The notes beneath the pieces were generated by a model. That model did not search any database and was not told the origin of the DNA. It saw only the letters and a list, made by a program, of their open reading frames with translations. DNA of 64,000 bases from an uncultured Armatimonadia bacterium (GTDB lineage: Bacteria > Armatimonadota > Zipacnadia > CAZGSV01): positions 2,094 to 66,093 of the forward strand of contig CAZGSV010000003.1 of assembly GCA_964528605.1 (NCBI GenBank), written 5' to 3'. Position numbers and translations under genes: made by a program. Of the stretch, positions 1-64,000 are shown one piece after another; positions within the stretch are counted from its first letter, which is position 1; each line of letters begins with the position of its first letter.

Positions 1-1
1 G

Positions 2-748
2 GTGTCCCGCGCCATGGTGGAGGAGATGGAGCGCACGGGAACCGACCACGTGCTGCTCGACCTGCGCGCCATCGGACGGCAAAGGATGGAAGAGGAGTTC
101 CCCACCGTTCTGGCCGGCTGCCGCGAGTATGGCCTCGACCCGACGCAGGAGCCGATTCCGGTCTCGCCGGCCGCTCACTACATGATGGGGGGGGTGCGCA
201 CGGACCTGTGGGGGCGAACGGCGGTGCCCGGGCTGTACGCCGCAGGCGAGTGCGCCTGCACGGGCGTGCACGGAGCCAACCGGCTCGCGAGCAATTCCAT
301 GCTGGAGGGCATGGTGTTCGGCCATCGCGCGGGGGAGCGCGCGGCGGAAGAGGCTAGCGGGAACGGCTTGGGGAGCGGCCAGACTTGCTTGGCGGAGGAG
401 GGCATTACGGAAACGGTGCGCGAGGCGATGTCCCGCGGAGCCGGAGTGCGGCGCAGCGAGAGGTGCTTGCGCGAGGCTTTGGCCGCGCTGCAACGGGTCG
501 CCCCCCCCGAGCAAGGCGCCCTCACCCGGGGCGCCGTGGAGACGGCTCACCTACTATTGGTGGGACAGGCGGTGTGCGGCGCCGCCTTGGCTCGCAGAGA
601 GAGCCGCGGGGCACACTACCGGCTCGACTACCCGGAGACTCAGCCGCAGGCGGAACACAGCGTCGCCCGGCTGTCTGAGGAAGGGCAATTGCAGGTTCAC
701 TTCGAGGCGGCAGGCGCGCCGGGCAAGGAGGGAGGCGGCGTTGAGTAG
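2..748 (+). CDS. nadB: L-aspartate oxidase, C-terminal part (5' end outside window)
   Basis: Translation carries HYMMGG and GLYAAGE-x-ACTGVHGANRLASNS-LEG, diagnostic of the fumarate reductase/succinate dehydrogenase/L-aspartate oxidase flavoprotein family. The ORF runs off the left edge. Confidence 0.75.
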   Translation: MSRAMVEEMERTGTDHVLLDLRAIGRQRMEEEFPTVLAGCREYGLDPTQEPIPVSPAAHYMMGGVRTDLWGRTAVPGLYAAGECACTGVHGANRLASNSMLEGMVFGHRAGERAAEEASGNGLGSGQTCLAEEGITETVREAMSRGAGVRRSERCLREALAALQRVAPPEQGALTRGAVETAHLLLVGQAVCGAALARRESRGAHYRLDYPETQPQAEHSVARLSEEGQLQVHFEAAGAPGKEGGGVE

Positions 749-1238
749 CGGAGAGAGAATAGCCATCGCCCCCTCGCAGGGCATCACCCATATCAAGCGC
801 CGCGAGGGACTGGCGCACCTGAGTTTCCCGGTGGACCCGTACCGCAGTATGGGAGGGCCGCTGCAGGCGCTCGCCGAGGCGGAGGTCAGCCTGCTTTTCG
901 TCAAGCGCACGCCCAGTTTGGTTTCGCTGGCCGTGAGCCTGAAGCAACAGCAAAAGGCGGCCGACATACTGCGGCAGCAGGGGTTGGAGGTCGAGGTGGC
1001 GGCGCCGTGTGGGGTGGTATGCGTGGTCGGTTCCAACATGCGCCACACGGCCGGCGTGATGTGGAGGATTCTGGCTCGGCTGCACCAGGCGGAGGTGCGC
1101 GTGCTCAGCACCTCGGACTCGTTCAACTCGGTGTCCTGCTTAGTGCCGCAGGAGTCGGTGGAGCAGGCGGTGGCGGCGCTGAGCGAGGAGTTCTCGGTAA
1201 GCGAGCGCCGCGAGCCGGCGCCGCTGGATCCCTGGTAG
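741..1238 (+). CDS. stand-alone ACT-domain protein resembling an aspartokinase regulatory (beta) subunit
   Basis: 165 aa with two ACT-like segments (VSLLFVKRTPSLVSLAVSL..., VVCVVGSNMRHTAGVMWRILARL). TTG start overlaps the nadB stop by 8 nt. Lies between nadB and the aspartokinase. Confidence 0.5.
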   Translation: MSSGERIAIAPSQGITHIKRREGLAHLSFPVDPYRSMGGPLQALAEAEVSLLFVKRTPSLVSLAVSLKQQQKAADILRQQGLEVEVAAPCGVVCVVGSNMRHTAGVMWRILARLHQAEVRVLSTSDSFNSVSCLVPQESVEQAVAALSEEFSVSERREPAPLDPW

Positions 1239-1250
1239 CCAGAGGTAGCG

Positions 1251-2657
1251 ATGGAACGGCGTGCGCTAGTCACCAAGTTCGGCGGCGCCTCGGTTACTCC
1301 CGAGCATCGGCACTATGTGGCGCAGCGCGTGGCGCAACTGGTGGGCGAAGGCAATCCTGTCGTCGTGGTCGTTTCGGCGATGCACGCAGGCCAGGAGTAC
1401 GAGCCCTACTCTACCGACGCCTTGCTGGAACTGGCCCAGTCCGTGGGGCCCGCGGCGGACTTGCGCGAGCGCGACCTGCTGCTCTCCTGCGGTGAGATCA
1501 TCTCCACCGTGCTGATGGCGCACTATATGCGGGTGCACTATCCCTGGCCCGTCATCGCCCTCAGCGGGGGACAGGCCGGCATCATCACCGACTACAACTA
1601 CGGCAACGCCTCCATTGTGGCCAGCTACCCGGAGTACATTCGGGACATGTTGCAGCAGGGCTACGTGGTGCTGGTGGCCGGCTTCCAAGGCGTGACCGAG
1701 GCGGCGGAGAGCAGGAGCGGAGTGCACGGGGCCATCACCACGCTCGGCCGCGGGGGGGGCGACGCCACTGCTTGCGCGCTGGGCTATGCGCTCGAGGCCC
1801 AGAGGGTGGACATCTACACCGACGTGCCTGGCGTTATGACCGCGGACCCGGGTTTGTTCGAGCCGGGCGCGGCGGAGACGCCCTATCCGCTGGCGCGGGT
1901 CACCTATGAGGACGTGTGCGAGATGGCGCACCTGGGCGCGAAGGTGATGCAGGCGCGCGCGGCGGAGATCGCGCTGGTGCACCGCGTGCCTTTGCGCATC
2001 GCCTCCACCTGGGAGGACTGCCCCGGCACTTACGTAGTCAGCGGCGAGGGCTTCGCCGGGCCGGCGGTGACCGCGGTGGCCAACTCGGCGCGCGTCTTTC
2101 CCGTGGAGTTCGAGGTCGAGCGCGAAGAGGATAAGCGCGAGGTCGAAATCCAGATCATGCGCGCGCTGGGCGAGGCCGGCATCAGCGTCTATCTGGTGCA
2201 CAGCCGCCCCAACGGATGCTCCTTTGTCGTCGAGCAAGAGGCGCTGGAGCCGGTCAAGGACCTGCTTTACGGCCTAGTCATGCCTCTCCAGCGCGAAGGG
2301 CACGGACGCTACTACGTGATGAGCCCTTGGGACGCCAGGCCGCAGCGCTGGCAGCGGCTGGCGCCGGCGCAGTTGCAGGCGCGGGTGCTGCGCGAAGGCG
2401 TGCGGGACGGCGAAGTGCGCGAGGTGCCGCTGCAGTTCGGCGAACCGGCGAGCATCGTCTCCGTCATTGGCCCCGGCCTAAGGGATCGGGTGGGAGTCGC
2501 CGCCGCCGTGATCAGCGCCCTAGAGGAGCGCGGCCTCGAGGTGTGCGAGAGCGCCGAGTCGAGCAACTCGCTCTCTTGCCTGGTCTCCGAGCACGATCTG
2601 CCCGCAGCCGTGCAGGCCCTCCACCGGCGGCTGATAGTCGAGAGGGCGTTGGGGTGA
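1251..2657 (+). CDS. lysC: aspartate kinase with C-terminal ACT domains
   Basis: N-terminal KFGGASV motif, amino-acid kinase fold, and two C-terminal ACT repeats. 468 aa. Confidence 0.9.
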   Translation: MERRALVTKFGGASVTPEHRHYVAQRVAQLVGEGNPVVVVVSAMHAGQEYEPYSTDALLELAQSVGPAADLRERDLLLSCGEIISTVLMAHYMRVHYPWPVIALSGGQAGIITDYNYGNASIVASYPEYIRDMLQQGYVVLVAGFQGVTEAAESRSGVHGAITTLGRGGGDATACALGYALEAQRVDIYTDVPGVMTADPGLFEPGAAETPYPLARVTYEDVCEMAHLGAKVMQARAAEIALVHRVPLRIASTWEDCPGTYVVSGEGFAGPAVTAVANSARVFPVEFEVEREEDKREVEIQIMRALGEAGISVYLVHSRPNGCSFVVEQEALEPVKDLLYGLVMPLQREGHGRYYVMSPWDARPQRWQRLAPAQLQARVLREGVRDGEVREVPLQFGEPASIVSVIGPGLRDRVGVAAAVISALEERGLEVCESAESSNSLSCLVSEHDLPAAVQALHRRLIVERALG

Positions 2658-2730
2658 GACCGGGCGGCCTGTGGGGGCCGGCAGAACCTGTGGGTTGCCG
2701 CCGCGGACACTGGTCAGGTAGGGTAAGCAC

Positions 2731-3366
2731 ATGCGGATAGTTGACCTGAGTTACCAGATCTATCCGGGCATGTTCAGGTTCCTCGGCGACTACCATCCCG
2801 AGGTCAAGGTCGAGGTGACCGGCACCTACGAGCGCGACCGGTGCGAAGTGCGCCGCCTAACGATCGGCACGCACTCCGGCACTCACGTGGACGCCCCCGC
2901 GCATTTCATCCCCGGGGGACAGACGATTGAGCAGGTGCCGCTCGACGTTCTCTTCGCGCGCACGCAGATGATAGATGCCTGGACGGAGGTTGAGGGCGCG
3001 GTGCTACCGGGCGCGTTGTTCGACGACGCGGATTTCGCGCGCGTGGGCGGCGTGCTGATCCGCACCGGCTGGGAGCGGCGCTGGGGCGACGCCGCGTTCT
3101 ACCGCGGCTTCCCCGTGCTCGCGGGTGGTGTGATCCAGCGCCTGATGGCGCGCGGGTGTAAGCACTTGGCGGTTGACTTCCCGCTCACCACCGAGGTGCA
3201 CCAAGTGGCTCTAGGGGGGGGCGCAGTTCTCATGGAGAATCTGTGCAATGTGGCGGCGATAACGGAGCGCCGCCCGCTGCTTTCTGCCTTGGCGTTGCGA
3301 CTGCGCGGAGGAGACGCGTCACCGGCGAGAGTAGTGGCCATCGAAGGCTGGCCGGAAGAAGGTTAG
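2731..3366 (+). CDS. cyclase-family protein (kynurenine formamidase-like)
   Basis: HSGTHVDAPAHF motif (HxGTHxDAPxH) of the putative cyclase/arylformamidase family. 211 aa. Confidence 0.7.
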   Translation: MRIVDLSYQIYPGMFRFLGDYHPEVKVEVTGTYERDRCEVRRLTIGTHSGTHVDAPAHFIPGGQTIEQVPLDVLFARTQMIDAWTEVEGAVLPGALFDDADFARVGGVLIRTGWERRWGDAAFYRGFPVLAGGVIQRLMARGCKHLAVDFPLTTEVHQVALGGGAVLMENLCNVAAITERRPLLSALALRLRGGDASPARVVAIEGWPEEG

Positions 3367-3368
3367 CG

Positions 3369-4484
3369 ATGCGCTCCGCCTGGGTTGAGGTGGATCTCGG
3401 CGCCATCGAGCAGAACGTGCGCGGCGTGGCTCGCCTGGTGGGACAAAACTGCGCAGTGATGGCAGTGGTCAAGGCCAACGCGTATGGGCATGGCCTGGTG
3501 GAGACGGCGCTCGCCGCTCTGCGGGGGGGCGCCAAGTGGCTATGCGTCGCGCTGCCCGCCGAGGGCGTACGGTTGAGGGAGGAGGGGGTAGAGGCGCCGA
3601 TCCTGGTGCTCGGGGGGGCGCTGCCTGAGGAGGCGGCGGACCTCGCGGCTTACCGCCTGAGCGCGGCGGTCTACTCGGCTCGGCAGGTGCGCGCATCGGC
3701 TGCGGCCGCGGCCAAACTGGGGCTGGAGGCAGGAGTGCAGATAAAGGTTGACACCGGCATGGGCCGGCTGGGCGTCACCCCGGCCGAACTCCCCGCCCTG
3801 GCACAGACCTGCCAAGGGACGGACGGCGCGCGGCTGGAGGGCGTGTGGAGCCATCTCGCCACCGCGGACTGCGAAGACGACCTCTACGCGCAGGCGCAGT
3901 TCCGCCAGTTCCGCGCCGCGCTGCGAGCGGTGCGCTGGACCGGCCCCAAGCGCCTGGCCCACCTCTGCAACAGCGCCGCCATCCTTCAATTTCCGGCGAT
4001 GCACCTGAGCGGGGTGCGGCCTGGCTTGCTCATCTATGGCTTGCGCTGCACGCCCGTGGAGGAAGTCAAGGTGAACTATCGCCCGGCGCTTTCGTTGAAG
4101 GCCAAGGTGGTCATGGTCAAGCGCCGCCCTGCGGGTTGCCCGCTTTCCTATGGTTGCACCTACGTGACCGAGCGTTCCACCCGGCTGGCGACGGTACCTC
4201 TGGGATACGCCGACGGCTACAGCCGCGCCCTGAGCAACCGGGGACAGGTGCTCATCAAAGGGAAGCGCGCGCCCATCGTGGGCCGCGTCTGCATGGACCA
4301 GTTCCTGGTGGATGTCACTCACATCGCGGCAGTGCGGGAAGGCGACGAGGTGGTCCTCATCGGCCAGCAGGGCAGGCAGCGGATAGACGGATGTGAGGTT
4401 GCCACCTGGGCGGGAACAATAGTAAATGAAACGGTCTCTGCTCTGGGTGAGAGGCTACCGCGGGTGTACGTGAGGAAGGAGTAG
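3369..4484 (+). CDS. alr: alanine racemase
   Basis: MRSAWVEVDLGAIEQNVR...AVVKANAYGHG PLP-binding signature. The ATG at 3369 was chosen over the upstream in-frame extension from 3243, which overlaps the cyclase gene. Confidence 0.9.
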   Translation: MRSAWVEVDLGAIEQNVRGVARLVGQNCAVMAVVKANAYGHGLVETALAALRGGAKWLCVALPAEGVRLREEGVEAPILVLGGALPEEAADLAAYRLSAAVYSARQVRASAAAAAKLGLEAGVQIKVDTGMGRLGVTPAELPALAQTCQGTDGARLEGVWSHLATADCEDDLYAQAQFRQFRAALRAVRWTGPKRLAHLCNSAAILQFPAMHLSGVRPGLLIYGLRCTPVEEVKVNYRPALSLKAKVVMVKRRPAGCPLSYGCTYVTERSTRLATVPLGYADGYSRALSNRGQVLIKGKRAPIVGRVCMDQFLVDVTHIAAVREGDEVVLIGQQGRQRIDGCEVATWAGTIVNETVSALGERLPRVYVRKE

Positions 4485-4488
4485 GGGC

Positions 4489-5340
4489 ATGCGCTTGGCG
4501 GTGAGTACCAGCCTGTTCGCTGACCGCACGCTCGACAAGGCGCTGCAGTCAGCGGCTCAGGTCGGCTACCAGGGTGTGGAGATAATGTGCCGCGAGCCGC
4601 ACTTGCCCCCCAGCGCCTCCCGGCAGCGCGTGGAGCAGGTCAAAGCCCTGGTCTCGGACTTGGGCCTCACCGTCTGCTGCTTGGCCACGGAGACCGGCAA
4701 TTACGGCGACGCCATGTTGCAGGAGTGCCGCTTCCAACTCGAGACCCTCCGCGTCTACCTGGAGTTTGCCCGCATTCTGGAATGCGACCTGGTCCGGCAC
4801 GGCCCCGGCGGCCCCCCCGAATGGCGCGCCGCGGCCTCCAACTGGCAGCAGGCGGCTGACTGGATGAGGCGCGCGGCGGAGACGGCGCGCGGGGCAGGCG
4901 TCCGCATTGCCATGGAGATGGCCTTCGGCACCCTGATTGAGAGCCCCGAAGCGGCGCAGCGGATGCTGCAGATGATAGGCCGCAAGGAAGTGGGCCTCAT
5001 CCTGAGCCCGGGTGACTCCTACGTGGCCCGCATCGAACTCGCCTCTCACCGCCTGTCTCCCGTCAAGGACCGGGTCTTCCTCGTGCGCGTCCGGGATGAG
5101 GCCCGCGTTGAGGGCAGCACCGCTACGGGCGTCTTCGCCGTCGGCGATCGCTATTACGAGCACCGCCTGCTGGGCGAGGGCGACGTGGACTACCGCATGA
5201 TCGCCGGCTTCCTGCGCTCCATGGAATACGACGGCTGGGTGACCACCTACTACACCGGGCTGGTCGCGCGCGACATCGCGGCCCAGCACGAGTTGCAGGC
5301 TCTGAAAGCGCTTTTCGCTCCGACGGGGGGCGAGGCGTAG
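4489..5340 (+). CDS. sugar phosphate isomerase/epimerase (xylose-isomerase-like TIM barrel)
   Basis: 283 aa, AVSTSLF...GYQGVEI pattern of the AP-endonuclease-2/xylose-isomerase-like TIM-barrel family. Stop overlaps the next start by 1 nt. Confidence 0.65.
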   Translation: MRLAVSTSLFADRTLDKALQSAAQVGYQGVEIMCREPHLPPSASRQRVEQVKALVSDLGLTVCCLATETGNYGDAMLQECRFQLETLRVYLEFARILECDLVRHGPGGPPEWRAAASNWQQAADWMRRAAETARGAGVRIAMEMAFGTLIESPEAAQRMLQMIGRKEVGLILSPGDSYVARIELASHRLSPVKDRVFLVRVRDEARVEGSTATGVFAVGDRYYEHRLLGEGDVDYRMIAGFLRSMEYDGWVTTYYTGLVARDIAAQHELQALKALFAPTGGEA

Positions 5341-6602
5341 TGCCCGGGGGGGGCTCCGCTCCCAGACTCGGGGGCGCCGAGATACTGCGTTTCCTCGAAG
5401 GCCTGCGGGGGCTCGCGCAGGAGTGGCTCACGGAACTGATCGCCATCCCCAGCCTCTCCGGGCAGGAAGCCGAGGTCCAAACCTGGGTTGTCGAGCGGCT
5501 GCGGGAAATGGGGCTCCGGCCGCAACAGTTGCCCGTCCCTGAGAGTCTGCGCGAGGACGAGGAGTACTCGCACTCCGACTGCACGGCGCCCTACGATGGT
5601 CGGCCCAACCTGGTGGCGGAGATGGGAGGGGACCAAGGAGCCAGCCTCATCTGGTCGGCCCACACCGATGTGGTTCCCGCCAAGGGCTGGGAGGGCGCCT
5701 TCACTCCGCAAGTCGAGGGCACCCGCGTGATCGGCCGCGGGGCCGTTGACGCCAAGGGACAAGTGCTGACCGCGCTGCTCGCCTGGCATGCTCTGCGCCA
5801 ACTGGGCATTGCGCTCAAGGGCCGCCTGGAGGCGCAGTTCGTCATCGAGGAGGAGTTCGGCGGCAACGGCGCCCTGGCCCTCATCCGCGCGGGACGGCGC
5901 GCCGACGGCGTCGTCGTGCTCGAGCCCACGAACCAGCAGATTCACCCCGCCAACCGTGGCGCCATCTGGTTCCGCTTCACCGTCGAGGGCAAGCCCACGC
6001 ACATGGGCCGCAAGCAGGAAGGCGTCAACGCCATCGAGGAGGCGGTCGAACTCATCCACCTGCTGCAAGATTACGAGCGCCGCTTGGTCGAGGAGAGCCG
6101 CGGCGTCCCCCAGTTCGAGCGCTACGAGGCGCCGGTGCAGGTCAACATCGGCATGATCAACGGCGGCGAGTGGCCCTCCATGGTGCCCGCCAAGGCCGTC
6201 CTTGAGGGCGGCGTCGGCTTCCTGCCCAACAAGCCGATGGCGCAGGTGAAGGAGGGACTCCGCGCCCTGGTGGAGGAGAAAGGCGGCGCATGGCTCCGCA
6301 CCCACTACCGCCTCGAGTTCCCCAAACTGCACAACGACTCGTATGCCATACCATCGGAGCACCCGCTTCCAGTGCGCTTGCAGGAGGCTTGCCGCGAGAT
6401 AGGCGTAGAGGCGGACATCTTCGGCTGGAACATCAGTTGCGACGCCCGCCTCTACAACCGCGTCGGCGGTATGCCCACGGTCGTCTATGGTGCTGGCGAG
6501 CCCGCCCAGGCGCATGCCAAGGGCGAGAACACAGATATTCGCGAGGTGCTGCGCGCCGCGGCCGCGCTGGCGCTCTTCAGCGCGCGCTGGTGCGGCACAT
6601 GA
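5340..6602 (+). CDS. M20-family metallopeptidase / ArgE-DapE-type deacylase
   Basis: AHTDVVPA motif and M20 dimerisation-domain pattern. 420 aa, GTG start. Confidence 0.75.
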   Translation: MPGGGSAPRLGGAEILRFLEGLRGLAQEWLTELIAIPSLSGQEAEVQTWVVERLREMGLRPQQLPVPESLREDEEYSHSDCTAPYDGRPNLVAEMGGDQGASLIWSAHTDVVPAKGWEGAFTPQVEGTRVIGRGAVDAKGQVLTALLAWHALRQLGIALKGRLEAQFVIEEEFGGNGALALIRAGRRADGVVVLEPTNQQIHPANRGAIWFRFTVEGKPTHMGRKQEGVNAIEEAVELIHLLQDYERRLVEESRGVPQFERYEAPVQVNIGMINGGEWPSMVPAKAVLEGGVGFLPNKPMAQVKEGLRALVEEKGGAWLRTHYRLEFPKLHNDSYAIPSEHPLPVRLQEACREIGVEADIFGWNISCDARLYNRVGGMPTVVYGAGEPAQAHAKGENTDIREVLRAAAALALFSARWCGT

Positions 6603-6764
6603 CGAGAGAGCGGTAGCATTGGGGACTGCACGTCGGGGGTGAACCCCGACGCTACGGGAGGTGCTCGGTAGCGTCCGGGTTTACTCCGGACGCCGCGGTC
6701 GCGTTCTGGGGTGGCGCCGGGAGGAGATGCGTTGGGGTGGGCTTAGAGGAAAGGAGCGTATGCA

Positions 6765-7838
6765 ATGCCCGTTCGCATTGGCGTAGTGGGCGTAGGCAAG
6801 TTCGGCGTCAACCATCTGCGCGCCTTTCGTCAGGCCGGCTGGGACGGCCGCGCGCAACTGGTGGCCGCGGCGGACACTGACGAGCGCCGCCTGGAGGAGG
6901 CGCGCCAGGAGTTCGCCGTCAAAGGCTATAGCGACTACCGCGTCATGATTGAGAAAGAGAAGTTGGACGCGGTCACCATCGTCACCCCCGATCACCTGCA
7001 CCGCGAGATCGCGCTTTTTGCGCTCGACGCGGCCAAGCACATCCTGGTCGAAAAGCCCCTCGACGTCACCGTGCAGGGCTGCCTGGACATCCTCGAGAAA
7101 GGCAGACAGGCCGGCCGCCTGGTGCAGGTTGACTTCCACAAGCGCTACGACCCCTACCATCTGGAACTCGAGCGCCTCGTGCAGGCGGGCGAACTAGGGG
7201 ACATCGAGTACGGCTACGTGCACATGGAGGACCGCCTCGAGGTGCCGCGCGACTGGTTCCCGCACTGGGCGCCGCGCTCCTCGCCCAACTGGTTCCTGGG
7301 CGTGCACTTCTACGATCTCGTTCGCTGGGTGCTGAAGAGCGACGGCAAGCGCGTCTTCGCCACGGGCAGAAAAGCGAAACTCACCTCTCTCGGCGTGGAC
7401 ACCTGGGACTCGATTCACGCGCACGTCGAGTTCGAGAACGGCGCGCAGGTGACTTTCCACTCCTCGTGGATATTGCCCGACCGTTTCGAGGCGATAGTCA
7501 ATCAGGGGCTGAGGCTGGTGGGCACCGAGGGGCTAATCGAGATTGACTCGCAGTCGCGCGGCGCGGAGATGGCGAGCGCAAAGCGGGGCCAGGCGACGCT
7601 CAACATGGGCTTCCTGCGCGAGTACAGGGACCGCAAGGGGCGCACGAACTGGGCGGGCTATGGCATCGAGAGCATTCTCGATTTCGCCGACAACGCGAAC
7701 CACCTGCTCGAGGGCGGGAAGTTGGAGGACCTCGGCGGCCGCTATCCCAGCGCGGAGGACGGGCTAGAGGTCACGCGGATCGCCTCCGCCGTCGAGGAAA
7801 GCATCGCCTCCGGCGCCCCGGTCAAGATTCAGCGTTAG
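6765..7838 (+). CDS. Gfo/Idh/MocA-family NAD(P)-dependent oxidoreductase
   Basis: N-terminal IGVVGVGKFG Rossmann motif and EKPL motif. 357 aa. Confidence 0.8.
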   Translation: MPVRIGVVGVGKFGVNHLRAFRQAGWDGRAQLVAAADTDERRLEEARQEFAVKGYSDYRVMIEKEKLDAVTIVTPDHLHREIALFALDAAKHILVEKPLDVTVQGCLDILEKGRQAGRLVQVDFHKRYDPYHLELERLVQAGELGDIEYGYVHMEDRLEVPRDWFPHWAPRSSPNWFLGVHFYDLVRWVLKSDGKRVFATGRKAKLTSLGVDTWDSIHAHVEFENGAQVTFHSSWILPDRFEAIVNQGLRLVGTEGLIEIDSQSRGAEMASAKRGQATLNMGFLREYRDRKGRTNWAGYGIESILDFADNANHLLEGGKLEDLGGRYPSAEDGLEVTRIASAVEESIASGAPVKIQR

Positions 7839-7866
7839 CGCAGCCGTCAGCGGATGCAGTACGTAG

Positions 7867-7888
7867 GGGCGGAGGCTCGGCTCCGCCC
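7867..7888 (+). terminator. GC-rich hairpin downstream of the oxidoreductase gene (GGGCGGAG-gctcgg-CTCCGCCC), preceded by a CGTAGGGGC motif
   Basis: Perfect 8-bp inverted repeat seen directly. No U-tract, so it may be a REP-like element rather than a classical intrinsic terminator. Confidence 0.3.
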
Positions 7889-8013
7889 GCCCCGGCCGCC
7901 GCGGCAGGCCCCGGCGCTCCACCTGCCTCGTCAGACCCCGGACCGATGGTGTTATACTCTGTTACGGTGGGCTCAACGCGACTAGAGCAAGACGCGACAA
8001 CGCCGGGCTAGAC

Positions 8014-9099
8014 TTGTGCCTCTTGGGTGTTGCCCTGCTGGTGCTCCTCGCGGGGTGCGGGCGTGGGGGCAACGACTGGGGCCCCGATATCGTGGCGCTT
8101 TCCTGGGCAGGTGACCGCCTCCTAGTGGGCTGTGGGCCGGCGGGGCCTCGGGCGGGCGTGCTCGTGCTGGCCGCAGAGGGGCGTACCACCACAAATGCCA
8201 AATGGCTGGCCCTTCCGCGGGCGCTGCGCGGGCTGCGGCTGGCCGCGGTCTCCGGCTCACCGGACGGCCGTCGCGTAGCCGTCACGCTCGAGCGAGAATA
8301 CGACGACGTGCTCGCATACGCCGACCTGGGCAAGGGGAAGTGGCGCAGGCTGGGGCAGGGATGGTTCCGGTTCGTACAGCCCTACTGGGCACCGGATGGG
8401 AAGCGACTGGCGGTCGTCGGCATGACCGACGCGGACGAGGATTTCTGCGCGCTCATGTTTGACGTGCAGGCCGAGCGCCCGCAGGTGGCAGCGCTCAAGC
8501 CGGCGGACCCGCAGGTCACTCACGTGAATGAGGTGTCTTGGTCGCCCGACGGCAGCCGTCTGGCCCTGATGGCCCTCTCCAAGGACCAACTCGGCGACAT
8601 CTGGGTGACGCAGGCGGCTCGCCCAGGCCGCGAGTGGACGCGCCTTAGCGACGACGGCGAGGGCTGGTGGCACATGCTATCCTGGACGCCGGGGAGCACC
8701 GGAGTGGTGTACGTTCGGATCCCCAGGGCGGGCGGTCCGTATGAACTCACTCGGGTGAGTCTGGGTCGGTCGAAGCCTCGCATCCTGCTACGGTTGCCGC
8801 TTCGGGGAGACAAGCGCGGATGGCCGGGAAGCGCGCTGGGTCCGGATGGACGCGTGGCGCTTGTCAAGGAACGGGACAGTGTGGTCACGATACTTCAGGC
8901 GGGACAGCAGGCGCGCAAGGTGGACCTGAAGGAAACCCCACTCGGCGCGTACGCCTGGCACACCTCGAAGCCCAGGCTCGCCGTGGTCGCTGGCGGACAT
9001 CGCGTGTACGTGATCGACCCGGAAGCGCGCCAGGGCCGGCTCGTGTTTGACAGCGCCGCGCACCGCGAGACCGGATCGACGGGGCGGCCACCCGGCTGA
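8014..9099 (+). CDS. PD40/TolB-like beta-propeller lipoprotein
   Basis: Lipobox LLAGCG after a hydrophobic leader. Repeated W(A/S)PDG(K/S)RLA PD40-type motifs. Confidence 0.6.
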   Translation: MCLLGVALLVLLAGCGRGGNDWGPDIVALSWAGDRLLVGCGPAGPRAGVLVLAAEGRTTTNAKWLALPRALRGLRLAAVSGSPDGRRVAVTLEREYDDVLAYADLGKGKWRRLGQGWFRFVQPYWAPDGKRLAVVGMTDADEDFCALMFDVQAERPQVAALKPADPQVTHVNEVSWSPDGSRLALMALSKDQLGDIWVTQAARPGREWTRLSDDGEGWWHMLSWTPGSTGVVYVRIPRAGGPYELTRVSLGRSKPRILLRLPLRGDKRGWPGSALGPDGRVALVKERDSVVTILQAGQQARKVDLKETPLGAYAWHTSKPRLAVVAGGHRVYVIDPEARQGRLVFDSAAHRETGSTGRPPG

Positions 9100-9149
9100 G
9101 GGGCGCTCCTATCGGGCAGAGGGCGGGCCCTCCTGCGGCTGGTAAACCA

Positions 9150-9360
9150 GGCGGCCGTCCCCTACGCCTCGACGCCTGGCGGCGTCGCGGGCGGAGTCAA
9201 GTCTCCGCCCCTACGAGGGATGGGCGGTGCCTGCGGCGTCGCCCCGCCAAAGGCGGGGCTCCTACAAGGCGACGCCTAACGGCGTCGCTGAGGGTCGCGC
9301 CCAAGGGCGCTCCTACAAGTCCGAGGCCCGGCGGCGTCGCGCCCCTGTCTACTGTCTACT
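9150..9360. repeat. cluster of REP-like units (CTAC + GACGCC-TGGC/TAAC-GGCGTC palindrome, at 9161-9176 and 9271-9286, plus a degenerate third) followed by CTGTCTACTGTCTACT (9345-9360)
   Basis: Palindromes and direct repeats read directly. The same units recur at 16070, 18632 and 18778. Confidence 0.7.
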
Positions 9361-9369
9361 CCCTTGGGG

Positions 9370-10041
9370 TCATGTGCGCCCGGCTGCCCAGAGCGCCGCG
9401 TTGCAGAGGACGCGCTTGACCTCGGACTGGAAGTAAACGGGACAGGTCTCGTGCCCGGGGCGGAAGTAGAAGATGCGGCCCTTGCCCCGCGTCCAGCAGC
9501 AGCCCGAACGGAACTCCTCGCCGCCCTCGAAGTAGGAGTAGAAGACGACCGCCTCCGGAGTCGGCACCGCGAACGGCTCGTTGTACATCTCGTCGTGCGG
9601 GATGACGAAGTCGGTCACGCCCTGGGCGATGGGATGGTCGGGCAGCAGCACCTTGACGCGCTCGGACTTGTCGTCCTCGCGCCAGCCACCCAGGCCGCAC
9701 TCGGTGCCCATGAGGGCCTTGAAGGGCTTGGAGTAGTGCGCGGAGTGCACGGGGCAGAAGCCCATGCCGTCCTCCTTCACGCGGCGGACGACGCGCTCGA
9801 CGTAACGATCCTCGACATCGCCGTGGCGGCCGTGGCCGAACCAGAAGAGCACGTCGGCTTCCGCAAGCCTGGCCTCCGACAGGCCCTGCTCGGGCTCGTT
9901 GATGTGGGCGGCGACGACAGTGATGCCGCCGCAGGCGTTGAGGGCTTCAGCGATGGCGCCGTGGATTCCGTTGGGGTAGACGTTCCTAGGCTCGGTCCAC
10001 TCAGACCAGACCAACGCGCGCACCGGGCAACACTCGCTCAT
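9370..10041 (-). CDS. ThuA-like (trehalose-utilisation/GATase1-like) protein
   Basis: 223 aa from ATG (MSECCPVRALVWSEW...). ThuA-like pattern (HG..H....GIHGAIAEAL, GKGRIFYFRPGH). Confidence 0.6.
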   Translation of the reverse strand: MSECCPVRALVWSEWTEPRNVYPNGIHGAIAEALNACGGITVVAAHINEPEQGLSEARLAEADVLFWFGHGRHGDVEDRYVERVVRRVKEDGMGFCPVHSAHYSKPFKALMGTECGLGGWREDDKSERVKVLLPDHPIAQGVTDFVIPHDEMYNEPFAVPTPEAVVFYSYFEGGEEFRSGCCWTRGKGRIFYFRPGHETCPVYFQSEVKRVLCNAALWAAGRT

Positions 10042-10249
10042 CTCAGCCTCCTGCTCAGGGCCCGGACCGGCTTCGCTCGCGGGCACGGGTTGACTTGTAG
10101 CGCGGCATAGTAGGCGGGCGCGAGGCGGGGGTCAAGCGACCAGGGCTGACGGCGCGCTATGAGCGTTCCCGCCTCTGGGCTATAATGCGCCCGCTCGCCC
10201 CTGGCGGGCGCACCTCTGGCTGCGAGCCAAGCGGAAAGGAAGCGTAGCG

Positions 10250-10879
10250 ATGGCGAAGATCAAGACTTTGCTTTTCTGCGGCGGGGAGATTCACGACGGC
10301 ATCGGGTGCGGCACGGTCATGCAGGAGGTGCTCGAAGAGACCGGGGAGTTCGAGATAACTCGCGTGGAAAACGACCTCTCCGTCTTCGAGAAGCCGGACC
10401 TGAAGAAGTACGACCTGATCGCGTTCTTCTACACCGTGGGGCAGATAACGGAGGCGCAGAAGAACGGCCTGCTCAACTTCGTCGCTTCGGGCAAGGGCAT
10501 CGCGGGGGCGCACTCGATGGCCGACTCGTTCCGCGACTGCCCGGAGTACCGGGCGATGGTCGGCGGCTACTTCGTCACCCATCCGCGCTTCCGCCAGTAC
10601 CAAGTGAGCATCGTGGACCCCGAGCACCCGCTCACGCAGGGCCTGGACGAGTTCTTCGTGGAGGATGAGCAGTACATCACCGCCTACGACTCGAGGGTGC
10701 ACGTGCTCGCCTCCGCATTGTGGAAGGGGCAGGCGATGCCGGTGGCGTGGACGCACACCTGGGGCAAAGGCCGCGTGTTCTACCTGGCGCTGGGCCACAA
10801 CCCCGAGGCCTGCCGCCATCAGATGTTCAAGGTGCTCTTCCAGCGCGGCGCGAAGTGGGCAGGGACGGCCACTGAGTAG
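10250..10879 (+). CDS. ThuA-like protein (second, divergent copy)
   Basis: 209 aa, LLFCGGEIHDG...GKGRVFYLALGH, the same family signature as the neighbouring gene. Divergently transcribed. Confidence 0.6.
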   Translation: MAKIKTLLFCGGEIHDGIGCGTVMQEVLEETGEFEITRVENDLSVFEKPDLKKYDLIAFFYTVGQITEAQKNGLLNFVASGKGIAGAHSMADSFRDCPEYRAMVGGYFVTHPRFRQYQVSIVDPEHPLTQGLDEFFVEDEQYITAYDSRVHVLASALWKGQAMPVAWTHTWGKGRVFYLALGHNPEACRHQMFKVLFQRGAKWAGTATE

Positions 10880-10933
10880 TCGCCAGTGACCAGTGGCCGG
10901 TAAGAGACCGCGGCGCGCCGGCGGGTGAGGGTT

Positions 10934-11806
10934 ATGCGGCATCTGATACTCGACACCGACATCGGCGACGACGTAGACGATGCCTTTGCTCTGGCGCTGC
11001 TCTTGCGGCTGCCGCAGGCCAACCTCACCGCGGTCACGACCGTGCACGGCGCGGTGGAGGCGCGCGCACGCATTGCATTGAAGATGGTTGCGGCGGCGTG
11101 CCGCGAAGATGTGCCGGTGTACGCCGGCAGCCCTGGCCGGGGCGAGCGCAGCCGCCCACTCGCTTACGGCGGCTGGGCATCGGATTGGCATGACACTCAG
11201 CCGGCCGCAGGCGATGCGGCATCGTTCATCGTCTCGCGCGTCACGGACTCGCCGCCGGGGACGGTCACGCTTCTCGCCGTGGGCCCCCTGAGCAATGTAG
11301 CCCTTGCGCTAAGGCAGGAGCCGCGCGTGGCCGCGCGTTTGCGCCGGCTGGTGATAATGGGGGGCTCGGTGCGAGTGGGCTACAGGCCTGGGAGTCCGCC
11401 CTGTCTGGAGTACAACATCGCCTGCGATCCGGCGGCGGCCAAGGTGGTCTTTGAGAGCGGCGCGCCGCTGCTGGTGGCGCCTCTGGACGCCACCATGATG
11501 CTCCAGCCCTCGCGCGAGCAACTCGAGGCCTTGGCCGGCTCCCCTGCCCCTCTGGCGCGGGCCTTGCAGGAATGCCTGACCCTGTGGGGCCGGGGCGTGC
11601 CCACGCTCTTCGATCCGATGGCCGCCGCCTGCGCGCTGGACGACCCGGGCCTGCGGTTCGCGGAGACCGAGCGGATGCACCTCGAGGTCACCGACAACGG
11701 GCTAACAGTGGAACGCCGCGGCCTGCCCCCCAACGCCGAGGTGGCGACCAGCGCGAGGGCGCAGGATTTCCTCAACTGGTACTTCGACGCGCTCCTGCGG
11801 GCGTAG
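10934..11806 (+). CDS. nucleoside hydrolase (inosine-uridine preferring family)
   Basis: DTDIGDDVDDAFAL Ca-binding aspartate cluster close to the N-terminus. ATG at 10934 preferred over GTG at 10925. Confidence 0.75.
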   Translation: MRHLILDTDIGDDVDDAFALALLLRLPQANLTAVTTVHGAVEARARIALKMVAAACREDVPVYAGSPGRGERSRPLAYGGWASDWHDTQPAAGDAASFIVSRVTDSPPGTVTLLAVGPLSNVALALRQEPRVAARLRRLVIMGGSVRVGYRPGSPPCLEYNIACDPAAAKVVFESGAPLLVAPLDATMMLQPSREQLEALAGSPAPLARALQECLTLWGRGVPTLFDPMAAACALDDPGLRFAETERMHLEVTDNGLTVERRGLPPNAEVATSARAQDFLNWYFDALLRA

Positions 11807-11809
11807 TGA

Positions 11810-13759
11810 CTACCGTCCGGTTCCCGCTCTGGGCCGTTGGTGCTTTGCGACCAGGGAGTTCGCCCGCCGCAATTGCGCCTCGATCTGGCCCAGTTGCCGA
11901 GTGATGTACTCCCGCGGATGGCCGACGGCCTCCTCCGCCTCGTGCGCCAGCCCGGCCTCAACGCGTTTCAGGAAGCCACTGATGTCCGCCTCGCCCAACG
12001 GGTAGGGATCCGCGGCCCAGCCCGCGAGCAGCGTGGCCAACTCCGCCCGCCACTCGGCCTGTTCCGCCTCCGCCCCTGAGACCAGCGGCGCGGGGTTGCT
12101 CTCCCACTGCATTCCCCTAAGCGCCAGTATGAGGGGCTCGTAGTCGCAATCGGACCGCAGGCGCGGGAAGCCGAACTCCACCACGCGAACGTCCTCCGCG
12201 CCCTCGAGCCGGCGGTGGTAGTTGAGCCGCGAAAACTCCAGGCCCGTGTAGGGATTCACGATCTCGCCCTCGTAGATGCGGCGCTCGCGCAGCCGGCCCT
12301 GCTCGTCCTCCCTCACGTCGCCGCCGAGCAGCAAGAGGCAGATGAGGTCGTTGGGATGCTCGGGAGTGGCGAACGGCCTCCCGCGCGGCGGATCCACGGA
12401 GAGATGAATGCTGTGCGAAGGCACGGGCACGAAGCGGACGATCTCCTCGATGAGCCGCGCCAAGACCCAGGGGTCGCACGTGGCCGGCTTGGACAGGTCG
12501 CCCACGATGCGGTAACGGCCGAGCGCGAATTCGAGGAAGCCGCGGCTGCGCTCGCGCGAGCCGGTGACGAATTTGTGGTCGTCCCTATAGCCGCCGAGTT
12601 TCCACAGCCGGCGCGTCAGGTCGAAGTCGTGGAAATAGTAGAAGCAATCGAACACCGGGTCCTGTCCGGGCCCTGCGGCGATGGTTGCCCTGCCTAGGTG
12701 GCTCAGTTCAAGTTCCGCGCCCAGGGGCGTCCCCCCCTTAGAGCGATGCCCCGCCACCCAGGCCGCGATTTCCGCTGCCTGGTGCTGGTCGAACAGAGCC
12801 TCGGCGATGAGCACCCCTGCCGCCACGTAGTCGCTGTACTCCATCTCGCCGTGGTAGAGCCCGAGGTCGCGCGCAGCGATATGCTGCGCCAGCGCCTGCT
12901 TGCGTTCGTTGAGGTAGCGCAGGGCGATCAGCGAGGAGAGCATGTGCTGATGGAAAGCAGCGGGCGTGCGCGTCAGCGAACGAAACTCGCGGCGCACTTT
13001 ATCCTCAACCTCGTTGAAGACCGTGAAGCGCGCGATCAAGTCGAGGTATGCAGGGGCGTAGGGCTGCGCTGCCGGCTCCTCAGCGAGCCAGCGGAGGCTG
13101 GGCAAGGGCTGCTGCCGCACGGCGTAGCGCAGGAGATGCGGCGAGAGCGCCCCCTCGAACTGCGCTTGCAGCATCTCCTCGGTGGCGCCGCCCAGCAACT
13201 CGGCCCGGATGCGTCCTTGCACGGCTGCCGACTTCTCGTCGCCCACCTCGGACTGCAGCAGGCGCTCCAGGCGCTCAGCGAGGTGCTCCTCTACGCGTTC
13301 CTCCGGCCCCATTCCCTCGGCGGCGCCAAAGGCGCCGGGGTTGCCCACGTAGGTGTAGGCGGCCACCTCCTCGCCTTCCACAACGACGGACACCTGGCGC
13401 CGAAAGTACAGGTGGCCCTCGCCCTCGTATTCGTCCATGCGGAGCAGCGACTCGGCGTCGAGGCCCTCGATGACCTTGCCGCGGACGGTGCGCCCTTCCT
13501 TGGCGATGATGTAGGGATAGGCCGAGCCCCCCCCTGCACGCTCGAACCCGCGCAGGATGGCGTCGCGGTAGTGGAAGCCCTTGCCCGTGAGCGCGCGCAC
13601 GTGTCGGGGGTCGAGCAGCGTGCCATAGACGAAGAGGCGGTAGGTTGGCGGCTTGGCCCTGGGCTGGGCGCTGGGCGCGCGCGGGTCCTGATTCCGCTGG
13701 TCCGCTGTGTCCGTCACGCCCTCCCGCCTCTTGGCCGGGCTACTAGCCTTTCCAGCCAC
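11810..13759 (-). CDS. large hypothetical protein with N-terminal gamma-glutamylcyclotransferase (GGCT/AIG2)-like domain
   Basis: YRLFVYGTLLDP...EGYLRMDEYEGEG matches the GGCT-like fold signature. The remaining ~500 aa were not recognised. The 5' end overlaps hypB by ~45 nt, so the true start may lie further downstream. Confidence 0.5.
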   Translation of the reverse strand: MAGKASSPAKRREGVTDTADQRNQDPRAPSAQPRAKPPTYRLFVYGTLLDPRHVRALTGKGFHYRDAILRGFERAGGGSAYPYIIAKEGRTVRGKVIEGLDAESLLRMDEYEGEGHLYFRRQVSVVVEGEEVAAYTYVGNPGAFGAAEGMGPEERVEEHLAERLERLLQSEVGDEKSAAVQGRIRAELLGGATEEMLQAQFEGALSPHLLRYAVRQQPLPSLRWLAEEPAAQPYAPAYLDLIARFTVFNEVEDKVRREFRSLTRTPAAFHQHMLSSLIALRYLNERKQALAQHIAARDLGLYHGEMEYSDYVAAGVLIAEALFDQHQAAEIAAWVAGHRSKGGTPLGAELELSHLGRATIAAGPGQDPVFDCFYYFHDFDLTRRLWKLGGYRDDHKFVTGSRERSRGFLEFALGRYRIVGDLSKPATCDPWVLARLIEEIVRFVPVPSHSIHLSVDPPRGRPFATPEHPNDLICLLLLGGDVREDEQGRLRERRIYEGEIVNPYTGLEFSRLNYHRRLEGAEDVRVVEFGFPRLRSDCDYEPLILALRGMQWESNPAPLVSGAEAEQAEWRAELATLLAGWAADPYPLGEADISGFLKRVEAGLAHEAEEAVGHPREYITRQLGQIEAQLRRANSLVAKHQRPRAGTGR

Positions 13760-14394
13760 GCGAGCCAGGCGTCCATGCCTTCCCCGCTCATGGCCGAGAG
13801 CGCGATGACCTCGACGCCCGGAGCGACCGCGCGCACGGTCTCGCGCAGGCGCGCCAACGAGACCGGCAAGTGCGGGAGCAGGTCAATCTTGCTTATGAGC
13901 GCCGCCGCCAGCCCCTGGAAGATCGCGGGATACTTGAGCGGCTTCTCCTCGCCCTCGGTGACGCTGAGCAGCACGACGCGCGCGTTCTCGCCCAGGTCGA
14001 AGGCGGCGGGGCAGATGAGGTTGCCCACGTTCTCGATGAAGAGCAGGTCCGCGGCCCGCAGGTCCAGGGAATCGAGCGCGCGCGCCACCATGCCAGCGCT
14101 CAGATGGCATTCGCCGCCGAAGGCGCTCGTGGTCACTTGCACGGCGGGGATGCCCAGGCGGTGGAGCCTGCGAGCGTCAAGATCGGTGGCGACATCGCCC
14201 TGCACGGCCGCCAGCCTCCAGCGCCCGCCCGCCAGTTCAGCCGTCTTCTCCAACAGCGAGGTCTTGCCTGCCCCCGGCGAACTCATCAGGTTGACGGCAA
14301 CGCAGCCGGCCTCCCGCAGGCGCCGACGAATGGCGTCCGCCTGTGCGCGGTCGTCCGCCAGCATGTCCTCGCCTATCTCTATGCGCTCGGACAT
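13714..14394 (-). CDS. hypB: hydrogenase/urease-type nickel-incorporation GTPase HypB
   Basis: P-loop SPGAGKTSLLE and ENVGNLICPAAFDLGE signature. ATG (MSERIEIGEDML) chosen at 14394. Confidence 0.85.
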   Translation of the reverse strand: MSERIEIGEDMLADDRAQADAIRRRLREAGCVAVNLMSSPGAGKTSLLEKTAELAGGRWRLAAVQGDVATDLDARRLHRLGIPAVQVTTSAFGGECHLSAGMVARALDSLDLRAADLLFIENVGNLICPAAFDLGENARVVLLSVTEGEEKPLKYPAIFQGLAAALISKIDLLPHLPVSLARLRETVRAVAPGVEVIALSAMSGEGMDAWLAWLERLVARPRGGRA

Positions 14395-14747
14395 TTCTGC
14401 TTCTCCTCGACCAACTCCAGCGACTCGATCTCCAGTTCCCGGCCGCTCACCAACTCCACCTGTTCGCTCCCGCACGCTGGGCACCTGAACGGCGGCCCGC
14501 GCACTTCGGACTCCTGTCCGCACCCTGAGCAGCGCAGCCTGGGCGGCACCGACTCGATCTCGACTCGTGCTCCGGCAAGCGGACTGTGCGGCAGCAGCAA
14601 CTCCAGGCCAAACCTGAGCGCCTCCACCTCGACGCCGGAGAGTTGCCCGACGCGCAGGCGGATGGCCGCCGCGCGGGTGCCCGGGCGGCTGTGCAGCGCC
14701 CTGGAGGCCCTGTCCACGATTCGACTCGCCAGCGCGAATTCGTGCAT
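14379..14747 (-). CDS. hypA: nickel-insertion protein HypA
   Basis: Starts MHEFALA, with two CxxC pairs (CSGCG...CPACG). 122 aa. 3' end overlaps the hypB start. Confidence 0.8.
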   Translation of the reverse strand: MHEFALASRIVDRASRALHSRPGTRAAAIRLRVGQLSGVEVEALRFGLELLLPHSPLAGARVEIESVPPRLRCSGCGQESEVRGPPFRCPACGSEQVELVSGRELEIESLELVEEKQKCPSA

Positions 14748-14928
14748 TCTCCGGTTCGGCGGTCCCGCCGCTTACGCCAGTGGTTCCGCCGCCATCCTCC
14801 CCAGTTTACCCGGCCCCGTCAACGGGCGTTCGGCGCCGAGTTCGCCGGCTGGCGGCCGCGGGATTTGAGGAAGCGGGCCGGTTGATGCACAATTGCACAC
14901 CACTTCCATATGGGAGGGAGCATCGGCA

Positions 14929-15996
14929 ATGGTTCGAGTAGGTGTTATCGGCGCCGGCATGATCGCTCAACGCGAGCACATCCCCGGTTATCAGAAGTGC
15001 GGCAACGCGGAGGTCGTGGCGGTTGCGGACCCGCTGGAGGACCGCGTCAAAGAGGTAGCGTGCTGCTTCAACATCCCCAACGTCTACACCGAGTGGCGCA
15101 AAGTGGTGCAGCGGAAGGACGTTGACGCCGTGAGCGTGTGCACGCCCAACGCGACCCACGCGGAGATCTCCATCGCCGCCGCCAAGGCAGGCAAGCACGT
15201 GCTGGTGGAGAAGCCGATGGCCACCTCCATGGCGGAGGTGGACGCCATGATAGCCGCGGCCGAGAAGGCCGGCGTGCATCTCATGGTGGAGCAGACCGTC
15301 CGCTTCTACCCCGAGTCGGAGGCCGCCAAGGACATCCTCGAGAGCGGCATACTCGGGAAGATCCAGACCGTCCGCGGTCGCGTCAGTCACGGCGGGCCCG
15401 AGTATTGGAGCCCGACGGGCAAATGGTTCTTGCAGAGGAAGCACGCCTTCGGCGGCACCATGTGCGATCTGGCCATTCACGGCATTGATCTAATCCGCTG
15501 GCTGGTGGGCGAACCCATCGTCGAGGTCGCGGGCTTCCAGGGGCTGCTCGAGAAGAAGGGCACCGACGTGGAGGACAACGGCGTCTTCATTTACAAGTTC
15601 GCCAGCGGGGCGATGGGCACCATGGAGTCCTCGTGGACCACGCGCCCGGAGGACACCTGCGTCCACCTCTACTGCCAGAACGGCAACATCAAGTTGACGC
15701 TATGGCAGGAGGAGGAGACGGTGGTGACGCAGCCGATGGTGGTGGAGGTGGAGTGCCCCGCTGGGGCGTTCGTGCCCAGCCTGCCGAAGGAGAGCCGGCG
15801 GGGCGGGCCGTTCGCCTACTTCGTCCACTGCATTGAGACCGGCGAGAAGCCGTTCGTCTCGGGCGAGGAGGGCGGCGCGAGCCTGGAGGTCATTCTGGCG
15901 GCCTACGAATCCGCCCGCACGGGCAAAATCGTCCGGCTGCCTCTGCCGCGCAAGAGGGCAGAGGCCGCGCCCACACGGGGCAAGAAGCGGAGGTAG
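14929..15996 (+). CDS. Gfo/Idh/MocA-family oxidoreductase
   Basis: MVRVGVIGAGMIAQ Rossmann start and EKPMA motif. ATG at 14929 preferred over the upstream extension. Confidence 0.8.
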   Translation: MVRVGVIGAGMIAQREHIPGYQKCGNAEVVAVADPLEDRVKEVACCFNIPNVYTEWRKVVQRKDVDAVSVCTPNATHAEISIAAAKAGKHVLVEKPMATSMAEVDAMIAAAEKAGVHLMVEQTVRFYPESEAAKDILESGILGKIQTVRGRVSHGGPEYWSPTGKWFLQRKHAFGGTMCDLAIHGIDLIRWLVGEPIVEVAGFQGLLEKKGTDVEDNGVFIYKFASGAMGTMESSWTTRPEDTCVHLYCQNGNIKLTLWQEEETVVTQPMVVEVECPAGAFVPSLPKESRRGGPFAYFVHCIETGEKPFVSGEEGGASLEVILAAYESARTGKIVRLPLPRKRAEAAPTRGKKRR

Positions 15997-16069
15997 AGAG
16001 CGCGACACCTGCGCGCGCGGGTTCCTCCTACGGCGGGCGAGCGGGAGCCTGCTCTACAGCGCCGACCCC

Positions 16070-16144
16070 GATGCCTGACGGCATCGCGGGCCGATTAAGA
16101 ATCGGCCCCTACGCCAGACGGCGGGCGAGCCGCCCGGCTCGCCC
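16070..16144. terminator. three GC-rich hairpins between convergent genes (GATGCCtgacGGCATC 16070-16085, GGGCCGATTaagAATCGGCCC 16088-16108, GGGCGAGCCgcccGGCTCGCCC 16123-16144)
   Basis: Perfect inverted repeats read directly and flanked by CCTACG motifs. Likely bidirectional terminators or REP-like elements. Confidence 0.4.
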
Positions 16145-17419
16145 CTACCGTTTGTCCACGCCGGGGATGGTCGTCCGCGGCTCGACGGGGATGCTCAGCA
16201 ATTCGTCGGCGTTCTCGTGGATCTTGGCGCAGGCGTCCACGATGGAATCGAGCCCCTTCTCCTCCTCCAGCAGCAGCCAGTGGAAGAGCGTGACGCCCTC
16301 GTCGTAGGCGGCCCTCTCCGCAACCGGGAGCGAGAAGCGCCGCGGGTCGATCTCCTTCCAGTGCGCCTCGCTGAAGTGATAGCGCGGCTTGGTGTGCGGT
16401 TGGTAGATGTCGCAGTTGTTCAGCGGCGAGTACGGCGTCCATAACCCGAGCCCGAGTTCCTTGCCGAGCGCCACGTTGAAGGCATCGCGCGGCGCGCCCT
16501 TGAAATGCTCGCGGTTGTAACGGAAGCAATAGAGGTAGCAGTCCTGCCGGGTCACCCGCGGGTCGCGCTTCATCGGCGCCAGGCCAGGAATCTCCGCCAG
16601 ACGCTTGTTGAGGTAGAGGGCACGCTCGTCACGCAACTTGGTGCGCTCCTCGAGCAGTTCGAACTGCGCGAGCAAGGTGGCGGCCTGGAACTCGGTGATG
16701 CGGAAGTTGCCGCTCTGGATGTTCTCGCCCTCGCCGTCCTTGAACTTGCGGCCGCAGTTGCGCAGCGAATAGACGCGCAAGAACAGGTCGCGGTCGTCCA
16801 TTAGGATGATGCCGCCCTCGCCCGAGGGCAGCACCTTGGTCTCCTGACAACTGAACGAGCCGAGATTGCCGATGGCGCCCGCGCCCTTGCCCTTCCAGAA
16901 GGAGCCGTGCTGGTGCGCCGTGTCTTCGACGACGAATAGGTTGTGGCGCTTGGCGATGTCCATGATCGCGTCCATGTCGGCCATGCAGTTGTAGAGGTGA
17001 ACGGGGATGATGGCCTTGGTGCGCGGGGTGATGGCCTCCTCCGCCTTCTTGGGGTCAATGCAGTAGGTGTCCGGCTCGACGTCCACGATCATGGGCACGG
17101 CGTTGACGTCGAGGCAGGCGGCGGCGGTGGCCTGGAAGGTGAGCCCGGGGACGATGACCTCGTCGCCCGCGCCGATGCCCAGGGCCTCCAGGCAAAGTTG
17201 CAGGGAGACGGTGCCATTGGCCACGCAGAGAGCGTACTTGGCGCCCTTGAACTGGGCGAACTTCTCCTGAAACTCCCACTCCTTGGGGCCGTCGAAAGAC
17301 CACTTGTCGGCCTTTACGACCTCGAGGATGAGGTCTATCTGGCGCTGGGTGTGCTGCGGCCAGGTGGGCCAGGGCTTGGTGCGCACCGGCGTGCCGCCGT
17401 GGATTGCTAGTTTGGCCAT
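16145..17419 (-). CDS. DegT/DnrJ/EryC1/StrS-family PLP-dependent sugar aminotransferase
   Basis: MAKLAIHGG...KWSFDGPKEWEFQEKFA... conserved pattern of the family. ATG at 17419. The 300-aa upstream in-frame extension in the ORF track overlaps the divergent aldolase gene and is rejected. Confidence 0.8.
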   Translation of the reverse strand: MAKLAIHGGTPVRTKPWPTWPQHTQRQIDLILEVVKADKWSFDGPKEWEFQEKFAQFKGAKYALCVANGTVSLQLCLEALGIGAGDEVIVPGLTFQATAAACLDVNAVPMIVDVEPDTYCIDPKKAEEAITPRTKAIIPVHLYNCMADMDAIMDIAKRHNLFVVEDTAHQHGSFWKGKGAGAIGNLGSFSCQETKVLPSGEGGIILMDDRDLFLRVYSLRNCGRKFKDGEGENIQSGNFRITEFQAATLLAQFELLEERTKLRDERALYLNKRLAEIPGLAPMKRDPRVTRQDCYLYCFRYNREHFKGAPRDAFNVALGKELGLGLWTPYSPLNNCDIYQPHTKPRYHFSEAHWKEIDPRRFSLPVAERAAYDEGVTLFHWLLLEEEKGLDSIVDACAKIHENADELLSIPVEPRTTIPGVDKR

Positions 17420-17520
17420 TCGTTCACCACTTCCTTGGGCTGGGCTCGCCCGCCTCAGGCGGACGGGAGAGTTATTGTAGCGCGCCGCGCGTGCCGCCGC
17501 AACGTGCTCCACCCGCCACC

Positions 17521-17554
17521 AAGTAGACAGTAGGTAGCAGACAGTAGATAGTAG
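17521..17554. promoter_or_regulatory. ACAGTAG direct-repeat array (AGTAGACAGTAGGTAGCAGACAGTAGATAGTAGC) in the divergent promoter region
   Basis: Repeats have 14-nt phasing and lie in an AT-enriched patch between divergently transcribed aminotransferase and aldolase genes. The same motif is at 9345, 30512, 30657 and 30739. Confidence 0.4.
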
Positions 17555-17602
17555 CGGGCAAGGGGACCTGACGTAGGCGCCCGGCGTCGGAAGAGGGCAA
17601 GG

Positions 17603-18388
17603 ATGAAGGCCAACAAGACCAAGCAGATTCTGCGGCAGGGCGGGACGGCGGTGGGGACGATGGTGGCGGACTTCCGCAGCCCGGAGGTGGCGGCGGTGCT
17701 GGCCTCCGCCGGCTTCGATTTCCTCATCATTGACAACGAGCACGGCCCCTACGACTTGGAGACGGACCACGAGATCATCCGCCACGCGCGCAAGTGCGGC
17801 ATTGACGCCTTCGTGCGCGTGCCGGACGCGCAGTATCACCTCATCGCGCGCACGCTCGACATCGGCGCCGAGGGGGTGATGGTGCCGCGCGTGGAGGAGC
17901 GGGCTACCGTCGAGGAGATCGTTGCCGCCGTCAAGTACCCGCCGGTGGGCAGGCGCGGCTACGGCGTGAGGAGCATCATCACCGACCGCGAGCCGGTCTC
18001 CATGCCGGAAGCCATCGAGTTCCTCAACGCCAACACGCTCATCATCATCCAGATTGAGACGGCCCGCGCCGTGGAAAATGTCGCGGACCTGGTCTCCGTG
18101 CCTGGCGTGGACGTGGCCCTCATTGGGCCCGCGGACCTCTCGGTGTCTCTGGGAGTTCCCGGGGAGTCCGAGCACCCCAAGATGATAGAGGCGATCCAGC
18201 GGGTAGTGGACGCCTGTCAGAAAGCGGGCGTTGCGGCCTCCGCGCATCTGGGAAGCGTGGAGCAGTTGCGCTTCTGGCACGAGCGCGGGATGCGCTGCCT
18301 CGTCTGCTCCACCGACAGCGGCTTCATGCATGCCGCCGCGAGCGAATGCGCTTCGGCGCTGAGACGGATAGCGGCCACCGGCCAGTGA
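17603..18388 (+). CDS. HpcH/HpaI-family 2-keto-3-deoxy-acid aldolase
   Basis: 261 aa; LIIDNEHGP and IIQIETA motifs of the HpcH/HpaI aldolase family. RBS GAAGAGGG upstream. Confidence 0.8.
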   Translation: MKANKTKQILRQGGTAVGTMVADFRSPEVAAVLASAGFDFLIIDNEHGPYDLETDHEIIRHARKCGIDAFVRVPDAQYHLIARTLDIGAEGVMVPRVEERATVEEIVAAVKYPPVGRRGYGVRSIITDREPVSMPEAIEFLNANTLIIIQIETARAVENVADLVSVPGVDVALIGPADLSVSLGVPGESEHPKMIEAIQRVVDACQKAGVAASAHLGSVEQLRFWHERGMRCLVCSTDSGFMHAAASECASALRRIAATGQ

Positions 18389-18599
18389 GCAGTGCGGAGT
18401 GGCGAGTGGGCAGTGCTCAGTGGCCAGCGGGCAGTGCGCGCCACGGGCAGAAGAAGTAGCCGGTAGGCGGCATCACGGGCGGTGAGTCGCAGGGCTGCGA
18501 CAAGGGAAGTCTGTGCGGTGCGCCCGGTTTCTCGAGGCCTGATGGGGTCTTGCGCCCGGGGTAGACCCGGACGCTACCGCCCGGTACGCGGGCGGAGGC

Positions 18600-18800
18600 G
18601 AGGGCTGTTGGTGCACCCCCGGACGCTGCCCGACGCCTGGCGGCGTCGCGGCTGCCTGACGCGAGTGCCCTGGGGCGACCGAATAGGGGAGGACGTAGGG
18701 GCAGGCCCCCGTGCCTGCCCTGGGTAGCACCAAGGCCCTCGCGCCCCATCGCGACAAGAATGTCGCTCCTACAGCGTCTACGCCTGGCGGCGTGCCCTAG
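18600..18800. repeat. REP-like units (GACGCCTGGCGGCGTC at 18632-18647; CTACGCCTGGCGGCGTG at 18778-18794) plus hairpin GTAGGGGCAGGCccccgtGCCTGCCC
   Basis: Near-identical to the units at 9161/9271. Located in a 400-nt convergent intergenic region. Confidence 0.65.
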
Positions 18801-21451
18801 CCACCGATGTAGCCGGTGGCGGCCGGTGAGCCGCGCTTCGTGGGCCACGGGGCAGGGCCGCGGCCCGCGGAGGAGAGGCAGTACAGTTTCCCGTCCCGCG
18901 AAGGCACCAGAATCTCCAGCAGCCCGTCGCCGTCCAGATCGGCAGCCGCCGGCGAGGCGCTTATCTTCATATCCGTGCGGAACTGCCATTCCAGTTTGCC
19001 CTGGTTGTCAATGCAGTACAGAGACCGGTCCGTGTTGCCGACGAGCACGTCGAGGCGCCCGTCCCCGGTCACCTCCGCGATCGCCGGCGCGGAATCGGCA
19101 CCCGCGGCGCAGCGGTAGCGCCACCTCTCCTGCCCGGTGCCGTCCAGCGAGAAGATCGTCTGCTGCCCGCCGCGCGCGCCCGAAAGGCAGAACACCCAGC
19201 CGGTGTTGTCCACGAAGACGAGGTCGAGGCGGCCGTCCGCGTCCATGTCGGCGCACGCCAGAGTCGCATCAATGTGGCCAGGCGTCCGGGCGAACCATTC
19301 GACCTGCCCGGTCGCGCCCGAGAGGCAATAGAGCCCATGCCCCTTCTTCCGCGAGCACCCGCAGACGACCTCCGCCTGGCCGTCGGAGTCCGCGTCCAAT
19401 ACGAGCGGGCCGCAGAAGAAGTCGCACTGGTCGTTGAAGGCCCAAAGCGGCGATCCGTCCGCACGCAGGCACACGAGCCCGACCTCGGCCGCCGGAGCCA
19501 CAATCTCCAACTCAGGCGTGTCGTCAACGTTGCCCACGGCCAGCGGAGCCTGGATCGAGCCGCCGCACTCGTGCTTCCACAGCAATTCTCCCGAGGCCGC
19601 GTCGAGGCAGTAGACGCGCCCGTCAACGTCGCCGGTGAGCGCCTCGGGCTTGCCGTCCTTGTTGAGGTCCGCGAGCGCCGCGCCCCCCCATTCGACCCCG
19701 TTGTCCAAGGCGCGCGTCCAGAGGAGCGAACCGTTGTCGTCCACCAGGCTTATCTCTCGGTCGTTCTGCGGCACGACCATTTCGTCGCGGCCGTCAACAT
19801 CCAGATCAGCGCAGGCCATGGTGGCGGTCTGCCGCGCGCCGAGGTCGAGCGCCCACAGGCGGTTCCCGTCGCCATCAATGGCATGCAAGAGGCGATCGTC
19901 CGCGCCCAGCAGAATCTCCGGCTGCGGATCGCTGTCCAGTTGCGCCAGGGTAGGCGAACACTGAATCTGCTGCCCGATGAAGTACGTCCACTTGACCCGC
20001 GGCTCGACCCAAGCCTGCGCATGAGCAGTCGAGGCGACCGTGCCGCGTGAGGTATGGAACGTGGCGCGGACGCGCAAGGGATAGACGCCCGTGGCTGCGT
20101 CCGCAGGAGCCACGATGCGGAACTCCACGGGAACCACGGCGCCGGCGGCTGGCCTGAGGCTCAGGACCTCGGGCTCGGCGCGCCAGCCTTTCGGCACGAG
20201 TGGCCGCAGGCGCGCGGCCTGAGCGCTCCCGCCGGTGGGCAAGCGCAGTCTGCCGCGCAGCGTTTGGGCCCGGTCACTGCCTTCCAGGGGCTTCACCGGC
20301 AGCGTCTGTAGGCTCAGGGCGGCGCGGAGCACGAGCGCCTGGGGGAAGCGCCCTCGAAAGACCGCCCCAGCCTTGGTCAGGGGCAGCCGCGCCCGGCCGT
20401 TGACAACCGGGACCTCCGACTCCTGCCCGTCCCAGGCGATCACCCTCAGCGACTCGCCCACGCCCGGTACGGACCACCGGGTGTCACCGGTGAGCGTCCA
20501 GGCGACCAGGAAGGGCCCGTCCTTGTCTTCAAGCACATGAACTTCGTTTCCTGTGAGCGTCTCCAGCGCGCCCAGGTAGCGCGCCTGCCCCAACTGGCTC
20601 GAGGCCATGCTGAGGGCCTTGTCTATCTCCGGCGCCGCGCCCTGGTGGAACGTGTCGTCGTAGGTGAAGAGGCAGCCGATGTCCGCCGCAAGCGCCATGG
20701 TGTAGTTGCGCAGCAGGAAACCCCAACCGGAACCGTCCTCCGTCAGCCAGAGGGGCGCGTCCCGCCGCCCATACTGCGCCAGCATCTCTCGCATGCGCTC
20801 CGCGTCCTGGCGCATCTGCGCCTCGGGGGCGAACGAGTAGGGATGGTATGCGAGTATGTCAAAGCACTGGCCGCCGGTCTGGGCGCACACCTCGGAGATG
20901 AAGGTGAGGTCCGGCCGCGCGACGCCGCCGAAGACGACCTGCAGCCTCGGGTCTATCGCCTTGATCTCCTCATAGGCCGCCTTGAGCAATCGCGCGTAGC
21001 CGACGGGGTCGCCCAGCGTCACCCAGAAAGGCGGGATGTTGGGCTCGTTCCAGATTTCCCAGTAGCGGATGCGGTCCTGGTAGCGAGTGACGGTGGTGGC
21101 GATGAAGCGGCGCCAGGCATTGACGTCCACTTCCGAGCCGCGGTTGCCCTCCTCGGTTCCGCTCGCCCAGCCCGGAGAGTAGCCGACTAGGCCGAGCACG
21201 TTGAGGCCGGCGGCGAGGTTGGCGGCGATGATGTCGTCCATCGAGGCGAAGTCGAACTTGCCCGGTTCCGGCTCAAGGTGGGGCCAGCCCATATCGGCGC
21301 GGAGCCAGCGGATGCCGACGTTGTAGAAGCGCTGCGAGAGGGCGAGGTCGGGGTTATGGCCGGCGAAGCCGAACAGCGGGCGCTCATCGGCGCCGGCGCT
21401 TCCGCAGAAGCAGAACACGAGCAAGAGCACTAGCGGGCGCTTCATCATTAC
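18797..21451 (-). CDS. secreted glycoside hydrolase (clan GH-A, GH5-like NEP motif) fused to FG-GAP/PQQ-like beta-propeller repeats
   Basis: Signal peptide MMKRPLVLLLVFCFCGSAGA. YWEIWNEPN acid/base motif and LTEDG nucleophile context. C-terminal repeated DxDGDG/xDGxxLW blades. Confidence 0.55.
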   Translation of the reverse strand, partial: VMMKRPLVLLLVFCFCGSAGADERPLFGFAGHNPDLALSQRFYNVGIRWLRADMGWPHLEPEPGKFDFASMDDIIAANLAAGLNVLGLVGYSPGWASGTEEGNRGSEVDVNAWRRFIATTVTRYQDRIRYWEIWNEPNIPPFWVTLGDPVGYARLLKAAYEEIKAIDPRLQVVFGGVARPDLTFISEVCAQTGGQCFDILAYHPYSFAPEAQMRQDAERMREMLAQYGRRDAPLWLTEDGSGWGFLLRNYTMALAADIGCLFTYDDTFHQGAAPEIDKALSMASSQLGQARYLGALETLTGNEVHVLEDKDGPFLVAWTLTGDTRWSVPGVGESLRVIAWDGQESEVPVVNGRARLPLTKAGAVFRGRFPQALVLRAALSLQTLPVKPLEGSDRAQTLRGRLRLPTGGSAQAARLRPLVPKGWRAEPEVLSLRPAAGAVVPVEFRIVAPADAATGVYPLRVRATFHTSRGTVASTAHAQAWVEPRVKWTYFIGQQIQCSPTLAQLDSDPQPEILLGADDRLLHAIDGDGNRLWALDLGARQTATMACADLDVDGRDEMVVPQNDREISLVDDNGSLLWTRALDNGVEWGGAALADLNKDGKPEALTGDVDGRVYCLDAASGELLWKHECGGSIQAPLAVGNVDDTPELEIVAPAAEVGLVCLRADGSPLWAFNDQCDFFCGPLVLDADSDGQAEVVCGCSRKKGHGLYCLSGATGQVEWFARTPGHIDATLACADMDADGRLDLVFVDNTGWVFCLSGARGGQQTIFSLDGTGQERWRYRCAAGADSAPAIAEVTGDGRLDVLVGNTDRSLYCIDNQGKLEWQFRTDMKISASPAAADLDGDGLLEILVPSRDGKLYCLSSAGRGPAPWPTKRGSPAATGYIGG

Positions 21452-22950
21452 CCCAGCGGCAGCCCGCAATCCCGCAATGCCCGCGCCAGATTCCCTCGCA
21501 CGTCGGCCTGGAAGGGGTGGCCGCGCTCGTCGAGGGCGCGAAGGGGCTCAGGAAGGGCAGCGTAGAGTATGGCAAGTCGCCCGGCGTTGGCGGCCCCCTC
21601 GCCGCCCTCTAGGTAGGTTCGCAGGCCCGCTAGCACATCCGCTTTCTCCCTGACTGGCGATGAGCGCCGGCGCAAGGGCTGCGGCTGCGCGGCGCGGCAG
21701 TCGAGCAAGCCGTCCGGCTCTTGCCCGACGAACCGCTGCATCAAGCGTTCGAGTTTCGCGCGCGTGAGCGCCTCGGGCGCGATCGGCCGGGAGAAGCAAT
21801 GCCGCAGGAAGGCGAGGTGCGAGACGTCGAGGCGCCTCTTGGTGTGCGTTGCGCGTGGGTGAGGCGGCCCCTCGTCGAGGATCACCAGCGACACCGGCTT
21901 GTCGCCCGAGAAGGGCGACTCGATAAAGAACGGCTCCGCCCCCCCCGCCGGCTCCTCCCAAACCGGCGGCACCGTTTCGGGCACGGGCACGACGAAGGTG
22001 GCTGCGCTGTCGCGGTCAATCACCTCCGCCAAGGTGTCGGGCCGGGCGCGCCTCGGCAGCACCACCTCGAAGTCGAAACTGTAACCCGGCGGGAACTCGT
22101 CCGCGGCCGCCCGCTGTACATACTGCGCATCCATCTGCTGGATGGGCACAAGGACATCGGCAGTGGAGTAAGCGAGCAGTATGGGACAGGTAAGCAGGGA
22201 CCACACGGCAAGCGGGCTGGCGCGGTGCCAGTTCTCCGCGTTCTCGCCGTAGGGGCCGAGCAGCGCCTCCAGGTCCCGCACTATGCTCTGCACCTGGCAG
22301 ACCACCGGCACGGGCAACTTCGGCAAGAGTTCGGCCCACTCCTCTTGGGTAGTCGGAAGCGAGGCCGGGCAGCCCGATACCTCGGCGGCGTGATGCAGAT
22401 AGGCCATGGTGTATGCGAGATTGAGCGGCGGCACGAAGGGCACAATCCCCGCCAGCGGGAAGGCCTCCGCGCCGACCATAAGCGAGGCGTAGCCGCCCGC
22501 GCTGCCGCCGACCAGGGCAATCTTCGCCGGGTCAACGAACGGCAGCAGCCGAGCCAAGTGCACCAGGGCGGAGCCGAAGTTGAGGCTGTCGCCCGCGGCG
22601 ACGAGCCCCTGACGCGTAGTGAGCACGGCCCACCCCTCGGCCAGATAGGCGGCAGCCCCTTCCGGCGACATCTCATAGTGCATGACGGCCACGAGAGGCA
22701 GCGGCGCCCGAGCGCCTTCGCGCACCCAGAGGCGGGCGGCGCCGATCTGCGGCTGACCGGCGATGTCCAAGTAGGGCACTTCGAGTTCTACCTGCGAGCA
22801 AGCGACACACGCGGCCCCCGCGCCGCCGATCTCCACTCGCTCGTCAGCCACCACCCGGGGCGGCGGCAGGAGCGCATCCGCCTCAGCCCAACGCTCGACG
22901 CGCGCGAGCCATTCACCCGGCCCGGCGCCGGCCCGTTCGTCCGCGTTCAA
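21448..22950 (-). CDS. alpha/beta-hydrolase-fold protein (putative esterase/peptidase)
   Basis: VGGSAGGY nucleophile-elbow motif. 500 aa. Confidence 0.5.
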   Translation of the reverse strand: MNADERAGAGPGEWLARVERWAEADALLPPPRVVADERVEIGGAGAACVACSQVELEVPYLDIAGQPQIGAARLWVREGARAPLPLVAVMHYEMSPEGAAAYLAEGWAVLTTRQGLVAAGDSLNFGSALVHLARLLPFVDPAKIALVGGSAGGYASLMVGAEAFPLAGIVPFVPPLNLAYTMAYLHHAAEVSGCPASLPTTQEEWAELLPKLPVPVVCQVQSIVRDLEALLGPYGENAENWHRASPLAVWSLLTCPILLAYSTADVLVPIQQMDAQYVQRAAADEFPPGYSFDFEVVLPRRARPDTLAEVIDRDSAATFVVPVPETVPPVWEEPAGGAEPFFIESPFSGDKPVSLVILDEGPPHPRATHTKRRLDVSHLAFLRHCFSRPIAPEALTRAKLERLMQRFVGQEPDGLLDCRAAQPQPLRRRSSPVREKADVLAGLRTYLEGGEGAANAGRLAILYAALPEPLRALDERGHPFQADVRGNLARALRDCGLPLG

Positions 22951-22956
22951 TCCGCT

Positions 22957-24084
22957 TCACCCCCTGAGCCGCTTGCGGGCAGGCGCTGTTGGGTAGCGCC
23001 CGTAGTCCCGCACCGCTTCCAGCATCGCCACGTAGTTCTCCAGCGGCACGTAGTCGGTGACGCTGTTGGCGGAGCCGACGGCGTAGCCCCCCCCGCGGCC
23101 GACGATCCTGATGCGTTCCTTCACCTCGGCGCGCACCTCGTCCGGCGTGCCGCGCGTCAGCGTGTAGCAGAGGTCAATGTTGCCGCAGAGGCACAACCGG
23201 TCGCCGTAGGCGCGCTTGATCTCGGCGATGTCCATCGCTTTCGGCTCGATGGGGTGAATGGCGTTGAAACCCATCTCGATCAGGTCGGGGATGACGGGGC
23301 GGATGTCGCCGTCGCTGTGGAATACCAGCGGCAGGTTGTGCGCGCGCGCGATCTTGCCTATCTCCCGATACCAAGGGAAGAGAGTCTTCCGCATCAGGTC
23401 GGGGTTGTAGAACATGCCCTCGGTGTAAGCCAGGTCGTCGCCCAGCCAGAGGGCGCCTACGTGCGGACGCTCGGCGACCTCCTCGAAGCCGTGGACTATG
23501 CGCTCGCCCACCTTGGCGTAGGCGTACTCAACAAGCCCCGGCTGGTCGGCCACCGCGTAGAGCAAGGTCTCGGTGCCCAGCATGGAGGCCGCCTGCTCGT
23601 GCAGGGTCGTGATGGCGATGACCTTCTGGCCGCGCCACAGGACCTCGCCGATGCCGTCCACGGAGCGGAAGGCGGCCTCGCTCTTGCGCGGCCAGCGGAA
23701 CGCCTTGAGTTCGGCCAAGGTCGTGGCCCAGCCGCTCTTCTCGGCGCGCCATTCCCGCTCGACCGCCTCGTCCGTGTAAAGGCTCCGGCGGAAGCGGGTC
23801 ACCCGGCGGCCCTCCTTAGGAGTAGCCCCGCGCGGCGCGAAGCGGTATCCGAAGAAGGCGGTTATGTGGTCGTAGCCGGCGCGCGCCCAGAACTCGGCGT
23901 GGTCCGCGTACTCCTTTATCGGCTTGCCGAGAAAGGCCTCCATGACTGGGCGGTCTATGGAGATCTCGAGCATGGGCACGCGGTCAGCCCGACCGCCGAG
24001 CAGGGTCTTGCGCAGCCGCCTGAAATCGGGCTTTGGGTTCTCGAGCGGGAACCGAGGGCGGGCAAGAGACCTGGGCGCAGGCAT
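22957..24084 (-). CDS. uroporphyrinogen-decarboxylase (URO-D) family protein, MtaA/CmuA-like
   Basis: N-terminal LLGGRADRVP motif and overall URO-D-like length (375 aa). Confidence 0.6.
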   Translation of the reverse strand: MPAPRSLARPRFPLENPKPDFRRLRKTLLGGRADRVPMLEISIDRPVMEAFLGKPIKEYADHAEFWARAGYDHITAFFGYRFAPRGATPKEGRRVTRFRRSLYTDEAVEREWRAEKSGWATTLAELKAFRWPRKSEAAFRSVDGIGEVLWRGQKVIAITTLHEQAASMLGTETLLYAVADQPGLVEYAYAKVGERIVHGFEEVAERPHVGALWLGDDLAYTEGMFYNPDLMRKTLFPWYREIGKIARAHNLPLVFHSDGDIRPVIPDLIEMGFNAIHPIEPKAMDIAEIKRAYGDRLCLCGNIDLCYTLTRGTPDEVRAEVKERIRIVGRGGGYAVGSANSVTDYVPLENYVAMLEAVRDYGRYPTAPARKRLRG

Positions 24085-24212
24085 TCCTCTACCGAACCAT
24101 CCCGAGGCGCATAGGCCGCAGGTTACCGGGGCGCCTTGACGCGGTCAAACGGCCTGCCCGTGTTGACAACTCCTGCGGGGGACGATTGACTGCCGGCTTA
24201 GGAGGTGCGGCC

Positions 24213-24674
24213 GTGAAGAAGATCATGATCGTCTACCACTCGCAAGAAGCCGGCAATACCAAGGCCATGGCCGAGTTGGTCGCGGAGGGCTGCAAGCAGG
24301 TGCCTGGCGTCAGAGTGTCGCTGATCAACACCAACGAGGCACGGGTGGACATGGACACATTCGCCGCTTGCGACGGCGTGGCGCTGGGGTCGCCTGACTA
24401 CTACTCCTATGTGGCCGGGGGGCTGAAGCAGTTCTTCGACGACGTCACGCTCGCCGCCTGGGCGGGCAAAGGCGTGAAGGGCAAGCGATACGTGGGCTTC
24501 GTGACCCACGGTGGCGGCGGTAACGCCATCAAGAGCCTCGAGAGCCTGGCCAAGTCCTGCGAGTTCGAGAAGGTGGCGGAAAGCGTCCTGTCGCGGGGCA
24601 AGCCGGCGGGCGAGGTGGTTGACGCGGCTCGCGCCCTGGGCAAGGCCCTCGCGGAGAAAGTGTCGAAAGGCTAG
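24213..24674 (+). CDS. flavodoxin-fold FMN protein (WrbA/NAD(P)H-FMN reductase-like)
   Basis: KKIMIVYHSQEAGNTKAMAELV flavodoxin-like start. GTG start 9 nt after a GGAGG RBS. Confidence 0.6.
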   Translation: MKKIMIVYHSQEAGNTKAMAELVAEGCKQVPGVRVSLINTNEARVDMDTFAACDGVALGSPDYYSYVAGGLKQFFDDVTLAAWAGKGVKGKRYVGFVTHGGGGNAIKSLESLAKSCEFEKVAESVLSRGKPAGEVVDAARALGKALAEKVSKG

Positions 24675-24821
24675 AGGACCCGCAGCGCTCTGCGAGGGCG
24701 ATCAGTGCGCCTTGCCATCACCCTTTTGGGCGACCTGCGCGCCGTTTCCCCCGGCTTGCGGCCGGCTACGCGCTGTGGTAACACCCCAAAGGTCGCCTTT
24801 GACGCATCCTAACCTATCGAG

Positions 24822-27272
24822 GTGATTGACTTGCCCATTTCCACCCTGATTGCGCAATCCTCCGTCCTGGGCGGGCCGTGGATTGACATCTCCGACTGTG
24901 TGTTCGTGAGCGCCGGCCCGATCAAAGAGAAAGCGTTCCAGATGCTGGTGGAGGAGGTGGAGAAGCGGAGCGGCGTGCACTTCCCCAAGGTGGCGCGGCT
25001 CGCGGACGCCGGCGGCCGCCCGGCGATGGTGGTAACGACCCGCGAGGCCGCCTCACAGGTGGGCATAGACGCCAAGAAGGTTCCCGGCAATGACTCGCCC
25101 AGGCCGATCCCCGATGGCTTTGCGCTGCACCTCGACAGCCGCATGCGCAAGGAGCCCACCCTTCTGGCCATTGGCAACGACGCCCGCGGCGCCATGTACG
25201 CGGTCGGCTGTTTCCTCAGAACGGCGCGCTACAGCGAGGGCAAAGTGGAGTTCCCCGCCGACTTCAGCATCGTGACCGCTCCGCGCTATCCCCTCCGCGG
25301 CCATCAACTAGGCTACCGGCCGCGCAGCAACACCTACGACCAGTGGGGCGTCGAGGAGTTTGAGCAGTACCTGCGCGACCTCATCGTCTGGGGCGCGAAC
25401 GCCGTGGAACTCATTCCCCCACAGTCCTCTAACGACAACATCTCAGGCAAAGCCGATTTTCAGGCGCAGGCTTGGGGGATGAACGCGCGACTCTCGCAAC
25501 TTATCGGCGGCGACTACGGCCTGGAAGTCCACGCCTGGATTCCCGTTGACGATCGCGTGGTGCCGGGCACTGAGTTCGGCAGCCTGAAGCCCTGGGAAAC
25601 CGTCTGCCCCTCGAATCGCGACGGGCGGAAGTACATCCTGGACGACCGACGCCGTCTCTTCTCCGAGATGCCGCATCTCGATGCCGTCTTTGTTCCCGGC
25701 GGCGACCCTGGCGGCTGCACCTGCGACAAGTGCCAGCCCTACGCCAAGACCTTCATCGGCCTCTGCGCCGACGTCGCCCGCATCCTCGCTGAGTCCCATC
25801 CCGAGGGGAAAGTCTGGCTCTCCGACCAAATCTTCTCCTTCGAGGACGAGGAATACCTTTGCGATTATCTCGAACGCGAACACCCCAATTGGCTCGGCGG
25901 CCTGGTCTACGGCCCTTCCTCAGTCCCCACCGTGGAGGAAATGCGCCAGCTCGTCTCACCCCGCTACCCCATCCGCTTCTACCCTGACATCACACACTCC
26001 GCGCGCTGCCAGTACCCGGTCATTGACTGGGACCCGGCCTATGGTCTGATTGAGGGCCGCGAGGTCATCAACCCGCGTCCCGTGGACGAGAAGCACATCC
26101 AGAACCTGCTGTCTCCCTACGCCTGCGGCTCCATCTCGTACTCCGACGGGGCGCATGACGACGTCAACAAGATCATCTGGTCGGCGCTCGACTGGGACCC
26201 GAGCCGGGAGGCGCGGGGCATCGTGCTCGAGTACGCCCGCTACTTCCTCGGGGAGGAGTTCGCGGAGCGCTTCACCGAGGGCACCTTCATGCTGGAGCAG
26301 AACTGGCAAGGGCCGCTGGCGACCAGCAAGGTGGTGCCGGAGACGCTGCCCTTCTGGCAGGCGATGGAGAAGGAGGCGCCACCCAAGGTGGTCAACAACT
26401 GGCGCTTCCAACTCGGCCTGATGCGGGCCTACCTGGACGCCTTCGTGCAGCAGCGGGTGCTCGCCGACATCGAGGCGGAGCAGAAGGCGCGCGAGATACT
26501 GCGCGGCGCGGCGGAGGGCGACCCGGACGCGGCGATGCGGAAGGCCCATAAGTTCCTGGCGGAGTCGCAGGCCCGGACGGTTGCCCCGGAATGGCGCGAG
26601 CGCATGAACGAACTGGGCCGCTCCCTGCGGGAGAACATCGGGATGAAGTTGGCCGCGGTCCTAGGCGCTGAGCCGGAGCGGGCGGATTTCCTTGACGACC
26701 TGGACGAGCCGCTCAACAACGGCCACTGGATGATGACCGAAATGGAGAAACTCCTGCGCTCCGACAACGAGGCCGAGAAGCGCGCCGGCATTGCCCGCAT
26801 CCTCTACTGGGAGGATCCCGGGCCGGGAGGCTTCTACGACGACCTGGGCACGCCCACTAGGCAGCCGCACCTGGTGTATCCGAAGCCGGTGAGCGAGGAC
26901 CCCGGCCGGCTCGAGACCGCGGCCCAAGAGATAGATCACAAGGGCCTCAAGGGCGGCCGCATGTCGTGGCGCACGACCGCCTGCGCCTTCAGAAAGAGTT
27001 CGCTCCACATGCGCTACGAGGGACTGGACCCGGCGGGGCGCTACCTGCTGCGCGTGACGTACCCGGCGCATCGCCCGGGCACGAGTGTGCGTCTGGTGGC
27101 CAACGGGCAATTCGAGTTGCAGCCGATGACGGCGATGCCGCGCGAGTTGCACCAGCGGGAGTACGAGATTCCCGCGGAGGCCACCAAGTCCGGCAAGTTG
27201 GAACTCGCCTGGAGCCGCAAGGGCGCGCGCTGCGTCTGCCTGTGCGAGGTCTGGCTGATCAAGCAGCAGTAG
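24822..27272 (+). CDS. large glycoside-hydrolase-like protein (N-terminal beta-sandwich + TIM-barrel-like core), specificity unknown
   Basis: 816 aa. Segments such as RGHQLGYRP...YDQWGVEEFEQYLRDLIVWGANAVEL resemble GH20/GH67/GH89-type architectures but I cannot assign a family. Confidence 0.35.
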   Translation: MIDLPISTLIAQSSVLGGPWIDISDCVFVSAGPIKEKAFQMLVEEVEKRSGVHFPKVARLADAGGRPAMVVTTREAASQVGIDAKKVPGNDSPRPIPDGFALHLDSRMRKEPTLLAIGNDARGAMYAVGCFLRTARYSEGKVEFPADFSIVTAPRYPLRGHQLGYRPRSNTYDQWGVEEFEQYLRDLIVWGANAVELIPPQSSNDNISGKADFQAQAWGMNARLSQLIGGDYGLEVHAWIPVDDRVVPGTEFGSLKPWETVCPSNRDGRKYILDDRRRLFSEMPHLDAVFVPGGDPGGCTCDKCQPYAKTFIGLCADVARILAESHPEGKVWLSDQIFSFEDEEYLCDYLEREHPNWLGGLVYGPSSVPTVEEMRQLVSPRYPIRFYPDITHSARCQYPVIDWDPAYGLIEGREVINPRPVDEKHIQNLLSPYACGSISYSDGAHDDVNKIIWSALDWDPSREARGIVLEYARYFLGEEFAERFTEGTFMLEQNWQGPLATSKVVPETLPFWQAMEKEAPPKVVNNWRFQLGLMRAYLDAFVQQRVLADIEAEQKAREILRGAAEGDPDAAMRKAHKFLAESQARTVAPEWRERMNELGRSLRENIGMKLAAVLGAEPERADFLDDLDEPLNNGHWMMTEMEKLLRSDNEAEKRAGIARILYWEDPGPGGFYDDLGTPTRQPHLVYPKPVSEDPGRLETAAQEIDHKGLKGGRMSWRTTACAFRKSSLHMRYEGLDPAGRYLLRVTYPAHRPGTSVRLVANGQFELQPMTAMPRELHQREYEIPAEATKSGKLELAWSRKGARCVCLCEVWLIKQQ

Positions 27273-27361
27273 GCCATAGCCCTGCAGGCCGGGGGCGCCC
27301 GCCCGGCCTCCGCTCTCGACTCCCTAACGCGGCGCTGGTAGAGGCGCAACGTGACTAGGCG

Positions 27362-28111
27362 ATGAGAGTCGCTCTTGCTGTCAACTACGTCCTGCCGGAC
27401 GCGGACGCCAACCTTGAGGCGATCGTGCGCATGACCGAGGAGGCCGCCCGCGAGGGCGCGGAACTAGTCCTGTTCCCTGAGGCGGCGCTGACCGGTCTGA
27501 TCAACAACGGCGACCCGGAGCATGATCTGCCGCTTGGCCAGCCGATACCGGGCCCGGTGACGGATTCGCTGGCGGCGGTCGCGTGCAGGCTGGGCATCTA
27601 TCTAGCCATCGGGCTGCTGGAGCGGGAGGGGCATAGGCTATACGACTCGGCTGTGCTCCTGACGCCAGAAGGCGGAATCGTGCTGAGGTACCGCCGCCGT
27701 CAGCCGCAGTGGCACGGGAGGGACGCCGATCCAGCCGTCTATCGTCAGGGCGAGGAAGTGGCGAAATGCGAGACGCCACTGGGCTCCTTCGCTTTCCTGA
27801 TCTGCGGGGACCTCTTCGACGACAACATCGTGGCACGCGTTCGGGACCTGCGTCCTGACTGGCTGCTCTTCCCTTTCGCGCGGTGTTTCGACGACGGCTC
27901 ATGGGACCGGCAGCGCTGGGAGCGAGAGGAGCAGGCGGCGTACGTGGAGCGCGTGCGGCTAGTGAGAATAACGACGCTCATGACGAACTACCTCGCGGAC
28001 TCTAGCCTTGACGGCGGCTCGTTCGGCGGGGCCCTGGTGGTGGGCGGGGATGGCAAGGTGTTGGCTAGCCTGCGCCTGGGGGAGGTCGGCATCTTGGTGG
28101 CAGACCTCTAA
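27362..28111 (+). CDS. carbon-nitrogen hydrolase (nitrilase/amidase superfamily)
   Basis: LVLFPEAALTG (catalytic Glu context) and FLICGD (catalytic Cys context). 249 aa. Confidence 0.7.
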   Translation: MRVALAVNYVLPDADANLEAIVRMTEEAAREGAELVLFPEAALTGLINNGDPEHDLPLGQPIPGPVTDSLAAVACRLGIYLAIGLLEREGHRLYDSAVLLTPEGGIVLRYRRRQPQWHGRDADPAVYRQGEEVAKCETPLGSFAFLICGDLFDDNIVARVRDLRPDWLLFPFARCFDDGSWDRQRWEREEQAAYVERVRLVRITTLMTNYLADSSLDGGSFGGALVVGGDGKVLASLRLGEVGILVADL

Positions 28112-28333
28112 CCCGAGCGTGCGCGGGGCACACGATCGCAGGAAAGACCGGGGGCGTCACAGGGGCACTGGGGACAGTCCACGACCAGGGCGCCGCCACC
28201 CGCCTGAGGCGGGGACAGTCCCCGTGAGCGGGTCGTAGGGGCGGGCCAGCCCTTGCGCGGGCGAACGGGGCCCTGCCCCCACGGCCGGGCGACCAGGCGA
28301 GGTCGCCGCTACAGAGGGCGGCCGGGAACGAAA

Positions 28334-28519
28334 CTAGGTTGCTTCGCGAGGCGCCGTGGGGATGTGGGTGACGATCATGAAGAGGCCAGTGCCCACGAGC
28401 AGGATGAGGAGGCCCCGCTGGTAGAGCCCGAGCCACCACGGTTGGCACAGCGCGAACACCGCGAAGGCCATCAGCACCTGCGCCAAAGTCTCAAACCATC
28501 CTACGACTCGGCCGACCAT
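28334..28519 (-). CDS. small hydrophobic protein (61 aa) directly downstream of the ABC ATPase gene
   Basis: Two predicted TM segments, 12 nt after the upstream stop. Could equally be noise. Confidence 0.25.
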   Translation of the reverse strand: MVGRVVGWFETLAQVLMAFAVFALCQPWWLGLYQRGLLILLVGTGLFMIVTHIPTAPREAT

Positions 28520-28531
28520 CGCGCCCCTCCC

Positions 28532-29623
28532 TCAGGACAACGCCCGCTCCGTCTCGCGGTCGAAGAGGTGCATCCGCGCCTGGTCAATGGCAAAATGGAC
28601 CGTCGCTCCCATCGCCGGCTTGAACGTCGGCGGCGTCTTGGCGCGGATGATCTGCTCGCCAACCTTGAGATCAATGATGTTCTCCGAACCCAGCGGCTCG
28701 ACCACATAGACCTCCGCCGGCAGCCAGCCTCCGGGCGCGTCGGTGGACACCGCCACGTCTTCCGGCCGCGCGCCGAGCACCAGCGCCCGTCCCGCGCCCT
28801 GCTGCGTCATCTCGGGACCGAGCGGCGGCGTCAGCCTCAGTTGGAACTGCGCGCGCGTGGCGTTCAGCGCCGCGCCGTCGCCGCTCACGGTGCAGTCCAC
28901 GAAGTTCATGCCGGGGCTGCCGACGAAGTGCGCGACGAACAAGGTCTGCGGGTTGTCGTAGACCTGCGCCGGCGTGCCGACCTGCTGCAGCAGCCCGTTG
29001 CTCATCACCGCGATGCGGTCGGCCATGGACATCGCTTCCACCTGGTCGTGCGTGACGTAAACGGTGGTGGCGTGCAGGTCCACTTGCAGGCGCTTGAGTT
29101 CCGCGCGCATCTCCTCCCGCAGTTTGGCGTCGAGCGTGCTCAGCGGCTCGTCCATGAGGAAGGCGCGCGGGCGCCGCACCATCGCTCTTCCCAGCGCCAC
29201 GCGCTGCATCTCGCCCCCGGAGAGTTGGCCGGGCCTGCGCGAGAGCAGGTCGCCGATGTGCAGCACCTCGGCGACCTCCCTCACCGCGCGCTCTATCTGG
29301 TCGCGCGGCGTGCGCTGGGCGCGCAAGGGGAAGGCGATGTTGTTGTAGACGGTCAGGTGCGGATAGAGCGCGTACATCTGGAACACGAAGGCGATGTCGC
29401 GATCCGCGGGAGAGAGGTTGGTCACCGGCTGCTCGCCGATGTGGATCTCACCCTCATCGGGCCGGACCAGGCCCGCGATGCAGCGCAGCGTGGTGGTCTT
29501 ACCGCTGCCGGAGGGACCCAGCAGAACCATGAACTCGCCGTCCTGAATGTCCAGGTCCACTCCGGCGACGGCCACCGTGGCGCCGTAGCGTTTTCTCAAG
29601 CCGCGTATCTTGATGGATGCCAT
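28532..29623 (-). CDS. sugar ABC transporter ATP-binding protein (MalK/UgpC-type with C-terminal TOBE domain)
   Basis: Walker A GPSGSGKTT, signature LSGGEMQRVALGRA, Walker B FLMDEPLS. ATG (MASIKIRGL) at 29623. Confidence 0.9.
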   Translation of the reverse strand: MASIKIRGLRKRYGATVAVAGVDLDIQDGEFMVLLGPSGSGKTTTLRCIAGLVRPDEGEIHIGEQPVTNLSPADRDIAFVFQMYALYPHLTVYNNIAFPLRAQRTPRDQIERAVREVAEVLHIGDLLSRRPGQLSGGEMQRVALGRAMVRRPRAFLMDEPLSTLDAKLREEMRAELKRLQVDLHATTVYVTHDQVEAMSMADRIAVMSNGLLQQVGTPAQVYDNPQTLFVAHFVGSPGMNFVDCTVSGDGAALNATRAQFQLRLTPPLGPEMTQQGAGRALVLGARPEDVAVSTDAPGGWLPAEVYVVEPLGSENIIDLKVGEQIIRAKTPPTFKPAMGATVHFAIDQARMHLFDRETERALS

Positions 29624-29631
29624 CAGCGTTC

Positions 29632-30489
29632 CTAACGACGCACGGCGCCGAAGGTGACGCCGCGCAGGAGATGGTTGCGCACCAGGAAGGTGAATACCAG
29701 CACCGGCAGCAACATGACAAACCCGGAGGCGGAGACCTCGCCCCACTGGATGCCCTCGGGCCGTATCTTGCCGACGATCTCGGGGGGGGCGGTGCGCGCG
29801 TTGGCGCCGGTGAGCACGAGCGCAAAGGCGAACTCGTTCCAGGCGGTTATCAGGCAGAAGACGGCGGTGGCGGCCATGGCGGGGATGGCCTGCGGCAGCA
29901 CTACCTTGAAGAAGGCGCGCGCGCGCGAATAGCCGTCGCACATTGCCGCTTCCTCGTAGTCCGCGGGAATCTCGTCAATGAACCCCTTCATCATCCACAC
30001 GGCAAAGGCCATGTTGAAGACAGTGTACAGGAAGATCATGCCCAGATGGGTGTCGCGCAGGCCCCAGTCGCGGTACATGAGGAAGACGGGGATGACGATG
30101 GCGATGGGCGGGAGCATGCGCGTGCTCAGGATGAAGAAGAGCAGGTCGGCCTTGCCCTTCATGGGGAAGCGCGAGAAGGCATAGGCGGCGAGGGTGCCGA
30201 GCAGAACGGCCAAGATGGTGCTGATGGTGCCGATGATGATGCTGTTGGCCAGCCGGCTGGGGAACTCGGTGGCGCCGGCCAACTGCCCCTTGGCCACGAA
30301 GACGTTGCGGTAGTTGAGCAGGGTGGGCTTGAAGAGATGCTTGGGAGGCATGGCGAAAACGTCGCCCGGCGCCTTCAGCGAGGTGGCCAGCATCCACAGG
30401 ATGGGGAACAGGTAGAACAGCAGGGCACCCAGGAGAATGACGAGCACGAGGACGCGCCAGAGCCCGAGCCCGGCCCTGGGCCTCACCAT
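29632..30489 (-). CDS. sugar ABC transporter permease (MalG/UgpE-type)
   Basis: EAAMCDG...RAFFKVVLP EAA loop. 286 aa from the ATG at 30489. Confidence 0.85.
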   Translation of the reverse strand: MVRPRAGLGLWRVLVLVILLGALLFYLFPILWMLATSLKAPGDVFAMPPKHLFKPTLLNYRNVFVAKGQLAGATEFPSRLANSIIIGTISTILAVLLGTLAAYAFSRFPMKGKADLLFFILSTRMLPPIAIVIPVFLMYRDWGLRDTHLGMIFLYTVFNMAFAVWMMKGFIDEIPADYEEAAMCDGYSRARAFFKVVLPQAIPAMAATAVFCLITAWNEFAFALVLTGANARTAPPEIVGKIRPEGIQWGEVSASGFVMLLPVLVFTFLVRNHLLRGVTFGAVRR

Positions 30490-30511
30490 GTCCACGGCGC
30501 CACCCCCGCCC

Positions 30512-30547
30512 GAGTAGACAGTAGCCGGTAGACGGTAGGTGTAGTAC
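30512..30547. promoter_or_regulatory. ACAGTAG/ACGGTAG direct repeats (14-nt phasing) 23 nt upstream of the permease start
   Basis: GAGTAGACAGTAGCCGGTAGACGGTAGGTGTAGTAC read directly. Further copies at 30657-30669 and 30739-30751 in the same 265-nt intra-operon gap. Confidence 0.4.
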
Positions 30548-30754
30548 TCACGCAGGTTGTTGACACTTTGGGGCAGAGAAGAGGGCGTTGCGACACTGGT
30601 AGTAGGGGCGGCATCTTCTGCCGCCCGCCGGCTGTGCGGACGCGATAAGATGGTGTCCCTACTGTCCCCTCCCGCATCGTGCCAGGCACGCCTTGACCCT
30701 CCTTCGGTCTGGTCGTCTGCCTCTCTCTGCCGCCTGCCACCTACTGTCTGCCTC

Positions 30755-31693
30755 CTATTGGCCTGCGGCCTTCGCCAGGCGCCGCACATAGATGTTGGAC
30801 AGCCCGATGATGATCACCAGCAAGACGTACGCCAGCGCGCATGAGCGTCCGGTCGCGAAGTGCTCGAAGGCGTCGCGGTAGAGGAGCAGCGAGACGGTCG
30901 CGGTGCTGGTGCCCGGCTGGCCGCCGGTGAGGCTGTAGACCAGGTCGAAGAGTTTGAAGGCGTCCATGGTGCGAAAGAGCAGCGCGATGATGAGCAGCGG
31001 CCAGACCAAAGGCAGCGTGACGTGCCGGAACTTGAACCAGCCCGAAGCCCGGTCCACCTCCGCCGCCTCGTAGAGCGACTGCGGCACCGCCGAAAGCCCC
31101 GCCAGCGATATGAGCATGATGAAGGGCGACCACATCCAGGTGTCCACGACGATGAGCGCGGCCAAGGCGGTGTTGCCGTGGGACAGCCAGGCGACGCGAG
31201 GTAGGTGCAGCAGGCTGAGGTAGTAACCCAGTATCCCCCAGTTGGGGTCGAGCATGAACTTCCAGAAGAGACCCACGACGGCGGGGCAGAGCATCATCGG
31301 CGTGAGCATCAGTGTGCTCACCAGCCCCCGCCCGCGAAAGCGGTTTTGCAGCAGCAGCGCCAACCCGAAACCGATCGCGAACTGGAGCGCCACGGCGCCC
31401 ACCACGAACTCCGCGGTGGTGGTGAAGTGAGACCACACGTAAGTGCTGGAGAGCAGCTCGCGGTAGTTGCCCGCGCCCACGTAGTGCGATTCGGCCCCCA
31501 CCATGGCGCTGTACTCGCGGAAAGAAAGGTAGAGCGACCACACCAGCGGCCGCGCCACGAAGACCACCAGCAGCGCCAGCGTAGGCAGCACGAACAGCCA
31601 CTTCAGTTGGTTGTCCGACAGTGGCCGCCGCCACAAAGGCCGCCGTCTTCCGCGCCCCTGTGCCTCCACCGGTGCGGCTTGGCTAAGGCTCAA
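30755..31693 (-). CDS. sugar ABC transporter permease (MalF/UgpA-type)
   Basis: EAAEVDRASGWFKFRHVTLP EAA loop, six TM helices. Start codon uncertain. Confidence 0.85.
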   Translation of the reverse strand: MSLSQAAPVEAQGRGRRRPLWRRPLSDNQLKWLFVLPTLALLVVFVARPLVWSLYLSFREYSAMVGAESHYVGAGNYRELLSSTYVWSHFTTTAEFVVGAVALQFAIGFGLALLLQNRFRGRGLVSTLMLTPMMLCPAVVGLFWKFMLDPNWGILGYYLSLLHLPRVAWLSHGNTALAALIVVDTWMWSPFIMLISLAGLSAVPQSLYEAAEVDRASGWFKFRHVTLPLVWPLLIIALLFRTMDAFKLFDLVYSLTGGQPGTSTATVSLLLYRDAFEHFATGRSCALAYVLLVIIIGLSNIYVRRLAKAAGQ

Positions 31694-31738
31694 CGGCTCC
31701 GCTGCCTCCGCGCCCGGTGCAATGCCTGCAAACCTGGC

Positions 31739-33097
31739 CTACTTGTAATACCCGGCCTTCTCAAGGAGGACCTGCTGCTTGTCGGCGATGGTGTCCAGGG
31801 CCTCCTTGGGGCTCATCTGCCCTACCACGGCCCCGTTCAGATACTCCTGCATGTAGTCGAGCATCTGCGCATACTCCGGCATGTTCCAGAAGTCTTTCAG
31901 CAGCGGCAGGCTCTCGCGCAGCGGCCCATTGTAGGGTTTCGCCTTGAGGAAGCGATCGGTGTTGAGGATGGACTTCTTGCCGGTGTAGCCGCCGCCGTCC
32001 ACCCACTTCCACTGCGTCTCGTCGGACTGGAACCAGTCAATGAACTGCAAGGCTTCCTTCTGGTGCTTGGAGTAGGTGCAAACGCCGATGCCTTGTCCGC
32101 CCAGAGAGACGAAGTGCTTCTCCGCGCGCGGGCACACGGCGAAGCCCACTTTGTCGGCGACTTTCGAGTTCTGCGGATCCAGATAGGAAGGCATGAAAGC
32201 GAACCAGTTGACCCCCATGGCGACGAGCCCTTCCTGCACCGCGCGGTTGACCTCGTCGAAGCCATAGGTGGCGGAGCCGGAAGGGGCGAACTTATAGAGG
32301 CTCTTGTAGAACTCGAGCGCCTTGACCGCCGCGGGGGAGTTGAGGTAGCCGCGCACCTCGTGGGTCACCGGGTCCCAGAGGTCGCCGCCGAAGCACCACA
32401 GAATCTGGTTCCAGTCGGTGGAGATGCAGTCACCGGCGCGGGTGAACTTGGTGGCCAAACCGTAGAGTTTGGGCGGGCGGGTGAAGAACTGCGCGATGTC
32501 GCGCAGGTGCGCCCAGGTCTCTGGCGGCTTCAGGTCGTAGCCGTACTTGGCCTTGAAGGCAGCCTGCTCCTTCGGGTTCTCAAAGAGGTCCTTGCGGTAC
32601 ACCAGGCCCAGCGCATCTTGCTCGCAGGTGACGGCGTAGTAGCGGTTGCTGCCGGAAGGGTATTCGCCGTACGCCTTGAAGGTGGCCTCGTAGTAGTCCT
32701 CGGGCTTGATGTTCTTGGCCTCGCTCTTGATCCAGTCGGTCAGTTGCAGCAGGTGGCCGCCGGTGACCATCTCGCCCACCCACTGGCTGTCCACGACAAT
32801 CAGGTCCCAGGAAGACCCCTTGGCGTGCATCTCGGTGAAGAGGCGGCCGTGATACTGGTCGTAGGGCACGTAGTCCCCCTTCACCACGATGCCGGTCTTC
32901 TTGGTGAAGTCCTCGGCCACCTTGGTCAGCAGTTCGGCGGGCTGCCACTGGAACCAAGTGACGCTGAGGGTGATGCCCTTGCCGGGCCCGGCAGGGCCTG
33001 CGGCCCGCTCGCCCTTCTTGGCACAGCCGAAAGCGATAAGGGCGCCGGTCAGGGACAGCACGGCGAGCAGCACAATTCGCTTACGCACTTGTATCAA
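31739..33097 (-). CDS. ABC transporter extracellular solute-binding lipoprotein (family 1, sugar)
   Basis: Lipobox LIAFGCAK. 452 aa. Family-1 SBP-like composition. Confidence 0.8.
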   Translation of the reverse strand: MIQVRKRIVLLAVLSLTGALIAFGCAKKGERAAGPAGPGKGITLSVTWFQWQPAELLTKVAEDFTKKTGIVVKGDYVPYDQYHGRLFTEMHAKGSSWDLIVVDSQWVGEMVTGGHLLQLTDWIKSEAKNIKPEDYYEATFKAYGEYPSGSNRYYAVTCEQDALGLVYRKDLFENPKEQAAFKAKYGYDLKPPETWAHLRDIAQFFTRPPKLYGLATKFTRAGDCISTDWNQILWCFGGDLWDPVTHEVRGYLNSPAAVKALEFYKSLYKFAPSGSATYGFDEVNRAVQEGLVAMGVNWFAFMPSYLDPQNSKVADKVGFAVCPRAEKHFVSLGGQGIGVCTYSKHQKEALQFIDWFQSDETQWKWVDGGGYTGKKSILNTDRFLKAKPYNGPLRESLPLLKDFWNMPEYAQMLDYMQEYLNGAVVGQMSPKEALDTIADKQQVLLEKAGYYK

Positions 33098-33268
33098 CCC
33101 CCCTGTGTGGGCGCGACTTTACGGCAGTTGCTTGCGGGCGTCAAGGAGCCGCGGGCCGATGTCGGAGATGCCCAACCAGCCCCGACGGGAGGGCCGGGCG
33201 GCCCTCCCCTACGAATCGCGACCCAGCGGGTGCGGGGCTCCTGCACTGGAAGACTCGGCGAATCGCCG

Positions 33269-34390
33269 CTACGGAGCAGCCGGGAACAGGCGGTCGGTGC
33301 GCGGATTGGGCACGGGCACCGGCGCGCCGCCGCGGGCAATGGATTCCTGCGAGGCCATGTCGCAGAGAGTCATGTCCAGTGTCCTGAACACGTCTATCGG
33401 AGGGTCGGTGTCGTTGATGATGCTCCGGACGAACTCGTAGGCAACGAAGTAGTCGCCCCCACCGTGCCCGGCAGCCGCCGCTTTCTCGCTTAGGCTGCGC
33501 CACGGCTCGGGCATGAACTCGGCCTCGAAATCCCAGAGCGAGTGCCACTGGTTCTCGTCCTCGCCATGGAAATCCTCGACCCATACTTTGTGCTCATCGC
33601 CGAAGCCGCGCGCCGCTTCGTAGCAGCCCTTGGCGCCCTGAAGCAGATACCAGGTCATGTTGTGCGGACGCTTGGAGACGCTATCGTGGCCGATGACTAT
33701 GAGGTGGCCCTTCTCGGTCTGGCACAGCATCACCGTGGTGTCGTCCATCCGCCCTCGCTTCCAGCGGTGCATGCCCGAGCCCATGCAGCACACTGTTCTG
33801 ACTCTCTCCTGCATCCAGTTCAGGCAGGGCCCGAGGCTGTGAGTGCCGTAGGTAGAGCCGCGTTTCCGCGCGCGCAGGTCGCCGCGCCAGGTGAGCGATC
33901 CGTCCGGGTTGGCGTAGAGCGAGACGCAGTCGTGGAGGTAGGCGCCCTCGCAATAGTGCACCTCGCCGAAAAGCCCGGCCTCCACCATCCCGCGGACCAA
34001 CTGCTGCGCCTTACCGTAGACGTAGTTTTCCGCCATCATGTACTTGGCGCTGCTCGCGCGCACCGCGTCCAGCAATTGCTGGCACTCCTCCAGATTCGTC
34101 GCGGCGTTGACCTCGCAGAGCACATGAATGCCCCGCTCCAGGGCCGCGACCGACTGCGGCACGTGCGCCGGCATAGGCGAGGCCACCACGAGCGCGTCAA
34201 TCCCGGACTCAAGCAGCGCCTCAAAATCGGTGAACTGGTGCTTGACCCCCAGGGCCGCGGCGCCACGCGCCAGGTTCTCGGGATCGGGGTCCATCAGCGC
34301 CCAGTTGGTGACGCCTTCTAGGGAGCCGATGTGACCGAAGGAAGGGGCGCGCCGCGCGCCCGTAAAGCCGACCTTCAACTCGTGACGCAT
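33269..34390 (-). CDS. Gfo/Idh/MocA-family oxidoreductase
   Basis: ATG at 34390 (MRHELKVGFTG...). EVNAATN/Rossmann pattern. Confidence 0.7.
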   Translation of the reverse strand: MRHELKVGFTGARRAPSFGHIGSLEGVTNWALMDPDPENLARGAAALGVKHQFTDFEALLESGIDALVVASPMPAHVPQSVAALERGIHVLCEVNAATNLEECQQLLDAVRASSAKYMMAENYVYGKAQQLVRGMVEAGLFGEVHYCEGAYLHDCVSLYANPDGSLTWRGDLRARKRGSTYGTHSLGPCLNWMQERVRTVCCMGSGMHRWKRGRMDDTTVMLCQTEKGHLIVIGHDSVSKRPHNMTWYLLQGAKGCYEAARGFGDEHKVWVEDFHGEDENQWHSLWDFEAEFMPEPWRSLSEKAAAAGHGGGDYFVAYEFVRSIINDTDPPIDVFRTLDMTLCDMASQESIARGGAPVPVPNPRTDRLFPAAP

Positions 34391-34418
34391 CGCCGGTCTC
34401 CCGCTCGAGCGGTCGCCG

Positions 34419-35384
34419 TCACTCTCCCGCCGCTCGGCGCAGCACGCCCCAGACGCCGTCCCAGTCATCGGCCCCCGGGCAGTTGCTCAGGTTGGTCTGC
34501 TGCGTGCCGTCAGCGCGCATCTTGTACTGTTCGATGTTGCCGTCGCGGTCACTCTCGAAGAGCAGCCAGCGGGCGTCCGGGCTCCAGGCCGGCCAGCTCT
34601 CCCACGCCGGATTGTTGCTCAGGTTCTTCAGGCCGGTGCCGTCGGTGTTCACCCCGTAGATCTCGTGGTTGCCGTCACGATCGGTGGCAAAGGCAATCTG
34701 ATTGCCGCGCGGCGACCACGCAGGCCAGGAGTCCCAGGCCGCGTTGTTGGTCAGGTTCCGCGGCTGCGTGCCGTCGGCCCGCATGATGTAGATCTCGGAG
34801 TTGCCGTCGCGGTCGGTGCGGAAGACTATCTGCCGCCCGTTGGGTGCAAACCAGGGGCGGTCGTCCTTAGCGGGATTGTTGGTGATGTTGCGGAGGTTGG
34901 AGCCGTCGGCATTCATCAAGTAGATGTCGTCGTTGCCGGTGCGGTCGCTGACGAACGCAATCGTGCGTCCATCCGGCGACCAGGCGGGCTGGCAGTCGCT
35001 AGCGGGATCGAAGGTGAGTTGCCGCTGGTTGGAGCCATCGGCGTTCATGACCCAGATATCGCCGGCCGGCAGGTACTCCGAGGGCCCGGCGCTGGAGACG
35101 AACGCGATCTTCCTGCCGTCAGGCGACCAGAAGGGCTCCGCGTCGCTGGTGTCGGGGCGGTTGGTGATGTTGCGTTGACCGGTGCCGTCGGTGTTCATCA
35201 GGTAGACGTCCCAGTCGCCGGTGCGATTCGAAGCGAAGGCCACCAGGTCGCCGCGCACCGGCCCCGAGACGCCCATCACCGGCTCATCGGTGACCACCCC
35301 TCCTCCGCACCCCCAGACCGTGAGTGCTCCGAGCGCCAGCACAAGCCAAGCCAACGTGCGAGTGCAACTGCGCAGAACAGTCAT
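34419..35384 (-). CDS. PD40/TolB-like beta-propeller lipoprotein
   Basis: Lipobox VWGCGGG. Five or more repeats of the form DGxxIAFxSDRDGNxEIY. Confidence 0.65.
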   Translation of the reverse strand: MTVLRSCTRTLAWLVLALGALTVWGCGGGVVTDEPVMGVSGPVRGDLVAFASNRTGDWDVYLMNTDGTGQRNITNRPDTSDAEPFWSPDGRKIAFVSSAGPSEYLPAGDIWVMNADGSNQRQLTFDPASDCQPAWSPDGRTIAFVSDRTGNDDIYLMNADGSNLRNITNNPAKDDRPWFAPNGRQIVFRTDRDGNSEIYIMRADGTQPRNLTNNAAWDSWPAWSPRGNQIAFATDRDGNHEIYGVNTDGTGLKNLSNNPAWESWPAWSPDARWLLFESDRDGNIEQYKMRADGTQQTNLSNCPGADDWDGVWGVLRRAAGE

Positions 35385-35612
35385 CCTCGACTCCCCCATC
35401 CTGAAGTTTGGCATGGATTCTAGCCGTCGGAGCCGGACGGCGCAATGACGGCGTACCTGCCCCGTAGGGGACGGCCGCCTGGTTTACCAGCCGAAGGAGG
35501 GCCGTCCCGTGTGCGCGAATCTGCCGGCCACGCGGCACGAGGGCGGGCACGGTGGCCCGCCCCTACGCAAGACAAGCACCGGTAGGAGCCCGGCTCAGAC
35601 GGGTCGCGAGGG

Positions 35613-36527
35613 CTACGGCGGCCCCATAATGCCATCCCAATCGGTCGCCGCCGGGTAATTGCTCAGATTGGTCGGCTCGCTCCCGTCAGGACGCATCTTG
35701 TACTGTTCGATGTCCCCGTCCCGGTCGCTTTCGAAGAGAATCCACTGCCCGTCGGGGCTCCACTCGGGCCAGGTCTCGTTCGCCGGATTGACGGTCAGCC
35801 TCGTTAGGCCGCTGCCGTCCCGGCTCATCACGTATATCTCCTTCATGTCCCCCGGCCCATCCCGGTTCGTGGCAAAGGCGATCTGCTGTCCATTGGGGGA
35901 CCACGAGGGCCAGCCGTCCCAGGCCGGATTCTTGGTCAGGTTGCGCAGGTCGGTGCCGTTCGCGCGCATCAGATAGACCTCGGAGTTGCCGTCGCGCCAA
36001 CTGCGAAAGGCGATCTCGCTGCCATCAGGTGCGAAGCGCGGATGGGTGTCCGCCGTCGGATCGTCAATGATCTTCCGGAGGTTGGAGCCGTCCGGGTTCA
36101 CCATCCATATGCCCCCGCTGCCTCCCTTGTTGGAGGAGAACGCGATGGTGCTGCCGTCGGGGGACCACGCCGGCTGGCCAGCCTCGGCCGCATCGTAGAT
36201 GACCTGGCGCTGGTTCGATCCGTCCGCGTTCATCACGCAGATCACCGCGACGTAAGGTTCTACGCGGCTGCCGGACACGAAGGCGATCTGCCGGCCGTCT
36301 GGAGACCAGAAGGGCTCGTCCTCATCGCTGTACGGCCGGTTGGTGAGGTTGCGCTGCCCGGAGCCGTCGGCATTCATCACGAAGATCTCCCAGTCGCCGG
36401 TGCGGTCGGATGAGAACGCGATCAACGGCCCTCCGCCCGCGCTGGTCCCGCACCCGCACATGACTCCCACTGCCATCAACGCCGCCGCCAGCCCCACACC
36501 CAACAGCACGCTCCGATAGCCCTGCAT
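35613..36527 (-). CDS. PD40/TolB-like beta-propeller lipoprotein (paralog of the preceding gene)
   Basis: Lipobox GVMCGCG and the same repeat architecture. Shared C-terminal motif NLSNxPxAxDWDG. Confidence 0.65.
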   Translation of the reverse strand: MQGYRSVLLGVGLAAALMAVGVMCGCGTSAGGGPLIAFSSDRTGDWEIFVMNADGSGQRNLTNRPYSDEDEPFWSPDGRQIAFVSGSRVEPYVAVICVMNADGSNQRQVIYDAAEAGQPAWSPDGSTIAFSSNKGGSGGIWMVNPDGSNLRKIIDDPTADTHPRFAPDGSEIAFRSWRDGNSEVYLMRANGTDLRNLTKNPAWDGWPSWSPNGQQIAFATNRDGPGDMKEIYVMSRDGSGLTRLTVNPANETWPEWSPDGQWILFESDRDGDIEQYKMRPDGSEPTNLSNYPAATDWDGIMGPP

Positions 36528-36708
36528 CTTTGACCCCTCCTTAGCCGGGTTCCGGGGCCTATTGTACTCGGGGCGGTCAACCCGTGCGAGCCGTAGCGCC
36601 AACCCCCCGCTTGCCCGCCTCAGGAGGGTGGTTGCCCTCCTGGCGACCGGCTTGCCTAGCGACTCTTCCCGGCGGCAGCGCGCTGGCGGCGGAAAATGGT
36701 TCCTGTCC

Positions 36709-37239
36709 CTATTTCCCGCCGAGGGTTCTGCGCACGGTGTCCCACCGCTCCTCGCCGGCGCCCTCCACGTAGGAAGGCTGGAAGCCCATCTTCAGGTACA
36801 TCCTGACCGCCGGCAGGCGAAAGTCGTCCGTGCGCAGGTACACTTCCTTGCACCCGTGCTCGGCGGAGTAATGCATCACCGCGAGCGAGCACACCTTCGC
36901 CAGCCCCTTGCCCTGGTGCTCCGGTTTGGTGGCCACCATGTGCAGTTGGATGACCTCGCGGCTACTGGGATCGTCGAGAAAGGCGCAGGCAGTGGAGACG
37001 GGCGTGCCGTCCCAAGTGGCGAAGAACATCGCCTCGCGGATGAAGCGAGGCGACTCCGTGATGTCTCTCCGGACCTTCTCCGCCGTCCAGGATCCCATTT
37101 GCCCCGTGCTGTTCATGATGTCGGCCCAGTGCTGCTCGTCGCCTTGCCGATAGGTGCGCAGTTCGTAGCCTGCCGGGGCTTCGACCGGCGGCAGACGGGC
37201 GAAATTGGTCATAGCCATTCTCAACTGTGGCTGGGGCAT
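36709..37239 (-). CDS. GNAT-family N-acetyltransferase
   Basis: 176 aa; QGKGLAKV motif-A-like segment. Confidence 0.65.
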   Translation of the reverse strand: MPQPQLRMAMTNFARLPPVEAPAGYELRTYRQGDEQHWADIMNSTGQMGSWTAEKVRRDITESPRFIREAMFFATWDGTPVSTACAFLDDPSSREVIQLHMVATKPEHQGKGLAKVCSLAVMHYSAEHGCKEVYLRTDDFRLPAVRMYLKMGFQPSYVEGAGEERWDTVRRTLGGK

Positions 37240-37488
37240 GCGGTTGCCTCGCTCGCGATTGGTGGGCGCATCTTAGCGGCGCCGCGCCGCTTAGTCCACG
37301 GCACAACCTCGACGCCTGCTGCCTGCATCTTCGTCAGGAGCGCCGCTAATCCCCTCGTCCAGCTCCACACCCAGACCTCCTCTTCGTTACCCGCGGTCTG
37401 GACGACGAGCCGGATGGGCACCAAGGGCACAGCCAGTGGCCAAGCCGATTCCCACTCTGCCGCACGCCGGCGGCGGCACGCCTATCGC

Positions 37489-38226
37489 TCAGCGCGCCGG
37501 CAACCCGCGTGCCTTGAGGATTTCCCTCAGCGAGACCGCGTCCCGCACCGCGTGACCTCCGATGTCGTTGTTGAAGTAGCAGTAGGCGTCCACGCCGGGC
37601 GCCAGCTCCGCCTCCATCTTGTCTCCCCAGGCCGAGAGTTCCTCTTGCGTGTAGTGGTCGGCGTAGCGCGCTTCGGCCCCGTGAAAGCGCACATAGATGA
37701 AGGGCGCAGTCCGCACCAAGACCGCCGGGAACTTCGGCAGGGTTATCGCGCAAAAGGCGACCTTATGCCCGCGCAGTAGTTCAAACACGGGGGCCTCCAG
37801 CCACGACTTGTGCCGGAACTCCACCGCGTGCCGGTAGCCTTGGGGCAGCGCTTCCAGAAAGCGCGCGAGCCGATCGTCGTCTCGCTGCATGCTAGGGGGC
37901 AACTGCCAGAGCACCGCGCCCAGTCGCTCGCGCATGGGCTCGATGCGCTCGAAGAAGAAACGGAGGCGGTCCTGCGGCTCCTGCAAGCGCTGGCTGTGGG
38001 TGATGAGGCGGCTGCCCTTGACGGAGAAGACGAAGTCGGCGGGCGCCTTCTCCAGCCACCCCTTCACCATGCTTTCGCCGGGAACGCGGTAGAAGGTGGC
38101 GTTGATCTCGACGGTGGAGTAGCGCTCGGCGTAGTAGGCGAAAAAGCCCGCCTTCTTGAGGTCTTCGGGGTAGAGATGTCCCCGCCAATGATGGTAGAAC
38201 CAGCCGGCAGTGCCGACCCAGTTCAT
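37489..38226 (-). CDS. DUF72 (YecE-like) family protein
   Basis: MNWVGTAGWFYHHW...FYAYYAERYSTVEINATFY is the hallmark DUF72 N-terminus. ATG at 38226. Confidence 0.65.
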   Translation of the reverse strand: MNWVGTAGWFYHHWRGHLYPEDLKKAGFFAYYAERYSTVEINATFYRVPGESMVKGWLEKAPADFVFSVKGSRLITHSQRLQEPQDRLRFFFERIEPMRERLGAVLWQLPPSMQRDDDRLARFLEALPQGYRHAVEFRHKSWLEAPVFELLRGHKVAFCAITLPKFPAVLVRTAPFIYVRFHGAEARYADHYTQEELSAWGDKMEAELAPGVDAYCYFNNDIGGHAVRDAVSLREILKARGLPAR

Positions 38227-38416
38227 CGGCACCAGTCTACCACGCACGCGTTCGCTGCGGGCTACGAGCGCTCTGCCGCGCCAGGCCCGCGGGAGAGCCA
38301 TAGGCTGCGGCGTCTGGCCTCCTGCCGGGCTTCCTTTCGGCGCCCAGGTGCGTTTCCGCGCGGCGCCGTGTATTCTCTTTGGCCTACACCGATGATAGGA
38401 AAGGCGGGTGCGCCTA

Positions 38417-39286
38417 ATGCCTGATCAGTTCTCCGGAGAGAACTTGGACCAAGTCGAGGGGGAGCCGGGGCGCGCGCCCCGCGCGTTCACCTGGCGGGGC
38501 AAACGCTGCGCGGTCGCGGAGGTGCTGCAAAGCCGCTATACCTACGGCACCGGGCGCGCCACCGCAGGCCGCGTCTGGCTGCCGCGCGGGCGGCAGGCGT
38601 ACTACTGCCTGCGCACAGAGGAGGGCGATTACTTTGAGTTGTGCGCCGAGAGAAGCGGGGACGTGGAGGAGTGGTTCGTCTACCGCCTGCTGTCGGCGCC
38701 TCCACCGCCTGAGGAGCCCAGTATGGAGGCGAGGCGGGAGATGGTCGGCGTGGGCCGGCCCAAGCCGACGCTTCCTCCACCCCATCGCATCATCGCTTAC
38801 CAGCCCTCTCTTCGCCCCTGGCGCGATTTGCTCCTGAGACTGAGCCTCGACCAGCCCGCCTCGCTACTGCCGCACGCTGAACCCCGTATCGCTCTCGGAG
38901 CGGAGTACGGCCGGCTCATGGTCGGCCTCATCGAGGCAGGTGAGCCGCTGCTGGGAGGAGCGCCGGGCTCGGCGGAGGTGCACTGCCTGTGCGTGCTGCC
39001 TGCTTTCCGCCGTCTGGGAATGGGCACCGCGCTGCTCAAGGAAGTGCAAGCCTGGGCGGCGCGCAGCGGCTACCAGCGCCTGGAGGCCGCCGCGCCCGTG
39101 AGCGACGAGAGCGGAGCCTCGGACGGCCTGCTCCGGTCGAACCGCATGCCCTATCACCGCACCGTGCTGGTGGTGCGCAAAGGGGAAGCCGTCGAGGTGG
39201 TAGCCCCGGCGCAGTACTGGGCCCAATGGCCTGCGCAAGACCACGTCCTGCTCACCGTGTTCGCCATTCACGCCATGGGACTTTGA
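38417..39286 (+). CDS. protein with C-terminal GNAT acetyltransferase domain, N-terminal domain unknown
   Basis: VLPAFRRLGMGTALL (GNAT motif A) near the C-terminus. Confidence 0.5.
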   Translation: MPDQFSGENLDQVEGEPGRAPRAFTWRGKRCAVAEVLQSRYTYGTGRATAGRVWLPRGRQAYYCLRTEEGDYFELCAERSGDVEEWFVYRLLSAPPPPEEPSMEARREMVGVGRPKPTLPPPHRIIAYQPSLRPWRDLLLRLSLDQPASLLPHAEPRIALGAEYGRLMVGLIEAGEPLLGGAPGSAEVHCLCVLPAFRRLGMGTALLKEVQAWAARSGYQRLEAAAPVSDESGASDGLLRSNRMPYHRTVLVVRKGEAVEVVAPAQYWAQWPAQDHVLLTVFAIHAMGL

Positions 39287-39348
39287 GCCGCGCGCCGACT
39301 GCCCTTCGTGCTGCACGAAGAGCAGGGCAACAAACTTCAGATTCCATC

Positions 39349-39376
39349 TTGACGACCCACAGTGCGGTGCTATAAT
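39349..39376 (+). promoter_or_regulatory. sigma70-like promoter upstream of dnaA (TTGACG -16 nt- TATAAT)
   Basis: Canonical hexamers read directly. Unusually AT-rich for this genome. Confidence 0.45.
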
Positions 39377-39554
39377 GCTCGCGCTCTGGCGGTCGCGAGG
39401 GATGCTGGAGGAGGGTCTAGGGAAGTGATGTGTGGTCACCGGGGTGGTGCGCCGACAGGCGAGAGTGCGGCTGCGTGAGCCAGAAGTCCTGTATGGGGGA
39501 ACGTGCGAGGAGCGGAGGCGCTGAGGGTTCAGCGGGGGCGGGGACAGTCGCTTG

Positions 39555-39586
39555 TTATCAACATCTGTGCATAACGCTGTGGATAT
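39555..39586. promoter_or_regulatory. cluster of three DnaA-box-like 9-mers (TTATCAACA, TGTGCATAA, TGTGGATAT)
   Basis: Each is one mismatch from TTATCCACA or its complement, spaced 11-12 nt apart, 70 nt upstream of the dnaA start. Confidence 0.5.
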
Positions 39587-39652
39587 GTTCGTCGCTCTCG
39601 CGAGTTGGTGCCCGGAGCAACATATTGTCTGCAATCGAGGAGCGGCATTTGC

Positions 39653-41017
39653 GTGAGCGCCTCGCATAGCGAGATCGCCGACATCTGGGGTGAGGTCCTC
39701 GCCGACCTGCATACTCAGACCCCACGCGCCAGCGTGGAAACCTGGCTCAAGAACATCGTGCCCCTCTCCATGGACGGCGACGAGGTGGTGCTCGGCGTCC
39801 CCTCGGAGTTCGCCCGTGATTGGCTGGAGCGCGGCTATAGCGAGGTAGTCGAGGAGGCCGTGGGCGGAGTGCTGGGCAGAGAGGTGCGCGTGCGCTTCAC
39901 CGTGCACCCAGCGGCGCAGACGCCCGAGCCGGCGCCCCAGGCCGTGGCCGCGCCCGGTGAAGAGGGCGAGCCCGCCCTGGGCTTCTATTCCATCCCCCTC
40001 AACCGCAAGTACACCTTTGAGAACTTCGTGGTTGGTGACTCCAACCGCTTCGCGCAAGCGGCCGGCCTGGCCGTGGCAACCAATCCCGGTCGCAAGTACA
40101 ACCCTCTCTTCGTCCACGGCGGCGTCGGCCTGGGCAAGACGCACCTGATGCAGGCCATCGGCCACTACGTGCGCGAAAGACAGTCGAACAGCCAAGTGGT
40201 CTATGTTCCGGGGGAAACGTTCGTTTACCACGTGGTTTCCTCCATCCGGGAGAACAAGACTGACCTCTTCCGCAAGAAATACCGCTCGGTGGACATCTGG
40301 CTCGTGGACGACGTGCAGTTCATCGCCGCCAAGGAGCGCACCGAGGCCGAGTTCTTCCACACCTTCAACGCGCTCTACGAGACCCACAAGCAGATAGTCA
40401 TCACCAGCGATTGCCCCCCCCGGGACCTGCAACTGATCAACGATCGCCTGCGCTCGCGCTTCGAGTGGGGCCTGATCGTGGACGTCGGCGCGCCTGACCT
40501 GGAAACCCGCGTGGCCATCCTGCAGAAGAAACTGGAGCCGCAGGGCACGCCCCTGCCCTACGAAGTGCTCCACTACATCGCCACTCTAATCCCCTCGAAC
40601 ATCCGCGTTCTCGAGGGCGCGCTGCTCAAGGTGTTGGCGGTCGCCTCCTTGCTCGATCGCCCGGTCACACTCGAGGACACCCAAGAGGCGCTGAAGGACT
40701 ACACCCAAGCCGGGGCCCCGTTCCGCATCACCCTGGAGCGGGTCATGCAGGCCGTGTGCGAGCACTTCGGCGTCTCCCTGGACGAGGTGCAGAGCAGAAT
40801 CCGCAGCAAGAATCTGGTGGTGCCCCGGCAGATAGCCATGTACATCTGCCGCGAGATGACGGACCACTCCCTACCGGACATCGGCCGCTACTTCAAGCGG
40901 GACCACTCGACGGTCATCCATGGCCACGGCAAAGTGCGCGACCTGCTCGACGAAGACCCCGTCTTCGCTAAGATGATCGAAGAACTGATGGAGAGGATTC
41001 AACACGGGCACCCCTAG
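39653..41017 (+). CDS. dnaA: chromosomal replication initiator protein DnaA
   Basis: AAA+ Walker A GGVGLGKTHL, DnaA signature and C-terminal HTH (DHSTVIHG). GTG at 39653 preferred; the TTG at 39605 is an alternative. Confidence 0.9.
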   Translation: MSASHSEIADIWGEVLADLHTQTPRASVETWLKNIVPLSMDGDEVVLGVPSEFARDWLERGYSEVVEEAVGGVLGREVRVRFTVHPAAQTPEPAPQAVAAPGEEGEPALGFYSIPLNRKYTFENFVVGDSNRFAQAAGLAVATNPGRKYNPLFVHGGVGLGKTHLMQAIGHYVRERQSNSQVVYVPGETFVYHVVSSIRENKTDLFRKKYRSVDIWLVDDVQFIAAKERTEAEFFHTFNALYETHKQIVITSDCPPRDLQLINDRLRSRFEWGLIVDVGAPDLETRVAILQKKLEPQGTPLPYEVLHYIATLIPSNIRVLEGALLKVLAVASLLDRPVTLEDTQEALKDYTQAGAPFRITLERVMQAVCEHFGVSLDEVQSRIRSKNLVVPRQIAMYICREMTDHSLPDIGRYFKRDHSTVIHGHGKVRDLLDEDPVFAKMIEELMERIQHGHP

Positions 41018-41229
41018 ATCCTGTGGGCATGCTGTGCACACCTGTGCCCCTGCCCTACTCGTGCCTTGCTGTTGACAAGCACCCGCGCTTTCCCACACCC
41101 TTATGCACACCTAAGAGTGGCGTCGCCTGGGGACGCACTGCGCTTCATCAACGCCGTGCACACCCTTATTACTCTTAGTGATCTTTTGTACATAAGTTAC
41201 AGAGGTACTAATAAGAGGAGGGTGGCAGG
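41018..41229. other. dnaA-dnaN spacer with a DnaA-box-like TTATGCACA (41091-41099) and a ~50-nt AT-rich putative DNA-unwinding element (41165-41215); candidate oriC segment
   Basis: AT-rich tract TTATTACTCTTAGTGATCTTTTGTACATAAGTTACAGAGGTACTAATAAGAGG stands out in a ~70% GC background. dnaA-dnaN synteny is typical of bacterial origins. Confidence 0.5.
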
Positions 41230-42345
41230 ATGAAACTGACGTGCGCGCGCGAGGAACTCCAACTGGCCCTGCAACGCGTCGGTCGGGCCGTGACCGCACG
41301 GACTACCCTACCCGTTCTGAGCAATGTTCTTCTCAAAGCGGGCCCGGAAGGAGCGGAAGCGGCTGCCTACGATCTGAGCATGGCCATCCAAACCGCCGTG
41401 CCCGCTAAGGTAAGCAGGCCCGGGGCAACAACCGTCCCGGCTCGCCTGCTGCAGGAGATAATCAATCTGTTGCCCGAAGATGACATCTCGGTCGAGAGCA
41501 TCGAAGACACCAACATCTGCACCATCCGCGCCGGCAAGGCCACCTACCGTATCCACGGACAGTCGGCCCAAGAGTTCCCTGCGCTTCCAGAGGTCACTGG
41601 TGGACATTGTTTCTCGCTGCCGCAGTCCCTGTTGCGCACCATGATCCATCAGACCGCCTTCGCCTCGGCCGAAGAGGAGACCCGCCCCATAATGACGGGC
41701 ACGCTTGTCCTAGTGGACGGCGGCACGCTGACGCTGGTCGCGACTGACACCTATCGGCTCGCCGCGCGCGCGGCAGCCCTCGAGCCCCCCGCGGCGGAGA
41801 CCTTCCGCGCGGTTGTGCCTACGCGCGCGCTGCGAGAAGTCCAGAGGCTCGCCGCTGAGGACGACGCCGCAGCCCAGGTCACTTTGGGCTCTAACCACGC
41901 GCGCTTCGAACTTACCGACGCAGTCGTGACCAGCTCGCTCATCGAAGGTCACTTCCCCGACCACAGCGCTGTCATCCCCACTGACTACCACAACCGCATC
42001 CGTGTGGAGCGCGAGGCGCTTGCGGCGACCATCAGGCGGGCGCAGGTGGTCGCGCGCGAGGACGGGAACAAGGTGGTGCTGCGGGCGGAGGAGGGCAAGA
42101 TGACGGTGCAGGCCTCTTCGCCGGGCCTCGGCCAATTCGCAGACGAGTTGCCGGTGGCCCTGGAAGGTGGAGAGGTCGTCGTGTCCTGCAATGCCAAGTA
42201 CCTGCTGGACGTGCTCAGCGTGCTGGCGGAGCAAGAGGCCGACATCGAACTGAAGGGTGCCGCCAGCCCCGGTCTGATCAAGCCCGCCGACGGCGTGAAC
42301 TACAATTACGTCTTCATGCCCATCGCCCTCCCCGAGGAGGGCTAG
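41230..42345 (+). CDS. dnaN: DNA polymerase III beta sliding clamp
   Basis: 371 aa, three-domain beta-clamp pattern. AGGAGG RBS 8 nt upstream. Confidence 0.9.
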   Translation: MKLTCAREELQLALQRVGRAVTARTTLPVLSNVLLKAGPEGAEAAAYDLSMAIQTAVPAKVSRPGATTVPARLLQEIINLLPEDDISVESIEDTNICTIRAGKATYRIHGQSAQEFPALPEVTGGHCFSLPQSLLRTMIHQTAFASAEEETRPIMTGTLVLVDGGTLTLVATDTYRLAARAAALEPPAAETFRAVVPTRALREVQRLAAEDDAAAQVTLGSNHARFELTDAVVTSSLIEGHFPDHSAVIPTDYHNRIRVEREALAATIRRAQVVAREDGNKVVLRAEEGKMTVQASSPGLGQFADELPVALEGGEVVVSCNAKYLLDVLSVLAEQEADIELKGAASPGLIKPADGVNYNYVFMPIALPEEG

Positions 42346-42562
42346 CCCCTGGCGTCTCAGGCGCCCCCAGCGGCTCCCATAGCCGGGCCCGGGCCCGACC
42401 GCGGGGGTTGTGGGTACCGTAGCGATCACCTCCCTGCGGACTTCGGTGTGCGCGCAGCGGTGCTGCTGATACAATGCTGGCGCGGCTTTGAGGAGAGGCG
42501 CAGGCCAACCTGGGAGGTGTGTTGGGCGCTTGAGAGCGAGACGTTCGGGGAAACTGAGCCGC

Positions 42563-43129
42563 ATGTCCGACGCCGTGCAGGGCTTCCTCGACCTTTGGGC
42601 GCGGGGCCGCAAGGCGCGCGAGAACCTGGCGTTCTTCGTCTGGGCCCAGGCGGTCGGCCCTGAGATCGCGCGGCGCTCGCGCGTGCGGTCTGTGCAGTCG
42701 GGCGTGCTCTATGCGGACGCCGAGTCGCCGGTGGCGGCGAGCGTATTCCAGACCGAGGCGGAGCGCATCCGCCAGCGCCTCAACCGCCTTCTCGGCGACG
42801 ATCTTATCAGCGAGGTGCGCTTCTCCAGTCGCGGCATCGAGAAAGAGCGCCGTCCGCCTCGCCGCGCGCCGCGCCTGACGCCGACCGAGGAGGACCTGGC
42901 CGCCATCACGCTCGAGGACCGCGAGCAGGCGCAGATTGACATCCTGTGCGAGCGCATAGAGCCGCCGGAGTTGCGCAACCTGGTGGCCTTCGTTACCACC
43001 AGAGCCGCCAAGGTGGAGGCGTGGCGCAAGCAGAAACGCTGGAAGAAGTGCTCCGTCTGCGGCTGCCGCTTCCGCGGCGAAGGCAGGATGTGCGAACTGT
43101 GCGAGGTGCGGAGGAGGTCCGGTGCCTAG
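42563..43129 (+). CDS. DUF721/DciA-like protein with C-terminal CxxC...CxxC zinc-ribbon extension
   Basis: Position after dnaN, with the LAFFVWAQAVGPEIA...GVLYADAESPVAASVF pattern I associate with DUF721. Terminal CSVCGCRF...CELCE motif. Confidence 0.5.
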   Translation: MSDAVQGFLDLWARGRKARENLAFFVWAQAVGPEIARRSRVRSVQSGVLYADAESPVAASVFQTEAERIRQRLNRLLGDDLISEVRFSSRGIEKERRPPRRAPRLTPTEEDLAAITLEDREQAQIDILCERIEPPELRNLVAFVTTRAAKVEAWRKQKRWKKCSVCGCRFRGEGRMCELCEVRRRSGA

Positions 43130-44345
43130 GATACTGGAACTGACCTGGGAGTACCCGCCGCGCCTGGTGGGGGGCATCGCCAGACATGTGGCGGGCCTGG
43201 TGCCAGGGCTGGCAGCGGAGGGGTTCGAGGTGGTGGTGGTGACCCAGGCGCCGAACGGGGAACGCTCGCGCACCGAGGAAAGCGGGGTCACGATCATACG
43301 CACCGTCGCTTCTGGGCCCAGCCCGCGGGACTTCATCGAGGAGATCCACCTGCTCAACCACGCGCTCGCGCAAGAGGCGGTGGCCGCGCACGGGGGGCAG
43401 TCCTTCGACCTCATTCACGCCCACGATTGGCTCGCCCTCTTTGCGGCGCGCGCGCTCAAGCACGCCTGGCGGGTGCCGCTAGTGGCGACGATACACGCCA
43501 CTGAGCGCGGGCGTCAGCGGGGCATTCACAATCCCACGCAGGCCTTCATTGACCAAGCGGAGTGGCACCTCTGCTACGAAGCCTGGCGGGTCATCTGCTG
43601 CAGCCAGGCGATGCAGGGCGAGATTCACTCGTTCTTCGGCTGCCCGGAGGACAAGATATGCGTCATTCCCAACGGCATAGACACGCAGAGGCGGGCCCCC
43701 GCAGCGCCCGAGCCGCAGGTCCGGCGGCAACTGGCGCTGGGCGCGGACCGCATCGTCCTCTTCGTCGGGCGGCTGGTATGGGAGAAGGGATTGGCGCCGC
43801 TGCTGCGCGCTTGGGCGGACGTGGCGCGTGAAGCGCCGGAGGTGAGGTTGGTGGTTGTCGGGGGGGGCGACCAAGGGCCGTGGCAGGCGCTGGCGCGAGA
43901 GTGCGGCGTCACCGATAGCGTCACCTTCGCCGGCCACGTGGACGAGGCGACGCTGAGCAGCCTCTACCAGATGGCGCAGAGCGCCGTTATGCCGAGCCTG
44001 TACGAGCCGTTCGGTATCGTGGCGCTCGAGGCTATGGGGTCCGGGGTTCCGGTAGTGGGCTCGGAGGTGGGTGGGCTGGCCGAGGTGGTGCGGCAGTGCC
44101 AGGGCGGCCTGCTGGTGCCTCCGGATCGCCCCCAGGCTTTGTCGCGGGCGCTGATGCGCGTTTTGACGGACCGGCAACTGGCCGGTAAACTCGCTATCCG
44201 GGGCAGGGAGAGCGTCGAGGAGATCTACTCCTGGCGGGCGATAGCCAAGCGCACCGGGGCGGTGTTGGAGGAGGTGCTCCGCGAGCGCGCGCGCACGCAG
44301 TGGGATGACCCTGTGCATCCCGCAGGGCGCAACACCCGCCACTAG
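43122..44345 (+). CDS. GT4-family glycosyltransferase
   Basis: EPFGIVALEAMGSGVPVV (E-x7-E motif region) and an N-terminal GT-B Rossmann domain. Confidence 0.8.
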   Translation: MPRILELTWEYPPRLVGGIARHVAGLVPGLAAEGFEVVVVTQAPNGERSRTEESGVTIIRTVASGPSPRDFIEEIHLLNHALAQEAVAAHGGQSFDLIHAHDWLALFAARALKHAWRVPLVATIHATERGRQRGIHNPTQAFIDQAEWHLCYEAWRVICCSQAMQGEIHSFFGCPEDKICVIPNGIDTQRRAPAAPEPQVRRQLALGADRIVLFVGRLVWEKGLAPLLRAWADVAREAPEVRLVVVGGGDQGPWQALARECGVTDSVTFAGHVDEATLSSLYQMAQSAVMPSLYEPFGIVALEAMGSGVPVVGSEVGGLAEVVRQCQGGLLVPPDRPQALSRALMRVLTDRQLAGKLAIRGRESVEEIYSWRAIAKRTGAVLEEVLRERARTQWDDPVHPAGRNTRH

Positions 44346-44357
44346 GGGGCGTTGACG

Positions 44358-46400
44358 ATGATAGAGAAGCGTTCGATGTTGCTCTGCTTGGTCGCCGCGC
44401 TTGCGCTGCCCCTTGCCTCGGCGGCGGACGCCGACGGCCCCGTTCAGGTGGGCGCTAAGGAGACCTTGGTGGTGGTACAGCCCGCGCCTCAGGCTTATGC
44501 CGCGGAAGGGGGCGCTCCCACGGCGGACTCACTATGGCCGACACTCGCCCTCACCGACGCATTGAGTGGCGCACTGGGGGCAGTGCCCGGCTACCGCGTC
44601 CAACTGTGGCGCCCCATGGCGGACATAGGGGTGGCCTACCTGGTCCAGGCGCGCGCGGCTCTGCAGGGGGGGCTGCTCAACGGCAACGTCACCATTCGCC
44701 GGCCGCCTCAGGAAGAGCCGCTCAAGGCCCTCACCGTGCAGCAGGCGGCGGATGCCACCCTCGCCGGGCTCCTGCGTCAGGCGTGCCTCATTGCGCTGCA
44801 GGGCGTTGGGCTGAGCGCCGAGCAAGCGCAGCAGGCGGCGGCCTCCCAGCCGGGCACGGAGAACACCGAGGCCTTGCAGCATTACTACAAGGGCGCCGCC
44901 ATGTGGCAACTGGCTGACAGCGCCGGCGCGCGCAAGGAGTACGAGGCTGCAGTGGCGCTGGACGCGCGTTACCAGAAGGCCCTCAAGGCAGTAGCCGGGG
45001 CCCTATATCAGGAGGGCGTAGATGCCTACAGCGCCGGCGACCTGAAGGCCGCAGTGGCCAAGTTCGAGGCCGCCGCCCAGCGCTACACCGAGGCTGGCGA
45101 TCAGGAGAACGCCATCCTCAGCGTTGCCTTCGCCCACCTCTATCAGGGCGAGGCGCTTTGGTCCGCGGGCGACAAGGAGGCGGCCCTGGAGCACTTCCGG
45201 GCCGCCGCCGCGGAAAGCATGAAGGGCGAGCAACATGCCCTGCTGCCCAAGGCCCACATCAGTTACGGCGCCGCGCTCTGGGAATGGGGCCAGAAGCTGC
45301 TCGCGGCCGCTAAGGAACAGGAGGCACTGGACGCGCTGCAGAACGCCGCCGCCCAGTACGGGATCGCGGGGCAACTCCACGAGCGCGCCGTCTGTCTCGC
45401 GGCCGCCTCCGCGGTGTTGGAGAAGCTCAACCACCCGGAAGAGGCTGGCGAGGGCTATCTCGAGGCGGGCCGGCTCCTCGTGCAAGTGGGTGAATACGAA
45501 CTCGCGCGTCCCAACCTTGGCAAGGTCCGCGGGCTGGACGCCAAGTTGGCCGCCGATGCGCTCGTGTTGCAGGCGCTCTGCGACCTGCGCACCACGGAAC
45601 TGGGGCCGCTGAAGGAGTTGCTCGACAACGCTTTGAACGCGGTGCTCGCCGACGACACTGCGGGCGCTCAGACGACACTGACTCGGGCGCGTTTGCTCGC
45701 CCAGCGCGCTGGCATCGGCGAGGCCGATGTGCTCATCGGGCGCGCGTTGGAGAAACTGCAGCAGGGCCAGACTGATCCCGCGGCGCAGGACATCACCGAC
45801 GCCAAAAAGCCCGTGCGGGAGACGGACAACCTCAGACGGGCTCGCCGCCTGCTCACCGAGGCGGTCGGCCTCGACGACAACCATGTGTGGGCGCACAAGT
45901 ACCTCGGCGATGCCCTGATGCGCCTCGGCGAACTCTCCGGCGCCATCGAGCAGTACGCGCGCGTGCAGGCTCTCCTGCCCAATGACGAAGGCCCCGACGC
46001 CGACCTCGGCGAGGCTTACCTGAAGTCCAATCTCTACACCAAGGCCGAGGAGACCTTCCTCGCGGGCCTCAAACTCGTTGCGCCGGACAATACCGAGGTC
46101 GCCTGGCGACTCGAGCGCGGCCTCGGCGACGTCTCCATCAAGTTGCGCAAGTATGCCCAGGCGCGCGACGCCTACAAGCAAGCGCTGGAACTCTTCTCCT
46201 TCGACGTCCAGTCGCTGCTCAGCCTTGTCGTCGCCCAGTACAATCTCAAGGAGTACGACGAGGGGCTGCGCAACACGGAACTGGCGGCCACCCTGGCAAG
46301 CGACAACCCGGAAGTAGTCAAGGACGCCAATCGCCTGGCCGACCTCATCCGCGCCGCCCAAGAGCGCGAGCGCAAACTGAAGCAGGGCAATGGCGGCTAG
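44358..46400 (+). CDS. secreted tetratricopeptide-repeat (TPR) protein
   Basis: Signal peptide MIEKRSMLLCLVAALALPLASA. Many Ala-rich TPR-like helical pairs. Start uncertain (TTG at 44352 or ATG at 44358). Confidence 0.55.
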   Translation: MIEKRSMLLCLVAALALPLASAADADGPVQVGAKETLVVVQPAPQAYAAEGGAPTADSLWPTLALTDALSGALGAVPGYRVQLWRPMADIGVAYLVQARAALQGGLLNGNVTIRRPPQEEPLKALTVQQAADATLAGLLRQACLIALQGVGLSAEQAQQAAASQPGTENTEALQHYYKGAAMWQLADSAGARKEYEAAVALDARYQKALKAVAGALYQEGVDAYSAGDLKAAVAKFEAAAQRYTEAGDQENAILSVAFAHLYQGEALWSAGDKEAALEHFRAAAAESMKGEQHALLPKAHISYGAALWEWGQKLLAAAKEQEALDALQNAAAQYGIAGQLHERAVCLAAASAVLEKLNHPEEAGEGYLEAGRLLVQVGEYELARPNLGKVRGLDAKLAADALVLQALCDLRTTELGPLKELLDNALNAVLADDTAGAQTTLTRARLLAQRAGIGEADVLIGRALEKLQQGQTDPAAQDITDAKKPVRETDNLRRARRLLTEAVGLDDNHVWAHKYLGDALMRLGELSGAIEQYARVQALLPNDEGPDADLGEAYLKSNLYTKAEETFLAGLKLVAPDNTEVAWRLERGLGDVSIKLRKYAQARDAYKQALELFSFDVQSLLSLVVAQYNLKEYDEGLRNTELAATLASDNPEVVKDANRLADLIRAAQERERKLKQGNGG

Positions 46401-46458
46401 GTCCTTCTCGCGCGCGTACTTCCTTGCGGAGGCCGAAGCGCGAGGGGGGGGCTAGGCC

Positions 46459-47133
46459 GTGGCCGGCAACGCGCAAGGACCGCTGGCGGAGGTCGAGCAG
46501 CGCCTCATGCGCATGGCGGAGCTAGCCGGGCAGATGGTGGGCGATGCCGTGCGCGCCGTCTGCGAGCGCAACGAATTGCTGGCCGACACCGTCATCGCCC
46601 GCGATGACGAGGTGGACCAACTGGACTTCGAGATCGAGTCCCGCTGCGTGCGGCTCATCGCGGCCGAGCAGCCCACCGGCAGGGCGCTGCGCAGCGTGGC
46701 CTCGGTGCTCAAGGTCATCGGTGACATCGAGAGGATCGCCGACTACTCCCTCGACATCGCCAAGACGGGCCTGCTGCTGGGGCAGGGCTCGGGGCCGTGG
46801 CCCGTGGACCTCAAGCCCATGGGCGACCTGGGGCAGGAGATGTTGAGGCAGGCCATGGCCGCCTTCGCCGCCGGGGATGTGGAGGCGGCGGGGCGCGTGG
46901 TGGAGATGGATCGCGAAATGGACCGCCTCTACCATTCCCAACTCGCCAGCCTGCTCGAGACCATGTGTGAGAGCCCGGAGGGCGTGCGCGCCGGAGTCTA
47001 CCTGGCGCTGGCGATGCGCTATCTCGAGCGCATCGGCGACCACATCTCCAACGTGGCCGAGCGCGTGCTCTACGTCGCCGTCGGCCAGCCGGCCCGCCTG
47101 CGCACCGACTTCGAGTCCGACGCCCAGCCGTAG
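46459..47133 (+). CDS. phoU: phosphate-signalling regulator PhoU
   Basis: Two PhoU repeats with IGDIERIADYSLDIAK and LERIGDHISNVAERV motifs. Confidence 0.8.
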   Translation: MAGNAQGPLAEVEQRLMRMAELAGQMVGDAVRAVCERNELLADTVIARDDEVDQLDFEIESRCVRLIAAEQPTGRALRSVASVLKVIGDIERIADYSLDIAKTGLLLGQGSGPWPVDLKPMGDLGQEMLRQAMAAFAAGDVEAAGRVVEMDREMDRLYHSQLASLLETMCESPEGVRAGVYLALAMRYLERIGDHISNVAERVLYVAVGQPARLRTDFESDAQP

Positions 47134-47203
47134 CAGGCGGCTGCTTGCGCCGCAAGAGCGCCGCCACTACACTCGGCTGCGCAATCCCCGGAACCGAAGG
47201 CGA

Positions 47204-48943
47204 ATGCCCGTGTCACTCGATCCTCTGGCGCCCTATCTTGACGAGGCCGCCACTTTGGTGGCGCAAGCGGCCGCCATGCCCAAGGAGGACGCACTGGCGG
47301 CGCTGGAGTGGCCGCCTGACCCTGCCCTGGGCCATGCTGCCTTCCCCTGCTTTGTGCTGGCCAAGCAGAGGCGGCAGCCGCCCGCGCGCATCGCCGCCGA
47401 ACTGGCTCAAAGCATCACCCCCGGGCCTCTTGTCGCGCGCGCGGAGGCCAAGGGGCCCTACCTCAACTTCTTCTTCGACCTGCGCTGCTTGGCCAGGGAT
47501 AGCGTCGAGAGCGCCGTGCGCCTGGGCGCGGATTGCGGACGAGGAGAGGAGGGCGCCGGCAAGACGGTGGTCATTGACTACTCCGCGCCCAACATCGCCA
47601 AGCCCTTCGGCATCGGCCACCTGCGCTCGACCATCATCGGCGGCGCGCTCTACAGAATCCACGAGCGCCTTGGGTGGGGCTGCGTGGGAATCAACTATAT
47701 GGGCGATTGGGGCACGCAGTTCGGCAGCCTGCTCTACGCTTACCGCACTTGGGGTGATCCGGCCCAACTGGAGGCCAATGCGGTAGGGCACCTCTACCAA
47801 CTCTATGTCCGCTTCCACCGGGAACTCGAGCGCGATCCCTCGCTCGCGGACCAGGCCCGCGACTGGTTCCGCCGACTGGAGAACGACGAGCCCGAGGCCA
47901 TTGCGCTCTGGCGGGAGTTCCGCGACCTGAGCCTGCGCGAGTTCAAGCGCCTCTACCAGCGCCTCGGGGTGGACTTCGACTACTACGAGGGCGAATCGTT
48001 CGAGCGGCAGGGGGCGCAGCGGCTGGTCGAGCAGGCGTTGCGCGACGGCATCGCGCAAGAGGACGAAGGCGCCGTTATCATCCCGCTGCAGGAGGACGAG
48101 CCCCCCCCTGGTGCGGAGGCGCTGCCGCCGGCACTGCTGCGCAAGTCGGACGGAACTACCCTCTATGAGACGCGCGATCTGGCCGCCGCGGTCAGGCGCT
48201 GGGAGCGCTTTCACTTCGACCTCATGCTCTACGTCGTCGGCGCGCCGCAGGCCTTGCACTTCAAGCAACTGTTCGCCGCGCTGCGCCGCCTCGGGTGCGA
48301 CTGGGCCGACCGCTGCCGCCACGTCGCCTTCGGACATCTCCGCCTGGGCGGCAAGATGATGTCCACGCGGCGCGGCCAACTGGTGCTGCTCGAGGAGGTG
48401 CTGGACGAGGCGCAGGCGCTGGCGCTGAGAATGATCGAAGAGAAGAACCCTGACGTGCAGGGCAAGCCGGAAGTGTCTCGCCGGCTTGCGGTGGGCGCGC
48501 TCTTCTTTGGCGACCTGGTCAACGACCGCACCCAAGACGTCGAATTCGACTGGGATCAAGTGCTCAACCTCGAGGGCGACACCGGCCCTTACATCCAATA
48601 TGCTTGCGTGCGCATCAGCAGCATCTTCCGCAAGTTCGGCGCCGACCTGCCGCAGTCCGCCGACTTCGGCCTTCTGCAGGCTGACGCCGAACGCGACCTC
48701 ATTCTCGGGATTGCGCGCTTCCCGTTTGTCGTGCGTTCGGCCGCGCGCACGCTCAAGCCCTCCGTCGTGGCGCGCTATACGCTCGACCTCGCTAAGCAGT
48801 TCAGCCAGTTCTACCATCAGTGCCCAGTGCTGCAAGCGGAGCCGTCGCTGCGCGAGGCGCGCCTGCTGCTCTGCCGCGCCGCGCAGGCCACGCTGGAAAG
48901 CGGCCTCTCACTGCTCGGCATCCCCACCGTGCAAGAGATGTGA
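47204..48943 (+). CDS. argS: arginine--tRNA ligase
   Basis: NIAKPFGIGHLRSTIIG (HIGH-region variant), anticodon-binding C-terminal domain ending ...LLGIPTVQEM. ATG at 47204 chosen over the long upstream extension. Confidence 0.9.
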   Translation: MPVSLDPLAPYLDEAATLVAQAAAMPKEDALAALEWPPDPALGHAAFPCFVLAKQRRQPPARIAAELAQSITPGPLVARAEAKGPYLNFFFDLRCLARDSVESAVRLGADCGRGEEGAGKTVVIDYSAPNIAKPFGIGHLRSTIIGGALYRIHERLGWGCVGINYMGDWGTQFGSLLYAYRTWGDPAQLEANAVGHLYQLYVRFHRELERDPSLADQARDWFRRLENDEPEAIALWREFRDLSLREFKRLYQRLGVDFDYYEGESFERQGAQRLVEQALRDGIAQEDEGAVIIPLQEDEPPPGAEALPPALLRKSDGTTLYETRDLAAAVRRWERFHFDLMLYVVGAPQALHFKQLFAALRRLGCDWADRCRHVAFGHLRLGGKMMSTRRGQLVLLEEVLDEAQALALRMIEEKNPDVQGKPEVSRRLAVGALFFGDLVNDRTQDVEFDWDQVLNLEGDTGPYIQYACVRISSIFRKFGADLPQSADFGLLQADAERDLILGIARFPFVVRSAARTLKPSVVARYTLDLAKQFSQFYHQCPVLQAEPSLREARLLLCRAAQATLESGLSLLGIPTVQEM

Positions 48944-48978
48944 GGGCCCGCACTGGGCCGCACAGAGGATGCACTGGG

Positions 48979-49932
48979 ATGACGTCCCACATCGCGGGCG
49001 TGACACTCTTCGATGCGCAGGAGGGATTGACCGTCCGTGCGCCGGAGGGCAGCGGACCGGGCTGGTGGGCGGGCGCGCCTGGAGTGCTCTGGGATGAGGA
49101 GGCGGCCAGGTTCTATCTCTACTACCGCTTGCGCCAGCGGCGCCCCGGCAGAGGATACGAGTGTCGCCTCGCGGAGTCCGAGGACGGGGTGCAGTTTCGC
49201 GACCTCTGGGCCGCGCGCAAAGAGGAGTTTCCCACGCTTTCGATGGAGCGCGCCGCCCTCGTCAAGGTGCCCGGCGGCCCGTACCGGCTGTACGGCGGCT
49301 TGGTGGACGCGGACGGGCGCTGGGGGATTGACCTAGTGGAGGCGGAGCACCCGGGCTTGTTTCGCGTGGACAGACGCCGCCCCGTGCTCCGCGCGCCGGC
49401 ATTGGGCCTAGAGGGCGTGAAGGATCCCTGGATTCGGCGTAGGGGGGGGCAGTGGTGGATGTGGTGCAGTTATGCGCCACGGCCGGCCAAGCAGGTCAGC
49501 GCGCAAGAGATGCACGGAAGCGGCGACGTCTACGACACCGGCCTCACCAAGTCGCACTCCGGCTTGGCCGTGAGCAACGATGGCGTAGAGTGGGAATGGC
49601 GGGGCGACGTTCTCTCGCCCGGTCAGGGCTGGGACTCGTATTGCGCCCGGATCTCTTGCGTGCTTGAGGCGGGCGGCTCCTGCGTTGGCCTCTACGACGG
49701 CAGCGCCAGCGTGGCGGAGAACTATGAGGAGCGCACAGGGCTCGCCGTGTCATCCGACGGCGTCCATTTCAGGAGTGCGAGCGAAAGCGGGCCGGTATTG
49801 GTGTCGCCTCGCGGCAGCGGCTCGCTCCGCTACCTTGACGTCGTCGAGCGCGAAGGCTGCCGGTTCTTCTACTACGAGTACTGCCTGGCCGACGGCTCGC
49901 ACGAGTTGCGCGTGAGCCGAGTGAAGCGCTAG
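48979..49932 (+). CDS. beta-propeller glycosidase-like protein (GH43/GH130-like fold)
   Basis: 317 aa with repeated GxxxDxW/ DGxxW blades (VKDPWI, GLAVSNDGVEW, GLAVSSDGVHF). Family assignment uncertain. Confidence 0.35.
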   Translation: MTSHIAGVTLFDAQEGLTVRAPEGSGPGWWAGAPGVLWDEEAARFYLYYRLRQRRPGRGYECRLAESEDGVQFRDLWAARKEEFPTLSMERAALVKVPGGPYRLYGGLVDADGRWGIDLVEAEHPGLFRVDRRRPVLRAPALGLEGVKDPWIRRRGGQWWMWCSYAPRPAKQVSAQEMHGSGDVYDTGLTKSHSGLAVSNDGVEWEWRGDVLSPGQGWDSYCARISCVLEAGGSCVGLYDGSASVAENYEERTGLAVSSDGVHFRSASESGPVLVSPRGSGSLRYLDVVEREGCRFFYYEYCLADGSHELRVSRVKR

Positions 49933-49967
49933 GCAGCGCGCGCCCGCGGTTGTAGCGTCGGGCGGGG

Positions 49968-52868
49968 GTGCGGTTCGGGTATTGGCCTGCTACAATCGCG
50001 GCCAGGCCTCCGAAGGGATGGGTGATCGTGAGAGCAGCGCTGATCTGCCTTCTGTTCCTGGTGTTCGCGCCGGCGGCGTGCGCGCACTACTTGCCGCCGG
50101 AGACTTCCACGCTGACCGCCTGCCGCACTGCCTCGCCGCCGCAGATTGACGGCGCGCTGTCAGAGGCCTGCTGGTCGGGCGCGACGCCGACAGGGCCGTT
50201 CGTGTTGCTCGGCCAGAGCACGCCCGCGGCCCAGGCCACGGAGGGGTACCTCTGCTGGGATGACGACAACCTCTACGTCGGCATGGTGTGCGACGAGGAC
50301 GCTATGGATCGTCTGGTGGCCGAGGAGCGCGCCCGCGACGACGGCCAGTGGCGCGACGACTGCGTGGAGATAGTCCTGCAGCCGCAGAAGGACTACTACC
50401 ACTTCATCCTGACCACTATCGGCAGCCGCTACGACGCGGTCACGCGCAACGGCGAAGCGGACGAGTCCTGGAATCCCGAATGGCAATACGCGGTGCGCAA
50501 GGACGCGGATCGCTGGACCGCCGAGATCGCCATCTCCTTCGCCATTCTCGCAGCGCGCCCCAAAGTCGGCGAGCGCTGGCGGGCCAACCTGTGCCGCGAA
50601 GAGCAGCCGCACGGCGAACTGAGCACCTGGTCGGCTGGCCACACGGGTTTTGAGGAGCCCGAGCGGTTCGGCACTTTGGTCTTTGCCGATGAGGCTTCGC
50701 GCCTCACGGTCACTTCCTGGGGCGCCCTGCTCTCGACGCAGCCCGTCTGGTCCGCAGCGCTGGAAGGACTCGCCGCCGGCCGCGCCGTCAGTACTCAGGC
50801 CCGCGTCGTCCTGCGCAGCGAGCGGGGAGAGGCGCTCGCCAGCCCGGAGGTGGCGCTGCGCGGGGGCGACACGCGGATAGCCGCGGAGTTCCCCAAGCCG
50901 GGCGAGGGCCAATGGGCCATCATCGCCTCTGTCCGACGGGCGGGACGTTGGGAGTACCGCCACGTGCTTCCGTTCTTCATACCCGCGGGCCTTCCCAGCG
51001 CGGAGGCTCCGCTGGAGCGGCTGGACGCGCTGCAGGCGCAGGCGAGCGGCCTCGACCTGGGCAGCGCAGCAGGGGAGTACGCGTCAATGCTGACGGAGAC
51101 GCGACAGGACGTCCACGAGATGGCGGCTGCCCTCACGGCCTGGACCGCAGCCACACCCTGGCGCGACACCGGCCGCCGCCTGCAAAGCGTTCTCCGCAAG
51201 GTCGGCTGGCTCGAGCAGGTCGCCGCCTCCTACGAGAACCCCGAGCCGGTGCAGGTCTCGCCTCACCCCCTCGCGACCTCCCACGTGTTGAAGCCGCTCA
51301 GCCGCTACTTCGAGGCCCGGGACAGGCTGGGCTACGTGGTCTGGCTCGCCAACCCGTGGCTCGACTTCGAGGCCGAGGTAGAGCCCGAGCGACTGGCGAG
51401 CGTTGAAGCGGTGGAGATGCACGGCGCTCAGGGCGAGACTAAGAACCTCGCCCTCATGGTGAGCAACATCTCCCAGCGCCCGCTCACTTTGCGCGTCGAG
51501 GCCTCGCCGCTCCGGAGCGAAGCGGGCGCCTCTCTCGGAACGCCGACGGTGAGGCGGGCGGTCTGGATTCGCCGCAGCCTCTACGCCGAGGAGACCGTGG
51601 CCGATCCCCTGCCGCGACTCGACGGCGCCGGCCTGCTCGAAATCCCGCCCGGTGAAACGCGGCAGTTGTTCGTGTCGCTGGCGACCGAGGGCGCGCCCAC
51701 TGGCGCCTACGCCGGCGCGTTGCGCCTGCGGCCGCTGGGGTTCTTCGACGAGAGAACCATCAGCCTGACGCTAACGGTGCACCCGGTCGAACTGGAACTG
51801 GGCCCTGCACCGCGCATCTGCACCTGGGGAGCCATCCTCGGCATCAGCTGGGCCACGCCCGACGCCATGCCTTACCTCGAGGACGCCGCCGCGCGTGGGG
51901 TCAACGTCTTCTTCGTGCCGCCGCCGTTCGTGCTGCCGAAACTCGACAAGGAGGGCAATATCGTTGCCCCCATTGACTGGACCAAGCACGACGAATACGT
52001 GAACACCTACCGCAAGTACGGCCTGATCGTGGAGGCCTACAGCGCGGCCGAGTACTTTGACGAGGTCGCGGCTGCCGCCGGCATCGAGTTCATGTCGCCC
52101 GCATACCGCAAGGCCTACTCCGCCTGGATCACCGAATGGGTGGCGCACCTCAAAGCCATGGGCCTCGACTACGATGACTTCGCCTTCCAACTGTACGACG
52201 AGCCCAGTGAGGGAGTGCGCTACGAGAAGCACGTTGCGGTGGGCAGGCTGATGAAGGAGATTGACCCCAAGGCGCGCGTGGTCATCACCGCGAACACCAG
52301 GAACTTGGACAGACTGCGGGCGCTGGCCACGGGGGTGGACATCTGGGTGCCGCACATCAGCACGCTGCGCGATAAGGCGGCGGTGGAGTTCATCCGCTCG
52401 ACCGGCAAGGAAATCTGGTGCTACGCGTGCGAGGGCTGGTCCAAGACGCTGCACCCCATCTCCTACTATCGTCTCCTCCCTTGGGAGGCGGCGCACTACG
52501 GCGCCACCGGCTGGGGCTTCTTTGCGCATATGTGGTGGGGCGAGGACACCTGGGGGGTGTGGGGCGCGCGCGGCAGCGAGAAGCAGGACGGTTCCACCTA
52601 CTCGACCGTCTACCCGGCGGTTGACGGGCCGGTCAGTTCGCGCCGTTGGGAAGCCTACAACGAGGGCCGGCAGGACTACCTCTACCTGAGGCTGCTGGCC
52701 GAGCGGGTGGCGCGGGGCGATGCCGCGGCCGCGGCGCTGCTCAAGGAAGCGGACGCGCTGGCAGTGTCCCTGCTGCGTGAGGGCTACCCGACCAGGCTGC
52801 CGGCCGACGCCGACCCAAACGCGCTCGAGGTCATGCGGGCCAAGATGCTGGAGGCGCTGCTAAGGTAA
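49968..52868 (+). CDS. large secreted protein with N-terminal CBM9-like domain and DUF4091-like glycoside-hydrolase-like C-terminal region
   Basis: Signal peptide (IVRAALICLLFLVFAPAACA); N-terminal carbohydrate-binding-like domain. C-terminal segment (DYDDFAFQLYDEP...WCYACEGW) resembles DUF4091. Confidence 0.4.
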   Translation: MRFGYWPATIAARPPKGWVIVRAALICLLFLVFAPAACAHYLPPETSTLTACRTASPPQIDGALSEACWSGATPTGPFVLLGQSTPAAQATEGYLCWDDDNLYVGMVCDEDAMDRLVAEERARDDGQWRDDCVEIVLQPQKDYYHFILTTIGSRYDAVTRNGEADESWNPEWQYAVRKDADRWTAEIAISFAILAARPKVGERWRANLCREEQPHGELSTWSAGHTGFEEPERFGTLVFADEASRLTVTSWGALLSTQPVWSAALEGLAAGRAVSTQARVVLRSERGEALASPEVALRGGDTRIAAEFPKPGEGQWAIIASVRRAGRWEYRHVLPFFIPAGLPSAEAPLERLDALQAQASGLDLGSAAGEYASMLTETRQDVHEMAAALTAWTAATPWRDTGRRLQSVLRKVGWLEQVAASYENPEPVQVSPHPLATSHVLKPLSRYFEARDRLGYVVWLANPWLDFEAEVEPERLASVEAVEMHGAQGETKNLALMVSNISQRPLTLRVEASPLRSEAGASLGTPTVRRAVWIRRSLYAEETVADPLPRLDGAGLLEIPPGETRQLFVSLATEGAPTGAYAGALRLRPLGFFDERTISLTLTVHPVELELGPAPRICTWGAILGISWATPDAMPYLEDAAARGVNVFFVPPPFVLPKLDKEGNIVAPIDWTKHDEYVNTYRKYGLIVEAYSAAEYFDEVAAAAGIEFMSPAYRKAYSAWITEWVAHLKAMGLDYDDFAFQLYDEPSEGVRYEKHVAVGRLMKEIDPKARVVITANTRNLDRLRALATGVDIWVPHISTLRDKAAVEFIRSTGKEIWCYACEGWSKTLHPISYYRLLPWEAAHYGATGWGFFAHMWWGEDTWGVWGARGSEKQDGSTYSTVYPAVDGPVSSRRWEAYNEGRQDYLYLRLLAERVARGDAAAAALLKEADALAVSLLREGYPTRLPADADPNALEVMRAKMLEALLR

Positions 52869-52994
52869 GGCGTCTGCGCCTCGGCGAGCAAGGTTCCTCT
52901 CGGACCGCGCGAGGTTGTAGCGCCCTGACTCCGTGCAGGGCTGCCTCGTGGCGCGAACGGCCGCCGCCCGGCGCCGGAACTTGCTTCCGCGAGT

Positions 52995-53840
52995 TCAGAA
53001 CCCAAGCAACCGCAATGGAATGCCGATGATGAGCGCGACCACGAGGTCGAACGCTTTCAGGTAGATCGCGTCCCGCCGGGTGTGGTGCAACAGCGGCAGC
53101 AGCCCGTGCCCATCCTGGACCAAGGAATTGGTCAACAGCACGGAGAAAGGCGCCTGGTGCTTCAGGAACATAAGTGTGAACGCCAGGTGCGGCCCCGAAG
53201 TCGGCAGTAGACCGATGATGGCGCCCGCGAAGAGCAAGCCAAGACTACCGCCGGGCGCCAAGGCGCCGACCTTGAGCCGCGTGCCCACCAGGTCGAGAAC
53301 GATTATCATGCCGAAGATCCAGGCCGCCAGCGCCGGCAGGTGGCGCCGGAGGATGTGGTCCCACACGTGCTCCGTAAGGAAGTGGCGCGCGCCGCGGAAG
53401 CACTCTTCCGGGTCCTCGTGAACGGTCACCGCGCACTCCTTGCACAGTTCGAGGTTGAGCCGCTTGGTCAGCCAGTCGGCCGCAAATCCGCCGAGCACCC
53501 CGACGGCGCCGCACACGCCCAAGAGCAGAGGGAGCGTCCTGGGTATCAACCTGACCATCATGAGGCCCTCGTCCCCGACCGACGCCAGCATCACCGCCAC
53601 CAGCGCCCAGAAACTGGCGATGCCCCTGACGTAGAGCCCGACTACCAGCCAGTCCGTAACGCACCCGGGCACCAAGCCTAGCAGAGCGGCCAGCACGTAC
53701 TGCCGCCAGGGCTTGCCGGTGAAAGCGCTGCGGACGCGGCCGCGCCAGCGCAACTCGGCGTACTCGATGACGACCATCAGCACGAACACGATCGCCGTGG
53801 TCTTGGCCGCTTCCTTGAGCGATCCGAGAAAGACTGTCAT
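52995..53840 (-). CDS. polytopic integral membrane protein, function unknown (cytoplasmic Cys/His loop)
   Basis: About eight predicted TM helices. LCKECAVTVHEDPEECF loop. ATG at 53840. Confidence 0.4.
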   Translation of the reverse strand: MTVFLGSLKEAAKTTAIVFVLMVVIEYAELRWRGRVRSAFTGKPWRQYVLAALLGLVPGCVTDWLVVGLYVRGIASFWALVAVMLASVGDEGLMMVRLIPRTLPLLLGVCGAVGVLGGFAADWLTKRLNLELCKECAVTVHEDPEECFRGARHFLTEHVWDHILRRHLPALAAWIFGMIIVLDLVGTRLKVGALAPGGSLGLLFAGAIIGLLPTSGPHLAFTLMFLKHQAPFSVLLTNSLVQDGHGLLPLLHHTRRDAIYLKAFDLVVALIIGIPLRLLGF

Positions 53841-53941
53841 GTCTGGCCTGGTGTTGGACCCAGGCACCCTGGGCCTCGTGCCCCGGGACCTGGTCAGAGC
53901 GCCGGCGCCGAGCCGGGCAAAGCCCCGGCGCCCGAGCCCGC

Positions 53942-54595
53942 CTAGTCAGAATACGAGATGTCCCAGTACTTGCGCCAGACGTTCTCGGACACTACCTGCG
54001 GGCTGGCCGGCGCGGGGTTGCCGGCCTCGTCGGCGTGGTCGGTGTCGCTGTGATACATCTCCGGCCGCATCCACTCGCTGTGCCCGTCAGCGAAGAGCAC
54101 ATTGGACCCGCCGTTGTGCACCCGACACACCGCCCAGTAGCAGAGCGCGCCCCCCTGGAACAGTCCTACCGGCCCGCACGGCGGACCCGCGAGACACCTG
54201 TCCCATTCGACCAGCAGAATCTTGTCGGCCGGTGCGGTGACGGCCGCAGCCCCCCTCCCCGGGAAGCCAGCCACGTAAGGGCTCTGACAGCCGACGTTGT
54301 AGCCGTGACCGTAGAACCACGACAGGTCAGGCCGGCTCGGGCACTTGAAGAAGGTTTCCTTGGTCACGAAGGGCGCTATCCGTTCCTTCCACTTGTAGGC
54401 CAAGGGATACCGCTCCTGCCAGTCGGTGACATACATAGAAAAGGCCATCCCCATCTGGCGCATGTTCGAGAGGCAGGTCGTCTTGCGCGCCGCCTCGCGC
54501 GCCCTGGCTATGACGGGGAAGAGGATGGCAGCCAGAATGGCAATGATAGCGATGACGACCAGCAACTCGATGAGGGTGAAGCCTCGCTTGGCCAA
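53942..54595 (-). CDS. prepilin-type N-terminal cleavage/methylation protein with H-X9-DG (DUF1559-like) C-terminal domain
   Basis: [28 protein letters not shown] class-III signal and LFADGHSEW motif. TTG start 7 nt after a GGGAGGG RBS. Confidence 0.8.
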
Positions 54596-54728
54596 ACTGA
54601 GCCCTCCCGCGGGACGGTGGCACGATTCCCTGAATCGTAACACTGGCGCCCCGGCCGGGCAAGTCCCGGAGCGCGGGACGGGCGTGCCGCTCTCAGGCTG
54701 TTTGCCCTGGCAGGACGAAGATGCCAGA

Positions 54729-56156
54729 ATGCGGCCCCTGGTGACCGCGATGAATAGTGTGACTGAATCGGCGAGACAACTGGCGGTCGTCGCGCAGGCC
54801 GAGGTGCTCGTGGCCGGCGGCGGCGTCTCCGGCCTGGCGGCGGCGATCTGCGCGGGGCGGGCGGGGGCGCAGACGATGCTCCTAGAGCGCACTAGCCTGC
54901 TGGGCGGGACCGCTACCGCCGGCCTGATGGCCAACGTGACGAATCACTGTTTTGAGAAGAGCGGCCGGCAGGTAGTGAAGGGCTTTACGGAGGAGTTCCT
55001 GAACCGCCTCGCCGAGCGCGACGGGGGGCTGCGAGATTGGCGGCATCCCGAGGTTCCCCAGGTGCCTTTCGACCCGGAGGTATTCCAACTGGTCGCGATG
55101 GAGATGCTGCGCGAGGTCAAGGTGCGGGTGTGGCTGGAGACTTGGGCTGTCGGCGTGCTGACGGAGGAGGGGAAAGTCACGGGGATCGTCGTCGAGACCC
55201 GCGGCGGGCGCAAGGCGCTACGCGGCAACGTCACGGTTGATTGCACCGGTGACGCGGACCTAGCCTGCCTCGCTGGCGCAGAGATGCGCGTCGGCCACGG
55301 TGGGCACAGCCTCGAGTTCCGAATGGGAAACGTTGACCTGGAGCGTGCCTACCAATTCGTCCGCGATAACGCGCGCAACTTCATCGAGAAGTCGGACGTG
55401 CCGACCCTGTTTGCCGAGTTTTGCCGCAACTGGGAGGAGCGCGGCCTGTTCCATCTGCCGCACGGCGGCGGCCGCGAGATGCCGCTGTTGCAGGAGGCCA
55501 TCAAGCGAGGCGAGTTCAAGGCCGAGGACGGGCGGGCCTACGGCATGGACTCGCTGGGGATGTACGCGGTGCGCGGCGACAGCACCGTGATCGTCAACGC
55601 CAACTTCTTCCGCTTCGACGTCTTCGACCCGGACGAGTACACCGCGGTGCAGTTCGAGGCGCGCGAGAAGTGCTTCTATGTCGCGGACTTTCTGCGGCGG
55701 CACTTCCCCGGGTTCGAGAACGCCTTCATCGTGGCAACCGCACCCACGCTGGGGCTGCGGCGGACCCGCTGCATAACAGGCGCCTATGTGCTCAACGACG
55801 ATGACCTGCGGCGCGGCGCGCAGTTCGACGATGTCGTGGGCCTGGCGAGCGAGATTCGCCAGGAGGCGAGGCTGGAGCGGGCGGTCGAGATTCCCTATCG
55901 GTGTCTGCTGCCGCAGCGGGTAGAGGGGCTTCTCGTCGCCTCGGGCAAGACCATCTCGACGGACCCGTGCGCCCTCATCCGGGGGCAGGCTCACTGCATG
56001 ACCATCGGGCAGGCGGCGGGCGTGGCCGCCACGCTCTCCTCGCGGCCCGGCGTCGTTCCCTCACAACTGGACGTGAAGGCGCTGCAGCGCGCGCTGCTGG
56101 CGCAGAATGTCTTCCTCGGCGACGCCGACCGACTGAGCGCCCTCGGTCTGTCCTAG
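54729..56156 (+). CDS. FAD-dependent oxidoreductase (FAD_oxidored-type)
   Basis: [21 protein letters not shown] dinucleotide-binding motif. 475 aa. Divergent from the pilin-like gene. Confidence 0.7.
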
Positions 56157-56215
56157 CGAGCGCCCCCCTGGCGCGTAGAGGCGTATTGCCATACGCCCCT
56201 GCGCACGATGCTCCC

Positions 56216-57346
56216 CTACTGCTGCGCGCCGGCTTGCGCCCCGCCGGCCGGCGGTGGGTGCGCCGCCAGGGCCTCCTGCGCGAACCGGACAGCGTTGCGC
56301 CAGACGCGGACTTGCGCCGCCGCGTCCGTATGGTACCCGGTTCCTGACGCCACTTGCCGTATGACCACGACGTCCACCTCGCCGCCGCTCTCAATCTCCA
56401 TGATCTCGCCCTGGTAGCGCCGGAACTTGGCCTCCTTCTTTTCCTGAGCCGTCTGCGTCTTCCAGAAAGCCCGCGAGGCCGCGGGCGGCGGCTCCGCGCG
56501 CTTTTCCGCAAACGCAGCCAGTCCGAACGCGGGTCGCGCCAGCACTACGCAGTACAGGTAGGGATAGGCAGTGCCCTGCACGCTGTTGAGGGACACCTGC
56601 GTCTGCACGCCGATGAACTCCGGGGGGGCGCCCGTGAGCTCGAACAGCAGCCGGCAATCGGTGGGTGTGCGCTTGGGTTCCTTGCCCGACAACTCCAACA
56701 TGGGCACGCACTGGAGCGGCATCTTTGGGTCGCGCTGCAACTCTCTGTAGACGTTGAGCAGCGGCTCCAGTTTGAGCGCGATCTGCGGCGGTTCCCAAAC
56801 CAGCGCCCATCCGGAGAGCCAGAAGGGAATGAGCAGCAGCAGCGAGTCCACCACCCACACCGCCAGCAGGCTGTCCGTAGCCGGGCGCATGCCGAGCAAG
56901 GCCCAGAACTGATCTCCCACGTCCAATGGCGGGGGCCCACCGACCTCGTACAGGCCGACCGTTACGCCGCCCACGAGCACGAGATACCCCAGGAATCCCA
57001 AGCAGCCCCAGCCGCAGCCGAGGCCGAAGCGCGAGGCCCGCCGCTTGGCCTCCTCGGCTTGCCCGTGGAGCGCGGCGAGCCGCTTGAGTTCCTCGACGGT
57101 CACCCGCTCCCACTTGCGCTCGCGCGAGACGGGCGCTTTGGCGCTCCTCACCGACCGTAGGATCAACAGCCCCACGCCGACCACATAGACCAGCGTCCCG
57201 AGCAGGCCCGCCACCAGCAACTGCAATGCCGCCCCCGCGAGCAGCGCCGCCCCGGCAAGCACAAGGCGCGCCCTGCGCGGCAGCCCCGGGGCGAATAGGT
57301 ACTTGGGCTGTGGCGGCTTCTCCGTCGCCTGGGAGCGCTTAGCCAT
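56216..57346 (-). CDS. polytopic membrane protein, last gene of the rSAM operon
   Basis: 376 aa, 4-5 predicted TM helices, GLGCGWGCLGFLGYLV segment. ATG overlaps the rSAM stop (ATGGCTAA). Confidence 0.45.
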   Translation of the reverse strand: MAKRSQATEKPPQPKYLFAPGLPRRARLVLAGAALLAGAALQLLVAGLLGTLVYVVGVGLLILRSVRSAKAPVSRERKWERVTVEELKRLAALHGQAEEAKRRASRFGLGCGWGCLGFLGYLVLVGGVTVGLYEVGGPPPLDVGDQFWALLGMRPATDSLLAVWVVDSLLLLIPFWLSGWALVWEPPQIALKLEPLLNVYRELQRDPKMPLQCVPMLELSGKEPKRTPTDCRLLFELTGAPPEFIGVQTQVSLNSVQGTAYPYLYCVVLARPAFGLAAFAEKRAEPPPAASRAFWKTQTAQEKKEAKFRRYQGEIMEIESGGEVDVVVIRQVASGTGYHTDAAAQVRVWRNAVRFAQEALAAHPPPAGGAQAGAQQ

Positions 57347-58763
57347 TCCGTATCGGCCTCAGTTCACGAGTGCCCATGGCGTCCCAGTAGATGGGGCAGG
57401 CAGCCCCGCACAGGTCGAGCAGATTGCAGTCGCGGCACAAGTCCGGCGCGTAGTCGCGGCGCTGCCACCAGCGCGCCGCCGCTGACGACCATACCTCGGG
57501 AAACGGCTCCCGCAGCAGGTTGCCGACGGGCTCGGTCACACTGGAGCACGGCAGCACACCGCCGTCCGGGGCCACGCTGAGCAAACCGTCACATGCCGCG
57601 CACGCCTTGTTCCCCAGGCCCTCGGCCACCGGGTTGAAAAGGCAGTAGGGCGTGGGAGAGTACCACATGAACTCCAGCCCGAGCCGCCGCGCGCGGTCGC
57701 GCACGCGCAGCACCGCCTCGCCTATCTCCTCGTAGGCCACGTAGTTGGCCTCGGGCTCCAGCGCAGCGCTGCCGCAGGGCATGATCATGTTCATCGAGAG
57801 TCGCTCGCGGCCCAGACGCGCGGCCAAGTCGACCACGCCCTCGACGCAGTCAATGTTGCCACGGCTGATCGTCGTGTGCGTGTGCGCCGTGATCCCGGCC
57901 TCGGCCAGGTTGCGCACCCCCGCGCACGTGGCCTCAAAGGACCCCGGCACGCGGGTAAGCCTCTCGTGGACCTCCGCCGTCGGGCCCTCAACGCTCACCT
58001 GCGCGCTGTTGAGGCCGTGCTCGCGCAGCGCCCGCGCGCACTCGGGCGTGATGAGTGTTCCGTTGGTGATGAGGTTGACGCGCATGCCGAGGCGGCGCGC
58101 ATAGCGTACCAGCCGCGGCAGGTCCGGGCGGACGGCCGGCTCGCCGCCGGTGAAACTAGTCGTGGGCACTTTGGCCTCGTGCCAGATAACGCGGAGCACG
58201 CGCTCGATGTCCCGTGTGCTCATCTCTCGCCCCGCGGGACCGCCGTGACAGCCGGGCCCTCCCGCGCCGACGCAGCCCGCGTAGCAGAACGTGCAGGACA
58301 AGTTGCAGCGGTAGGTGACCGCAATCTCGCTGAGCACCGGCAGCACATTGAACGGCCTGCGGAACGGCACCGTCTCCACCGCGCGCCGCGCCTGCCCTTC
58401 CCGCAGGCACCCGACCAGCAGTGCGCGCACGTCGCAGAAGAAGTCATGGATCTGCTGGCGTCGCTGCGGGGTATCTCCGACGCGCCTGAGGAACCGTTCC
58501 ACCGGCTCGCCGGACAGCGTCGCCTTGAGCAACGCGAGCGCCGTGGGGTTTAGGCGGTGCGCCTTGTTGGGCCGCAAGATTAGCAGGCTGTCCTCTTCGC
58601 GCACGTAGATGAAGGGCGCGATCTCGCGCACGAAACCGTCTATCCAGCGGATGTAAACCTGGTCGCCGTTGCCGGGGGCGGCACGCCTCCCGGCGCGCCC
58701 CTGCGCTCGCCTGCGCAACACAGACACTAGTGAGCCCCCCCGCTGACGCAGGCGCCGTGGCAT
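57339..58763 (-). CDS. radical SAM/SPASM-domain enzyme with N-terminal PqqD-like peptide-recognition (RRE) domain
   Basis: CNLSCTFC (CxxxCxxC) rSAM cluster motif. C-terminal CAACDG...C...CRDCNLLDLCGAAC SPASM cysteines. N-terminal LLILRPNKAHRLNPTALALLKATLSGEPVERFL matches the PqqD/RRE fold signature. A GTG at 58727 forms a TAGTG stop/start overlap and is an alternative start. Confidence 0.85.
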   Translation of the reverse strand: MPRRLRQRGGSLVSVLRRRAQGRAGRRAAPGNGDQVYIRWIDGFVREIAPFIYVREEDSLLILRPNKAHRLNPTALALLKATLSGEPVERFLRRVGDTPQRRQQIHDFFCDVRALLVGCLREGQARRAVETVPFRRPFNVLPVLSEIAVTYRCNLSCTFCYAGCVGAGGPGCHGGPAGREMSTRDIERVLRVIWHEAKVPTTSFTGGEPAVRPDLPRLVRYARRLGMRVNLITNGTLITPECARALREHGLNSAQVSVEGPTAEVHERLTRVPGSFEATCAGVRNLAEAGITAHTHTTISRGNIDCVEGVVDLAARLGRERLSMNMIMPCGSAALEPEANYVAYEEIGEAVLRVRDRARRLGLEFMWYSPTPYCLFNPVAEGLGNKACAACDGLLSVAPDGGVLPCSSVTEPVGNLLREPFPEVWSSAAARWWQRRDYAPDLCRDCNLLDLCGAACPIYWDAMGTRELRPIRNG

Positions 58764-60346
58764 GCGCTATGGCAGGCGGAGTGACAGGCCGAGTGGCACG
58801 CCGAATGGCATGCGTTGTGGCAGGCATCGTGGCAGGCGGTGTGCACGTAGCAGGCGCTGTGGCAGGCGTCCGAGTGTATCAGCGCACTGTAGCTTCTCTC
58901 CGGCGCGATGTTGGTTTTCTGCAGCGAGCGGTCTAGGTCGTGCGTGCGCCGGTAGTAATCGTCGCGGTCGCCGTAATACCAGTAACTGCTGTAGGGCCGG
59001 TAGTAGCGCTGGCCGAACGGCCCCTGGTACCATTCGTCCCCTGGTCCCTGTTGCGCCATCTGCTCGAAGTGCCCCCGGTAGGACTGCTTGGTCGCCTCCA
59101 GATCGCAGTCCCACGCCTTGCGCTGGAGGTTGTCCGACATCCGGACGAACATCTCCTTGACGTCGCTCTCCTCCAGCGTGCCGTCGAGAGTGATCGCATT
59201 GAAGAGCAGTTGGTCGTACTCGGGCACGTCCTGAAGCGTGGAGACGCGGCGTTCCAACTTGAGCGGGTCCACCGACTGGATCGCGATCAACTTCCGCCGC
59301 TCCATCCCGTCCAGCATCAGCGCCAGGATGGAGTTGATGGGATAGTCCAGCAGCAGCGCCGCCTCAAACATGTCGAGTTGCGCGATCTTGCCCGGCTGGC
59401 GGAAGGTGCTCACCTCAATCTTCGGAGGCACCCAGTCGTCCGAGGACCAGCGGATGCGACTCAGGTCCTGCGCCGTCTCCGTGGTGACCTGGTACTTGCG
59501 CTCCGCCAGGAAGAGCCCCAGCAGCACCAACCCTACCAGCGCCGCGCCCGCAATCAGCAGCCTCAGTCGCCGCCGCTGCGTGGGGCTGGTCAAGCGCGGG
59601 AGCGACTGCCCCTGAAACGGCGCCGCGTCAAGGTAGACCTGAATCGGCATCTTCTCCAGGGGTGCGACATTGGCCTTGTGCACGAGCATCGAGAGCCAGT
59701 AGCGGCCTTCCGATTCCTGCCCGTAGTAGTCAATCTTGTAGTTCTGGTTCATGAACTTCTCGGTCAGGATCTTGGCCTTGCTGACCTGCTCCGGGGTTAC
59801 GGCCTTGCCTTCGACCTCGATGGGGAAGTGCAGGTACACCGTCTCGTGGCCCATCGGCTCCTGGAACTGGCACGGCGCCCAGTCGAGATACACCAACTGC
59901 CCGTGCTCCTTGCTCTCGGTGGAGCCGAACATACCCTCCCGCGCCAGGTCCTGTGCGAAGACGACGCTGTAGGTCACGGAACCGCCCGTTGCCGCCGCGC
60001 CCTCCGCGAGTACGATGTCGTACTTCTCCTCTGCGCCGGAGACTTGGTTTATCGAGAGCGCGTGGGTGCGCCCCTGGCTGTCCTGTGCCTGGGAGCGCTC
60101 GAGGTCGAAGTACGGGTTCCCGTTGAACCCCTGCAGATAGAAGCCGTGCAGCGCGCCGCTGACCACCGAGTAGCGCGCCTGGTAGACGAAGGTGGCCTTG
60201 CCGTCTTGCTGGAGGCTGAGGTGCACCTCGACCCAGTCGAGGGTGACCTCCACTGCCGCCGCGGGCATGGCCGCGGCGCAGAGCAGCGCGACGAGCGCAG
60301 CGAGAAGAGGAACCGCGCGCAAGCGGCTCACTTTAGCGAATGCCAC
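58727..60346 (-). CDS. signal-peptide/membrane protein (DUF2207-like architecture) with Tyr-rich segment and C-terminal (Ala-Cys-His-Xaa)10 repeat tail
   Basis: Signal peptide AVPLLAALVALLCAAAMPAAA, a TM segment (LRLLIAGAALVGLVLLGLFLA), and the tail SDACHSACYVHTACHDACHNACHSACHSACHSACHSACHGACVSGGAH. GTG start at 60346. Confidence 0.6.
   Translation of the reverse strand: MAFAKVSRLRAVPLLAALVALLCAAAMPAAAVEVTLDWVEVHLSLQQDGKATFVYQARYSVVSGALHGFYLQGFNGNPYFDLERSQAQDSQGRTHALSINQVSGAEEKYDIVLAEGAAATGGSVTYSVVFAQDLAREGMFGSTESKEHGQLVYLDWAPCQFQEPMGHETVYLHFPIEVEGKAVTPEQVSKAKILTEKFMNQNYKIDYYGQESEGRYWLSMLVHKANVAPLEKMPIQVYLDAAPFQGQSLPRLTSPTQRRRLRLLIAGAALVGLVLLGLFLAERKYQVTTETAQDLSRIRWSSDDWVPPKIEVSTFRQPGKIAQLDMFEAALLLDYPINSILALMLDGMERRKLIAIQSVDPLKLERRVSTLQDVPEYDQLLFNAITLDGTLEESDVKEMFVRMSDNLQRKAWDCDLEATKQSYRGHFEQMAQQGPGDEWYQGPFGQRYYRPYSSYWYYGDRDDYYRRTHDLDRSLQKTNIAPERSYSALIHSDACHSACYVHTACHDACHNACHSACHSACHSACHSACHGACVSGGAH
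58730..58870 (-). repeat. in-frame ~12-nt tandem DNA repeat (GTGGCAGGCNNN on + strand) encoding the ACHX array
   Basis: Eleven near-identical 12-mers read directly from the + strand. The rSAM start codon (ATG at 58763) lies inside the array. Confidence 0.85.
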
Positions 60347-60352
60347 TACCCG

Positions 60353-60742
60353 CTACTGCTGCAGGCTCTCCACGCGCGCGCGCAGCAGGTCCGCCTGGGC
60401 GCAGATGAACTTGGCGAAGTCGCCCTTGGCCTCCGCCCACTCGCGCTCGCTGGGGAAGGTGTCCACGATCCCGCGCCACACTATCTGGTAGGCGCGCTCC
60501 AACGCCGGCTGGGCCTCTCCCGAGCCGCAGAACTCGAAGATGGCCTTGATGTCCACTGGGCGGAACACCGGCGAGGGGCCCGAGGGAACCTCCGTGGTGC
60601 AGCCCAGGAACATCACCCCCATCTCCTCCAGCATGTCCAGATGGAGGCGGACGGCCGCGATCACGGAGGCGACGGAGAAATCGGCCGAGGAGAAGTTCAT
60701 GTGCAGACTGCGCCCTTCGATCTGTGCATAAGGCGTGCTCAT
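60353..60742 (-). CDS. hypothetical cytosolic protein (129 aa), first gene of the rSAM operon
   Basis: ORF ends 6 nt before the start of the repeat-tailed protein gene. No family recognised. Confidence 0.4.
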   Translation of the reverse strand: MSTPYAQIEGRSLHMNFSSADFSVASVIAAVRLHLDMLEEMGVMFLGCTTEVPSGPSPVFRPVDIKAIFEFCGSGEAQPALERAYQIVWRGIVDTFPSEREWAEAKGDFAKFICAQADLLRARVESLQQ

Positions 60743-60870
60743 ACGGTCACCCCGCTGACTGAAGTGGTCTTAAGCGGCGCTGCTGGCGCGTAAGGGTAGC
60801 AGCCCACTGGGGGTGGGTCAAACCGGGCCGGCGCGAGCGCGGCTGGGGCTCGGCGGGCCGGAAGGGCAAG

Positions 60871-62268
60871 TCACTCGGCCAGGTAGCCGAGAGCCCGCAG
60901 GCGCTCCCTCTCGGCCGGGGTCAGCGGTCGCTGCACGCGCGTGACGGTGGGAAGGGGCTTCTCGAGCGGCCGCAGCGCCCAGCGTACATATTGCTCCGTC
61001 AGTTCAGGCCTCTGCGCCGCCAGGTCGCGCGTCTCGCCGGGATCGGCCTCGAGGTTGAAGAGCACGGGCACCCGCGACTCGGACAAGAGCAACTTGGCCT
61101 TGTGCGAGCGGACGAAGTCCAGCGTAGTCGGCGCCGGCTCCGCGCGGCCGTCAAGCAGGTAGGACAGCAGGGGGGTCCTGCTGTTGAACCGCTGTCCGTA
61201 GGCGAAGCCGCGGCCCAGTTTGGCGTTCTCGCGCTCCAGCAGCGGCACCAGACTCCTGCCCTCGTTCGGGGGCGCCGTGACGCCAAGCAACTCCAAGACG
61301 GTGGGAAAGATGTCGGCCAGGTCCACAATGTCGCTGCTGCGCTTCTTTGGCACCCCGGGGCCGCTCATCACCAGCGGCACGTGCAGTTCCTCATCGTACA
61401 CGCGCATCGCGTGCAGCAGGTAGTCGTGGTCGCCCAGCCCCTCACCGTGGTCGCCCGTGACCACGATCAGGGTGCTGTCCGTCAGATTCCGCTGGCGCAG
61501 TTCCCGCCACAGGCGCTGCAATTGCCCGTCCGCGTAATGGATCTCGCAATCGTACAGGTCGCGCAGCCGCTGCAACCCGTCACCGCCGGGAGTGAAGAAC
61601 GTACGCCGGTACGCCGGCGGCGGAGTGTAGGGGCCGTGAGGGTCGTACACATGCACGAAGAGGAAGAACGGCTCCTTGGCAGAATCTCTCAGCCAGGGCA
61701 GCGCCCGATCCAAGACATCCTCGGCCGGCACTTGCACGCCCCTGTCGAACGGGGACATCAGCCGCCAACTAGGCGCCACCTGAACGCCCCTGAAGGCGCC
61801 GCGACGATAGTACGCGTTCATGTTGTCGTCGTAGACTTGAAAGCCCTGGCTAAGCCCGGTGCCGGCCGACAGCACGCTGGAGCCGATGAAGCCGGCAGTG
61901 GAAAAGCCCGCGGCCCGCAGCACTTCCGCGAGCGTGACCAACTCAGGGCTGCCGATGCCGCTATTGGTGAGCACATCGTGCGTGCGTGGATGCAGACCGG
62001 TGAGCATAGTCATGTGCGAAGGCAGCGTCACGCTGGAGCACGCGAACGTCTTGAGGAAGACTGCCCCCTGGCGCGCAAGCGAGGCCACCCCCGGCGCCGT
62101 CTCGCGCCGGTAGCTGTGTAAGGACAAGTGGTCCGCTCGCAGCGTGTCAATGCTCACGAGAACGAGATTGCGGGGCTTCCGCGGCTGCGCCGGCGTCGGG
62201 CGAGAGAGCACGGCGAGTGTTCCGACCAGGCAACCCGGAATCACAACCGCCACCACCAGCCTCCTCAT
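60871..62268 (-). CDS. sulfatase-family (alkaline-phosphatase-superfamily) hydrolase/transferase, secreted
   Basis: LVLVSIDTLRADHL metal-binding motif and ...ACSSVTLPSHMTMLTG. ATG at 62268. Confidence 0.7.
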   Translation of the reverse strand: MRRLVVAVVIPGCLVGTLAVLSRPTPAQPRKPRNLVLVSIDTLRADHLSLHSYRRETAPGVASLARQGAVFLKTFACSSVTLPSHMTMLTGLHPRTHDVLTNSGIGSPELVTLAEVLRAAGFSTAGFIGSSVLSAGTGLSQGFQVYDDNMNAYYRRGAFRGVQVAPSWRLMSPFDRGVQVPAEDVLDRALPWLRDSAKEPFFLFVHVYDPHGPYTPPPAYRRTFFTPGGDGLQRLRDLYDCEIHYADGQLQRLWRELRQRNLTDSTLIVVTGDHGEGLGDHDYLLHAMRVYDEELHVPLVMSGPGVPKKRSSDIVDLADIFPTVLELLGVTAPPNEGRSLVPLLERENAKLGRGFAYGQRFNSRTPLLSYLLDGRAEPAPTTLDFVRSHKAKLLLSESRVPVLFNLEADPGETRDLAAQRPELTEQYVRWALRPLEKPLPTVTRVQRPLTPAERERLRALGYLAE

Positions 62269-63989
62269 CCCTGCATCTCCCTCAAGTGCGCCTCCACACG
62301 TGCGAGACGCTCGGCGGCGAGGCGCTTCCACTGGGGCGCGCAGCCCAGCACCTGAACAGCCGAGAGCGCTTCCCGAGCGCGCGAGAACTGCCCCTCCATT
62401 TCGTACGCGTACGACATGTTGAGTTGCGTCATCGCCCTCAGGTCGGGCCCCGGCTTGTACGTCAGCAACCCCTGGTAGTTCACCAGCCCCTCGCCCGGCT
62501 TCAGGCGCCGGAGGTAGGCGTTGCCTTGCAGCAGCACCCGGTCCGGCGAGGACCAGCCCGGCTCGGCGGGCTGCGCCAGGTCCGACTCCTTGAGATAGGG
62601 CGCCTGCGATTCCGTCAGGGGATCGCTGGCGTCCACCAGCACCATCTGCGCCCCGGTGACGTCAGGTTGCAGCCTGAGGGCGCGCCGGGCCTCCGCGATG
62701 GCCTGCGGAAACTGCCCCTGCCACAGATGCGCGCGCCCCAGAGCGGCGTGCGCTTCCGCCCAGTCGGGCGCGACCTTGACTGCCTGCTGCGCCGCTGCCA
62801 TGGCCCCCTGAGGGCGTCCCTCCCGCGCCAGCGTGGAGGCCAGTTGCACCAGCGGCGCCGCGTATCCCTTGTCCAGTTCCGCGGCCCGGGTCAAAGCGTT
62901 GATGCCCTGCAGAAACAGGCGCTCCTCGTAGCGCCGCAACTCGCCCTCCCAAGCGATCGAGACCTGCCCCATGCCGCACTGCGCCCGCGCATAGTCAGGC
63001 CTGGGTTTGAGCGCCGCCGCAAAGGCTGGCATCGCATCGCGCGCGTTGCCCCGGTCCAGAAGTTCCCAGCCCCGCTGGCAGAGGTATTGCGGATTCGAGG
63101 GGCTGAGTGCCAGCGCCCGGCCCGCCATTCTCACGTCGTCTCCCCAGGCTGCGGCATACCAGAGCCGTAGAACGACGAGTGGTACGAGCGCGACGATTCC
63201 CAGTCGCCACGGCCACGACGCGCGAGTCGGCGCACGCTGCTTGCGCGGTTGCGGCGCCGGCCGCACGACCAGTGTGGCCAGCAGCAGCGCCAAGCCGCCA
63301 ACCAGCATCGAGGTCGCCGCGGGCGCGGTCGTGACCGGAGCCCTGCGGCCCGCTGCCTCGAGCGCGGGCAGCAACGCGCCTGCCAGCAACCATACCGCGG
63401 GCACCAGCGTCTCCCGCTTGCGTACGGCGAGCCAGACCAAGCCGCCGGTGGCCGCAACGAACCACAGAGACAGCCCCACCGAGGTGCCCACGCTCACCGG
63501 CACTGCGCGCTCGAGGAGGAGCGGCACCGGCAGCAGTGTATGAAGGATCTGCAGGCCCGCGCTCGAGAGGACTGCTGCGATCCCGCCGCTTACGGGCGGT
63601 AGTTCTCCGCTAGTGCCGACCTGCGGCATCGGGCCGCGCAGATACGAGGCGGCTACTGCCCACAGCGCCGCCACGGCGAGCGAGGCCACCCCAGACCATA
63701 GCGCGGCCCGTCTCGAGGCCTCGTCTCGAGTGCTGAAGTAGATCGCCAGAGCAACGGGCCCTGCTACGGCTCCCCAGGGCCCGGCAAACGCAGCGCACAC
63801 GCCGAACAGCACGGCCAGCGCTACCCGCGGCCGGGCCGCCCGAAGCGCAAGCACCATCGCCCACACGAGGATGCTCGCGAGAAGCGCGCCTTGGTAGCGC
63901 AGCAGAAGCGCCGGCAGCAACGAGGGATGGAGCGCAACGACCAGGGCCCCGAGCAGCCCGACCGTCCCGCTCCTGGCCCACCGCGTCAA
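62265..63989 (-). CDS. polytopic membrane protein with C-terminal periplasmic TPR repeats (N-terminus may lie beyond the window)
   Basis: About 10 TM helices followed by TPR-like pairs (ALSPSNPQYLCQRGWELLDRGNARDAM...). Open frame continues to the window edge. Confidence 0.5.
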   Translation of the reverse strand: MTRWARSGTVGLLGALVVALHPSLLPALLLRYQGALLASILVWAMVLALRAARPRVALAVLFGVCAAFAGPWGAVAGPVALAIYFSTRDEASRRAALWSGVASLAVAALWAVAASYLRGPMPQVGTSGELPPVSGGIAAVLSSAGLQILHTLLPVPLLLERAVPVSVGTSVGLSLWFVAATGGLVWLAVRKRETLVPAVWLLAGALLPALEAAGRRAPVTTAPAATSMLVGGLALLLATLVVRPAPQPRKQRAPTRASWPWRLGIVALVPLVVLRLWYAAAWGDDVRMAGRALALSPSNPQYLCQRGWELLDRGNARDAMPAFAAALKPRPDYARAQCGMGQVSIAWEGELRRYEERLFLQGINALTRAAELDKGYAAPLVQLASTLAREGRPQGAMAAAQQAVKVAPDWAEAHAALGRAHLWQGQFPQAIAEARRALRLQPDVTGAQMVLVDASDPLTESQAPYLKESDLAQPAEPGWSSPDRVLLQGNAYLRRLKPGEGLVNYQGLLTYKPGPDLRAMTQLNMSYAYEMEGQFSRAREALSAVQVLGCAPQWKRLAAERLARVEAHLREMQG

Positions 63990-64000
63990 CGCGACGCAAG

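Follow-up and report, generated by a model that had tools for sequence, protein, structure and literature searches.

The 64-kb window, by which we mean the whole stretch of DNA analysed here, carries tandem arrays of seven-nucleotide units beside several of its genes. Array A (9346-9359, minus strand) consists of two perfect heptads, GTAGACA and GTAGACA (TRF period 7, 2.3 copies, 100% match), and begins 10 nt past the TGA that ends thuA (9370-10086, minus strand). Array B (17523-17557, plus strand) has five phased heptads (GTAGACA, GTAGGTA, GCAGACA, GTAGATA, GTAGCGG) and occupies the divergent spacer between genes for a DegT-type aminotransferase (16145-17419, minus strand) and an HpcH aldolase (17603-18388, plus strand). 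An eight-unit (CAGTGNN) array at 18383-18438 on the plus strand (CAGTGAG, CAGTGCG, GAGTGGC, GAGTGGG, CAGTGCT, CAGTGGC, CAGCGGG, CAGTGCG) begins at the aldolase stop codon, the TGA (18386-18388) falling within its first unit, and a pair of heptads, GTAGCCG and GTAGGCG (18456-18469, plus strand), follows 17 nt 3' of it in the same orientation. The preliminary description of this DNA had overlooked the CAGTGNN array, as well as GTAGCCGGTAGG at 18456. The counterpart of the 18383 array at locus L126 includes one unit CAGTAG and another GTAGTG, and CAGTG and CAGTAG units therefore interconvert.

The remaining arrays lie in a 265-bp spacer (30490-30754) within a same-strand ABC operon. The gene layout is as previously described, except that this region is an operon-internal spacer between two BPD_transp_1 permease genes. 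Array C, the 3' arm (30514-30548, plus strand), reads GTAGACA, GTAGCCG, GTAGACG and GTAGGTG, followed at a -1 shift by TAGTACT; on the operon sense (minus) strand it appears as CTAC heptads that end 24 nt ahead of the permease 2 ATG (30489). Array E, the 5' arm (30724-30758, minus strand), comprises five degenerate heptads, (A)TAGGAG, GCAGACA, GTAGGTG, GCAGGCG and GCAGAGA, in phase with the TAG stop codon of permease 1 (30757-30755). The central spacer between them (30549-30723, minus strand) has no gene called and holds GGTAGTAG, a GC hairpin (30598-30626) and unit D, a single unit GGGGACAGTAGGGAC at 30655-30669.

Several of these places had been noted for ACAGTAG direct repeats with 14-nt phasing. 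The positions are confirmed by matches at 9349(-), 17527(+), 17541(+), 30518(+), 30659(-) and 30741(-). ACAGTAG alone is marginal (6 found against 2.4 expected, with 6 or more in 5 of 100 shuffles); its phased form, GTAGNNNGTAG, is clearly non-random (8 found against 0.55 expected, a count of 8 being reached in none of 100 shuffles). With up to two mismatches allowed, GTAGACAGTAG was found 17 times against 5.7 expected, and GGGGACAGT is borderline (4 against 0.66). TRF returns period-7 arrays at 9345-9360, 17522-17554 and 30514-30538, together with a period-14 row at 17525-17551, and the earlier 14-nt phasing therefore corresponds to two alternating heptads: 14-nt dimers exist and are frequent, and the true period of the motif is 7 nt, with unit GTAGRCR. 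TRF also gives a period of 21 at 18380 (score 85). By TRF and by the GTAGNNNGTAG count, then, the window arrays are head-to-tail 7-nt units above chance, that is, heptanucleotide tandem repeats. A pair of GGGGACAGTCC copies, previously placed at 28165 and 28208, does exist, at 28170 and 28211, and lacks heptad phasing.

The repeats had been proposed as operators bound by a regulator that recognizes direct repeats. Repressors of the RHH class, omega among them, bind 7-bp tandem heptads, and a transcription factor of this or another type controlling the carbohydrate genes would suit array B, which lies in a divergent promoter region and contains TAGACA-17-GATAGT, resembling a sigma-70 promoter, and array C with its nearby start codon. 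Yet B is the only one of five array loci in a promoter region, the others being at convergent 3' ends, as are A and the 18383-18469 arrays, or in the operon spacer. The check that had been suggested, conservation in orthologous promoters, largely refutes the proposal: L127, where the aldolase is 76% identical and synteny with the divergent aminotransferase is kept, has no array, and the intergenic region of L128 (90% identical) has just a single CAGTAGAC. A Pfam scan of 20 neighbouring genes found no transcription factor or DNA-binding regulator, and in other phyla the same unit flanks unrelated genes, at priA-fmt, prfB-ftsE and cas10-cmr3 junctions. The window heptad arrays are in all likelihood not transcription-factor operators, and regulation of carbohydrate genes through them is highly improbable. 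The other suggestion, a second small repeat family, fares better, in that the arrays belong to a dispersed heptanucleotide tandem-repeat family; the evidence directs it away from carbohydrate regulation and towards the inverted arms of cassettes bearing PF05635 (S23p, the 23S rRNA intervening-sequence, or IVS, protein).

This evidence begins with the orthologous site in relatives. At L141 (permease 2 90% identical) and L137-L139 (85%), the gap between the two permease genes contains a PF05635 gene of 114-118 aa, with a GTAG heptad array running from the permease 1 TAG stop ahead of it and inverted CTAC heptads after it; at L140 (80%) the gap measures 53 nt and the cassette is absent. Array C has homologous counterparts in these cassettes, whose 3' arms it matches over 25 nt at 92% in L137 and over 25 nt at 88% in L141, and in relatives at 85-90% identity the same-site arrays differ in unit number and sequence. 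In L137 the arms apparently also supply the first codons of the downstream gene. Within the window, arms C (30516-30538) and E (30727-30749) are 78% complementary over 23 nt and pair in both the MFE and centroid structures, but the RNA of the whole spacer folds no better than shuffles (z = -0.92). Similarity to PF05635 is absent from the spacer, its centre included, and from the whole window by phmmer and tblastn, and the identification of the spacer as a cassette relic therefore rests on its position and its arms. Rfam 15 covariance models gave no match in the window, none in the spacer at E<=1 and none on the arms of ten cassettes.

The architecture seen in the relatives recurs widely. We collected PF05635 loci, 25 of them non-redundant, from many phyla. 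Their sources were contigs from metagenomes and genomes, 'viral' contigs, and plasmids found in cultured cyanobacteria; one of the loci is a true 23S rRNA IVS (Azospirillum). Complementary flanking tandem-repeat arms of 17-37 nt, near-perfect when intact, were present at 21 of the 25, and the median own-arm score was 20, compared with 7 when arms of different loci were cross-paired. In 20 of the 21 armed cassettes autocorrelation peaked at a lag of 7 or 14; the arms of these 20 are tandem heptads, as are C and E and the arms in Coxiella. The gaps between cassette and flank are nearly symmetric (38/41, 37/38, 28/29, 36/40 and 35/36 nt), and the fold of the L147 cassette (z = -5.4) is closed by a stem some 30 bp long. 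The heptad unit varies between cassettes and always matches within one: L142 and L147 use GTAGACA/GTAGACG, the same as the window, while L151-L155 and L160 use GGCNNTC and GGGGCTT also occurs, neither of these being a stop-codon unit. Since complementarity is kept within each cassette while the unit changes from one cassette to another, what is selected would be a long stem by which the cassette is looped out.

We therefore favour, with a probability of roughly 0.6, the reading that ACAGTAG represents the unit of the tandem 7-base arrays forming the inverted arms of S23p cassettes, that the pair in the permease spacer is an ORF-less, decayed IVS-like stem element, and that the other arrays are orphans. 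In its complete form, observed here in other genomes, such an element is an inverted pair of arrays around a small PF05635 gene between two co-directional genes, its 5' arm beginning at or adjacent to the stop codon of the upstream gene and its 3' arm ending just ahead of the downstream start codon. In the window, the same two arms (E, and D, with C) occupy the site at which close relatives have the full cassette, with no ORF and with decayed pairing; this element may act as an ORF-less, IVS-like stem in the operon transcript, which RNase III might process and which might influence expression. The remaining arrays (A, B, 18383-18438 and 18456-18469) would belong to this heptad family either as orphan arms or as arrays grown by slippage. 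Inverted partners were sought for A and for B and none was found, and B is not downstream of any gene end.

These unpaired arrays are what one might expect of plain heptanucleotide SSRs, grown by slippage in permissive intergenic DNA, functionless and resembling S23p arms by chance. In large, high-GC genomes no class of long SSR is more abundant than the heptanucleotides (Mrazek 2007, as relayed in PMC4679880 and PMC4692102), and turnover is fast: relatives at 76-90% identity lack the arrays or have different ones, and the 18383 array differs at 7 of 61 nt where the adjoining spacer differs at about 11 of 330 nt. Slippage alone fits less well with the recurrence of the 12-mer AGTAGACAGTAG at three separate loci of the window, with the homology of arm C to cassette arms that occupy this site in relatives, or with six near-identical contigs in which copy number is identical and substitutions are the sole differences. 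It is also not expected to produce the polarity and the stop-codon anchoring that we found on scanning genomes for GTAG units, a search that returned at least 120 loci and whose frequencies are not genome-wide estimates. Among the matches listed, which span phyla, a CTAC partner lies downstream of 38 GTAG arrays and upstream of 1, and 53% of the arrays follow the end of a same-strand ORF against 9% of random positions. We regard functionless SSRs as an unlikely explanation of the window. A PF05635 gene stands directly beside the selected array in 1 of 120 listed loci, and most natural arrays are therefore not in an intact cassette.

Anchoring at gene ends might instead reflect autonomous 3'-UTR elements acting at the RNA level, with phased UAG stopping ribosomes in three frames or with arrays for RNA-binding proteins (HutP-like UAG-N4, TRAP-like). 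With a 7-nt period, three units suffice to bring a TAG into every reading frame, as is visible in the sequence. Arrays E, 18383 and A begin either at a sense-strand stop codon or 10 nt beyond one, and among the matches listed the TAG that stops the upstream gene belongs to unit 1 in 21 cases, to unit 2 in 6 and to unit 3 in 6. The stop-free units of cassette arms noted above speak against such elements, as do the CAGTG array, with a stop in its first unit only, the position of B after no gene, and the presence of arrays in phyla without HutP or TRAP. This account seems to us improbable. Recognition by a RAYT transposase of REP/BIME-type elements through a GTAG head is more doubtful still. GTAG is the conserved head of REPs, and genuine REP-like GTAGG(A/G)GC units with GC hairpins do adjoin arrays A and 18456; these units, at 9100-9340, 18600-18800 and 30598-30626, are separate from the heptads, which have no individual hairpin of the kind that defines a REP unit, cassette arms in other genomes are built of non-GTAG units, and no RAYT gene was noticed in the 64 kb.

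The cassette-arm reading can be extended, tentatively, beyond the window. The arrays may be orphan and decayed arms from S23p (PF05635) cassettes, a family that would be widespread and apparently mobile and would insert at gene junctions, where stop-anchored inverted arms would loop the cassette out of the host transcript as an mRNA counterpart of the 23S rRNA IVS; the family and its ORF-less derivatives could then be a major source of the excess of heptanucleotide repeats seen in bacterial genomes. We put this forward as a possibility less probable than not. To our knowledge, S23p-bearing IVSs, recognized since the 1990s, have come from rRNA genes only. Why heptanucleotides should be the commonest long simple repeats of many bacteria has been a puzzle since 2007. 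If the extension holds, these two old puzzles, heptanucleotide-repeat abundance and the nature and spread of S23p-bearing IVSs, would become linked and testable. Inverted heptad arms as a general signature of S23p operon cassettes would give one explanation for the 'four helix bundle protein' genes, which number in the thousands, and for many of the orphan heptad arrays; they would predict RNase III-type processing sites within operons and, as arms can supply the stop codon of the upstream gene, would provide an annotation rule for miscalled starts and stops. For the window itself the practical consequence is limited: the motif does not mark a carbohydrate regulon.

Among known systems, the bacterial long heptanucleotide SSRs (Mrazek 2007; cyanobacterial STRR; Beggiatoaceae TAACTGA, PMC4679880; Xanthomonas/Nostoc GGGAATC, PMC4692102) share with the window short tandem arrays of 2-8 units of 7 nt, an intergenic location near gene ends with enrichment between aligned ORFs, and a sporadic phylogenetic distribution. 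The window unit GTAGRCR is, in contrast, neither G-quadruplex-forming nor TAACTGA, and those papers report no link to PF05635 cassettes, inverted pairing or upstream-stop anchoring. Like REP/BIME elements in operon spacers such as E. coli malE-malF, the permease element is a structured repeat between cistrons of an ABC sugar-transporter operon, with a GTAG tetranucleotide and a possible role in differential mRNA stability; unlike them, its stem is made from two distant heptad arrays and not from a compact palindrome. The element also differs from the 23S rRNA IVS with an S23p ORF of Coxiella burnetii and Leptospira (PMC4990558): it lies in an mRNA operon spacer and, the window being devoid of rRNA, not in helix 25 or 45 of 23S rRNA; it contains no ORF and its stem is decayed, and RNase III cleavage is shown only for the 23S rRNA versions. 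The 23S rRNA IVS of Coxiella carries an S23p ORF and a terminal stem of 28 bp, with tandem GACAGAT heptads in a copy number that depends on the strain, and RNase III cleaves the stem at the first heptad repeat (PMC4990558). The cassette family resembles it in having a small PF05635 ORF that readily decays or is deleted, in the long stem formed by the inverted repeats at either end of this ORF, and in arms made of tandem heptads of variable copy number: GACAGAT in Coxiella, GACAGAG/GACGGAG in Azospirillum and GTAGACA here.

The ACAGTAG motif of this region belongs to a family of heptanucleotide tandem repeats. The repeats reported in the preliminary description are present, with sites at 9349(-), 17527(+), 17541(+), 30518(+), 30659(-) and 30741(-), six in all. 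Enrichment of the bare motif in the window is only marginal (6 matches vs 2.4 expected); its phased form, GTAGNNNGTAG, has 8 matches vs 0.55 expected, a count reached in none of 100 shuffles. The 11-mer GTAGACAGTAG has three exact copies, and 17 matches at two mismatches or fewer vs 5.7 expected. Tandem Repeats Finder calls period 7 at 9345-9360, 17522-17554 and 30514-30538, plus an additional period-14 row at 17525-17551. The 14-nt phasing described at the outset thus reflects a dimer of alternating heptads, the underlying unit being the 7-nt GTAGRCR. A second repeat noted at the same time, GGGGACAGTCC, does occur as two copies in the window, although at 28170 and 28211 and not where it had been placed, and it lacks heptad phasing. 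The 9-mer GGGGACAGT is borderline (4 matches vs 0.66 expected, a count attained in 2 of 100 shuffles). Its copies are all intergenic (within 28170-28224, at 30661-30669 and at 39540-39548), and a CCGCC-TGA-GGCGG hairpin lies between the two at 28170 and 28211. We did not count it into the heptad family, and it is possibly a chance occurrence.

The arrays occupy diverse gene contexts. Array A (9346-9359, minus strand) lies in a convergent 3' spacer, 10 nt beyond where a minus-strand ThuA gene stops, and array B (17523-17557, plus strand) between the divergent genes of a DegT aminotransferase and an HpcH aldolase. Two plus-strand arrays that had been overlooked share the convergent spacer after the aldolase stop: eight phased heptads of the variant unit CAGTGNN (18383-18438), with the aldolase TGA inside unit 1, and a two-unit GTAG pair (18456-18469). 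Arrays C, D and E (30514-30758) lie within the spacer between permease genes perm1 and perm2 (30490-30754) of a minus-strand ABC operon (SBP, perm1, perm2, ATPase), a spacer that is unusually long at 265 bp. On the operon sense strand, E is degenerate, reading (A)TAGGAG GCAGACA GTAGGTG GCAGGCG GCAGAGA, where unit 1 includes the TAG stop of perm1, and C consists of CTAC heptads that end 24 nt ahead of the perm2 ATG; on the plus strand, the GTAG units of C precede the CTAC units of D and E. A sense-strand stop lies at, or 10 nt ahead of, the start of arrays E, 18383 and A. Inverted partners were sought for A and B and none was found. Our inference for these two, as for the arrays at 18383-18469, is that they are orphan arms or else grew by slippage without a partner, and they probably have little or no function.

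The arrays had been proposed to be operators of a direct-repeat-binding regulator or, alternatively, a second small repeat family. The operator reading is not supported: the positions of the arrays speak against it, and no transcription factor gene was found among the 20 neighbouring genes scanned. Operators should also recur in orthologous promoters, and in the related locus L127, where the aldolase is 76% identical and the divergent aminotransferase is kept, the spacer has no array. The ACAGTAG/GTAG arrays are therefore not conserved as an operator. A promoter within B (TAGACA-17-GATAGT) was likewise rejected, since the repeat unit itself produces the match; no comparable site exists in C. 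In a closer locus (L128, 90%) there is one CAGTAGAC, together with REP-like GTAGGAG hairpins. The closest (L126, 97%) keeps the CAGTG array at unchanged length, with 7 substitutions in 61 nt vs about 11 in the following 330 nt. Among the changes is one from CAGTGG to CAGTAG; the two kinds of unit thus interconvert. The repeat-family alternative fits the data and can be sharpened to heptanucleotide tandem repeats.

The main lead comes from the perm1-perm2 site in relatives. The spacer and its array copy numbers are retained in five near-identical contigs, with six substituted columns, three of them within arrays. No compensatory changes were seen between the arms of the window and those of L001, whose version of E is a slightly poorer partner for C. 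Named permease homologues reach at best about 60% identity (Poribacteria, Armatimonadetes); we retrieved perm2 homologues at 90%, 85% and 80% identity with their flanks. At 80% (L140), the perm1-perm2 gap is 53 nt and holds a single AAGTAGGTGG. At 85% (L137-L139) and 90% (L141), the gap holds a gene of 114-118 aa matching PF05635 (23S_rRNA_IVP, alias bAvd). Ahead of this gene stand GTAGAGA GTAGACA GTAGATA GTAGTCA in L141, beginning at the perm1 TAG, and GTAGCCG GCATACG GTAGACC GTAGAGG GTAGGCG in L137; after it, both loci have inverted CTAC heptads that reach up to or into the perm2 start. Close relatives thus carry a PF05635 cassette, a small gene between inverted tandem-repeat arms, where the window has its spacer. 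Arm C aligns with the cassette 3' arms over 25 nt at 92% (L137) and 25 nt at 88% (L141). Searches of the window spacer against both cassettes with blastn and tblastn matched only the perm1 end and the 3' arm, with no ORF trace, and the spacer centre resembles neither the cassettes nor PF05635 proteins. Hence, the window has both arms at the orthologous site and lacks the ORF.

The L137 locus has features of its own. At 2087-2125, the called perm2 start codon is 2 nt past the S23p (PF05635) stop, and the CTAC arm is stop-free on the perm2 strand, where it reads as the first ~10 perm2 codons (MPSIVYRLLST...); the arm may supply coding sequence to the downstream permease. Past the ABC operon, at 4413-4474, this relative has a fluoride riboswitch (55 bits), with no Rfam match at the corresponding place in the window.

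Such cassettes are widespread. We collected PF05635 loci from genes present by chance in loci fetched otherwise (L042, L073, L074), from five picks of a homology search (L142, L143, Acidobacteria L145, Pirellulales L147, Sungbacteria L149), from eleven 'viral' contigs and from six plasmid records of cultured strains. In almost all of them the gene lies between two co-directional genes (e.g. priA-fmt, prfB-ftsE, cas10-cmr3), and the spacers on its two sides, short and near-symmetric (38/41, 37/38, 28/29, 36/40, 35/36 nt), are inverted tandem repeats. The unit is identical to that of the window in L142 and L147 (GTAGACA/GTAGACG), and elsewhere is GTAGTCA (L145), GTAGGTA (L143), GGGAGTA (L156, L157), GCACTTA (L042), TAAGTGG (L074), GGCNNTC (L151-L155, L160), CAGGAGT (Nostoc punctiforme), GGGTGTA (Calothrix) or, in a genuine 23S rRNA intervening sequence (IVS), GACAGAG/GACGGAG (Azospirillum lipoferum). 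Complementarity was measured by an ungapped score, which replaced RNAduplex on 110-nt flanks because the latter was noisy. Arms of 17-37 nt scoring at least 14.5 were present in 21 of 25 non-redundant loci, with a median of 20 for a cassette's own arms vs 7 for cross-cassette pairings, and the best autocorrelation lag was 7 or 14 in 20 of the 21 armed cassettes and 8 in the other. As for the remainder, arms are weak in L159 and L167, visible with period 9-10 around a frameshifted gene copy in L073, and were sought without success in L161 (26% identity). The unit sequences vary among cassettes, yet the two arms match within each armed element, a pattern that marks selection for a stem. Folding of the L147 cassette RNA gives a closing stem of about 30 bp (z = -5.4). 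Arrays of the window's kind, sometimes with the identical unit, make up the complementary arms of such cassettes across bacteria.

Some of these loci deserve separate mention. In a plasmid of Picosynechococcus sp. PCC 7003 (L164, NZ_CP016476.1 126152-127299), the cassette occupies the cas10/cmr2-cmr3 junction in a type III-B CRISPR operon; its inverted repeat arms have a period of about 8, and the gaps are 35 and 36 nt. In plasmid AZO_p2 of Azospirillum lipoferum 4B (L166, NC_016586.1 13989-15130), the S23p ORF and its GACAGAG/GACGGAG arms lie inside the 23S rRNA gene as a classical IVS; both ORF and IVS are missing from the record annotation. The solved structure closest to the proteins of the collected loci is the pentameric XCC0516 (PDB 2GSC). 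Contigs bearing these genes in the homology-search match table are mostly very short (0.5-3 kb), as would fit assembly breaks at the repeat arms, and the cassettes are probably under-represented in MAGs.

GTAG heptad arrays also occur in other genomes. We scanned representative genomes for four phased GTAGs, GTAG(N3)x4, and obtained at least 120 taxonomically scattered loci, the source genome not being among the matches listed. Nearly all the listed matches are true tandem arrays, from many phyla, and the CAGTAGA unit occurs among them in Acidobacteriota, Gemmatimonadota, Fibrobacter and Nitrospiria. Phased CTAC lies within 800 nt downstream of 38 of 149 listed arrays and upstream of only one, mostly 10-100 nt away (background in random 800-nt windows, 6.9%). 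Either order could form a hairpin, so pairing alone does not explain this 38:1 polarity. Furthermore, 71 of 134 testable arrays among the matches listed (53%) follow a same-strand ORF end (an ORF of at least 120 codons ending -60 to +21 nt from the array start), vs 9% at random positions. In 33 listed cases the upstream stop is a TAG of the array itself, in units 1, 2 and 3 in 21, 6 and 6 cases; with a 7-nt period, three successive units suffice to put TAG into every reading frame. Both rules hold in the window, in its GTAG-then-CTAC polarity and in arrays that start at or near a sense-strand stop. A direct association from array to gene was rejected: among the matches listed, PF05635 genes occur in 3 of 120 8-kb loci, and directly beside the array in only one, so the association holds from the side of the gene but not from that of every array, and most arrays in nature are ORF-less pairs or orphans, like those of the window. 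Individual matches resemble it closely: a Gemmatimonadota locus (L058) has the CAGTAGA unit followed by CAGTG-type units, and in three Pyrinomonadaceae loci (L039, L062, L083) inverted CAGTAGA arrays enclose 60-100 nt without an ORF.

The window also holds other repeats and landmarks. REP-like GTAGG(A/G)GC units (GCTCCTAC on the plus strand) occur at 9100-9340 (five units in a single orientation, spaced by about 50 nt), 18560-18800 and 30598-30626, adjoining GC-rich hairpins such as CGACGCC-NNN-GGCGTCG, with copies of ACGCCTGGCGGCGT at 9172, 18633 and 18780. They look like a separate, BIME-like family having the GTAG tetranucleotide in common with the heptads. A 12/24-nt periodic repeat at 58748-58868 (about 10 copies of GCAGGCGCTGTG, 67% match), at the overlap of two minus-strand ORFs, is probably a coding repeat. 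The genes dnaA (39605-41017) and dnaN (41230-42345) are accompanied by three clustered DnaA-box-like 9-mers (39555-39586), another in their spacer (41101-41109) and TTGACG-17-TATAAT at 39349-39377; 39349-39586 and the dnaA-dnaN spacer are probably the replication-origin region. No tRNA or tmRNA genes were found in the window, and Rfam has no match in the window, in the perm1-perm2 spacer (E<=1) or on the arms of ten cassettes.

Overall, the evidence points to the perm1-perm2 spacer being an ORF-less, decayed IVS-like element. Within the operon transcript, arms E and C may yet make a stem: they pair at 78% over 23 nt, in both the MFE and the centroid structure, in a fold that does not exceed shuffles (z = -0.92). 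If they behave like the rRNA versions, stems of this kind would be RNase III substrates. Heptanucleotides are, as summarized from Mrazek 2007 in PMC4679880 and PMC4692102, the most abundant long simple repeats of many large high-GC genomes, and these summaries give their function as unknown. In our incomplete coverage of the literature, we found no paper tying PF05635/S23p genes outside rRNA to heptad arms, and this general association is of more interest than the window itself. A published counterpart is the 23S rRNA IVS of Coxiella burnetii, which combines an S23p ORF with a 28-bp terminal inverted-repeat stem, carries tandem GACAGAT heptads ahead of the ORF (two or three, depending on the strain), and is cleaved by RNase III at the start of the first repeat while its ORF decays (PMC4990558). 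The element studied here is best filed as a further form of this S23p-type intervening-sequence architecture, placed in the spacer of an mRNA operon and, in this case, without its ORF.

Follow-up and report, generated by a model that had tools for sequence, protein, structure and literature searches.

The window, a stretch of DNA of 64 kb, carries a three-gene operon that appears to be specific to its lineage and to join two functionally unrelated modules, the hypA and hypB nickel chaperones and a rare two-domain gamma-glutamyl enzyme; we assign this reading a probability of about 0.55. HypA, with its zinc ribbon and MHE nickel site, and the GTPase HypB, with its Cys/His metal site, would act as nickel-insertion chaperones, and their client would most likely be an [NiFe]-hydrogenase, or another nickel enzyme, encoded outside the 64 kb. 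The product of the third gene has a GGACT/AIG2-like domain at its N-terminus, and beyond a helical region follows what would be a ligase domain similar to PafA, Dop, and glutamate-cysteine ligase (GCL). This ligase domain may activate the gamma-carboxylate of glutamate in an ATP- and Mg/Mn-dependent manner and so make a gamma-glutamyl amide, or may alternatively break such an amide in the fashion of Dop, and either step could be coupled to release by the cyclotransferase. The fusion enzyme would then have its role in glutamate or gamma-glutamyl metabolism. We infer what it acts on, in which direction its reaction runs, and that HypAB act elsewhere; how the genes are built, which domains they encode, the fold predicted for them, and the occurrence and gene neighborhoods of the family are reported below as observed.

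Organization of the Locus

The three genes are encoded on the minus strand in the order hypA (14379-14747, 122 aa), hypB (13714-14394, 226 aa), and the fusion gene (11810-13717, 635 aa), the last comprising a GGCT/AIG2-like domain, a helical region, a core resembling carboxylate-amine ligases, and C-terminal helices. The stop codon of hypA and the start codon of hypB overlap by 16 nt (14379-14394, minus strand), as read from the sequence, and the initial annotation was right to call them a classic overlapping pair. The start of hypB is most likely the ATG at 14394, rather than the first GTG, which would give an ORF of 269 aa; the 226-aa product has an exact match in NCBI (P0122).

The fusion gene begins before hypB ends, as had been noticed, either in a 4-nt GTGA overlap (13714-13717, minus strand) that combines the TGA stop of hypB with a GTG start, or in one of 46 nt. 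The latter follows from the GTG at 13759, the first of the ORF (11810-13759), which yields the 649 aa reported initially; the gene calls of NCBI (P0001) and JGI (L078 and L079) instead use the GTG at 13717 and give 635 aa, so that the longer length holds for the ORF and not for the called gene. These two codons are the sole in-frame starts upstream of the conserved FVYGTL strand, and since both lie inside hypB the fusion ORF must start there. The start well downstream that had been named as an argument against linkage does not occur.

The GTGA junction is also found in the related locus L074, and L077 has a TAATG overlap instead. Across three sequences a start-stop overlap persists (as GTGA, GTGA, and TAATG) despite a diverged N-terminal extension, and such a tight, retained junction argues for real co-translation and, at the least, for co-regulation. 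Read in this way, hypA, hypB, and the fusion gene probably form one translationally coupled unit, and the overlapping junctions suggest that they are also co-transcribed.

The sole space for a promoter of this operon is the 145-bp divergent intergenic region (14748-14892, no strand) that separates hypA from a GFO/IDH/MocA oxidoreductase gene. At the opposite end, the stop codon of the fusion gene lies 3 nt from that of a convergent nucleoside-hydrolase gene. A sigma-70 consensus scan of positions 11500-15200 found no promoter, the consensus being uninformative for this organism, and a terminator scan of the same interval returned a single terminator-like site, at chance level and inside the fusion gene, which is equally uninformative.

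HypA and HypB

The hypA/hypB pair itself consists of ordinary, canonical nickel chaperones. The translation of hypA starts with MHEFAL and contains a zinc ribbon of the form CxxC-x12-CxxC (CSGC-x12-CPAC), in accordance with the MHE start and two CxxC motifs first noted; it matches Pfam PF01155 (E 5e-29, 101 bits against a cutoff of 28.9) and reaches 80.2 bits with NCBIfam TIGR00100, slightly under the cutoff of 88.1. HypB is a G3E GTPase that scores 243.5 bits with TIGR00073, against an equivalog cutoff of 121.2, with UreG far lower. Its sequence carries SPGAGKT (Walker A), GGECH (the CH motif), ENVGNLICP, and SKIDLL, and the motif list also includes ENVGNLICPAAFDLGE.

HypB is 50-58% identical to the HypB of many phyla, and its closest homologues outside the clade of the window (54-57% identity) are encoded in canonical hypF-D-E-A-B or hydrogenase clusters. 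In one of these, the [NiFe] small and large subunits, cytochrome b, HycI, and HypC directly follow the hyp genes. Another near homologue belongs to a hyp cluster (L081) that has no hydrogenase within 10 kb and a LarC-type Ni_insertion gene about 10 kb off. Because of this cluster, the absence of a hydrogenase from a given window is weak evidence.

Pfam, tblastn, and motif searches of the 64 kb turned up no gene for a hydrogenase, HypCDEF, urease, CODH, or LarA, which agrees with the initial annotation as regards hydrogenase, urease, and CODH. Codon-position GC content served to select 54 long ORFs; 50 of them went through the Pfam scans, and the other four are short and nested in larger ORFs of the opposite strand. 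The tblastn queries, namely HypC, HypD, HypE, HypF, the [NiFe] small and large subunits, HycI, and LarC from L081 and L082, found nothing in the window, and the DPCxxCxxH motif is absent from its six frames. The same 64 kb contain no gene for a hydrogenase endopeptidase.

Cyclotransferase Domain of the Fusion Protein

The GGCT/AIG2-like domain fused to some 500 aa was correctly recognized at the outset. It occupies residues 28-127 of the 635-aa protein (13337-13636, minus strand), and in the 649-aa ORF the match to PF06094 spans residues 42-141 (E 2e-19, 70.5 bits against a cutoff of 22.8). The same Pfam family was matched in 42 of the 42 fusion-family members scanned. Sequence matches in the PDB are 2jqv, 2g0q, and 1vkb, and Foldseek matches the N-terminal domain to 2g0q, 3cry, and 3jub with probability 1.0.

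Residues F29, V30, Y31, G32, and L34 of the FVYGTL motif, together with E98, are conserved at 90% or more in the fusion family. In the alignment with mouse GGACT (1vkb), E98 falls on the Glu of "DDFE", which we take to be the catalytic Glu82 of GGACT; an E82Q mutant is available as PDB entry 3jud. Domains of the GGACT/AIG2-like type convert a gamma-glutamyl amide into 5-oxoproline by cyclization, which sets the amine free.

C-Terminal Region of the Fusion Protein

The remainder of the protein consists, on the minus strand, of an all-helical region between the two catalytic-type domains (12743-13306, residues ∼138-325, from DSSP on the models), a beta-sheet core (12083-12742, residues ∼326-545), and a three-helix region that ends with the stop codon (11810-12082, residues ∼546-635). 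The ∼500 aa past the GGACT domain have no match in Pfam or NCBIfam, and a Pfam scan of 42 family members at E ≤ 10 gave no family besides GGACT/AIG2_2. A PDB profile search returned AIG2 proteins only, hhalign against PafA of C. glutamicum gave a probability of 0.05, and the helical region in particular has no Pfam match and no assignable family.

The AF2 model of the 635-aa protein has a pLDDT of 91.4 and a pTM of 0.90 (91-92 and 0.90-0.93 over the models overall, with a pLDDT of 92 for the ∼500-residue part). With the C-terminal 505 aa, the top five Foldseek matches (4bjr, 4b0r, 3ln6, and 3ln7) are PafA (probabilities 1.00 and 0.99), GshF (0.98 and 0.77), and Dop (0.97), and all others have probabilities of 0.2 or less. 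The same five matches align over 363-435 columns with TM-scores of 0.27-0.33, E-values from 4e-3 to 0.25, and RMSDs of 9-11 Å.

About 25 invariant and 45 nearly invariant residues cluster on the beta-core, whose invariant motifs are GAELEF, WKLGGxxDDH, RGFLE, PHSxH, LLGGD, LRExRI, and FPRL. G333, E335, and E337 lie on the first core strand, and D379, H381, E396, and H435 are likewise invariant in the family. In its motif, the invariant strand G-x-E-x-E-F is similar to GIETEY of PafA, and it may be the counterpart of the GxExE first strand that binds metal and ATP in that superfamily. From the invariant motifs and the Foldseek matches, the C-terminal part is predicted to have a glutamine-synthetase-like carboxylate-amine ligase fold of the PafA/Dop/GCL type, an assignment drawn from the predicted structure, with no link at the level of sequence. 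Domain searches of the 649-aa protein, as proposed earlier, have thus given GGACT by Pfam and a ligase-like fold by structure prediction. With a C-terminal fold of this type, both domains of the fusion point to gamma-glutamyl chemistry.

Standalone relatives that lack the GGCT domain also exist. One of them, P0293, has as neighbors a xanthine-dehydrogenase-type gene, an aminotransferase, and DUF3141, which are uninformative.

Distribution and Gene Neighborhoods

The fusion family is small: clustering at 50% identity gives about 100 clusters in a set of 1.84 billion representative proteins, and 142 full-length homologues were found. Literature searches on the fusion, on the pairing of GGCT with a PafA-like domain, and on orphan hypAB genes found no description of it. 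The usual neighbors are aconitase, isocitrate dehydrogenase, and a gene resembling Re-citrate synthase. A synthase of the HMGL type lies directly upstream in 54 loci, a 170-aa protein is encoded downstream in 45, a gene resembling isocitrate dehydrogenase is near in 40, and aconitate hydratase, with a score over the NCBIfam cutoff, in 33. In Zixibacteria, KSB1, Omnitrophota, Coatesbacteria, and other uncultured phyla, the fusion gene is located between the Re-citrate-synthase-like gene and those for aconitase and isocitrate dehydrogenase. Another subfamily has as neighbors a GNAT protein resembling N-acetylglutamate synthase (NAGS) and a glutamate racemase.

Outside the clade of the window, neither hypA nor hypB was found near the fusion gene, be it in one set of 72 loci or in another of 78 usable loci (about 1.7 Mb; some 145 loci from other phyla), a count to be read with the provisos that L084 is a clade member and that L083 comes without upstream DNA. 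A LarA gene 6 kb upstream of the fusion gene in Zixibacteria was considered as a nickel link and rejected, as it is part of a lactate-utilization block (LutABC, Ldh_2, and LarA); it does not adjoin the fusion gene and is missing from most family loci.

The three-gene order is indeed conserved in relatives, as had been asked of it, and this holds only within the window's own clade (L074-L079 and L084, 71-99% identity). The synteny of these loci covers the whole region, including unrelated flanking genes, so that the gene order is not independent evidence of selection. The clade is without the glutamate-related neighbors usual for the family, and for this reason the role of the fusion may have shifted there. 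As for the lineage, its DnaA has its nearest named relatives in the Armatimonadota, at only 50% identity, too low for a confident placement. The fusion proteins of the clade show no specific cluster or enrichment of His and Cys. The scattered H49, H102, H256, C358, and H454 were dropped as a hint of a nickel site, being single, dispersed positions.

Apart from the chaperones, the interest of the family is that 80% of its length lacks a Pfam model and that it combines two folds of gamma-glutamyl chemistry. Its setting among genes for a Re-citrate-synthase-like protein, aconitase, and isocitrate dehydrogenase offers a testable lead to an unknown step of glutamate or gamma-glutamyl metabolism in the uncultured phyla named above.

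The Client of HypAB and Alternative Explanations

A unit made of hypA, hypB, and an enzyme gene is a cheap candidate for a new nickel-dependent enzyme, and the initial annotation had suggested that the fusion protein could be the client. HypA and HypB would then be dedicated maturases loading Ni2+ into the divalent-cation sites of the ligase domain, in place of Mg/Mn. The comparative evidence argues against this proposal, which we consider unlikely. The translational coupling of the three genes and their common order in all clade members seen, at 71-99% identity, are what it would predict, but the synteny spans unrelated flanking genes and may be merely inherited, and the hypAB association is missing from the ∼145 family loci of other phyla, where the fusion has its own glutamate/2-oxoglutarate neighborhoods. 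To our knowledge, no enzyme of the glutamine-synthetase fold uses nickel, and the predicted ligase fold is of the ATP/Mg type. Recent work has shown the non-hydrogenase enzymes GdmH and MfmAB to be clients of Hyp-type chaperones encoded beside them (PMC12704784, PMC10927577), and no other nickel client is present in the 64 kb; yet neither the operon nor the window has a nickel transporter, unlike the Mfm operon, and the closest HypB homologues belong to hyp clusters of the hydrogenase type. The lack of a clade-specific His/Cys cluster also counts against the proposal, although a missing signature is not decisive, as nickel replaces Mn without new ligands in GdmH and MfmAB, and the invariant E335, E337, D379, H381, E396, and H435 could form a metal site. 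If HypAB did metallate the fusion, it would be the first nickel-dependent enzyme of the glutamine-synthetase/PafA fold and a new class of non-hydrogenase client of Hyp chaperones, after the ureohydrolases GdmH and MfmAB. Irrespective of nickel, the family would be an undescribed bifunctional gamma-glutamyl amide ligase/cyclotransferase in a 2-oxoglutarate-forming TCA-branch operon of many uncultured phyla; taken together with the recruitment of HypAB, this reading is improbable.

Two other explanations concern one module each. HypA and HypB feed urease in Helicobacter, and here as well they might serve a non-hydrogenase nickel enzyme located elsewhere (urease, a LarA-type enzyme, a ureohydrolase, or another), with the fusion gene as a passenger of the operon. 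The Helicobacter case is also discussed in PMC12182095. The window content puts no constraint on the client, and the L081 cluster, with its LarC-type gene and no hydrogenase within 10 kb, speaks for this explanation. It is nevertheless the least probable of the alternatives: nothing supports it directly, the score of HypB is that of a true HypB equivalog and far exceeds that of UreG, and the nearest HypB homologues are linked to hypFDE and a hydrogenase. The other explanation regards the C-terminal 500 aa as a noncatalytic regulatory or scaffolding module on a GGCT enzyme, and the likeness to PafA and GCL as a remote echo of a fold. The low TM-scores (0.27-0.33) and high RMSDs (9-11 Å), the lack of a sequence-level relationship to known families, and the ∼190 of 505 residues that are helical and have no counterpart in the structural matches would all be in keeping with it. 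However, among the invariant residues of the beta-core are acidic ones, His, and Arg, of the kind that usually make up an active site; the standalone GGCT-less versions are those expected of an autonomous enzyme, and the top five fold matches all belong to one superfamily and are followed by a sharp drop, all of which makes a noncatalytic role improbable. Two unrelated modules in one operon, a canonical hypAB pair and a two-domain gamma-glutamyl enzyme, remain the explanation that we prefer. Against it speak the tight overlap of hypB and the fusion gene, kept within the clade, the absence of a hydrogenase and of hypCDEF from the window, the low TM-scores and modest E-values behind the ligase fold, and the missing glutamate-related neighbors of the clade.

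Comparison with Known Systems

The chaperone pair is of the E. coli HypA/HybF-HypB type, with which it shares the MHE N-terminus and two-CxxC zinc site of HypA and the G3E GTPase motifs, Cys-His motif, and ENVGNLxCP cysteine of HypB; the hypA/hypB overlap is likewise found in many hyp operons. It differs from a hydrogenase-maturation module in that hypC-F, the endopeptidase, and the hydrogenase structural genes are missing from the 64 kb, HypB lacks the N-terminal CxxCGC motif and His-rich stretch, and an unrelated enzyme gene follows.

The nearest parallels are two systems with nonhydrogenase clients. GdmH is a cyanobacterial nickel-dependent guanidine hydrolase with the HypA/HypB-like maturases GhaA and GhaB, and the co-occurrence of gdmH and ghaAB is described as common across cyanobacteria (PMC12704784), while the metformin hydrolase operon encodes MfmAB together with HypB, HypA, and a nickel importer (PMC10927577). 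In both, as in the window, HypA/HypB homologues are co-transcribed with a nonhydrogenase enzyme gene, which the overlapping junctions suggest in our case. Those clients, however, belong to the ureohydrolase superfamily and have a family-wide chaperone link, whereas the candidate of the window, known from sequence, combines GGCT with a predicted glutamine-synthetase-fold ligase and has a link limited to its clade.

With regard to the fusion protein, PafA, Dop, and the GCL domain of GshF, which are carboxylate-amine ligases or amidases of gamma-glutamyl chemistry, act on the gamma-carboxyl group of glutamate, and this matches the fused GGCT domain. In contrast to these enzymes, the fusion has no Pup_ligase or GCS match in Pfam and superposes with TM-scores of about 0.3, and it differs from them by the 190-aa helical region before the core, the fused cyclotransferase, and a context without Pup or proteasome. 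Its N-terminus has the YGTL motif, the Glu, and the fold in common with human GGACT (3juc), the Arabidopsis AIG2-like proteins (2g0q/2jqv), and E. coli YtfP; the known members are single-domain proteins of about 120-170 aa, whereas in the fusion the domain takes up the first fifth of 635 aa.

In butirosin biosynthesis, the ligase BtrJ adds a gamma-glutamyl protecting group that the AIG2-like cyclotransferase BtrG removes, the two being separate proteins of an antibiotic cluster. The predicted logic of the fusion is the same, an ATP-dependent gamma-glutamyl amide ligase paired with a GGCT-type release. BtrJ, however, is an ATP-grasp enzyme and not of the glutamine-synthetase fold, and the fusion family is found in neighborhoods of central metabolism.

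Organization and Conservation of the Three-Gene Operon

The gene hypA (14379-14747, minus strand) is the first of three consecutive genes and encodes a protein of 122 aa, which has the N-terminus MHE and carries the motif CSGC-x12-CPAC. This protein matches the Pfam HypA family with an E-value of 5e-29 and scores 80 bits against the NCBIfam HypA equivalog, narrowly under the 88-bit cutoff. The hypB gene, on the same strand, has its most plausible start at ATG 14394, which gives a 16-nt overlap with hypA, and its stop at 13714. Its 226-aa product, of which an identical copy is on record in NCBI (P0122), reaches 243 bits against TIGR00073 (cutoff 121) and displays a Walker A motif, a Cys-His motif and the cysteine of ENVGNLICP. 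The third ORF, the fusion gene, also on the minus strand, is open from GTG 13759, which gives 649 aa, or from GTG 13717, which gives 635 aa and is the form used in both the NCBI and JGI gene calls. These two codons are the sole in-frame starts ahead of the conserved FVYGTL strand, and the second one overlaps the stop codon of hypB as GTGA. The initial annotation had described a hypA-hypB pair with overlapping junctions and a next gene that begins before hypB ends, and the 16-nt and GTGA overlaps agree with it; since both candidate starts of the fusion gene fall within hypB, the possibility that the 649-aa ORF starts well downstream, independently of the pair, is excluded. On the downstream side, the stop codons of the fusion gene and of a convergent nucleoside-hydrolase gene are 3 nt apart, and on the upstream side the gap between hypA and a divergent GFO/IDH/MocA gene is 145 bp long.

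The gene arrangement is genuine, and one lineage has kept the operon. The hypA-hypB-fusion order occurs on contigs at 71-73% identity, namely L074, L075/L076 (recovered again as L084) and L077 (source assembly GCA_964567035.1), and in a near-identical strain (L078 and L079; HypB 98% identical). The hypB/fusion junction is GTGA in the window and in L074 and TAATG in L077, and it has no canonical start in L075/L076. The flanking genes (GFO/IDH/MocA, DegT, HpcH and nucleoside hydrolase) are conserved in this clade too, and on sequence comparison the conservation is that of whole-region synteny among close relatives. An indel distinguishes the close strains between the DegT and HpcH genes, which are adjacent in the window (about 16100-17600) and separated in L078 (618-6555; JGI contig Ga0373626_0000139) by about 6 kb, in which there are a secretin gene and five ORFs without a Pfam match.

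Outside the clade, tblastn with the window HypA and HypB gave no match in 67 GTDB-representative loci and 5 further contigs, where the fusion relatives are at most 46% identical and at least 1.5 kb of upstream sequence was available in 59 of the 68 loci analyzed; among 80 further metagenome loci, hypA or hypB appeared only in the clade member L084. Conservation of the gene order in relatives, suggested earlier as a check, thus holds within the clade but not beyond it.

The Fusion Protein

As noted in the initial annotation, a GGCT/AIG2-like domain is fused to about 500 aa, and Pfam recognizes only the former, assigning residues 28-127 (635-aa numbering) to GGACT/AIG2-like. For the remaining approximately 500 residues, neither Pfam nor NCBIfam gave a match in this protein or its 41 scanned relatives, even with the threshold relaxed to E ≤ 10. 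Homology searches returned 142 relatives, mostly full-length (about 600-650 aa), from uncultured Armatimonadota, Zixibacteria, Omnitrophota, Aureabacteria/Auribacterota, Poribacteria, KSB1, Coatesbacteria, Victivallales, Spirochaetota and others. Their alignment reveals a strongly conserved C-terminal core with the invariant or near-invariant motifs PLGAELEFS, DFDLxRRxWKLGGxxDDH, RGFLExAFGR, DLSKP, PHSLHIS, CLLLLGGD, LRExRI, FPRL, ALKGxQ and WAxxPxP.

AlphaFold2 models were very confident both for the full-length protein (pLDDT 91.4, pTM 0.90) and for the C-terminal 505 aa (pLDDT 92.4, pTM 0.93). Foldseek searches of the PDB matched the N-terminal domain to AIG2-like, GGCT and GGACT structures, and the C-terminal part to exactly five structures with a probability above 0.2, each over 363-435 aligned columns: PafA (4bjr chains A and B, 1.00 and 0.99), Dop (4b0r, 0.97) and GshF (3ln6, 0.98; 3ln7, 0.77), with TM-scores of only about 0.3 and E-values from 4e-3 to 0.25. 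PafA, Dop and GshF (the last being the bifunctional glutathione synthetase) are members of one superfamily, the carboxylate-amine ligases with the glutamine-synthetase fold, and each of them targets the γ-carboxyl of glutamate. The invariant G-A-E-L-E-F strand of the fusion family resembles the G-I-E-T-E-Y strand of PafA, and hhalign found no relationship to the PafA sequence. The predicted structure is therefore likely to have the glutamine-synthetase-type carboxylate-amine ligase fold, and strict membership of the PafA/GCL family is not claimed because of the low TM-scores, the modest E-values and the hhalign result.

When the C-terminal part was the query of an exhaustive HMMER search, only 100 clusters were recovered among 1.84 billion representatives, including standalone forms of about 470-490 aa that lack the GGCT domain. 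Such standalone relatives (P0293, P0294, P0296, P0297, P0306, P0310, P0318; L080 8001-9440) have no Pfam match, and the gene of one of them lies near xanthine-dehydrogenase-type and aminotransferase genes.

The GGCT domain retains FVYGTL and a Glu aligned to the glutamate of the GGACT "DDFE" motif. By their modeled fold and domain identity, both halves of the protein point to γ-glutamyl amide chemistry. The ligase-like half would make a γ-glutamyl amide at the expense of ATP (or, like Dop, break it), and the GGCT half would free the amine by cyclizing the γ-glutamyl group to 5-oxoproline.

Genomic Neighborhoods of the Fusion Family

Outside the clade, an HMGL-type synthase gene lies directly upstream of the fusion gene in 54 loci; its product is homocitrate/isopropylmalate-synthase-like, falls under all equivalog cutoffs and is a probable Re-citrate synthase. 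Directly downstream, a 170-aa protein without a family is encoded in 45 loci, and next in order come a TPR protein, an isocitrate-dehydrogenase-like gene (40 loci) and an aconitate hydratase (33 loci), a representative of which reaches 925 bits (cutoff 612). Often close to this operon are LutABC, Ldh_2, LplA, LarA and a GlnE-like gene. This conserved operon, in the order from the synthase to the aconitate hydratase, is found in L009, L019, L030, L033, L042, L044, L050 and other loci, from KSB1, Zixibacteria, Coatesbacteria, Modulibacteria-like and other MAGs, and its 170-aa partner is entirely uncharacterized. A more distant subfamily has the order AccA, NAGS-like GNAT, fusion gene and glutamate racemase, the last with 237 bits against TIGR00067 (cutoff 147). 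As annotated, the recurring theme of these neighborhoods is 2-oxoglutarate and glutamate, not nickel.

Nickel Enzymes and Other Genes in the Window

From the window, 54 long ORFs were chosen by codon-position GC content and 50 were scanned against Pfam (3 + 47), the four omitted ones being short and nested in larger ORFs of the opposite strand. No hydrogenase, urease, CODH, LarA, Ni transporter or hypC/D/E/F was among these 50; tblastn of the window with HypC/D/E/F, the [NiFe] small and large subunits, cytochrome b, HycI and a LarC fragment from L081/L082, the near outside HypB loci, matched only hypA; and the motif DPCxxCxxH was absent from every frame. These searches confirm in full the earlier observation that hydrogenase, urease and CODH genes are missing from the 64 kb. 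The only metal-transport-like gene of the window encodes an ArsP_2-type putative heavy-metal exporter with 10 TM segments (52995-53945, minus strand), and nothing ties it to nickel.

The scanned ORFs encode sugar and oxidoreductase enzymes, ThuA, PD40 propellers, an ABC sugar transporter, ArgRS, the dnaA-dnaN-dciA products and a sulfatase accompanied by a radical-SAM/SPASM gene. Because dnaA (39575-41017), dnaN (41215-42345) and a DciA-family gene (42470-43129) occur together (39575-43129), the chromosomal replication origin probably falls within the window. By DnaA, the closest named relatives of the lineage are Armatimonadota, at only 50% identity. The region 57339-62661 looks like an anaerobic sulfatase-maturase pair (radical-SAM/SPASM gene, 57339-58766; sulfatase gene, 60871-62661) with two companion ORFs between them that have no Pfam match (58727-60352, 541 aa; 60353-60769, 138 aa). 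Four further long ORFs with coding-like GC3 lack a Pfam family at E ≤ 1e-5 (21448-22956, 502 aa; 48796-49932, 378 aa) or at E ≤ 1e-3 (24813-27272, 819 aa; 56216-57358, 380 aa). A divergent ThuA-like gene pair (9370-10131, minus; 10163-10879, plus) adjoins the nucleoside-hydrolase gene in a region that abounds in GFO/IDH/MocA, xylose-isomerase-like TIM-barrel and PD40 genes, and this block is syntenic in L078.

Role of HypA and HypB

The window HypB is 50-58% identical to HypB proteins of many phyla, and the contexts of two of its nearest outside homologues were read. In L082, hypF-D-E-A-B is followed directly by the [NiFe] small and large subunits, cytochrome b, HycI and HypC, and in L081 the same hypF-D-E-A-B order is present, with no hydrogenase found within 10 kb; a hyp cluster with no hydrogenase nearby is not unusual. 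On this homology and these contexts, the window pair resembles a canonical module of the hydrogenase type that has become separated from hypFDE. In L082 (a 1.3-Mb ENA contig), the gene calls break each of hypF and hypE into two ORFs (4991-7416 and 8661-9643), which probably reflects assembly frameshift errors and not real pseudogenes.

The initial annotation proposed that HypAB may serve another Ni (or Zn) client, possibly the fusion protein, and by analogy this idea has precedent. In cyanobacteria, the HypA/HypB homologues GhaA and GhaB serve GdmH, a non-hydrogenase client encoded next to them (PMC12704784), and the metformin hydrolase MfmAB is likewise a non-hydrogenase client encoded alongside HypB/HypA (PMC10927577); in both cases Mn is replaced by Ni and the ligands are unchanged (PMC12704784, PMC10927577). 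The clade fusion proteins display no His/Cys enrichment and no clustered clade-specific ligands, and metallation of the fusion protein by HypAB is regarded as unlikely.

The preferred reading, with a probability of roughly 0.55, is a lineage-specific operon that would combine a canonical pair of Ni chaperones, serving a client encoded elsewhere, with a member of an uncharacterized GGCT/glutamine-synthetase-fold ligase family acting in γ-glutamyl/glutamate metabolism. The hypAB part is already known biology, and of the two the more interesting lead is the fusion family, a new variation on known folds.

Follow-up and report, generated by a model that had tools for sequence, protein, structure and literature searches.

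Some radical SAM (rSAM) enzymes of the rSAM/SPASM type modify a cysteine in a protein that keeps the modification for its function, as in the maturation of the quinohemoprotein amine dehydrogenase gamma-subunit by QhpD (QhpD/QhpC) and in the anSME/sulfatase pair. Others, such as the sactipeptide maturases SkfB, CteB and AlbA and the ranthipeptide pair PapB/PapA of freyrasin, combine an rSAM/SPASM (or twitch) architecture with an N-terminal RRE and act on Cys-containing peptide segments. PapB forms its Cys thioethers iteratively along a period-like repeat: six of them are installed, one CXXXD repeat after another, while an auxiliary cluster binds the Cys (PMC12373016). The ACGX system associates an rSAM/SPASM enzyme (TIGR04340, rSAM_ACGX) with a repeat-peptide partner, in which a period-4 Ala-Cys-x-x repeat has Gly at its third position. 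DUF2207 proteins are membrane proteins that as a rule have LemA as a partner and carry a Gly-rich tail. Their function is not known (PMC10457818, PMC12631010).

The locus described here supports the existence of a new rSAM/SPASM system directed at a repeat, its maturase carrying an RRE and being coupled to the Cys/His tail of a DUF2207-like protein. The original prediction of such a system has held up: the linkage between enzyme and tail is found in both search directions, the tail is conserved, and no description of the cassette was found in Pfam, NCBIfam or the literature.

Gene Organization of the Cassette

The window (the whole stretch of 64,000 nucleotides that was analysed) carries four co-directional ORFs packed on the minus strand between positions 56216 and 60742, with exactly the coordinates and sizes first attributed to them. 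These are p129, a 129-aa soluble protein (60353-60742); p539, a 539-aa DUF2207-like single-pass membrane protein and presumed substrate (58727-60346), whose orthologs also adjoin the rSAM gene; an rSAM/SPASM enzyme with a fused N-terminal RRE-like domain (57339-58763, 474 aa as the longest ORF); and p376, a 376-aa membrane protein (56216-57346). Measured on the longest ORFs, the three junctions are +6, -37 and -8 nt. The first and the last were borne out, whereas the -37 nt overlap is probably an artefact of taking the longest ORF. The TAG stop of the p539 gene overlaps by its G with an in-frame GTG at 58727 (TAGTG). Translation from this GTG gives a 462-aa product, which is the one reported by other gene callers, and the same 1-nt stop/start overlap is seen in orthologous loci. 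The true start of the rSAM enzyme is probably this GTG.

The counts of loci that follow refer to 85 rSAM-seeded loci; GTDB gave 519 hits, of which the analysis covered the 80 best. All four genes are present as predicted in the window, but the conserved core consists of only three of them, p539, rSAM and p376. These recur in 79, 78 and 71 loci, respectively, the next most frequent neighbouring family being found in only 7. A p129 homolog (tblastn, 53-67% identity) is the immediate upstream neighbour of the p539 gene in no more than 23 of the 85 loci, which form an Armatimonadota/Planctomycetota subset, and p129 matched no Pfam, NCBIfam or PADLOC family. It is a clade-specific accessory, outside the conserved unit. 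No recurrent protease, transporter, exporter or immunity gene was found among the neighbours in the 85 loci, nor a second rSAM gene in the cassette, nor conserved pqq, mft, ahb, cofactor-biosynthesis or cytochrome c maturation genes nearby; the neighbour survey also yielded no secretion system. The loci that were read hold one cassette copy each, in surroundings that are unrelated from one to the next. That the module is a self-contained and vertically widespread three-gene unit is part of the maturation scheme developed below, and shares the moderate confidence placed in that scheme as a whole.

Two further neighbours may be mentioned. URO-D-like genes lie near the cassette in 7 of the 85 loci. 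In the window, the cassette is flanked by a sulfatase-family gene, which reads T-L-P-S-H at the motif position and has a homolog in 4 of the 85 loci.

The rSAM/SPASM Enzyme

Both domains by which the enzyme was first recognized score above their Pfam cut-offs. The radical SAM core (residues 149-313, 57825-58319), delimited by Pfam and by invariant or near-invariant columns, matches PF04055 with 101 bits against a cut-off of 29.5 (E 8.8e-29). Its CNLSCTFC motif corresponds to C153-x3-C157-x2-C160, the CX3CX2C signature with which the partial TIM-barrel core of this superfamily binds the SAM-cleaving [4Fe-4S] cluster; it is invariant in 31 homologs and is followed by two conserved, family-specific cysteines, C164 and C172. 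The SPASM region (57396-57644) matches PF13186 over residues 388-447 with 38.1 bits against 21.5 (E 1.9e-9). Eight cysteines are invariant there in the 31-sequence alignment, C374 and C388 preceding the patterns C391-x9-G401-x4-C406 and C443-x2-C446-x5-C452-x3-C456. To judge from their number, they would suffice for two auxiliary [4Fe-4S] clusters.

The N-terminal domain (residues ~36-125, 58389-58658) had been described as PqqD-like. The RRE fold is indeed found ahead of the catalytic domain, as a winged helix in which three helices come after a three-stranded sheet, but a profile match is not: the isolated domain gave no PqqD (PF05402) match even at E <= 10, and its own profile reached TfuB1 in the PDB at only E 0.26. 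In the RRE-bearing solved relatives, the core alignment begins after ~105-130 residues. More than 120 homologs share 51-79% identity with the enzyme, N-terminal domain included.

By profile, the nearest solved relatives are SkfB (1.4e-29, the best), PqqE (1e-26), SuiB, anSME (9e-18) and CteB. The enzyme reaches no curated NCBIfam equivalog. Its top sub-threshold matches are the tetrapyrrole enzymes AhbD (136.8 bits for a cut-off of 500) and NirJ2 (131.3 for 500), at about a quarter of the cut-offs and at a level similar to the peptide-maturase scores. Assignment to AhbD or NirJ was rejected on these scores and on the lack of conserved ahb genes nearby. PqqE (107 bits for 381) and MftC (91.6 for 265) were rejected likewise, their pathway genes not being conserved nearby, as was the Hxs system, of which the best model, HxsC4, gave 86.4 bits for 500 and whose second rSAM is not part of the cassette. 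The anSME models score far below cut-off, the RRE fold is present, and the sulfatase gene next to the cassette reads T-L-P-S-H, not C/S-x-P-x-R. The view that the locus falls outside the ACGX family was confirmed by a TIGR04340 score of 79.9 bits for a cut-off of 400 and by the A-C-H-S repeat being carried on a 539-aa protein. The NCBIfam sactipeptide and ranthipeptide models likewise stay far below cut-off with the enzyme, and QhpD models are absent from the best 25 NCBIfam matches listed for it.

A DUF2207-Like Membrane Protein and Its Tail

The order of elements in p539 is a signal peptide, an ectodomain, one transmembrane (TM) helix, a predicted cytoplasmic domain, a Tyr-rich linker and the Cys/His tail; the signal peptide, the single internal TM helix and the Tyr-rich stretch had all been noted and were all found. 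The signal peptide (residues 1-31, 60254-60346) is a hydrophobic N-terminal segment with an AxA-type site. It is followed by an extracytoplasmic DUF2207_N-like domain (residues ~32-260, 59567-60253), placed by a Pfam match at residues 39-130 and by ortholog scans, and by the TM helix LLIAGAALVGLVLLGLFLA (residues 263-281, 59504-59560), where hydropathy peaks at 2.74. The resemblance to DUF2207 that had been proposed for the body appears to hold for the ectodomain, but not for the rest. Window p539 itself scores 14.7 bits against PF09972, the DUF2207 N-terminal domain, under the cut-off of 24.4, and 20 of 38 orthologs match this family at E <= 0.1 (best 1.1e-8). PF20990 (DUF2207_C) was matched by only one of the 38, weakly (E 0.0034), and its multi-TM region was not found in window p539, which has one strong TM helix. 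No NCBIfam model matched p539 at E <= 0.1. On this sequence evidence, p539 appears to be a divergent DUF2207 relative.

Since lysine and arginine are in excess after the TM helix in 55 of 71 orthologs, the C-terminal ~259 residues of p539, tail included, are probably cytoplasmic, which would make p539 a type I membrane protein. The count is lower after the helix in 6 orthologs. Window p539, with 5 K/R ahead of the helix and 2 behind it, is one of these exceptions to the positive-inside pattern. Overall, the distribution speaks against the extracytoplasmic location first assigned to the tail. The predicted cytoplasmic domain carries the family-specific motifs DWxPPKIxVSSFRKxGKI and KAWDCDLEATK.

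The tail itself (residues 494-539, 58730-58867), the presumed modification site, contains (ACHS)4. It had been read as ten ACHX units; its ten period-4 cysteines were confirmed, but the repeat is not perfect, with eight exact ACHx units, one irregular ACYVHT and a terminal ACVS in the ending ACVSGGAH. Across orthologs, the unit is composed of A (96%), C (100%), H (88%, the terminal ACVS included) and S (80%). Conservation of the tail, on which the original prediction depended, proved to be the highest in p539: its columns are at least 90% identical, it is kept across phyla, and its terminus ACVSGG(A/S)H is conserved. Identity amounts to 94.7% for the amino acids against 44.8% for codon position 3, Ser is encoded by both TCN (225) and AGY (124) codons, and the 12-nt DNA period of the window tail is only 67% identical. 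The tail is under purifying selection. From the weak DNA period, the two Ser codon families and the conservation across phyla, it follows that the repeat is neither a chance nor a DNA-level feature.

Two-Way Linkage of Enzyme and Tail

The enzyme was expected to lie next to Cys-repeat tails in other genomes as well, and does so. A regular expression detected the tail upstream of the rSAM gene and on the same strand in 83 of the 85 rSAM-seeded loci, in more than 15 phyla. Of the other two, L069 is interrupted by a contig end and L044 has a shortened tail, so that the tail gene is present in this position in all 84 loci with intact upstream sequence; a p539 ortholog adjoins the rSAM gene in 84 of 85. 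The reverse search, a metagenome scan seeded on tail DNA only, gave 92 regex-classified tails. Where at least 2.6 kb of downstream sequence was available, the rSAM gene was present in 43 of 44 cases, the exception being a spurious short ORF; every genuine tail of this set (43) is thus accompanied by the enzyme. The DNA pattern also picked up spurious tandem repeats (28 of 120; ACHR, ACHP, ACHI etc.), which come without a p539 body. Both directions taken together, the pairing is observed in more than 120 independent loci, and the cassette is spread over hundreds of bacterial species, mostly uncultured.

In the third core protein, p376, TM helices at the N-terminus precede a cytoplasmic alpha/beta domain (residues ~185-362, 56252-56794). 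In the model, this membrane-anchored domain adopts a fold like that of type III secretion chaperones and YbjN-like proteins; sequence identity to them is 5-13%, and there is no Pfam match.

Proposed Mechanism and Alternatives

The cassette points to an undescribed protein modification at the inner membrane face. In the scheme that we find rather probable, the rSAM enzyme modifies the p539 tail iteratively, in place at the membrane, and thioether crosslinks are the most probable outcome. The enzyme, predicted to be cytoplasmic and translationally coupled to p539 through the 1-nt stop/start overlap, would use its fused PqqD-like RRE to dock on the C-terminal region of p539 and would then proceed from one repeat unit to the next. 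In each of them, the 5'-deoxyadenosyl radical would abstract a hydrogen, with an auxiliary Fe-S cluster holding the Cys thiolate. By analogy with PapB and its six CXXXD repeats, the most probable product would be one small thioether ring per unit, of the sactionine or ranthionine type; it counts against a thioether that the tail repeat has no Asp/Glu acceptor of the PapB kind. The role of p376 is probably to present the extended tail to the enzyme, or to bind the tail once it is modified. After modification, the tail is probably retained on p539, as no protease or exporter is conserved. The invariant His of the tail and any leftover Cys might then make up a rigid structure at the inner membrane face that binds metal or is redox-active.

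A further step is proposed tentatively, as a possibility that we hold to be doubtful rather than probable: the (Ala-Cys-His-Ser)8-10 tail would be turned into a crosslinked Cys/His-derived array, a protein-borne prosthetic structure that binds metal or carries redox equivalents in place. Such an array could be a ladder of thioether rings with a row of imidazoles, or consist of thiohistidine-like units. If true, hundreds of species from more than 15 bacterial phyla would possess a class of post-translational cofactor that has so far gone unrecognised, and the DUF2207 superfamily would gain its first link to a function.

The same module might instead apply another chemistry to the Cys or His of the same substrate, which looks rather unlikely. 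Cys could be converted to formylglycine or dehydroalanine, as by anSME; a Cys-S to His-imidazole link could give a thiohistidine-like crosslink within the adjacent Cys-His pair; His and Ala could be joined by a C-C bond into a cyclophane, in the manner of three-residue cyclophane-forming enzymes; epimerisation and methylation are further options. What is strictly invariant in the unit is the adjacent Cys-His pair, at the frequencies given above, with Ala at 96%, and the repeat offers no acidic acceptor. anSME is among the solved relatives, and the scores of repeat-directed rSAM models such as HxsC4 are about equal to those of the thioether enzymes (86 versus 90 bits). However, anSME-type enzymes have no RRE and act on C/S-x-P-x-R, which is absent here, and the best solved relative, SkfB, is a thioether maturase. 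Sequence cannot tell these chemistries apart.

It is improbable that the tail stays unmodified and uses its Cys and His to ligate metal ions, Fe-S clusters or a tetrapyrrole, the rSAM enzyme producing a small-molecule cofactor in an AhbD/NirJ-like manner for loading onto the tail, with p376 as the assembly chaperone. CHSACH can indeed be read as overlapping C-x3-C-H motifs, and cysteines at i and i+4 line a helix with thiolates, as in copper storage proteins. The URO-D-like genes and the first rank of AhbD and NirJ2 among the sub-threshold matches also agree with this, but these scores are low and similar to those for peptide maturases, and cofactor-biosynthesis or cytochrome c maturation genes are not conserved in the neighbourhood. 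A peptide substrate is favoured because an RRE fold is fused to the enzyme. As for covalent heme c, its attachment is periplasmic, whereas the tail is predicted to be cytoplasmic.

An RRE, an rSAM/SPASM enzyme and an adjacent Cys-rich core also recall the sactipeptide, ranthipeptide and ACGX-type clusters, in which case p539 would be a very long precursor of a classical RiPP pathway, its modified tail being cleaved and released as a bioactive or metal-scavenging peptide. This is very improbable in view of the missing conserved protease, exporter and immunity genes and of the single cassette copy per locus in unrelated contexts. The core is near-invariant over more than 15 phyla, the opposite of usual RiPP core variability, and the p539 body, with its DUF2207-like ectodomain, is likewise conserved and is anchored in the membrane. 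Finally, a low-complexity or tandem-DNA repeat lying by chance at a gene end beside an unrelated rSAM gene, as the spurious metagenome repeats might suggest, is refuted by the bidirectional co-occurrence, the conserved terminus and the diversification of codons under strict amino-acid conservation.

Relation to Described Systems

What links the p539 family to DUF2207 proteins is the DUF2207_N match of the ectodomain in 20 of 38 orthologs, and in two orthologs (L085 and L187) the Cys/His array extends into a DUF2207-style Gly-rich end, ...GGW. DUF2207 proteins differ in having a multi-TM region where p539 has a single TM helix, its own predicted cytoplasmic domain and the Cys/His tail, and no LemA partner was seen beside p539. 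Class I type III secretion chaperones (CesT/SycE/Spa15 type) have an alpha-beta-beta-beta-alpha-beta-beta-alpha fold that binds extended polypeptide. p376 shows no sequence similarity to them or to YbjN-like proteins; unlike these chaperones it is membrane-anchored, by its N-terminal TM helices, and has no secretion system nearby.

With the ACGX system, the cassette shares a period-4 Ala-Cys-x-x repeat and an rSAM/SPASM enzyme, but the third repeat position is His, not Gly, and the protein to which the repeat is fused is a DUF2207-like membrane protein. PapB, SkfB, CteB and AlbA are closer in enzyme architecture, SkfB being also the best solved sequence relative. The presumed substrate is here the tail of a ~540-aa membrane protein instead of a short leader-core peptide; its A-C-H-S unit does without the acidic acceptor of PapB, and it is near-invariant across phyla. 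The cassette, free of protease and exporter, includes in p376 a third conserved component, which is a membrane protein and has a chaperone-like fold. QhpD/QhpC and anSME differ in substrates and motifs, and anSME in having no RRE; what the proposed system would have in common with them is a modification that is retained by the protein, and not released as a natural product.

Organization of the cassette and linkage of its genes

ORF reading of the window places four minus-strand genes where they had been predicted: p376, a membrane protein of 376 residues (56216-57346), the radical SAM/SPASM enzyme rSAM as its longest ORF (57339-58763), p539, a 539-residue DUF2207-like membrane protein with a Cys/His repeat tail (58727-60346), and the soluble 129-residue protein p129 (60353-60742). 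The 37-nt overlap reported between p539 and rSAM holds for the longest ORF, but it is probably an artefact of that choice, since an in-frame GTG at 58727 shares its G with the TAG stop of p539 (TAGTG), the product started there has the 462 residues reported by other gene callers, and the same 1-nt stop/start overlap is also present at orthologous loci. No tRNA or Rfam match was found in the window, and no promoter-like site in the scanned segment 55900-61000.

rSAM belongs to a large family: databases contain more than 120 proteins that share 51-79% identity with it across about 91% of its length, N-terminal domain included. Scanning GTDB with each species represented by one genome gave 519 relatives, the best 80 of which were examined together with five loci reached via database proteins (85 loci). 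The carriers among these best 80 belong to Armatimonadota, Planctomycetota, Kiritimatiellia, Lentisphaerae, Verrucomicrobia, Omnitrophota, Elusimicrobia, Sumerlaeota, Hydrogenedentes, Acidobacteriota, Gemmatimonadota, Nitrospinota, Nitrospirae, Calditrichia, Aminicenantes, Spirochaetes and a few others. As expected from the original prediction, rSAM orthologs adjoin Cys-repeat tails: a regular-expression search detects a run of at least three ACHx units (Ala-Cys-His-x) in 83 of the 85 loci, each time closing the ORF that immediately precedes rSAM in the same orientation. Of the two exceptions, one locus ends at the contig end (L069) and the other has a tail, in a shortened form (L044). By tblastn, p539 is present in 84, p376 in 80 and p129 in 23 of the 85 loci, which rules out a conserved four-gene operon; p129 is confined to one clade, and no family was detected for it in Pfam or NCBIfam. 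All-against-all clustering of the ORFs likewise retrieves p539 (79 loci), rSAM (78) and p376 (71) as recurring families, the next one reaching 7 loci, with no recurrent protease, transporter or second maturase among these neighbourhood ORFs.

The converse test, a metagenome scan seeded solely on degenerate tail DNA, yielded 120 loci. A tail is recognized by regular expression in 92 of them, most ending in ACVSGG(A/S)H or a close variant. Where such a tail is followed by at least 2.6 kb of downstream sequence, rSAM is present in 43 of 44 loci, the sole one without it (L118) being a spurious short ORF. The remaining 28 loci are unrelated 12-nt tandem repeats read by chance as ACHR, ACHP, ACHI, ACHW, ACHQ and so on (L086, L094, L098, L102, L103, L128, L138, L140 and 20 more), a caution against mining the ACHx motif by pattern alone.

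Some variation is observed around this core. In one clade (L119, L120, L131, L160, L169, L176), whose tails read YEH(A/S)ACHS x10 up to ACVSGGSH, the gene order is p539-p376-rSAM instead of p539-rSAM-p376. A divergent subgroup (L088, L139, L146, L147) shows a different tail ending, rSAMs 39-43% identical and only the C-terminal half of p539 detectable, and may be a sister system. At L116 (about 2527-2571, minus strand), a 157-residue ORF ends in a CH repeat and lacks the p539 body, and the next 2.5 kb downstream contain no rSAM; this is an orphan tail or else an unrelated protein with CH repeats. The tblastn alignments cross in-frame stops in p539 of L003 and L020 and in p376 of L007, L028, L046, L063 and L072, which may be assembly errors or pseudogenes; the p539 gene called in L003 starts further downstream and lacks the signal peptide.

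In the window, the upstream neighbour of the cassette (60871-62331, minus strand) encodes a sulfatase-family protein (PF00884, E 3.4e-51), which has T-L-P-S-H where C/S-x-P-x-R is expected and is thus not a formylglycine-dependent sulfatase. Identity of rSAM as an anSME was rejected, because this adjacent gene lacks the Cys/Ser motif and has a homolog in only 4 of the 85 loci. Downstream lie a putative heavy-metal exporter of ArsP_2 type (52995-53867, minus strand; homolog in none of the 85 loci), a prepilin-type N-methylation/DUF1559 protein (53942-54934, minus strand; two loci) and, on the opposite strand, a FAD_oxidored family protein (54426-56156, plus strand; none). The DUF1559 prepilin-like neighbour and the high G+C of the window suggest an origin in Planctomycetota or Armatimonadota, and the closest homologs of rSAM indicate the same.

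The repeat tail

The tail in the window had been described as ten ACHX units. Its ten Cys are indeed there, but the array is not perfect, with eight exact ACHx units, (ACHS)4 within. Its DNA is far less regular: identity at the 12-nt period is just 67%, with Ser encoded by AGC, TCG and TCC and Ala by GCC, GCA and GCG. Over the last 33 residues of 51 same-register orthologs, amino-acid identity reaches 94.7% versus 44.8% identity at third codon positions, and the tail Ser codons are distributed between TCN (225) and AGY (124). Strong protein-level selection thus acts on the tail, whose columns are the most conserved of the whole protein. Within the unit, position 1 is A in 96%, position 2 C in 100%, position 3 H in 88% (the remainder being V of the terminal ACVS) and position 4 S in 80%, D in 13% and G in 6%. 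The last 60 residues contain ten Cys in 46 orthologs, nine in 15 and eight in 12.

Between the KAWDCDLEATK motif and the tail, a linker of about 80 residues (58868-59110, p539 residues ~413-493) is enriched in Tyr (11.8% versus 5.0% for the whole protein, in orthologs) and shows little other sequence conservation. It may serve as a flexible spacer, in recognition, or as an additional site of modification. In L085 (~4570-4625) and L187, the Cys/His array runs past ACVSGG into a Gly/Ser-rich end, GGGGSSGGGGASGGW and GGGGSSGGGGSSGSW, terminating in GGW. Canonical DUF2207 proteins have Gly-rich tails, which these two ends resemble, and this suggests an array inserted ahead of an ancestral Gly-rich tail.

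Body and predicted topology of p539

A word-indexed homolog search returned few matches (six for p539, five for p376), presumably because the index was swamped by the repeat or because conservation is weak; orthologs of both proteins were instead obtained from the rSAM-seeded loci and by exhaustive HMMER search. The likeness of p539 to DUF2207 proteins finds support for its N-terminal part at the family level: 20 of 38 orthologs match DUF2207_N on their own (best E 1.1e-8), but the window copy stays below the cut-off (14.7 bits versus 24.4) and DUF2207_C gives one weak match among the 38. DUF2207 proteins are usually treated as LemA partners, and one mutant study described stress and biofilm phenotypes (PMC12631010, PMC10457818).

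The signal-like hydrophobic N-terminal segment, the single strong TM helix (263-281) and the Tyr-rich stretch noticed earlier are all seen in p539. A protein that has one TM helix and a cleavable signal peptide is expected to expose its C-terminal part to the cytoplasm, which in p539 amounts to ~259 residues. Between the 15 residues preceding the helix and the 15 following it, the K+R count rises in 55 of 71 orthologs and falls in 6. The window p539 is one of these six, so that the cytoplasmic assignment, of moderate confidence, is drawn from the family and not from this copy. The initial placement of the tail outside the cytoplasm is therefore probably wrong. A cytoplasmic tail suits the proposed model, since a soluble, Fe-S-dependent enzyme requires such access.

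The radical SAM enzyme and its N-terminal domain

The assignment of rSAM is secure: it carries CNLSCTFC, matches Pfam Radical_SAM (E 8.8e-29) and exceeds the SPASM cut-off (38.1 bits versus 21.5). Eight Cys of the SPASM region are invariant (C374, C388, C391, C406, C443, C446, C452, C456), a number sufficient for two auxiliary clusters. The family also has four specific Cys, invariant or nearly so: C110 and C119 lie in the last helix of the N-terminal domain and the following linker (FFCDxRALVxGC), C164 and C172 just after CX3CX2C (FCYAGCxC). These four may make up an additional metal site or a redox relay. No curated NCBIfam equivalog cut-off is reached, the scores being 136.8 bits for AhbD (cut-off 500), 131.3 for NirJ2 (500), 107 for PqqE (381), 91.6 for MftC (265), 90.2 for StsB (625) and 86.4 for HxsC4 (500); with 79.9 bits against a cut-off of 400 for rSAM_ACGX, membership of the ACGX family does not hold. 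PADLOC matches to pVip reflect generic similarity of the rSAM core, and a defence role was discarded. Among solved structures, the family profile retrieves SkfB (1.4e-29) and PqqE (1e-26), then BlsE, TigE, SuiB, anSME and CteB. SkfB, the closest of these, is a thioether maturase.

Core alignments to the solved enzymes bearing an RRE (the PqqD-like RiPP recognition element) start after about 105-130 residues, which corresponds to the place of the extra N-terminal domain of rSAM. This domain had been proposed to resemble PqqD. The resemblance is one of predicted fold, but not of profile: Pfam PqqD gives no match even at E <= 10, and in a PDB profile search the lasso-peptide RRE TfuB1 ranks second with a non-significant E of 0.26. 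The AlphaFold model (pLDDT 81, pTM 0.70) consists of a helix, three strands and three helices, and Foldseek places TfuB1 first, but with an E of 0.21. As modelled, the domain has an RRE fold, too divergent for current HMMs.

The membrane partner p376

For p376, no match was found in Pfam, NCBIfam, PADLOC or PDB sequences; when its profile and that of p539 were run against the PDB sequences, neither had a match at E <= 1. The p376 proteins are a discrete family of 461 representatives at 50% clustering, all of about 300-350 residues. The AlphaFold model of p376, a confident one built from a 52-sequence alignment (pLDDT 90.7, pTM 0.85), places TM helices up to about residue 180 and, at ~185-362, an alpha/beta domain. 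The modelled domain resembles type III secretion chaperones in fold only. Such small chaperones bind extended segments of partner proteins.

Proposed modification and alternatives

The tail of p539 is, we infer with strong confidence, the substrate of rSAM. The enzyme would dock on the C-terminal region of p539 through its RRE and then modify the ACHS units (Ala-Cys-His-Ser) one after another; p376 might, judging from its modelled fold, hold or receive the extended tail at the membrane. In the case of PapB, whose substrate repeats the motif CXXXD, six thioethers are formed while an auxiliary cluster binds the Cys (PMC12373016). By analogy, and with SkfB likewise a thioether maturase, the favoured product would tentatively be one small thioether ring per unit, the His being left over as a row of ligands. 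The product probably remains on p539, given the invariant sequence and a module free of genes for cleavage or export; this would fit a structural, metal-binding or redox role instead of a diffusible peptide.

A different chemistry on the same substrate is a possibility, though a less likely one. Formylglycine or dehydroalanine formation, Cys-His or His-Ala crosslinks, or epimerisation could all be considered, and some of them gain appeal from the adjacent Cys-His pair, which is invariant. Alternatively, the tail could be an unmodified ligand array for a metal or cofactor, with rSAM acting on a tetrapyrrole-like small molecule, as the sub-threshold AhbD and NirJ matches and a tail readable as C-x3-C-H might suggest. 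A URO-D-family gene lies a few kb from the cassette in 7 of the 85 loci (L002 12664-13770, L003 1-149, L041 7324-8388 and four more); this is too rare to call linked, and worth noting because the best sub-threshold matches of rSAM are tetrapyrrole enzymes. The predicted RRE fold, the lack of pathway genes in the neighbourhoods and the predicted topology of the tail argue against such an array. Periplasmic attachment of heme c to C-x3-C-H is unlikely, given the predicted cytoplasmic topology and no maturation genes. A classical secreted RiPP is also unlikely, with a near-invariant tail and no conserved protease or transporter. A repeat artefact is excluded by the two-way gene linkage and by codon divergence under amino-acid conservation.

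Comparison with known systems

Searches of Pfam (2025), NCBIfam 20.0, PADLOC, and the open-access and bioRxiv literature yielded no earlier description of this cassette, with p539, rSAM and p376 as core and p129 as clade-specific accessory. With linkage in both directions and no curated family reached, the original prediction of a candidate new repeat-directed radical SAM system is sustained. All inspected carriers are MAGs or single-cell genomes, which would explain how such a putative modification has been overlooked so far. The known products of RRE-bearing radical SAM/SPASM enzymes are mainly short and variable peptides that are secreted. In this cassette, such machinery is tied to a tail on a large membrane protein, near-invariant across carriers that range from Armatimonadota and Planctomycetota to Omnitrophota, Elusimicrobia, Acidobacteriota and Gemmatimonadota. 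This points to a post-translational modification with a housekeeping role, or to a cofactor derived from the protein itself. A protein-borne cofactor or structure of a new kind is a realistic prospect.

The cassette offers a clean candidate pair of enzyme and substrate in which new radical chemistry on repeated Cys-His dipeptides could be studied, a chaperone-fold membrane partner with a possible substrate-presenting role, and a way into the function of the widespread, uncharacterised DUF2207-type proteins. Its three families are suited to HMMs that would serve genome annotation at once. The ACGX, HxS and similar systems are, to our knowledge, uncharacterised. Like these and PapB, the cassette appears to encode an RRE-dependent radical SAM/SPASM peptide maturase acting on repeats. 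It differs from them in its repeat unit, in having the conserved tail of a large membrane protein as presumed substrate, in the invariance of this tail, and in its chaperone-fold partner.
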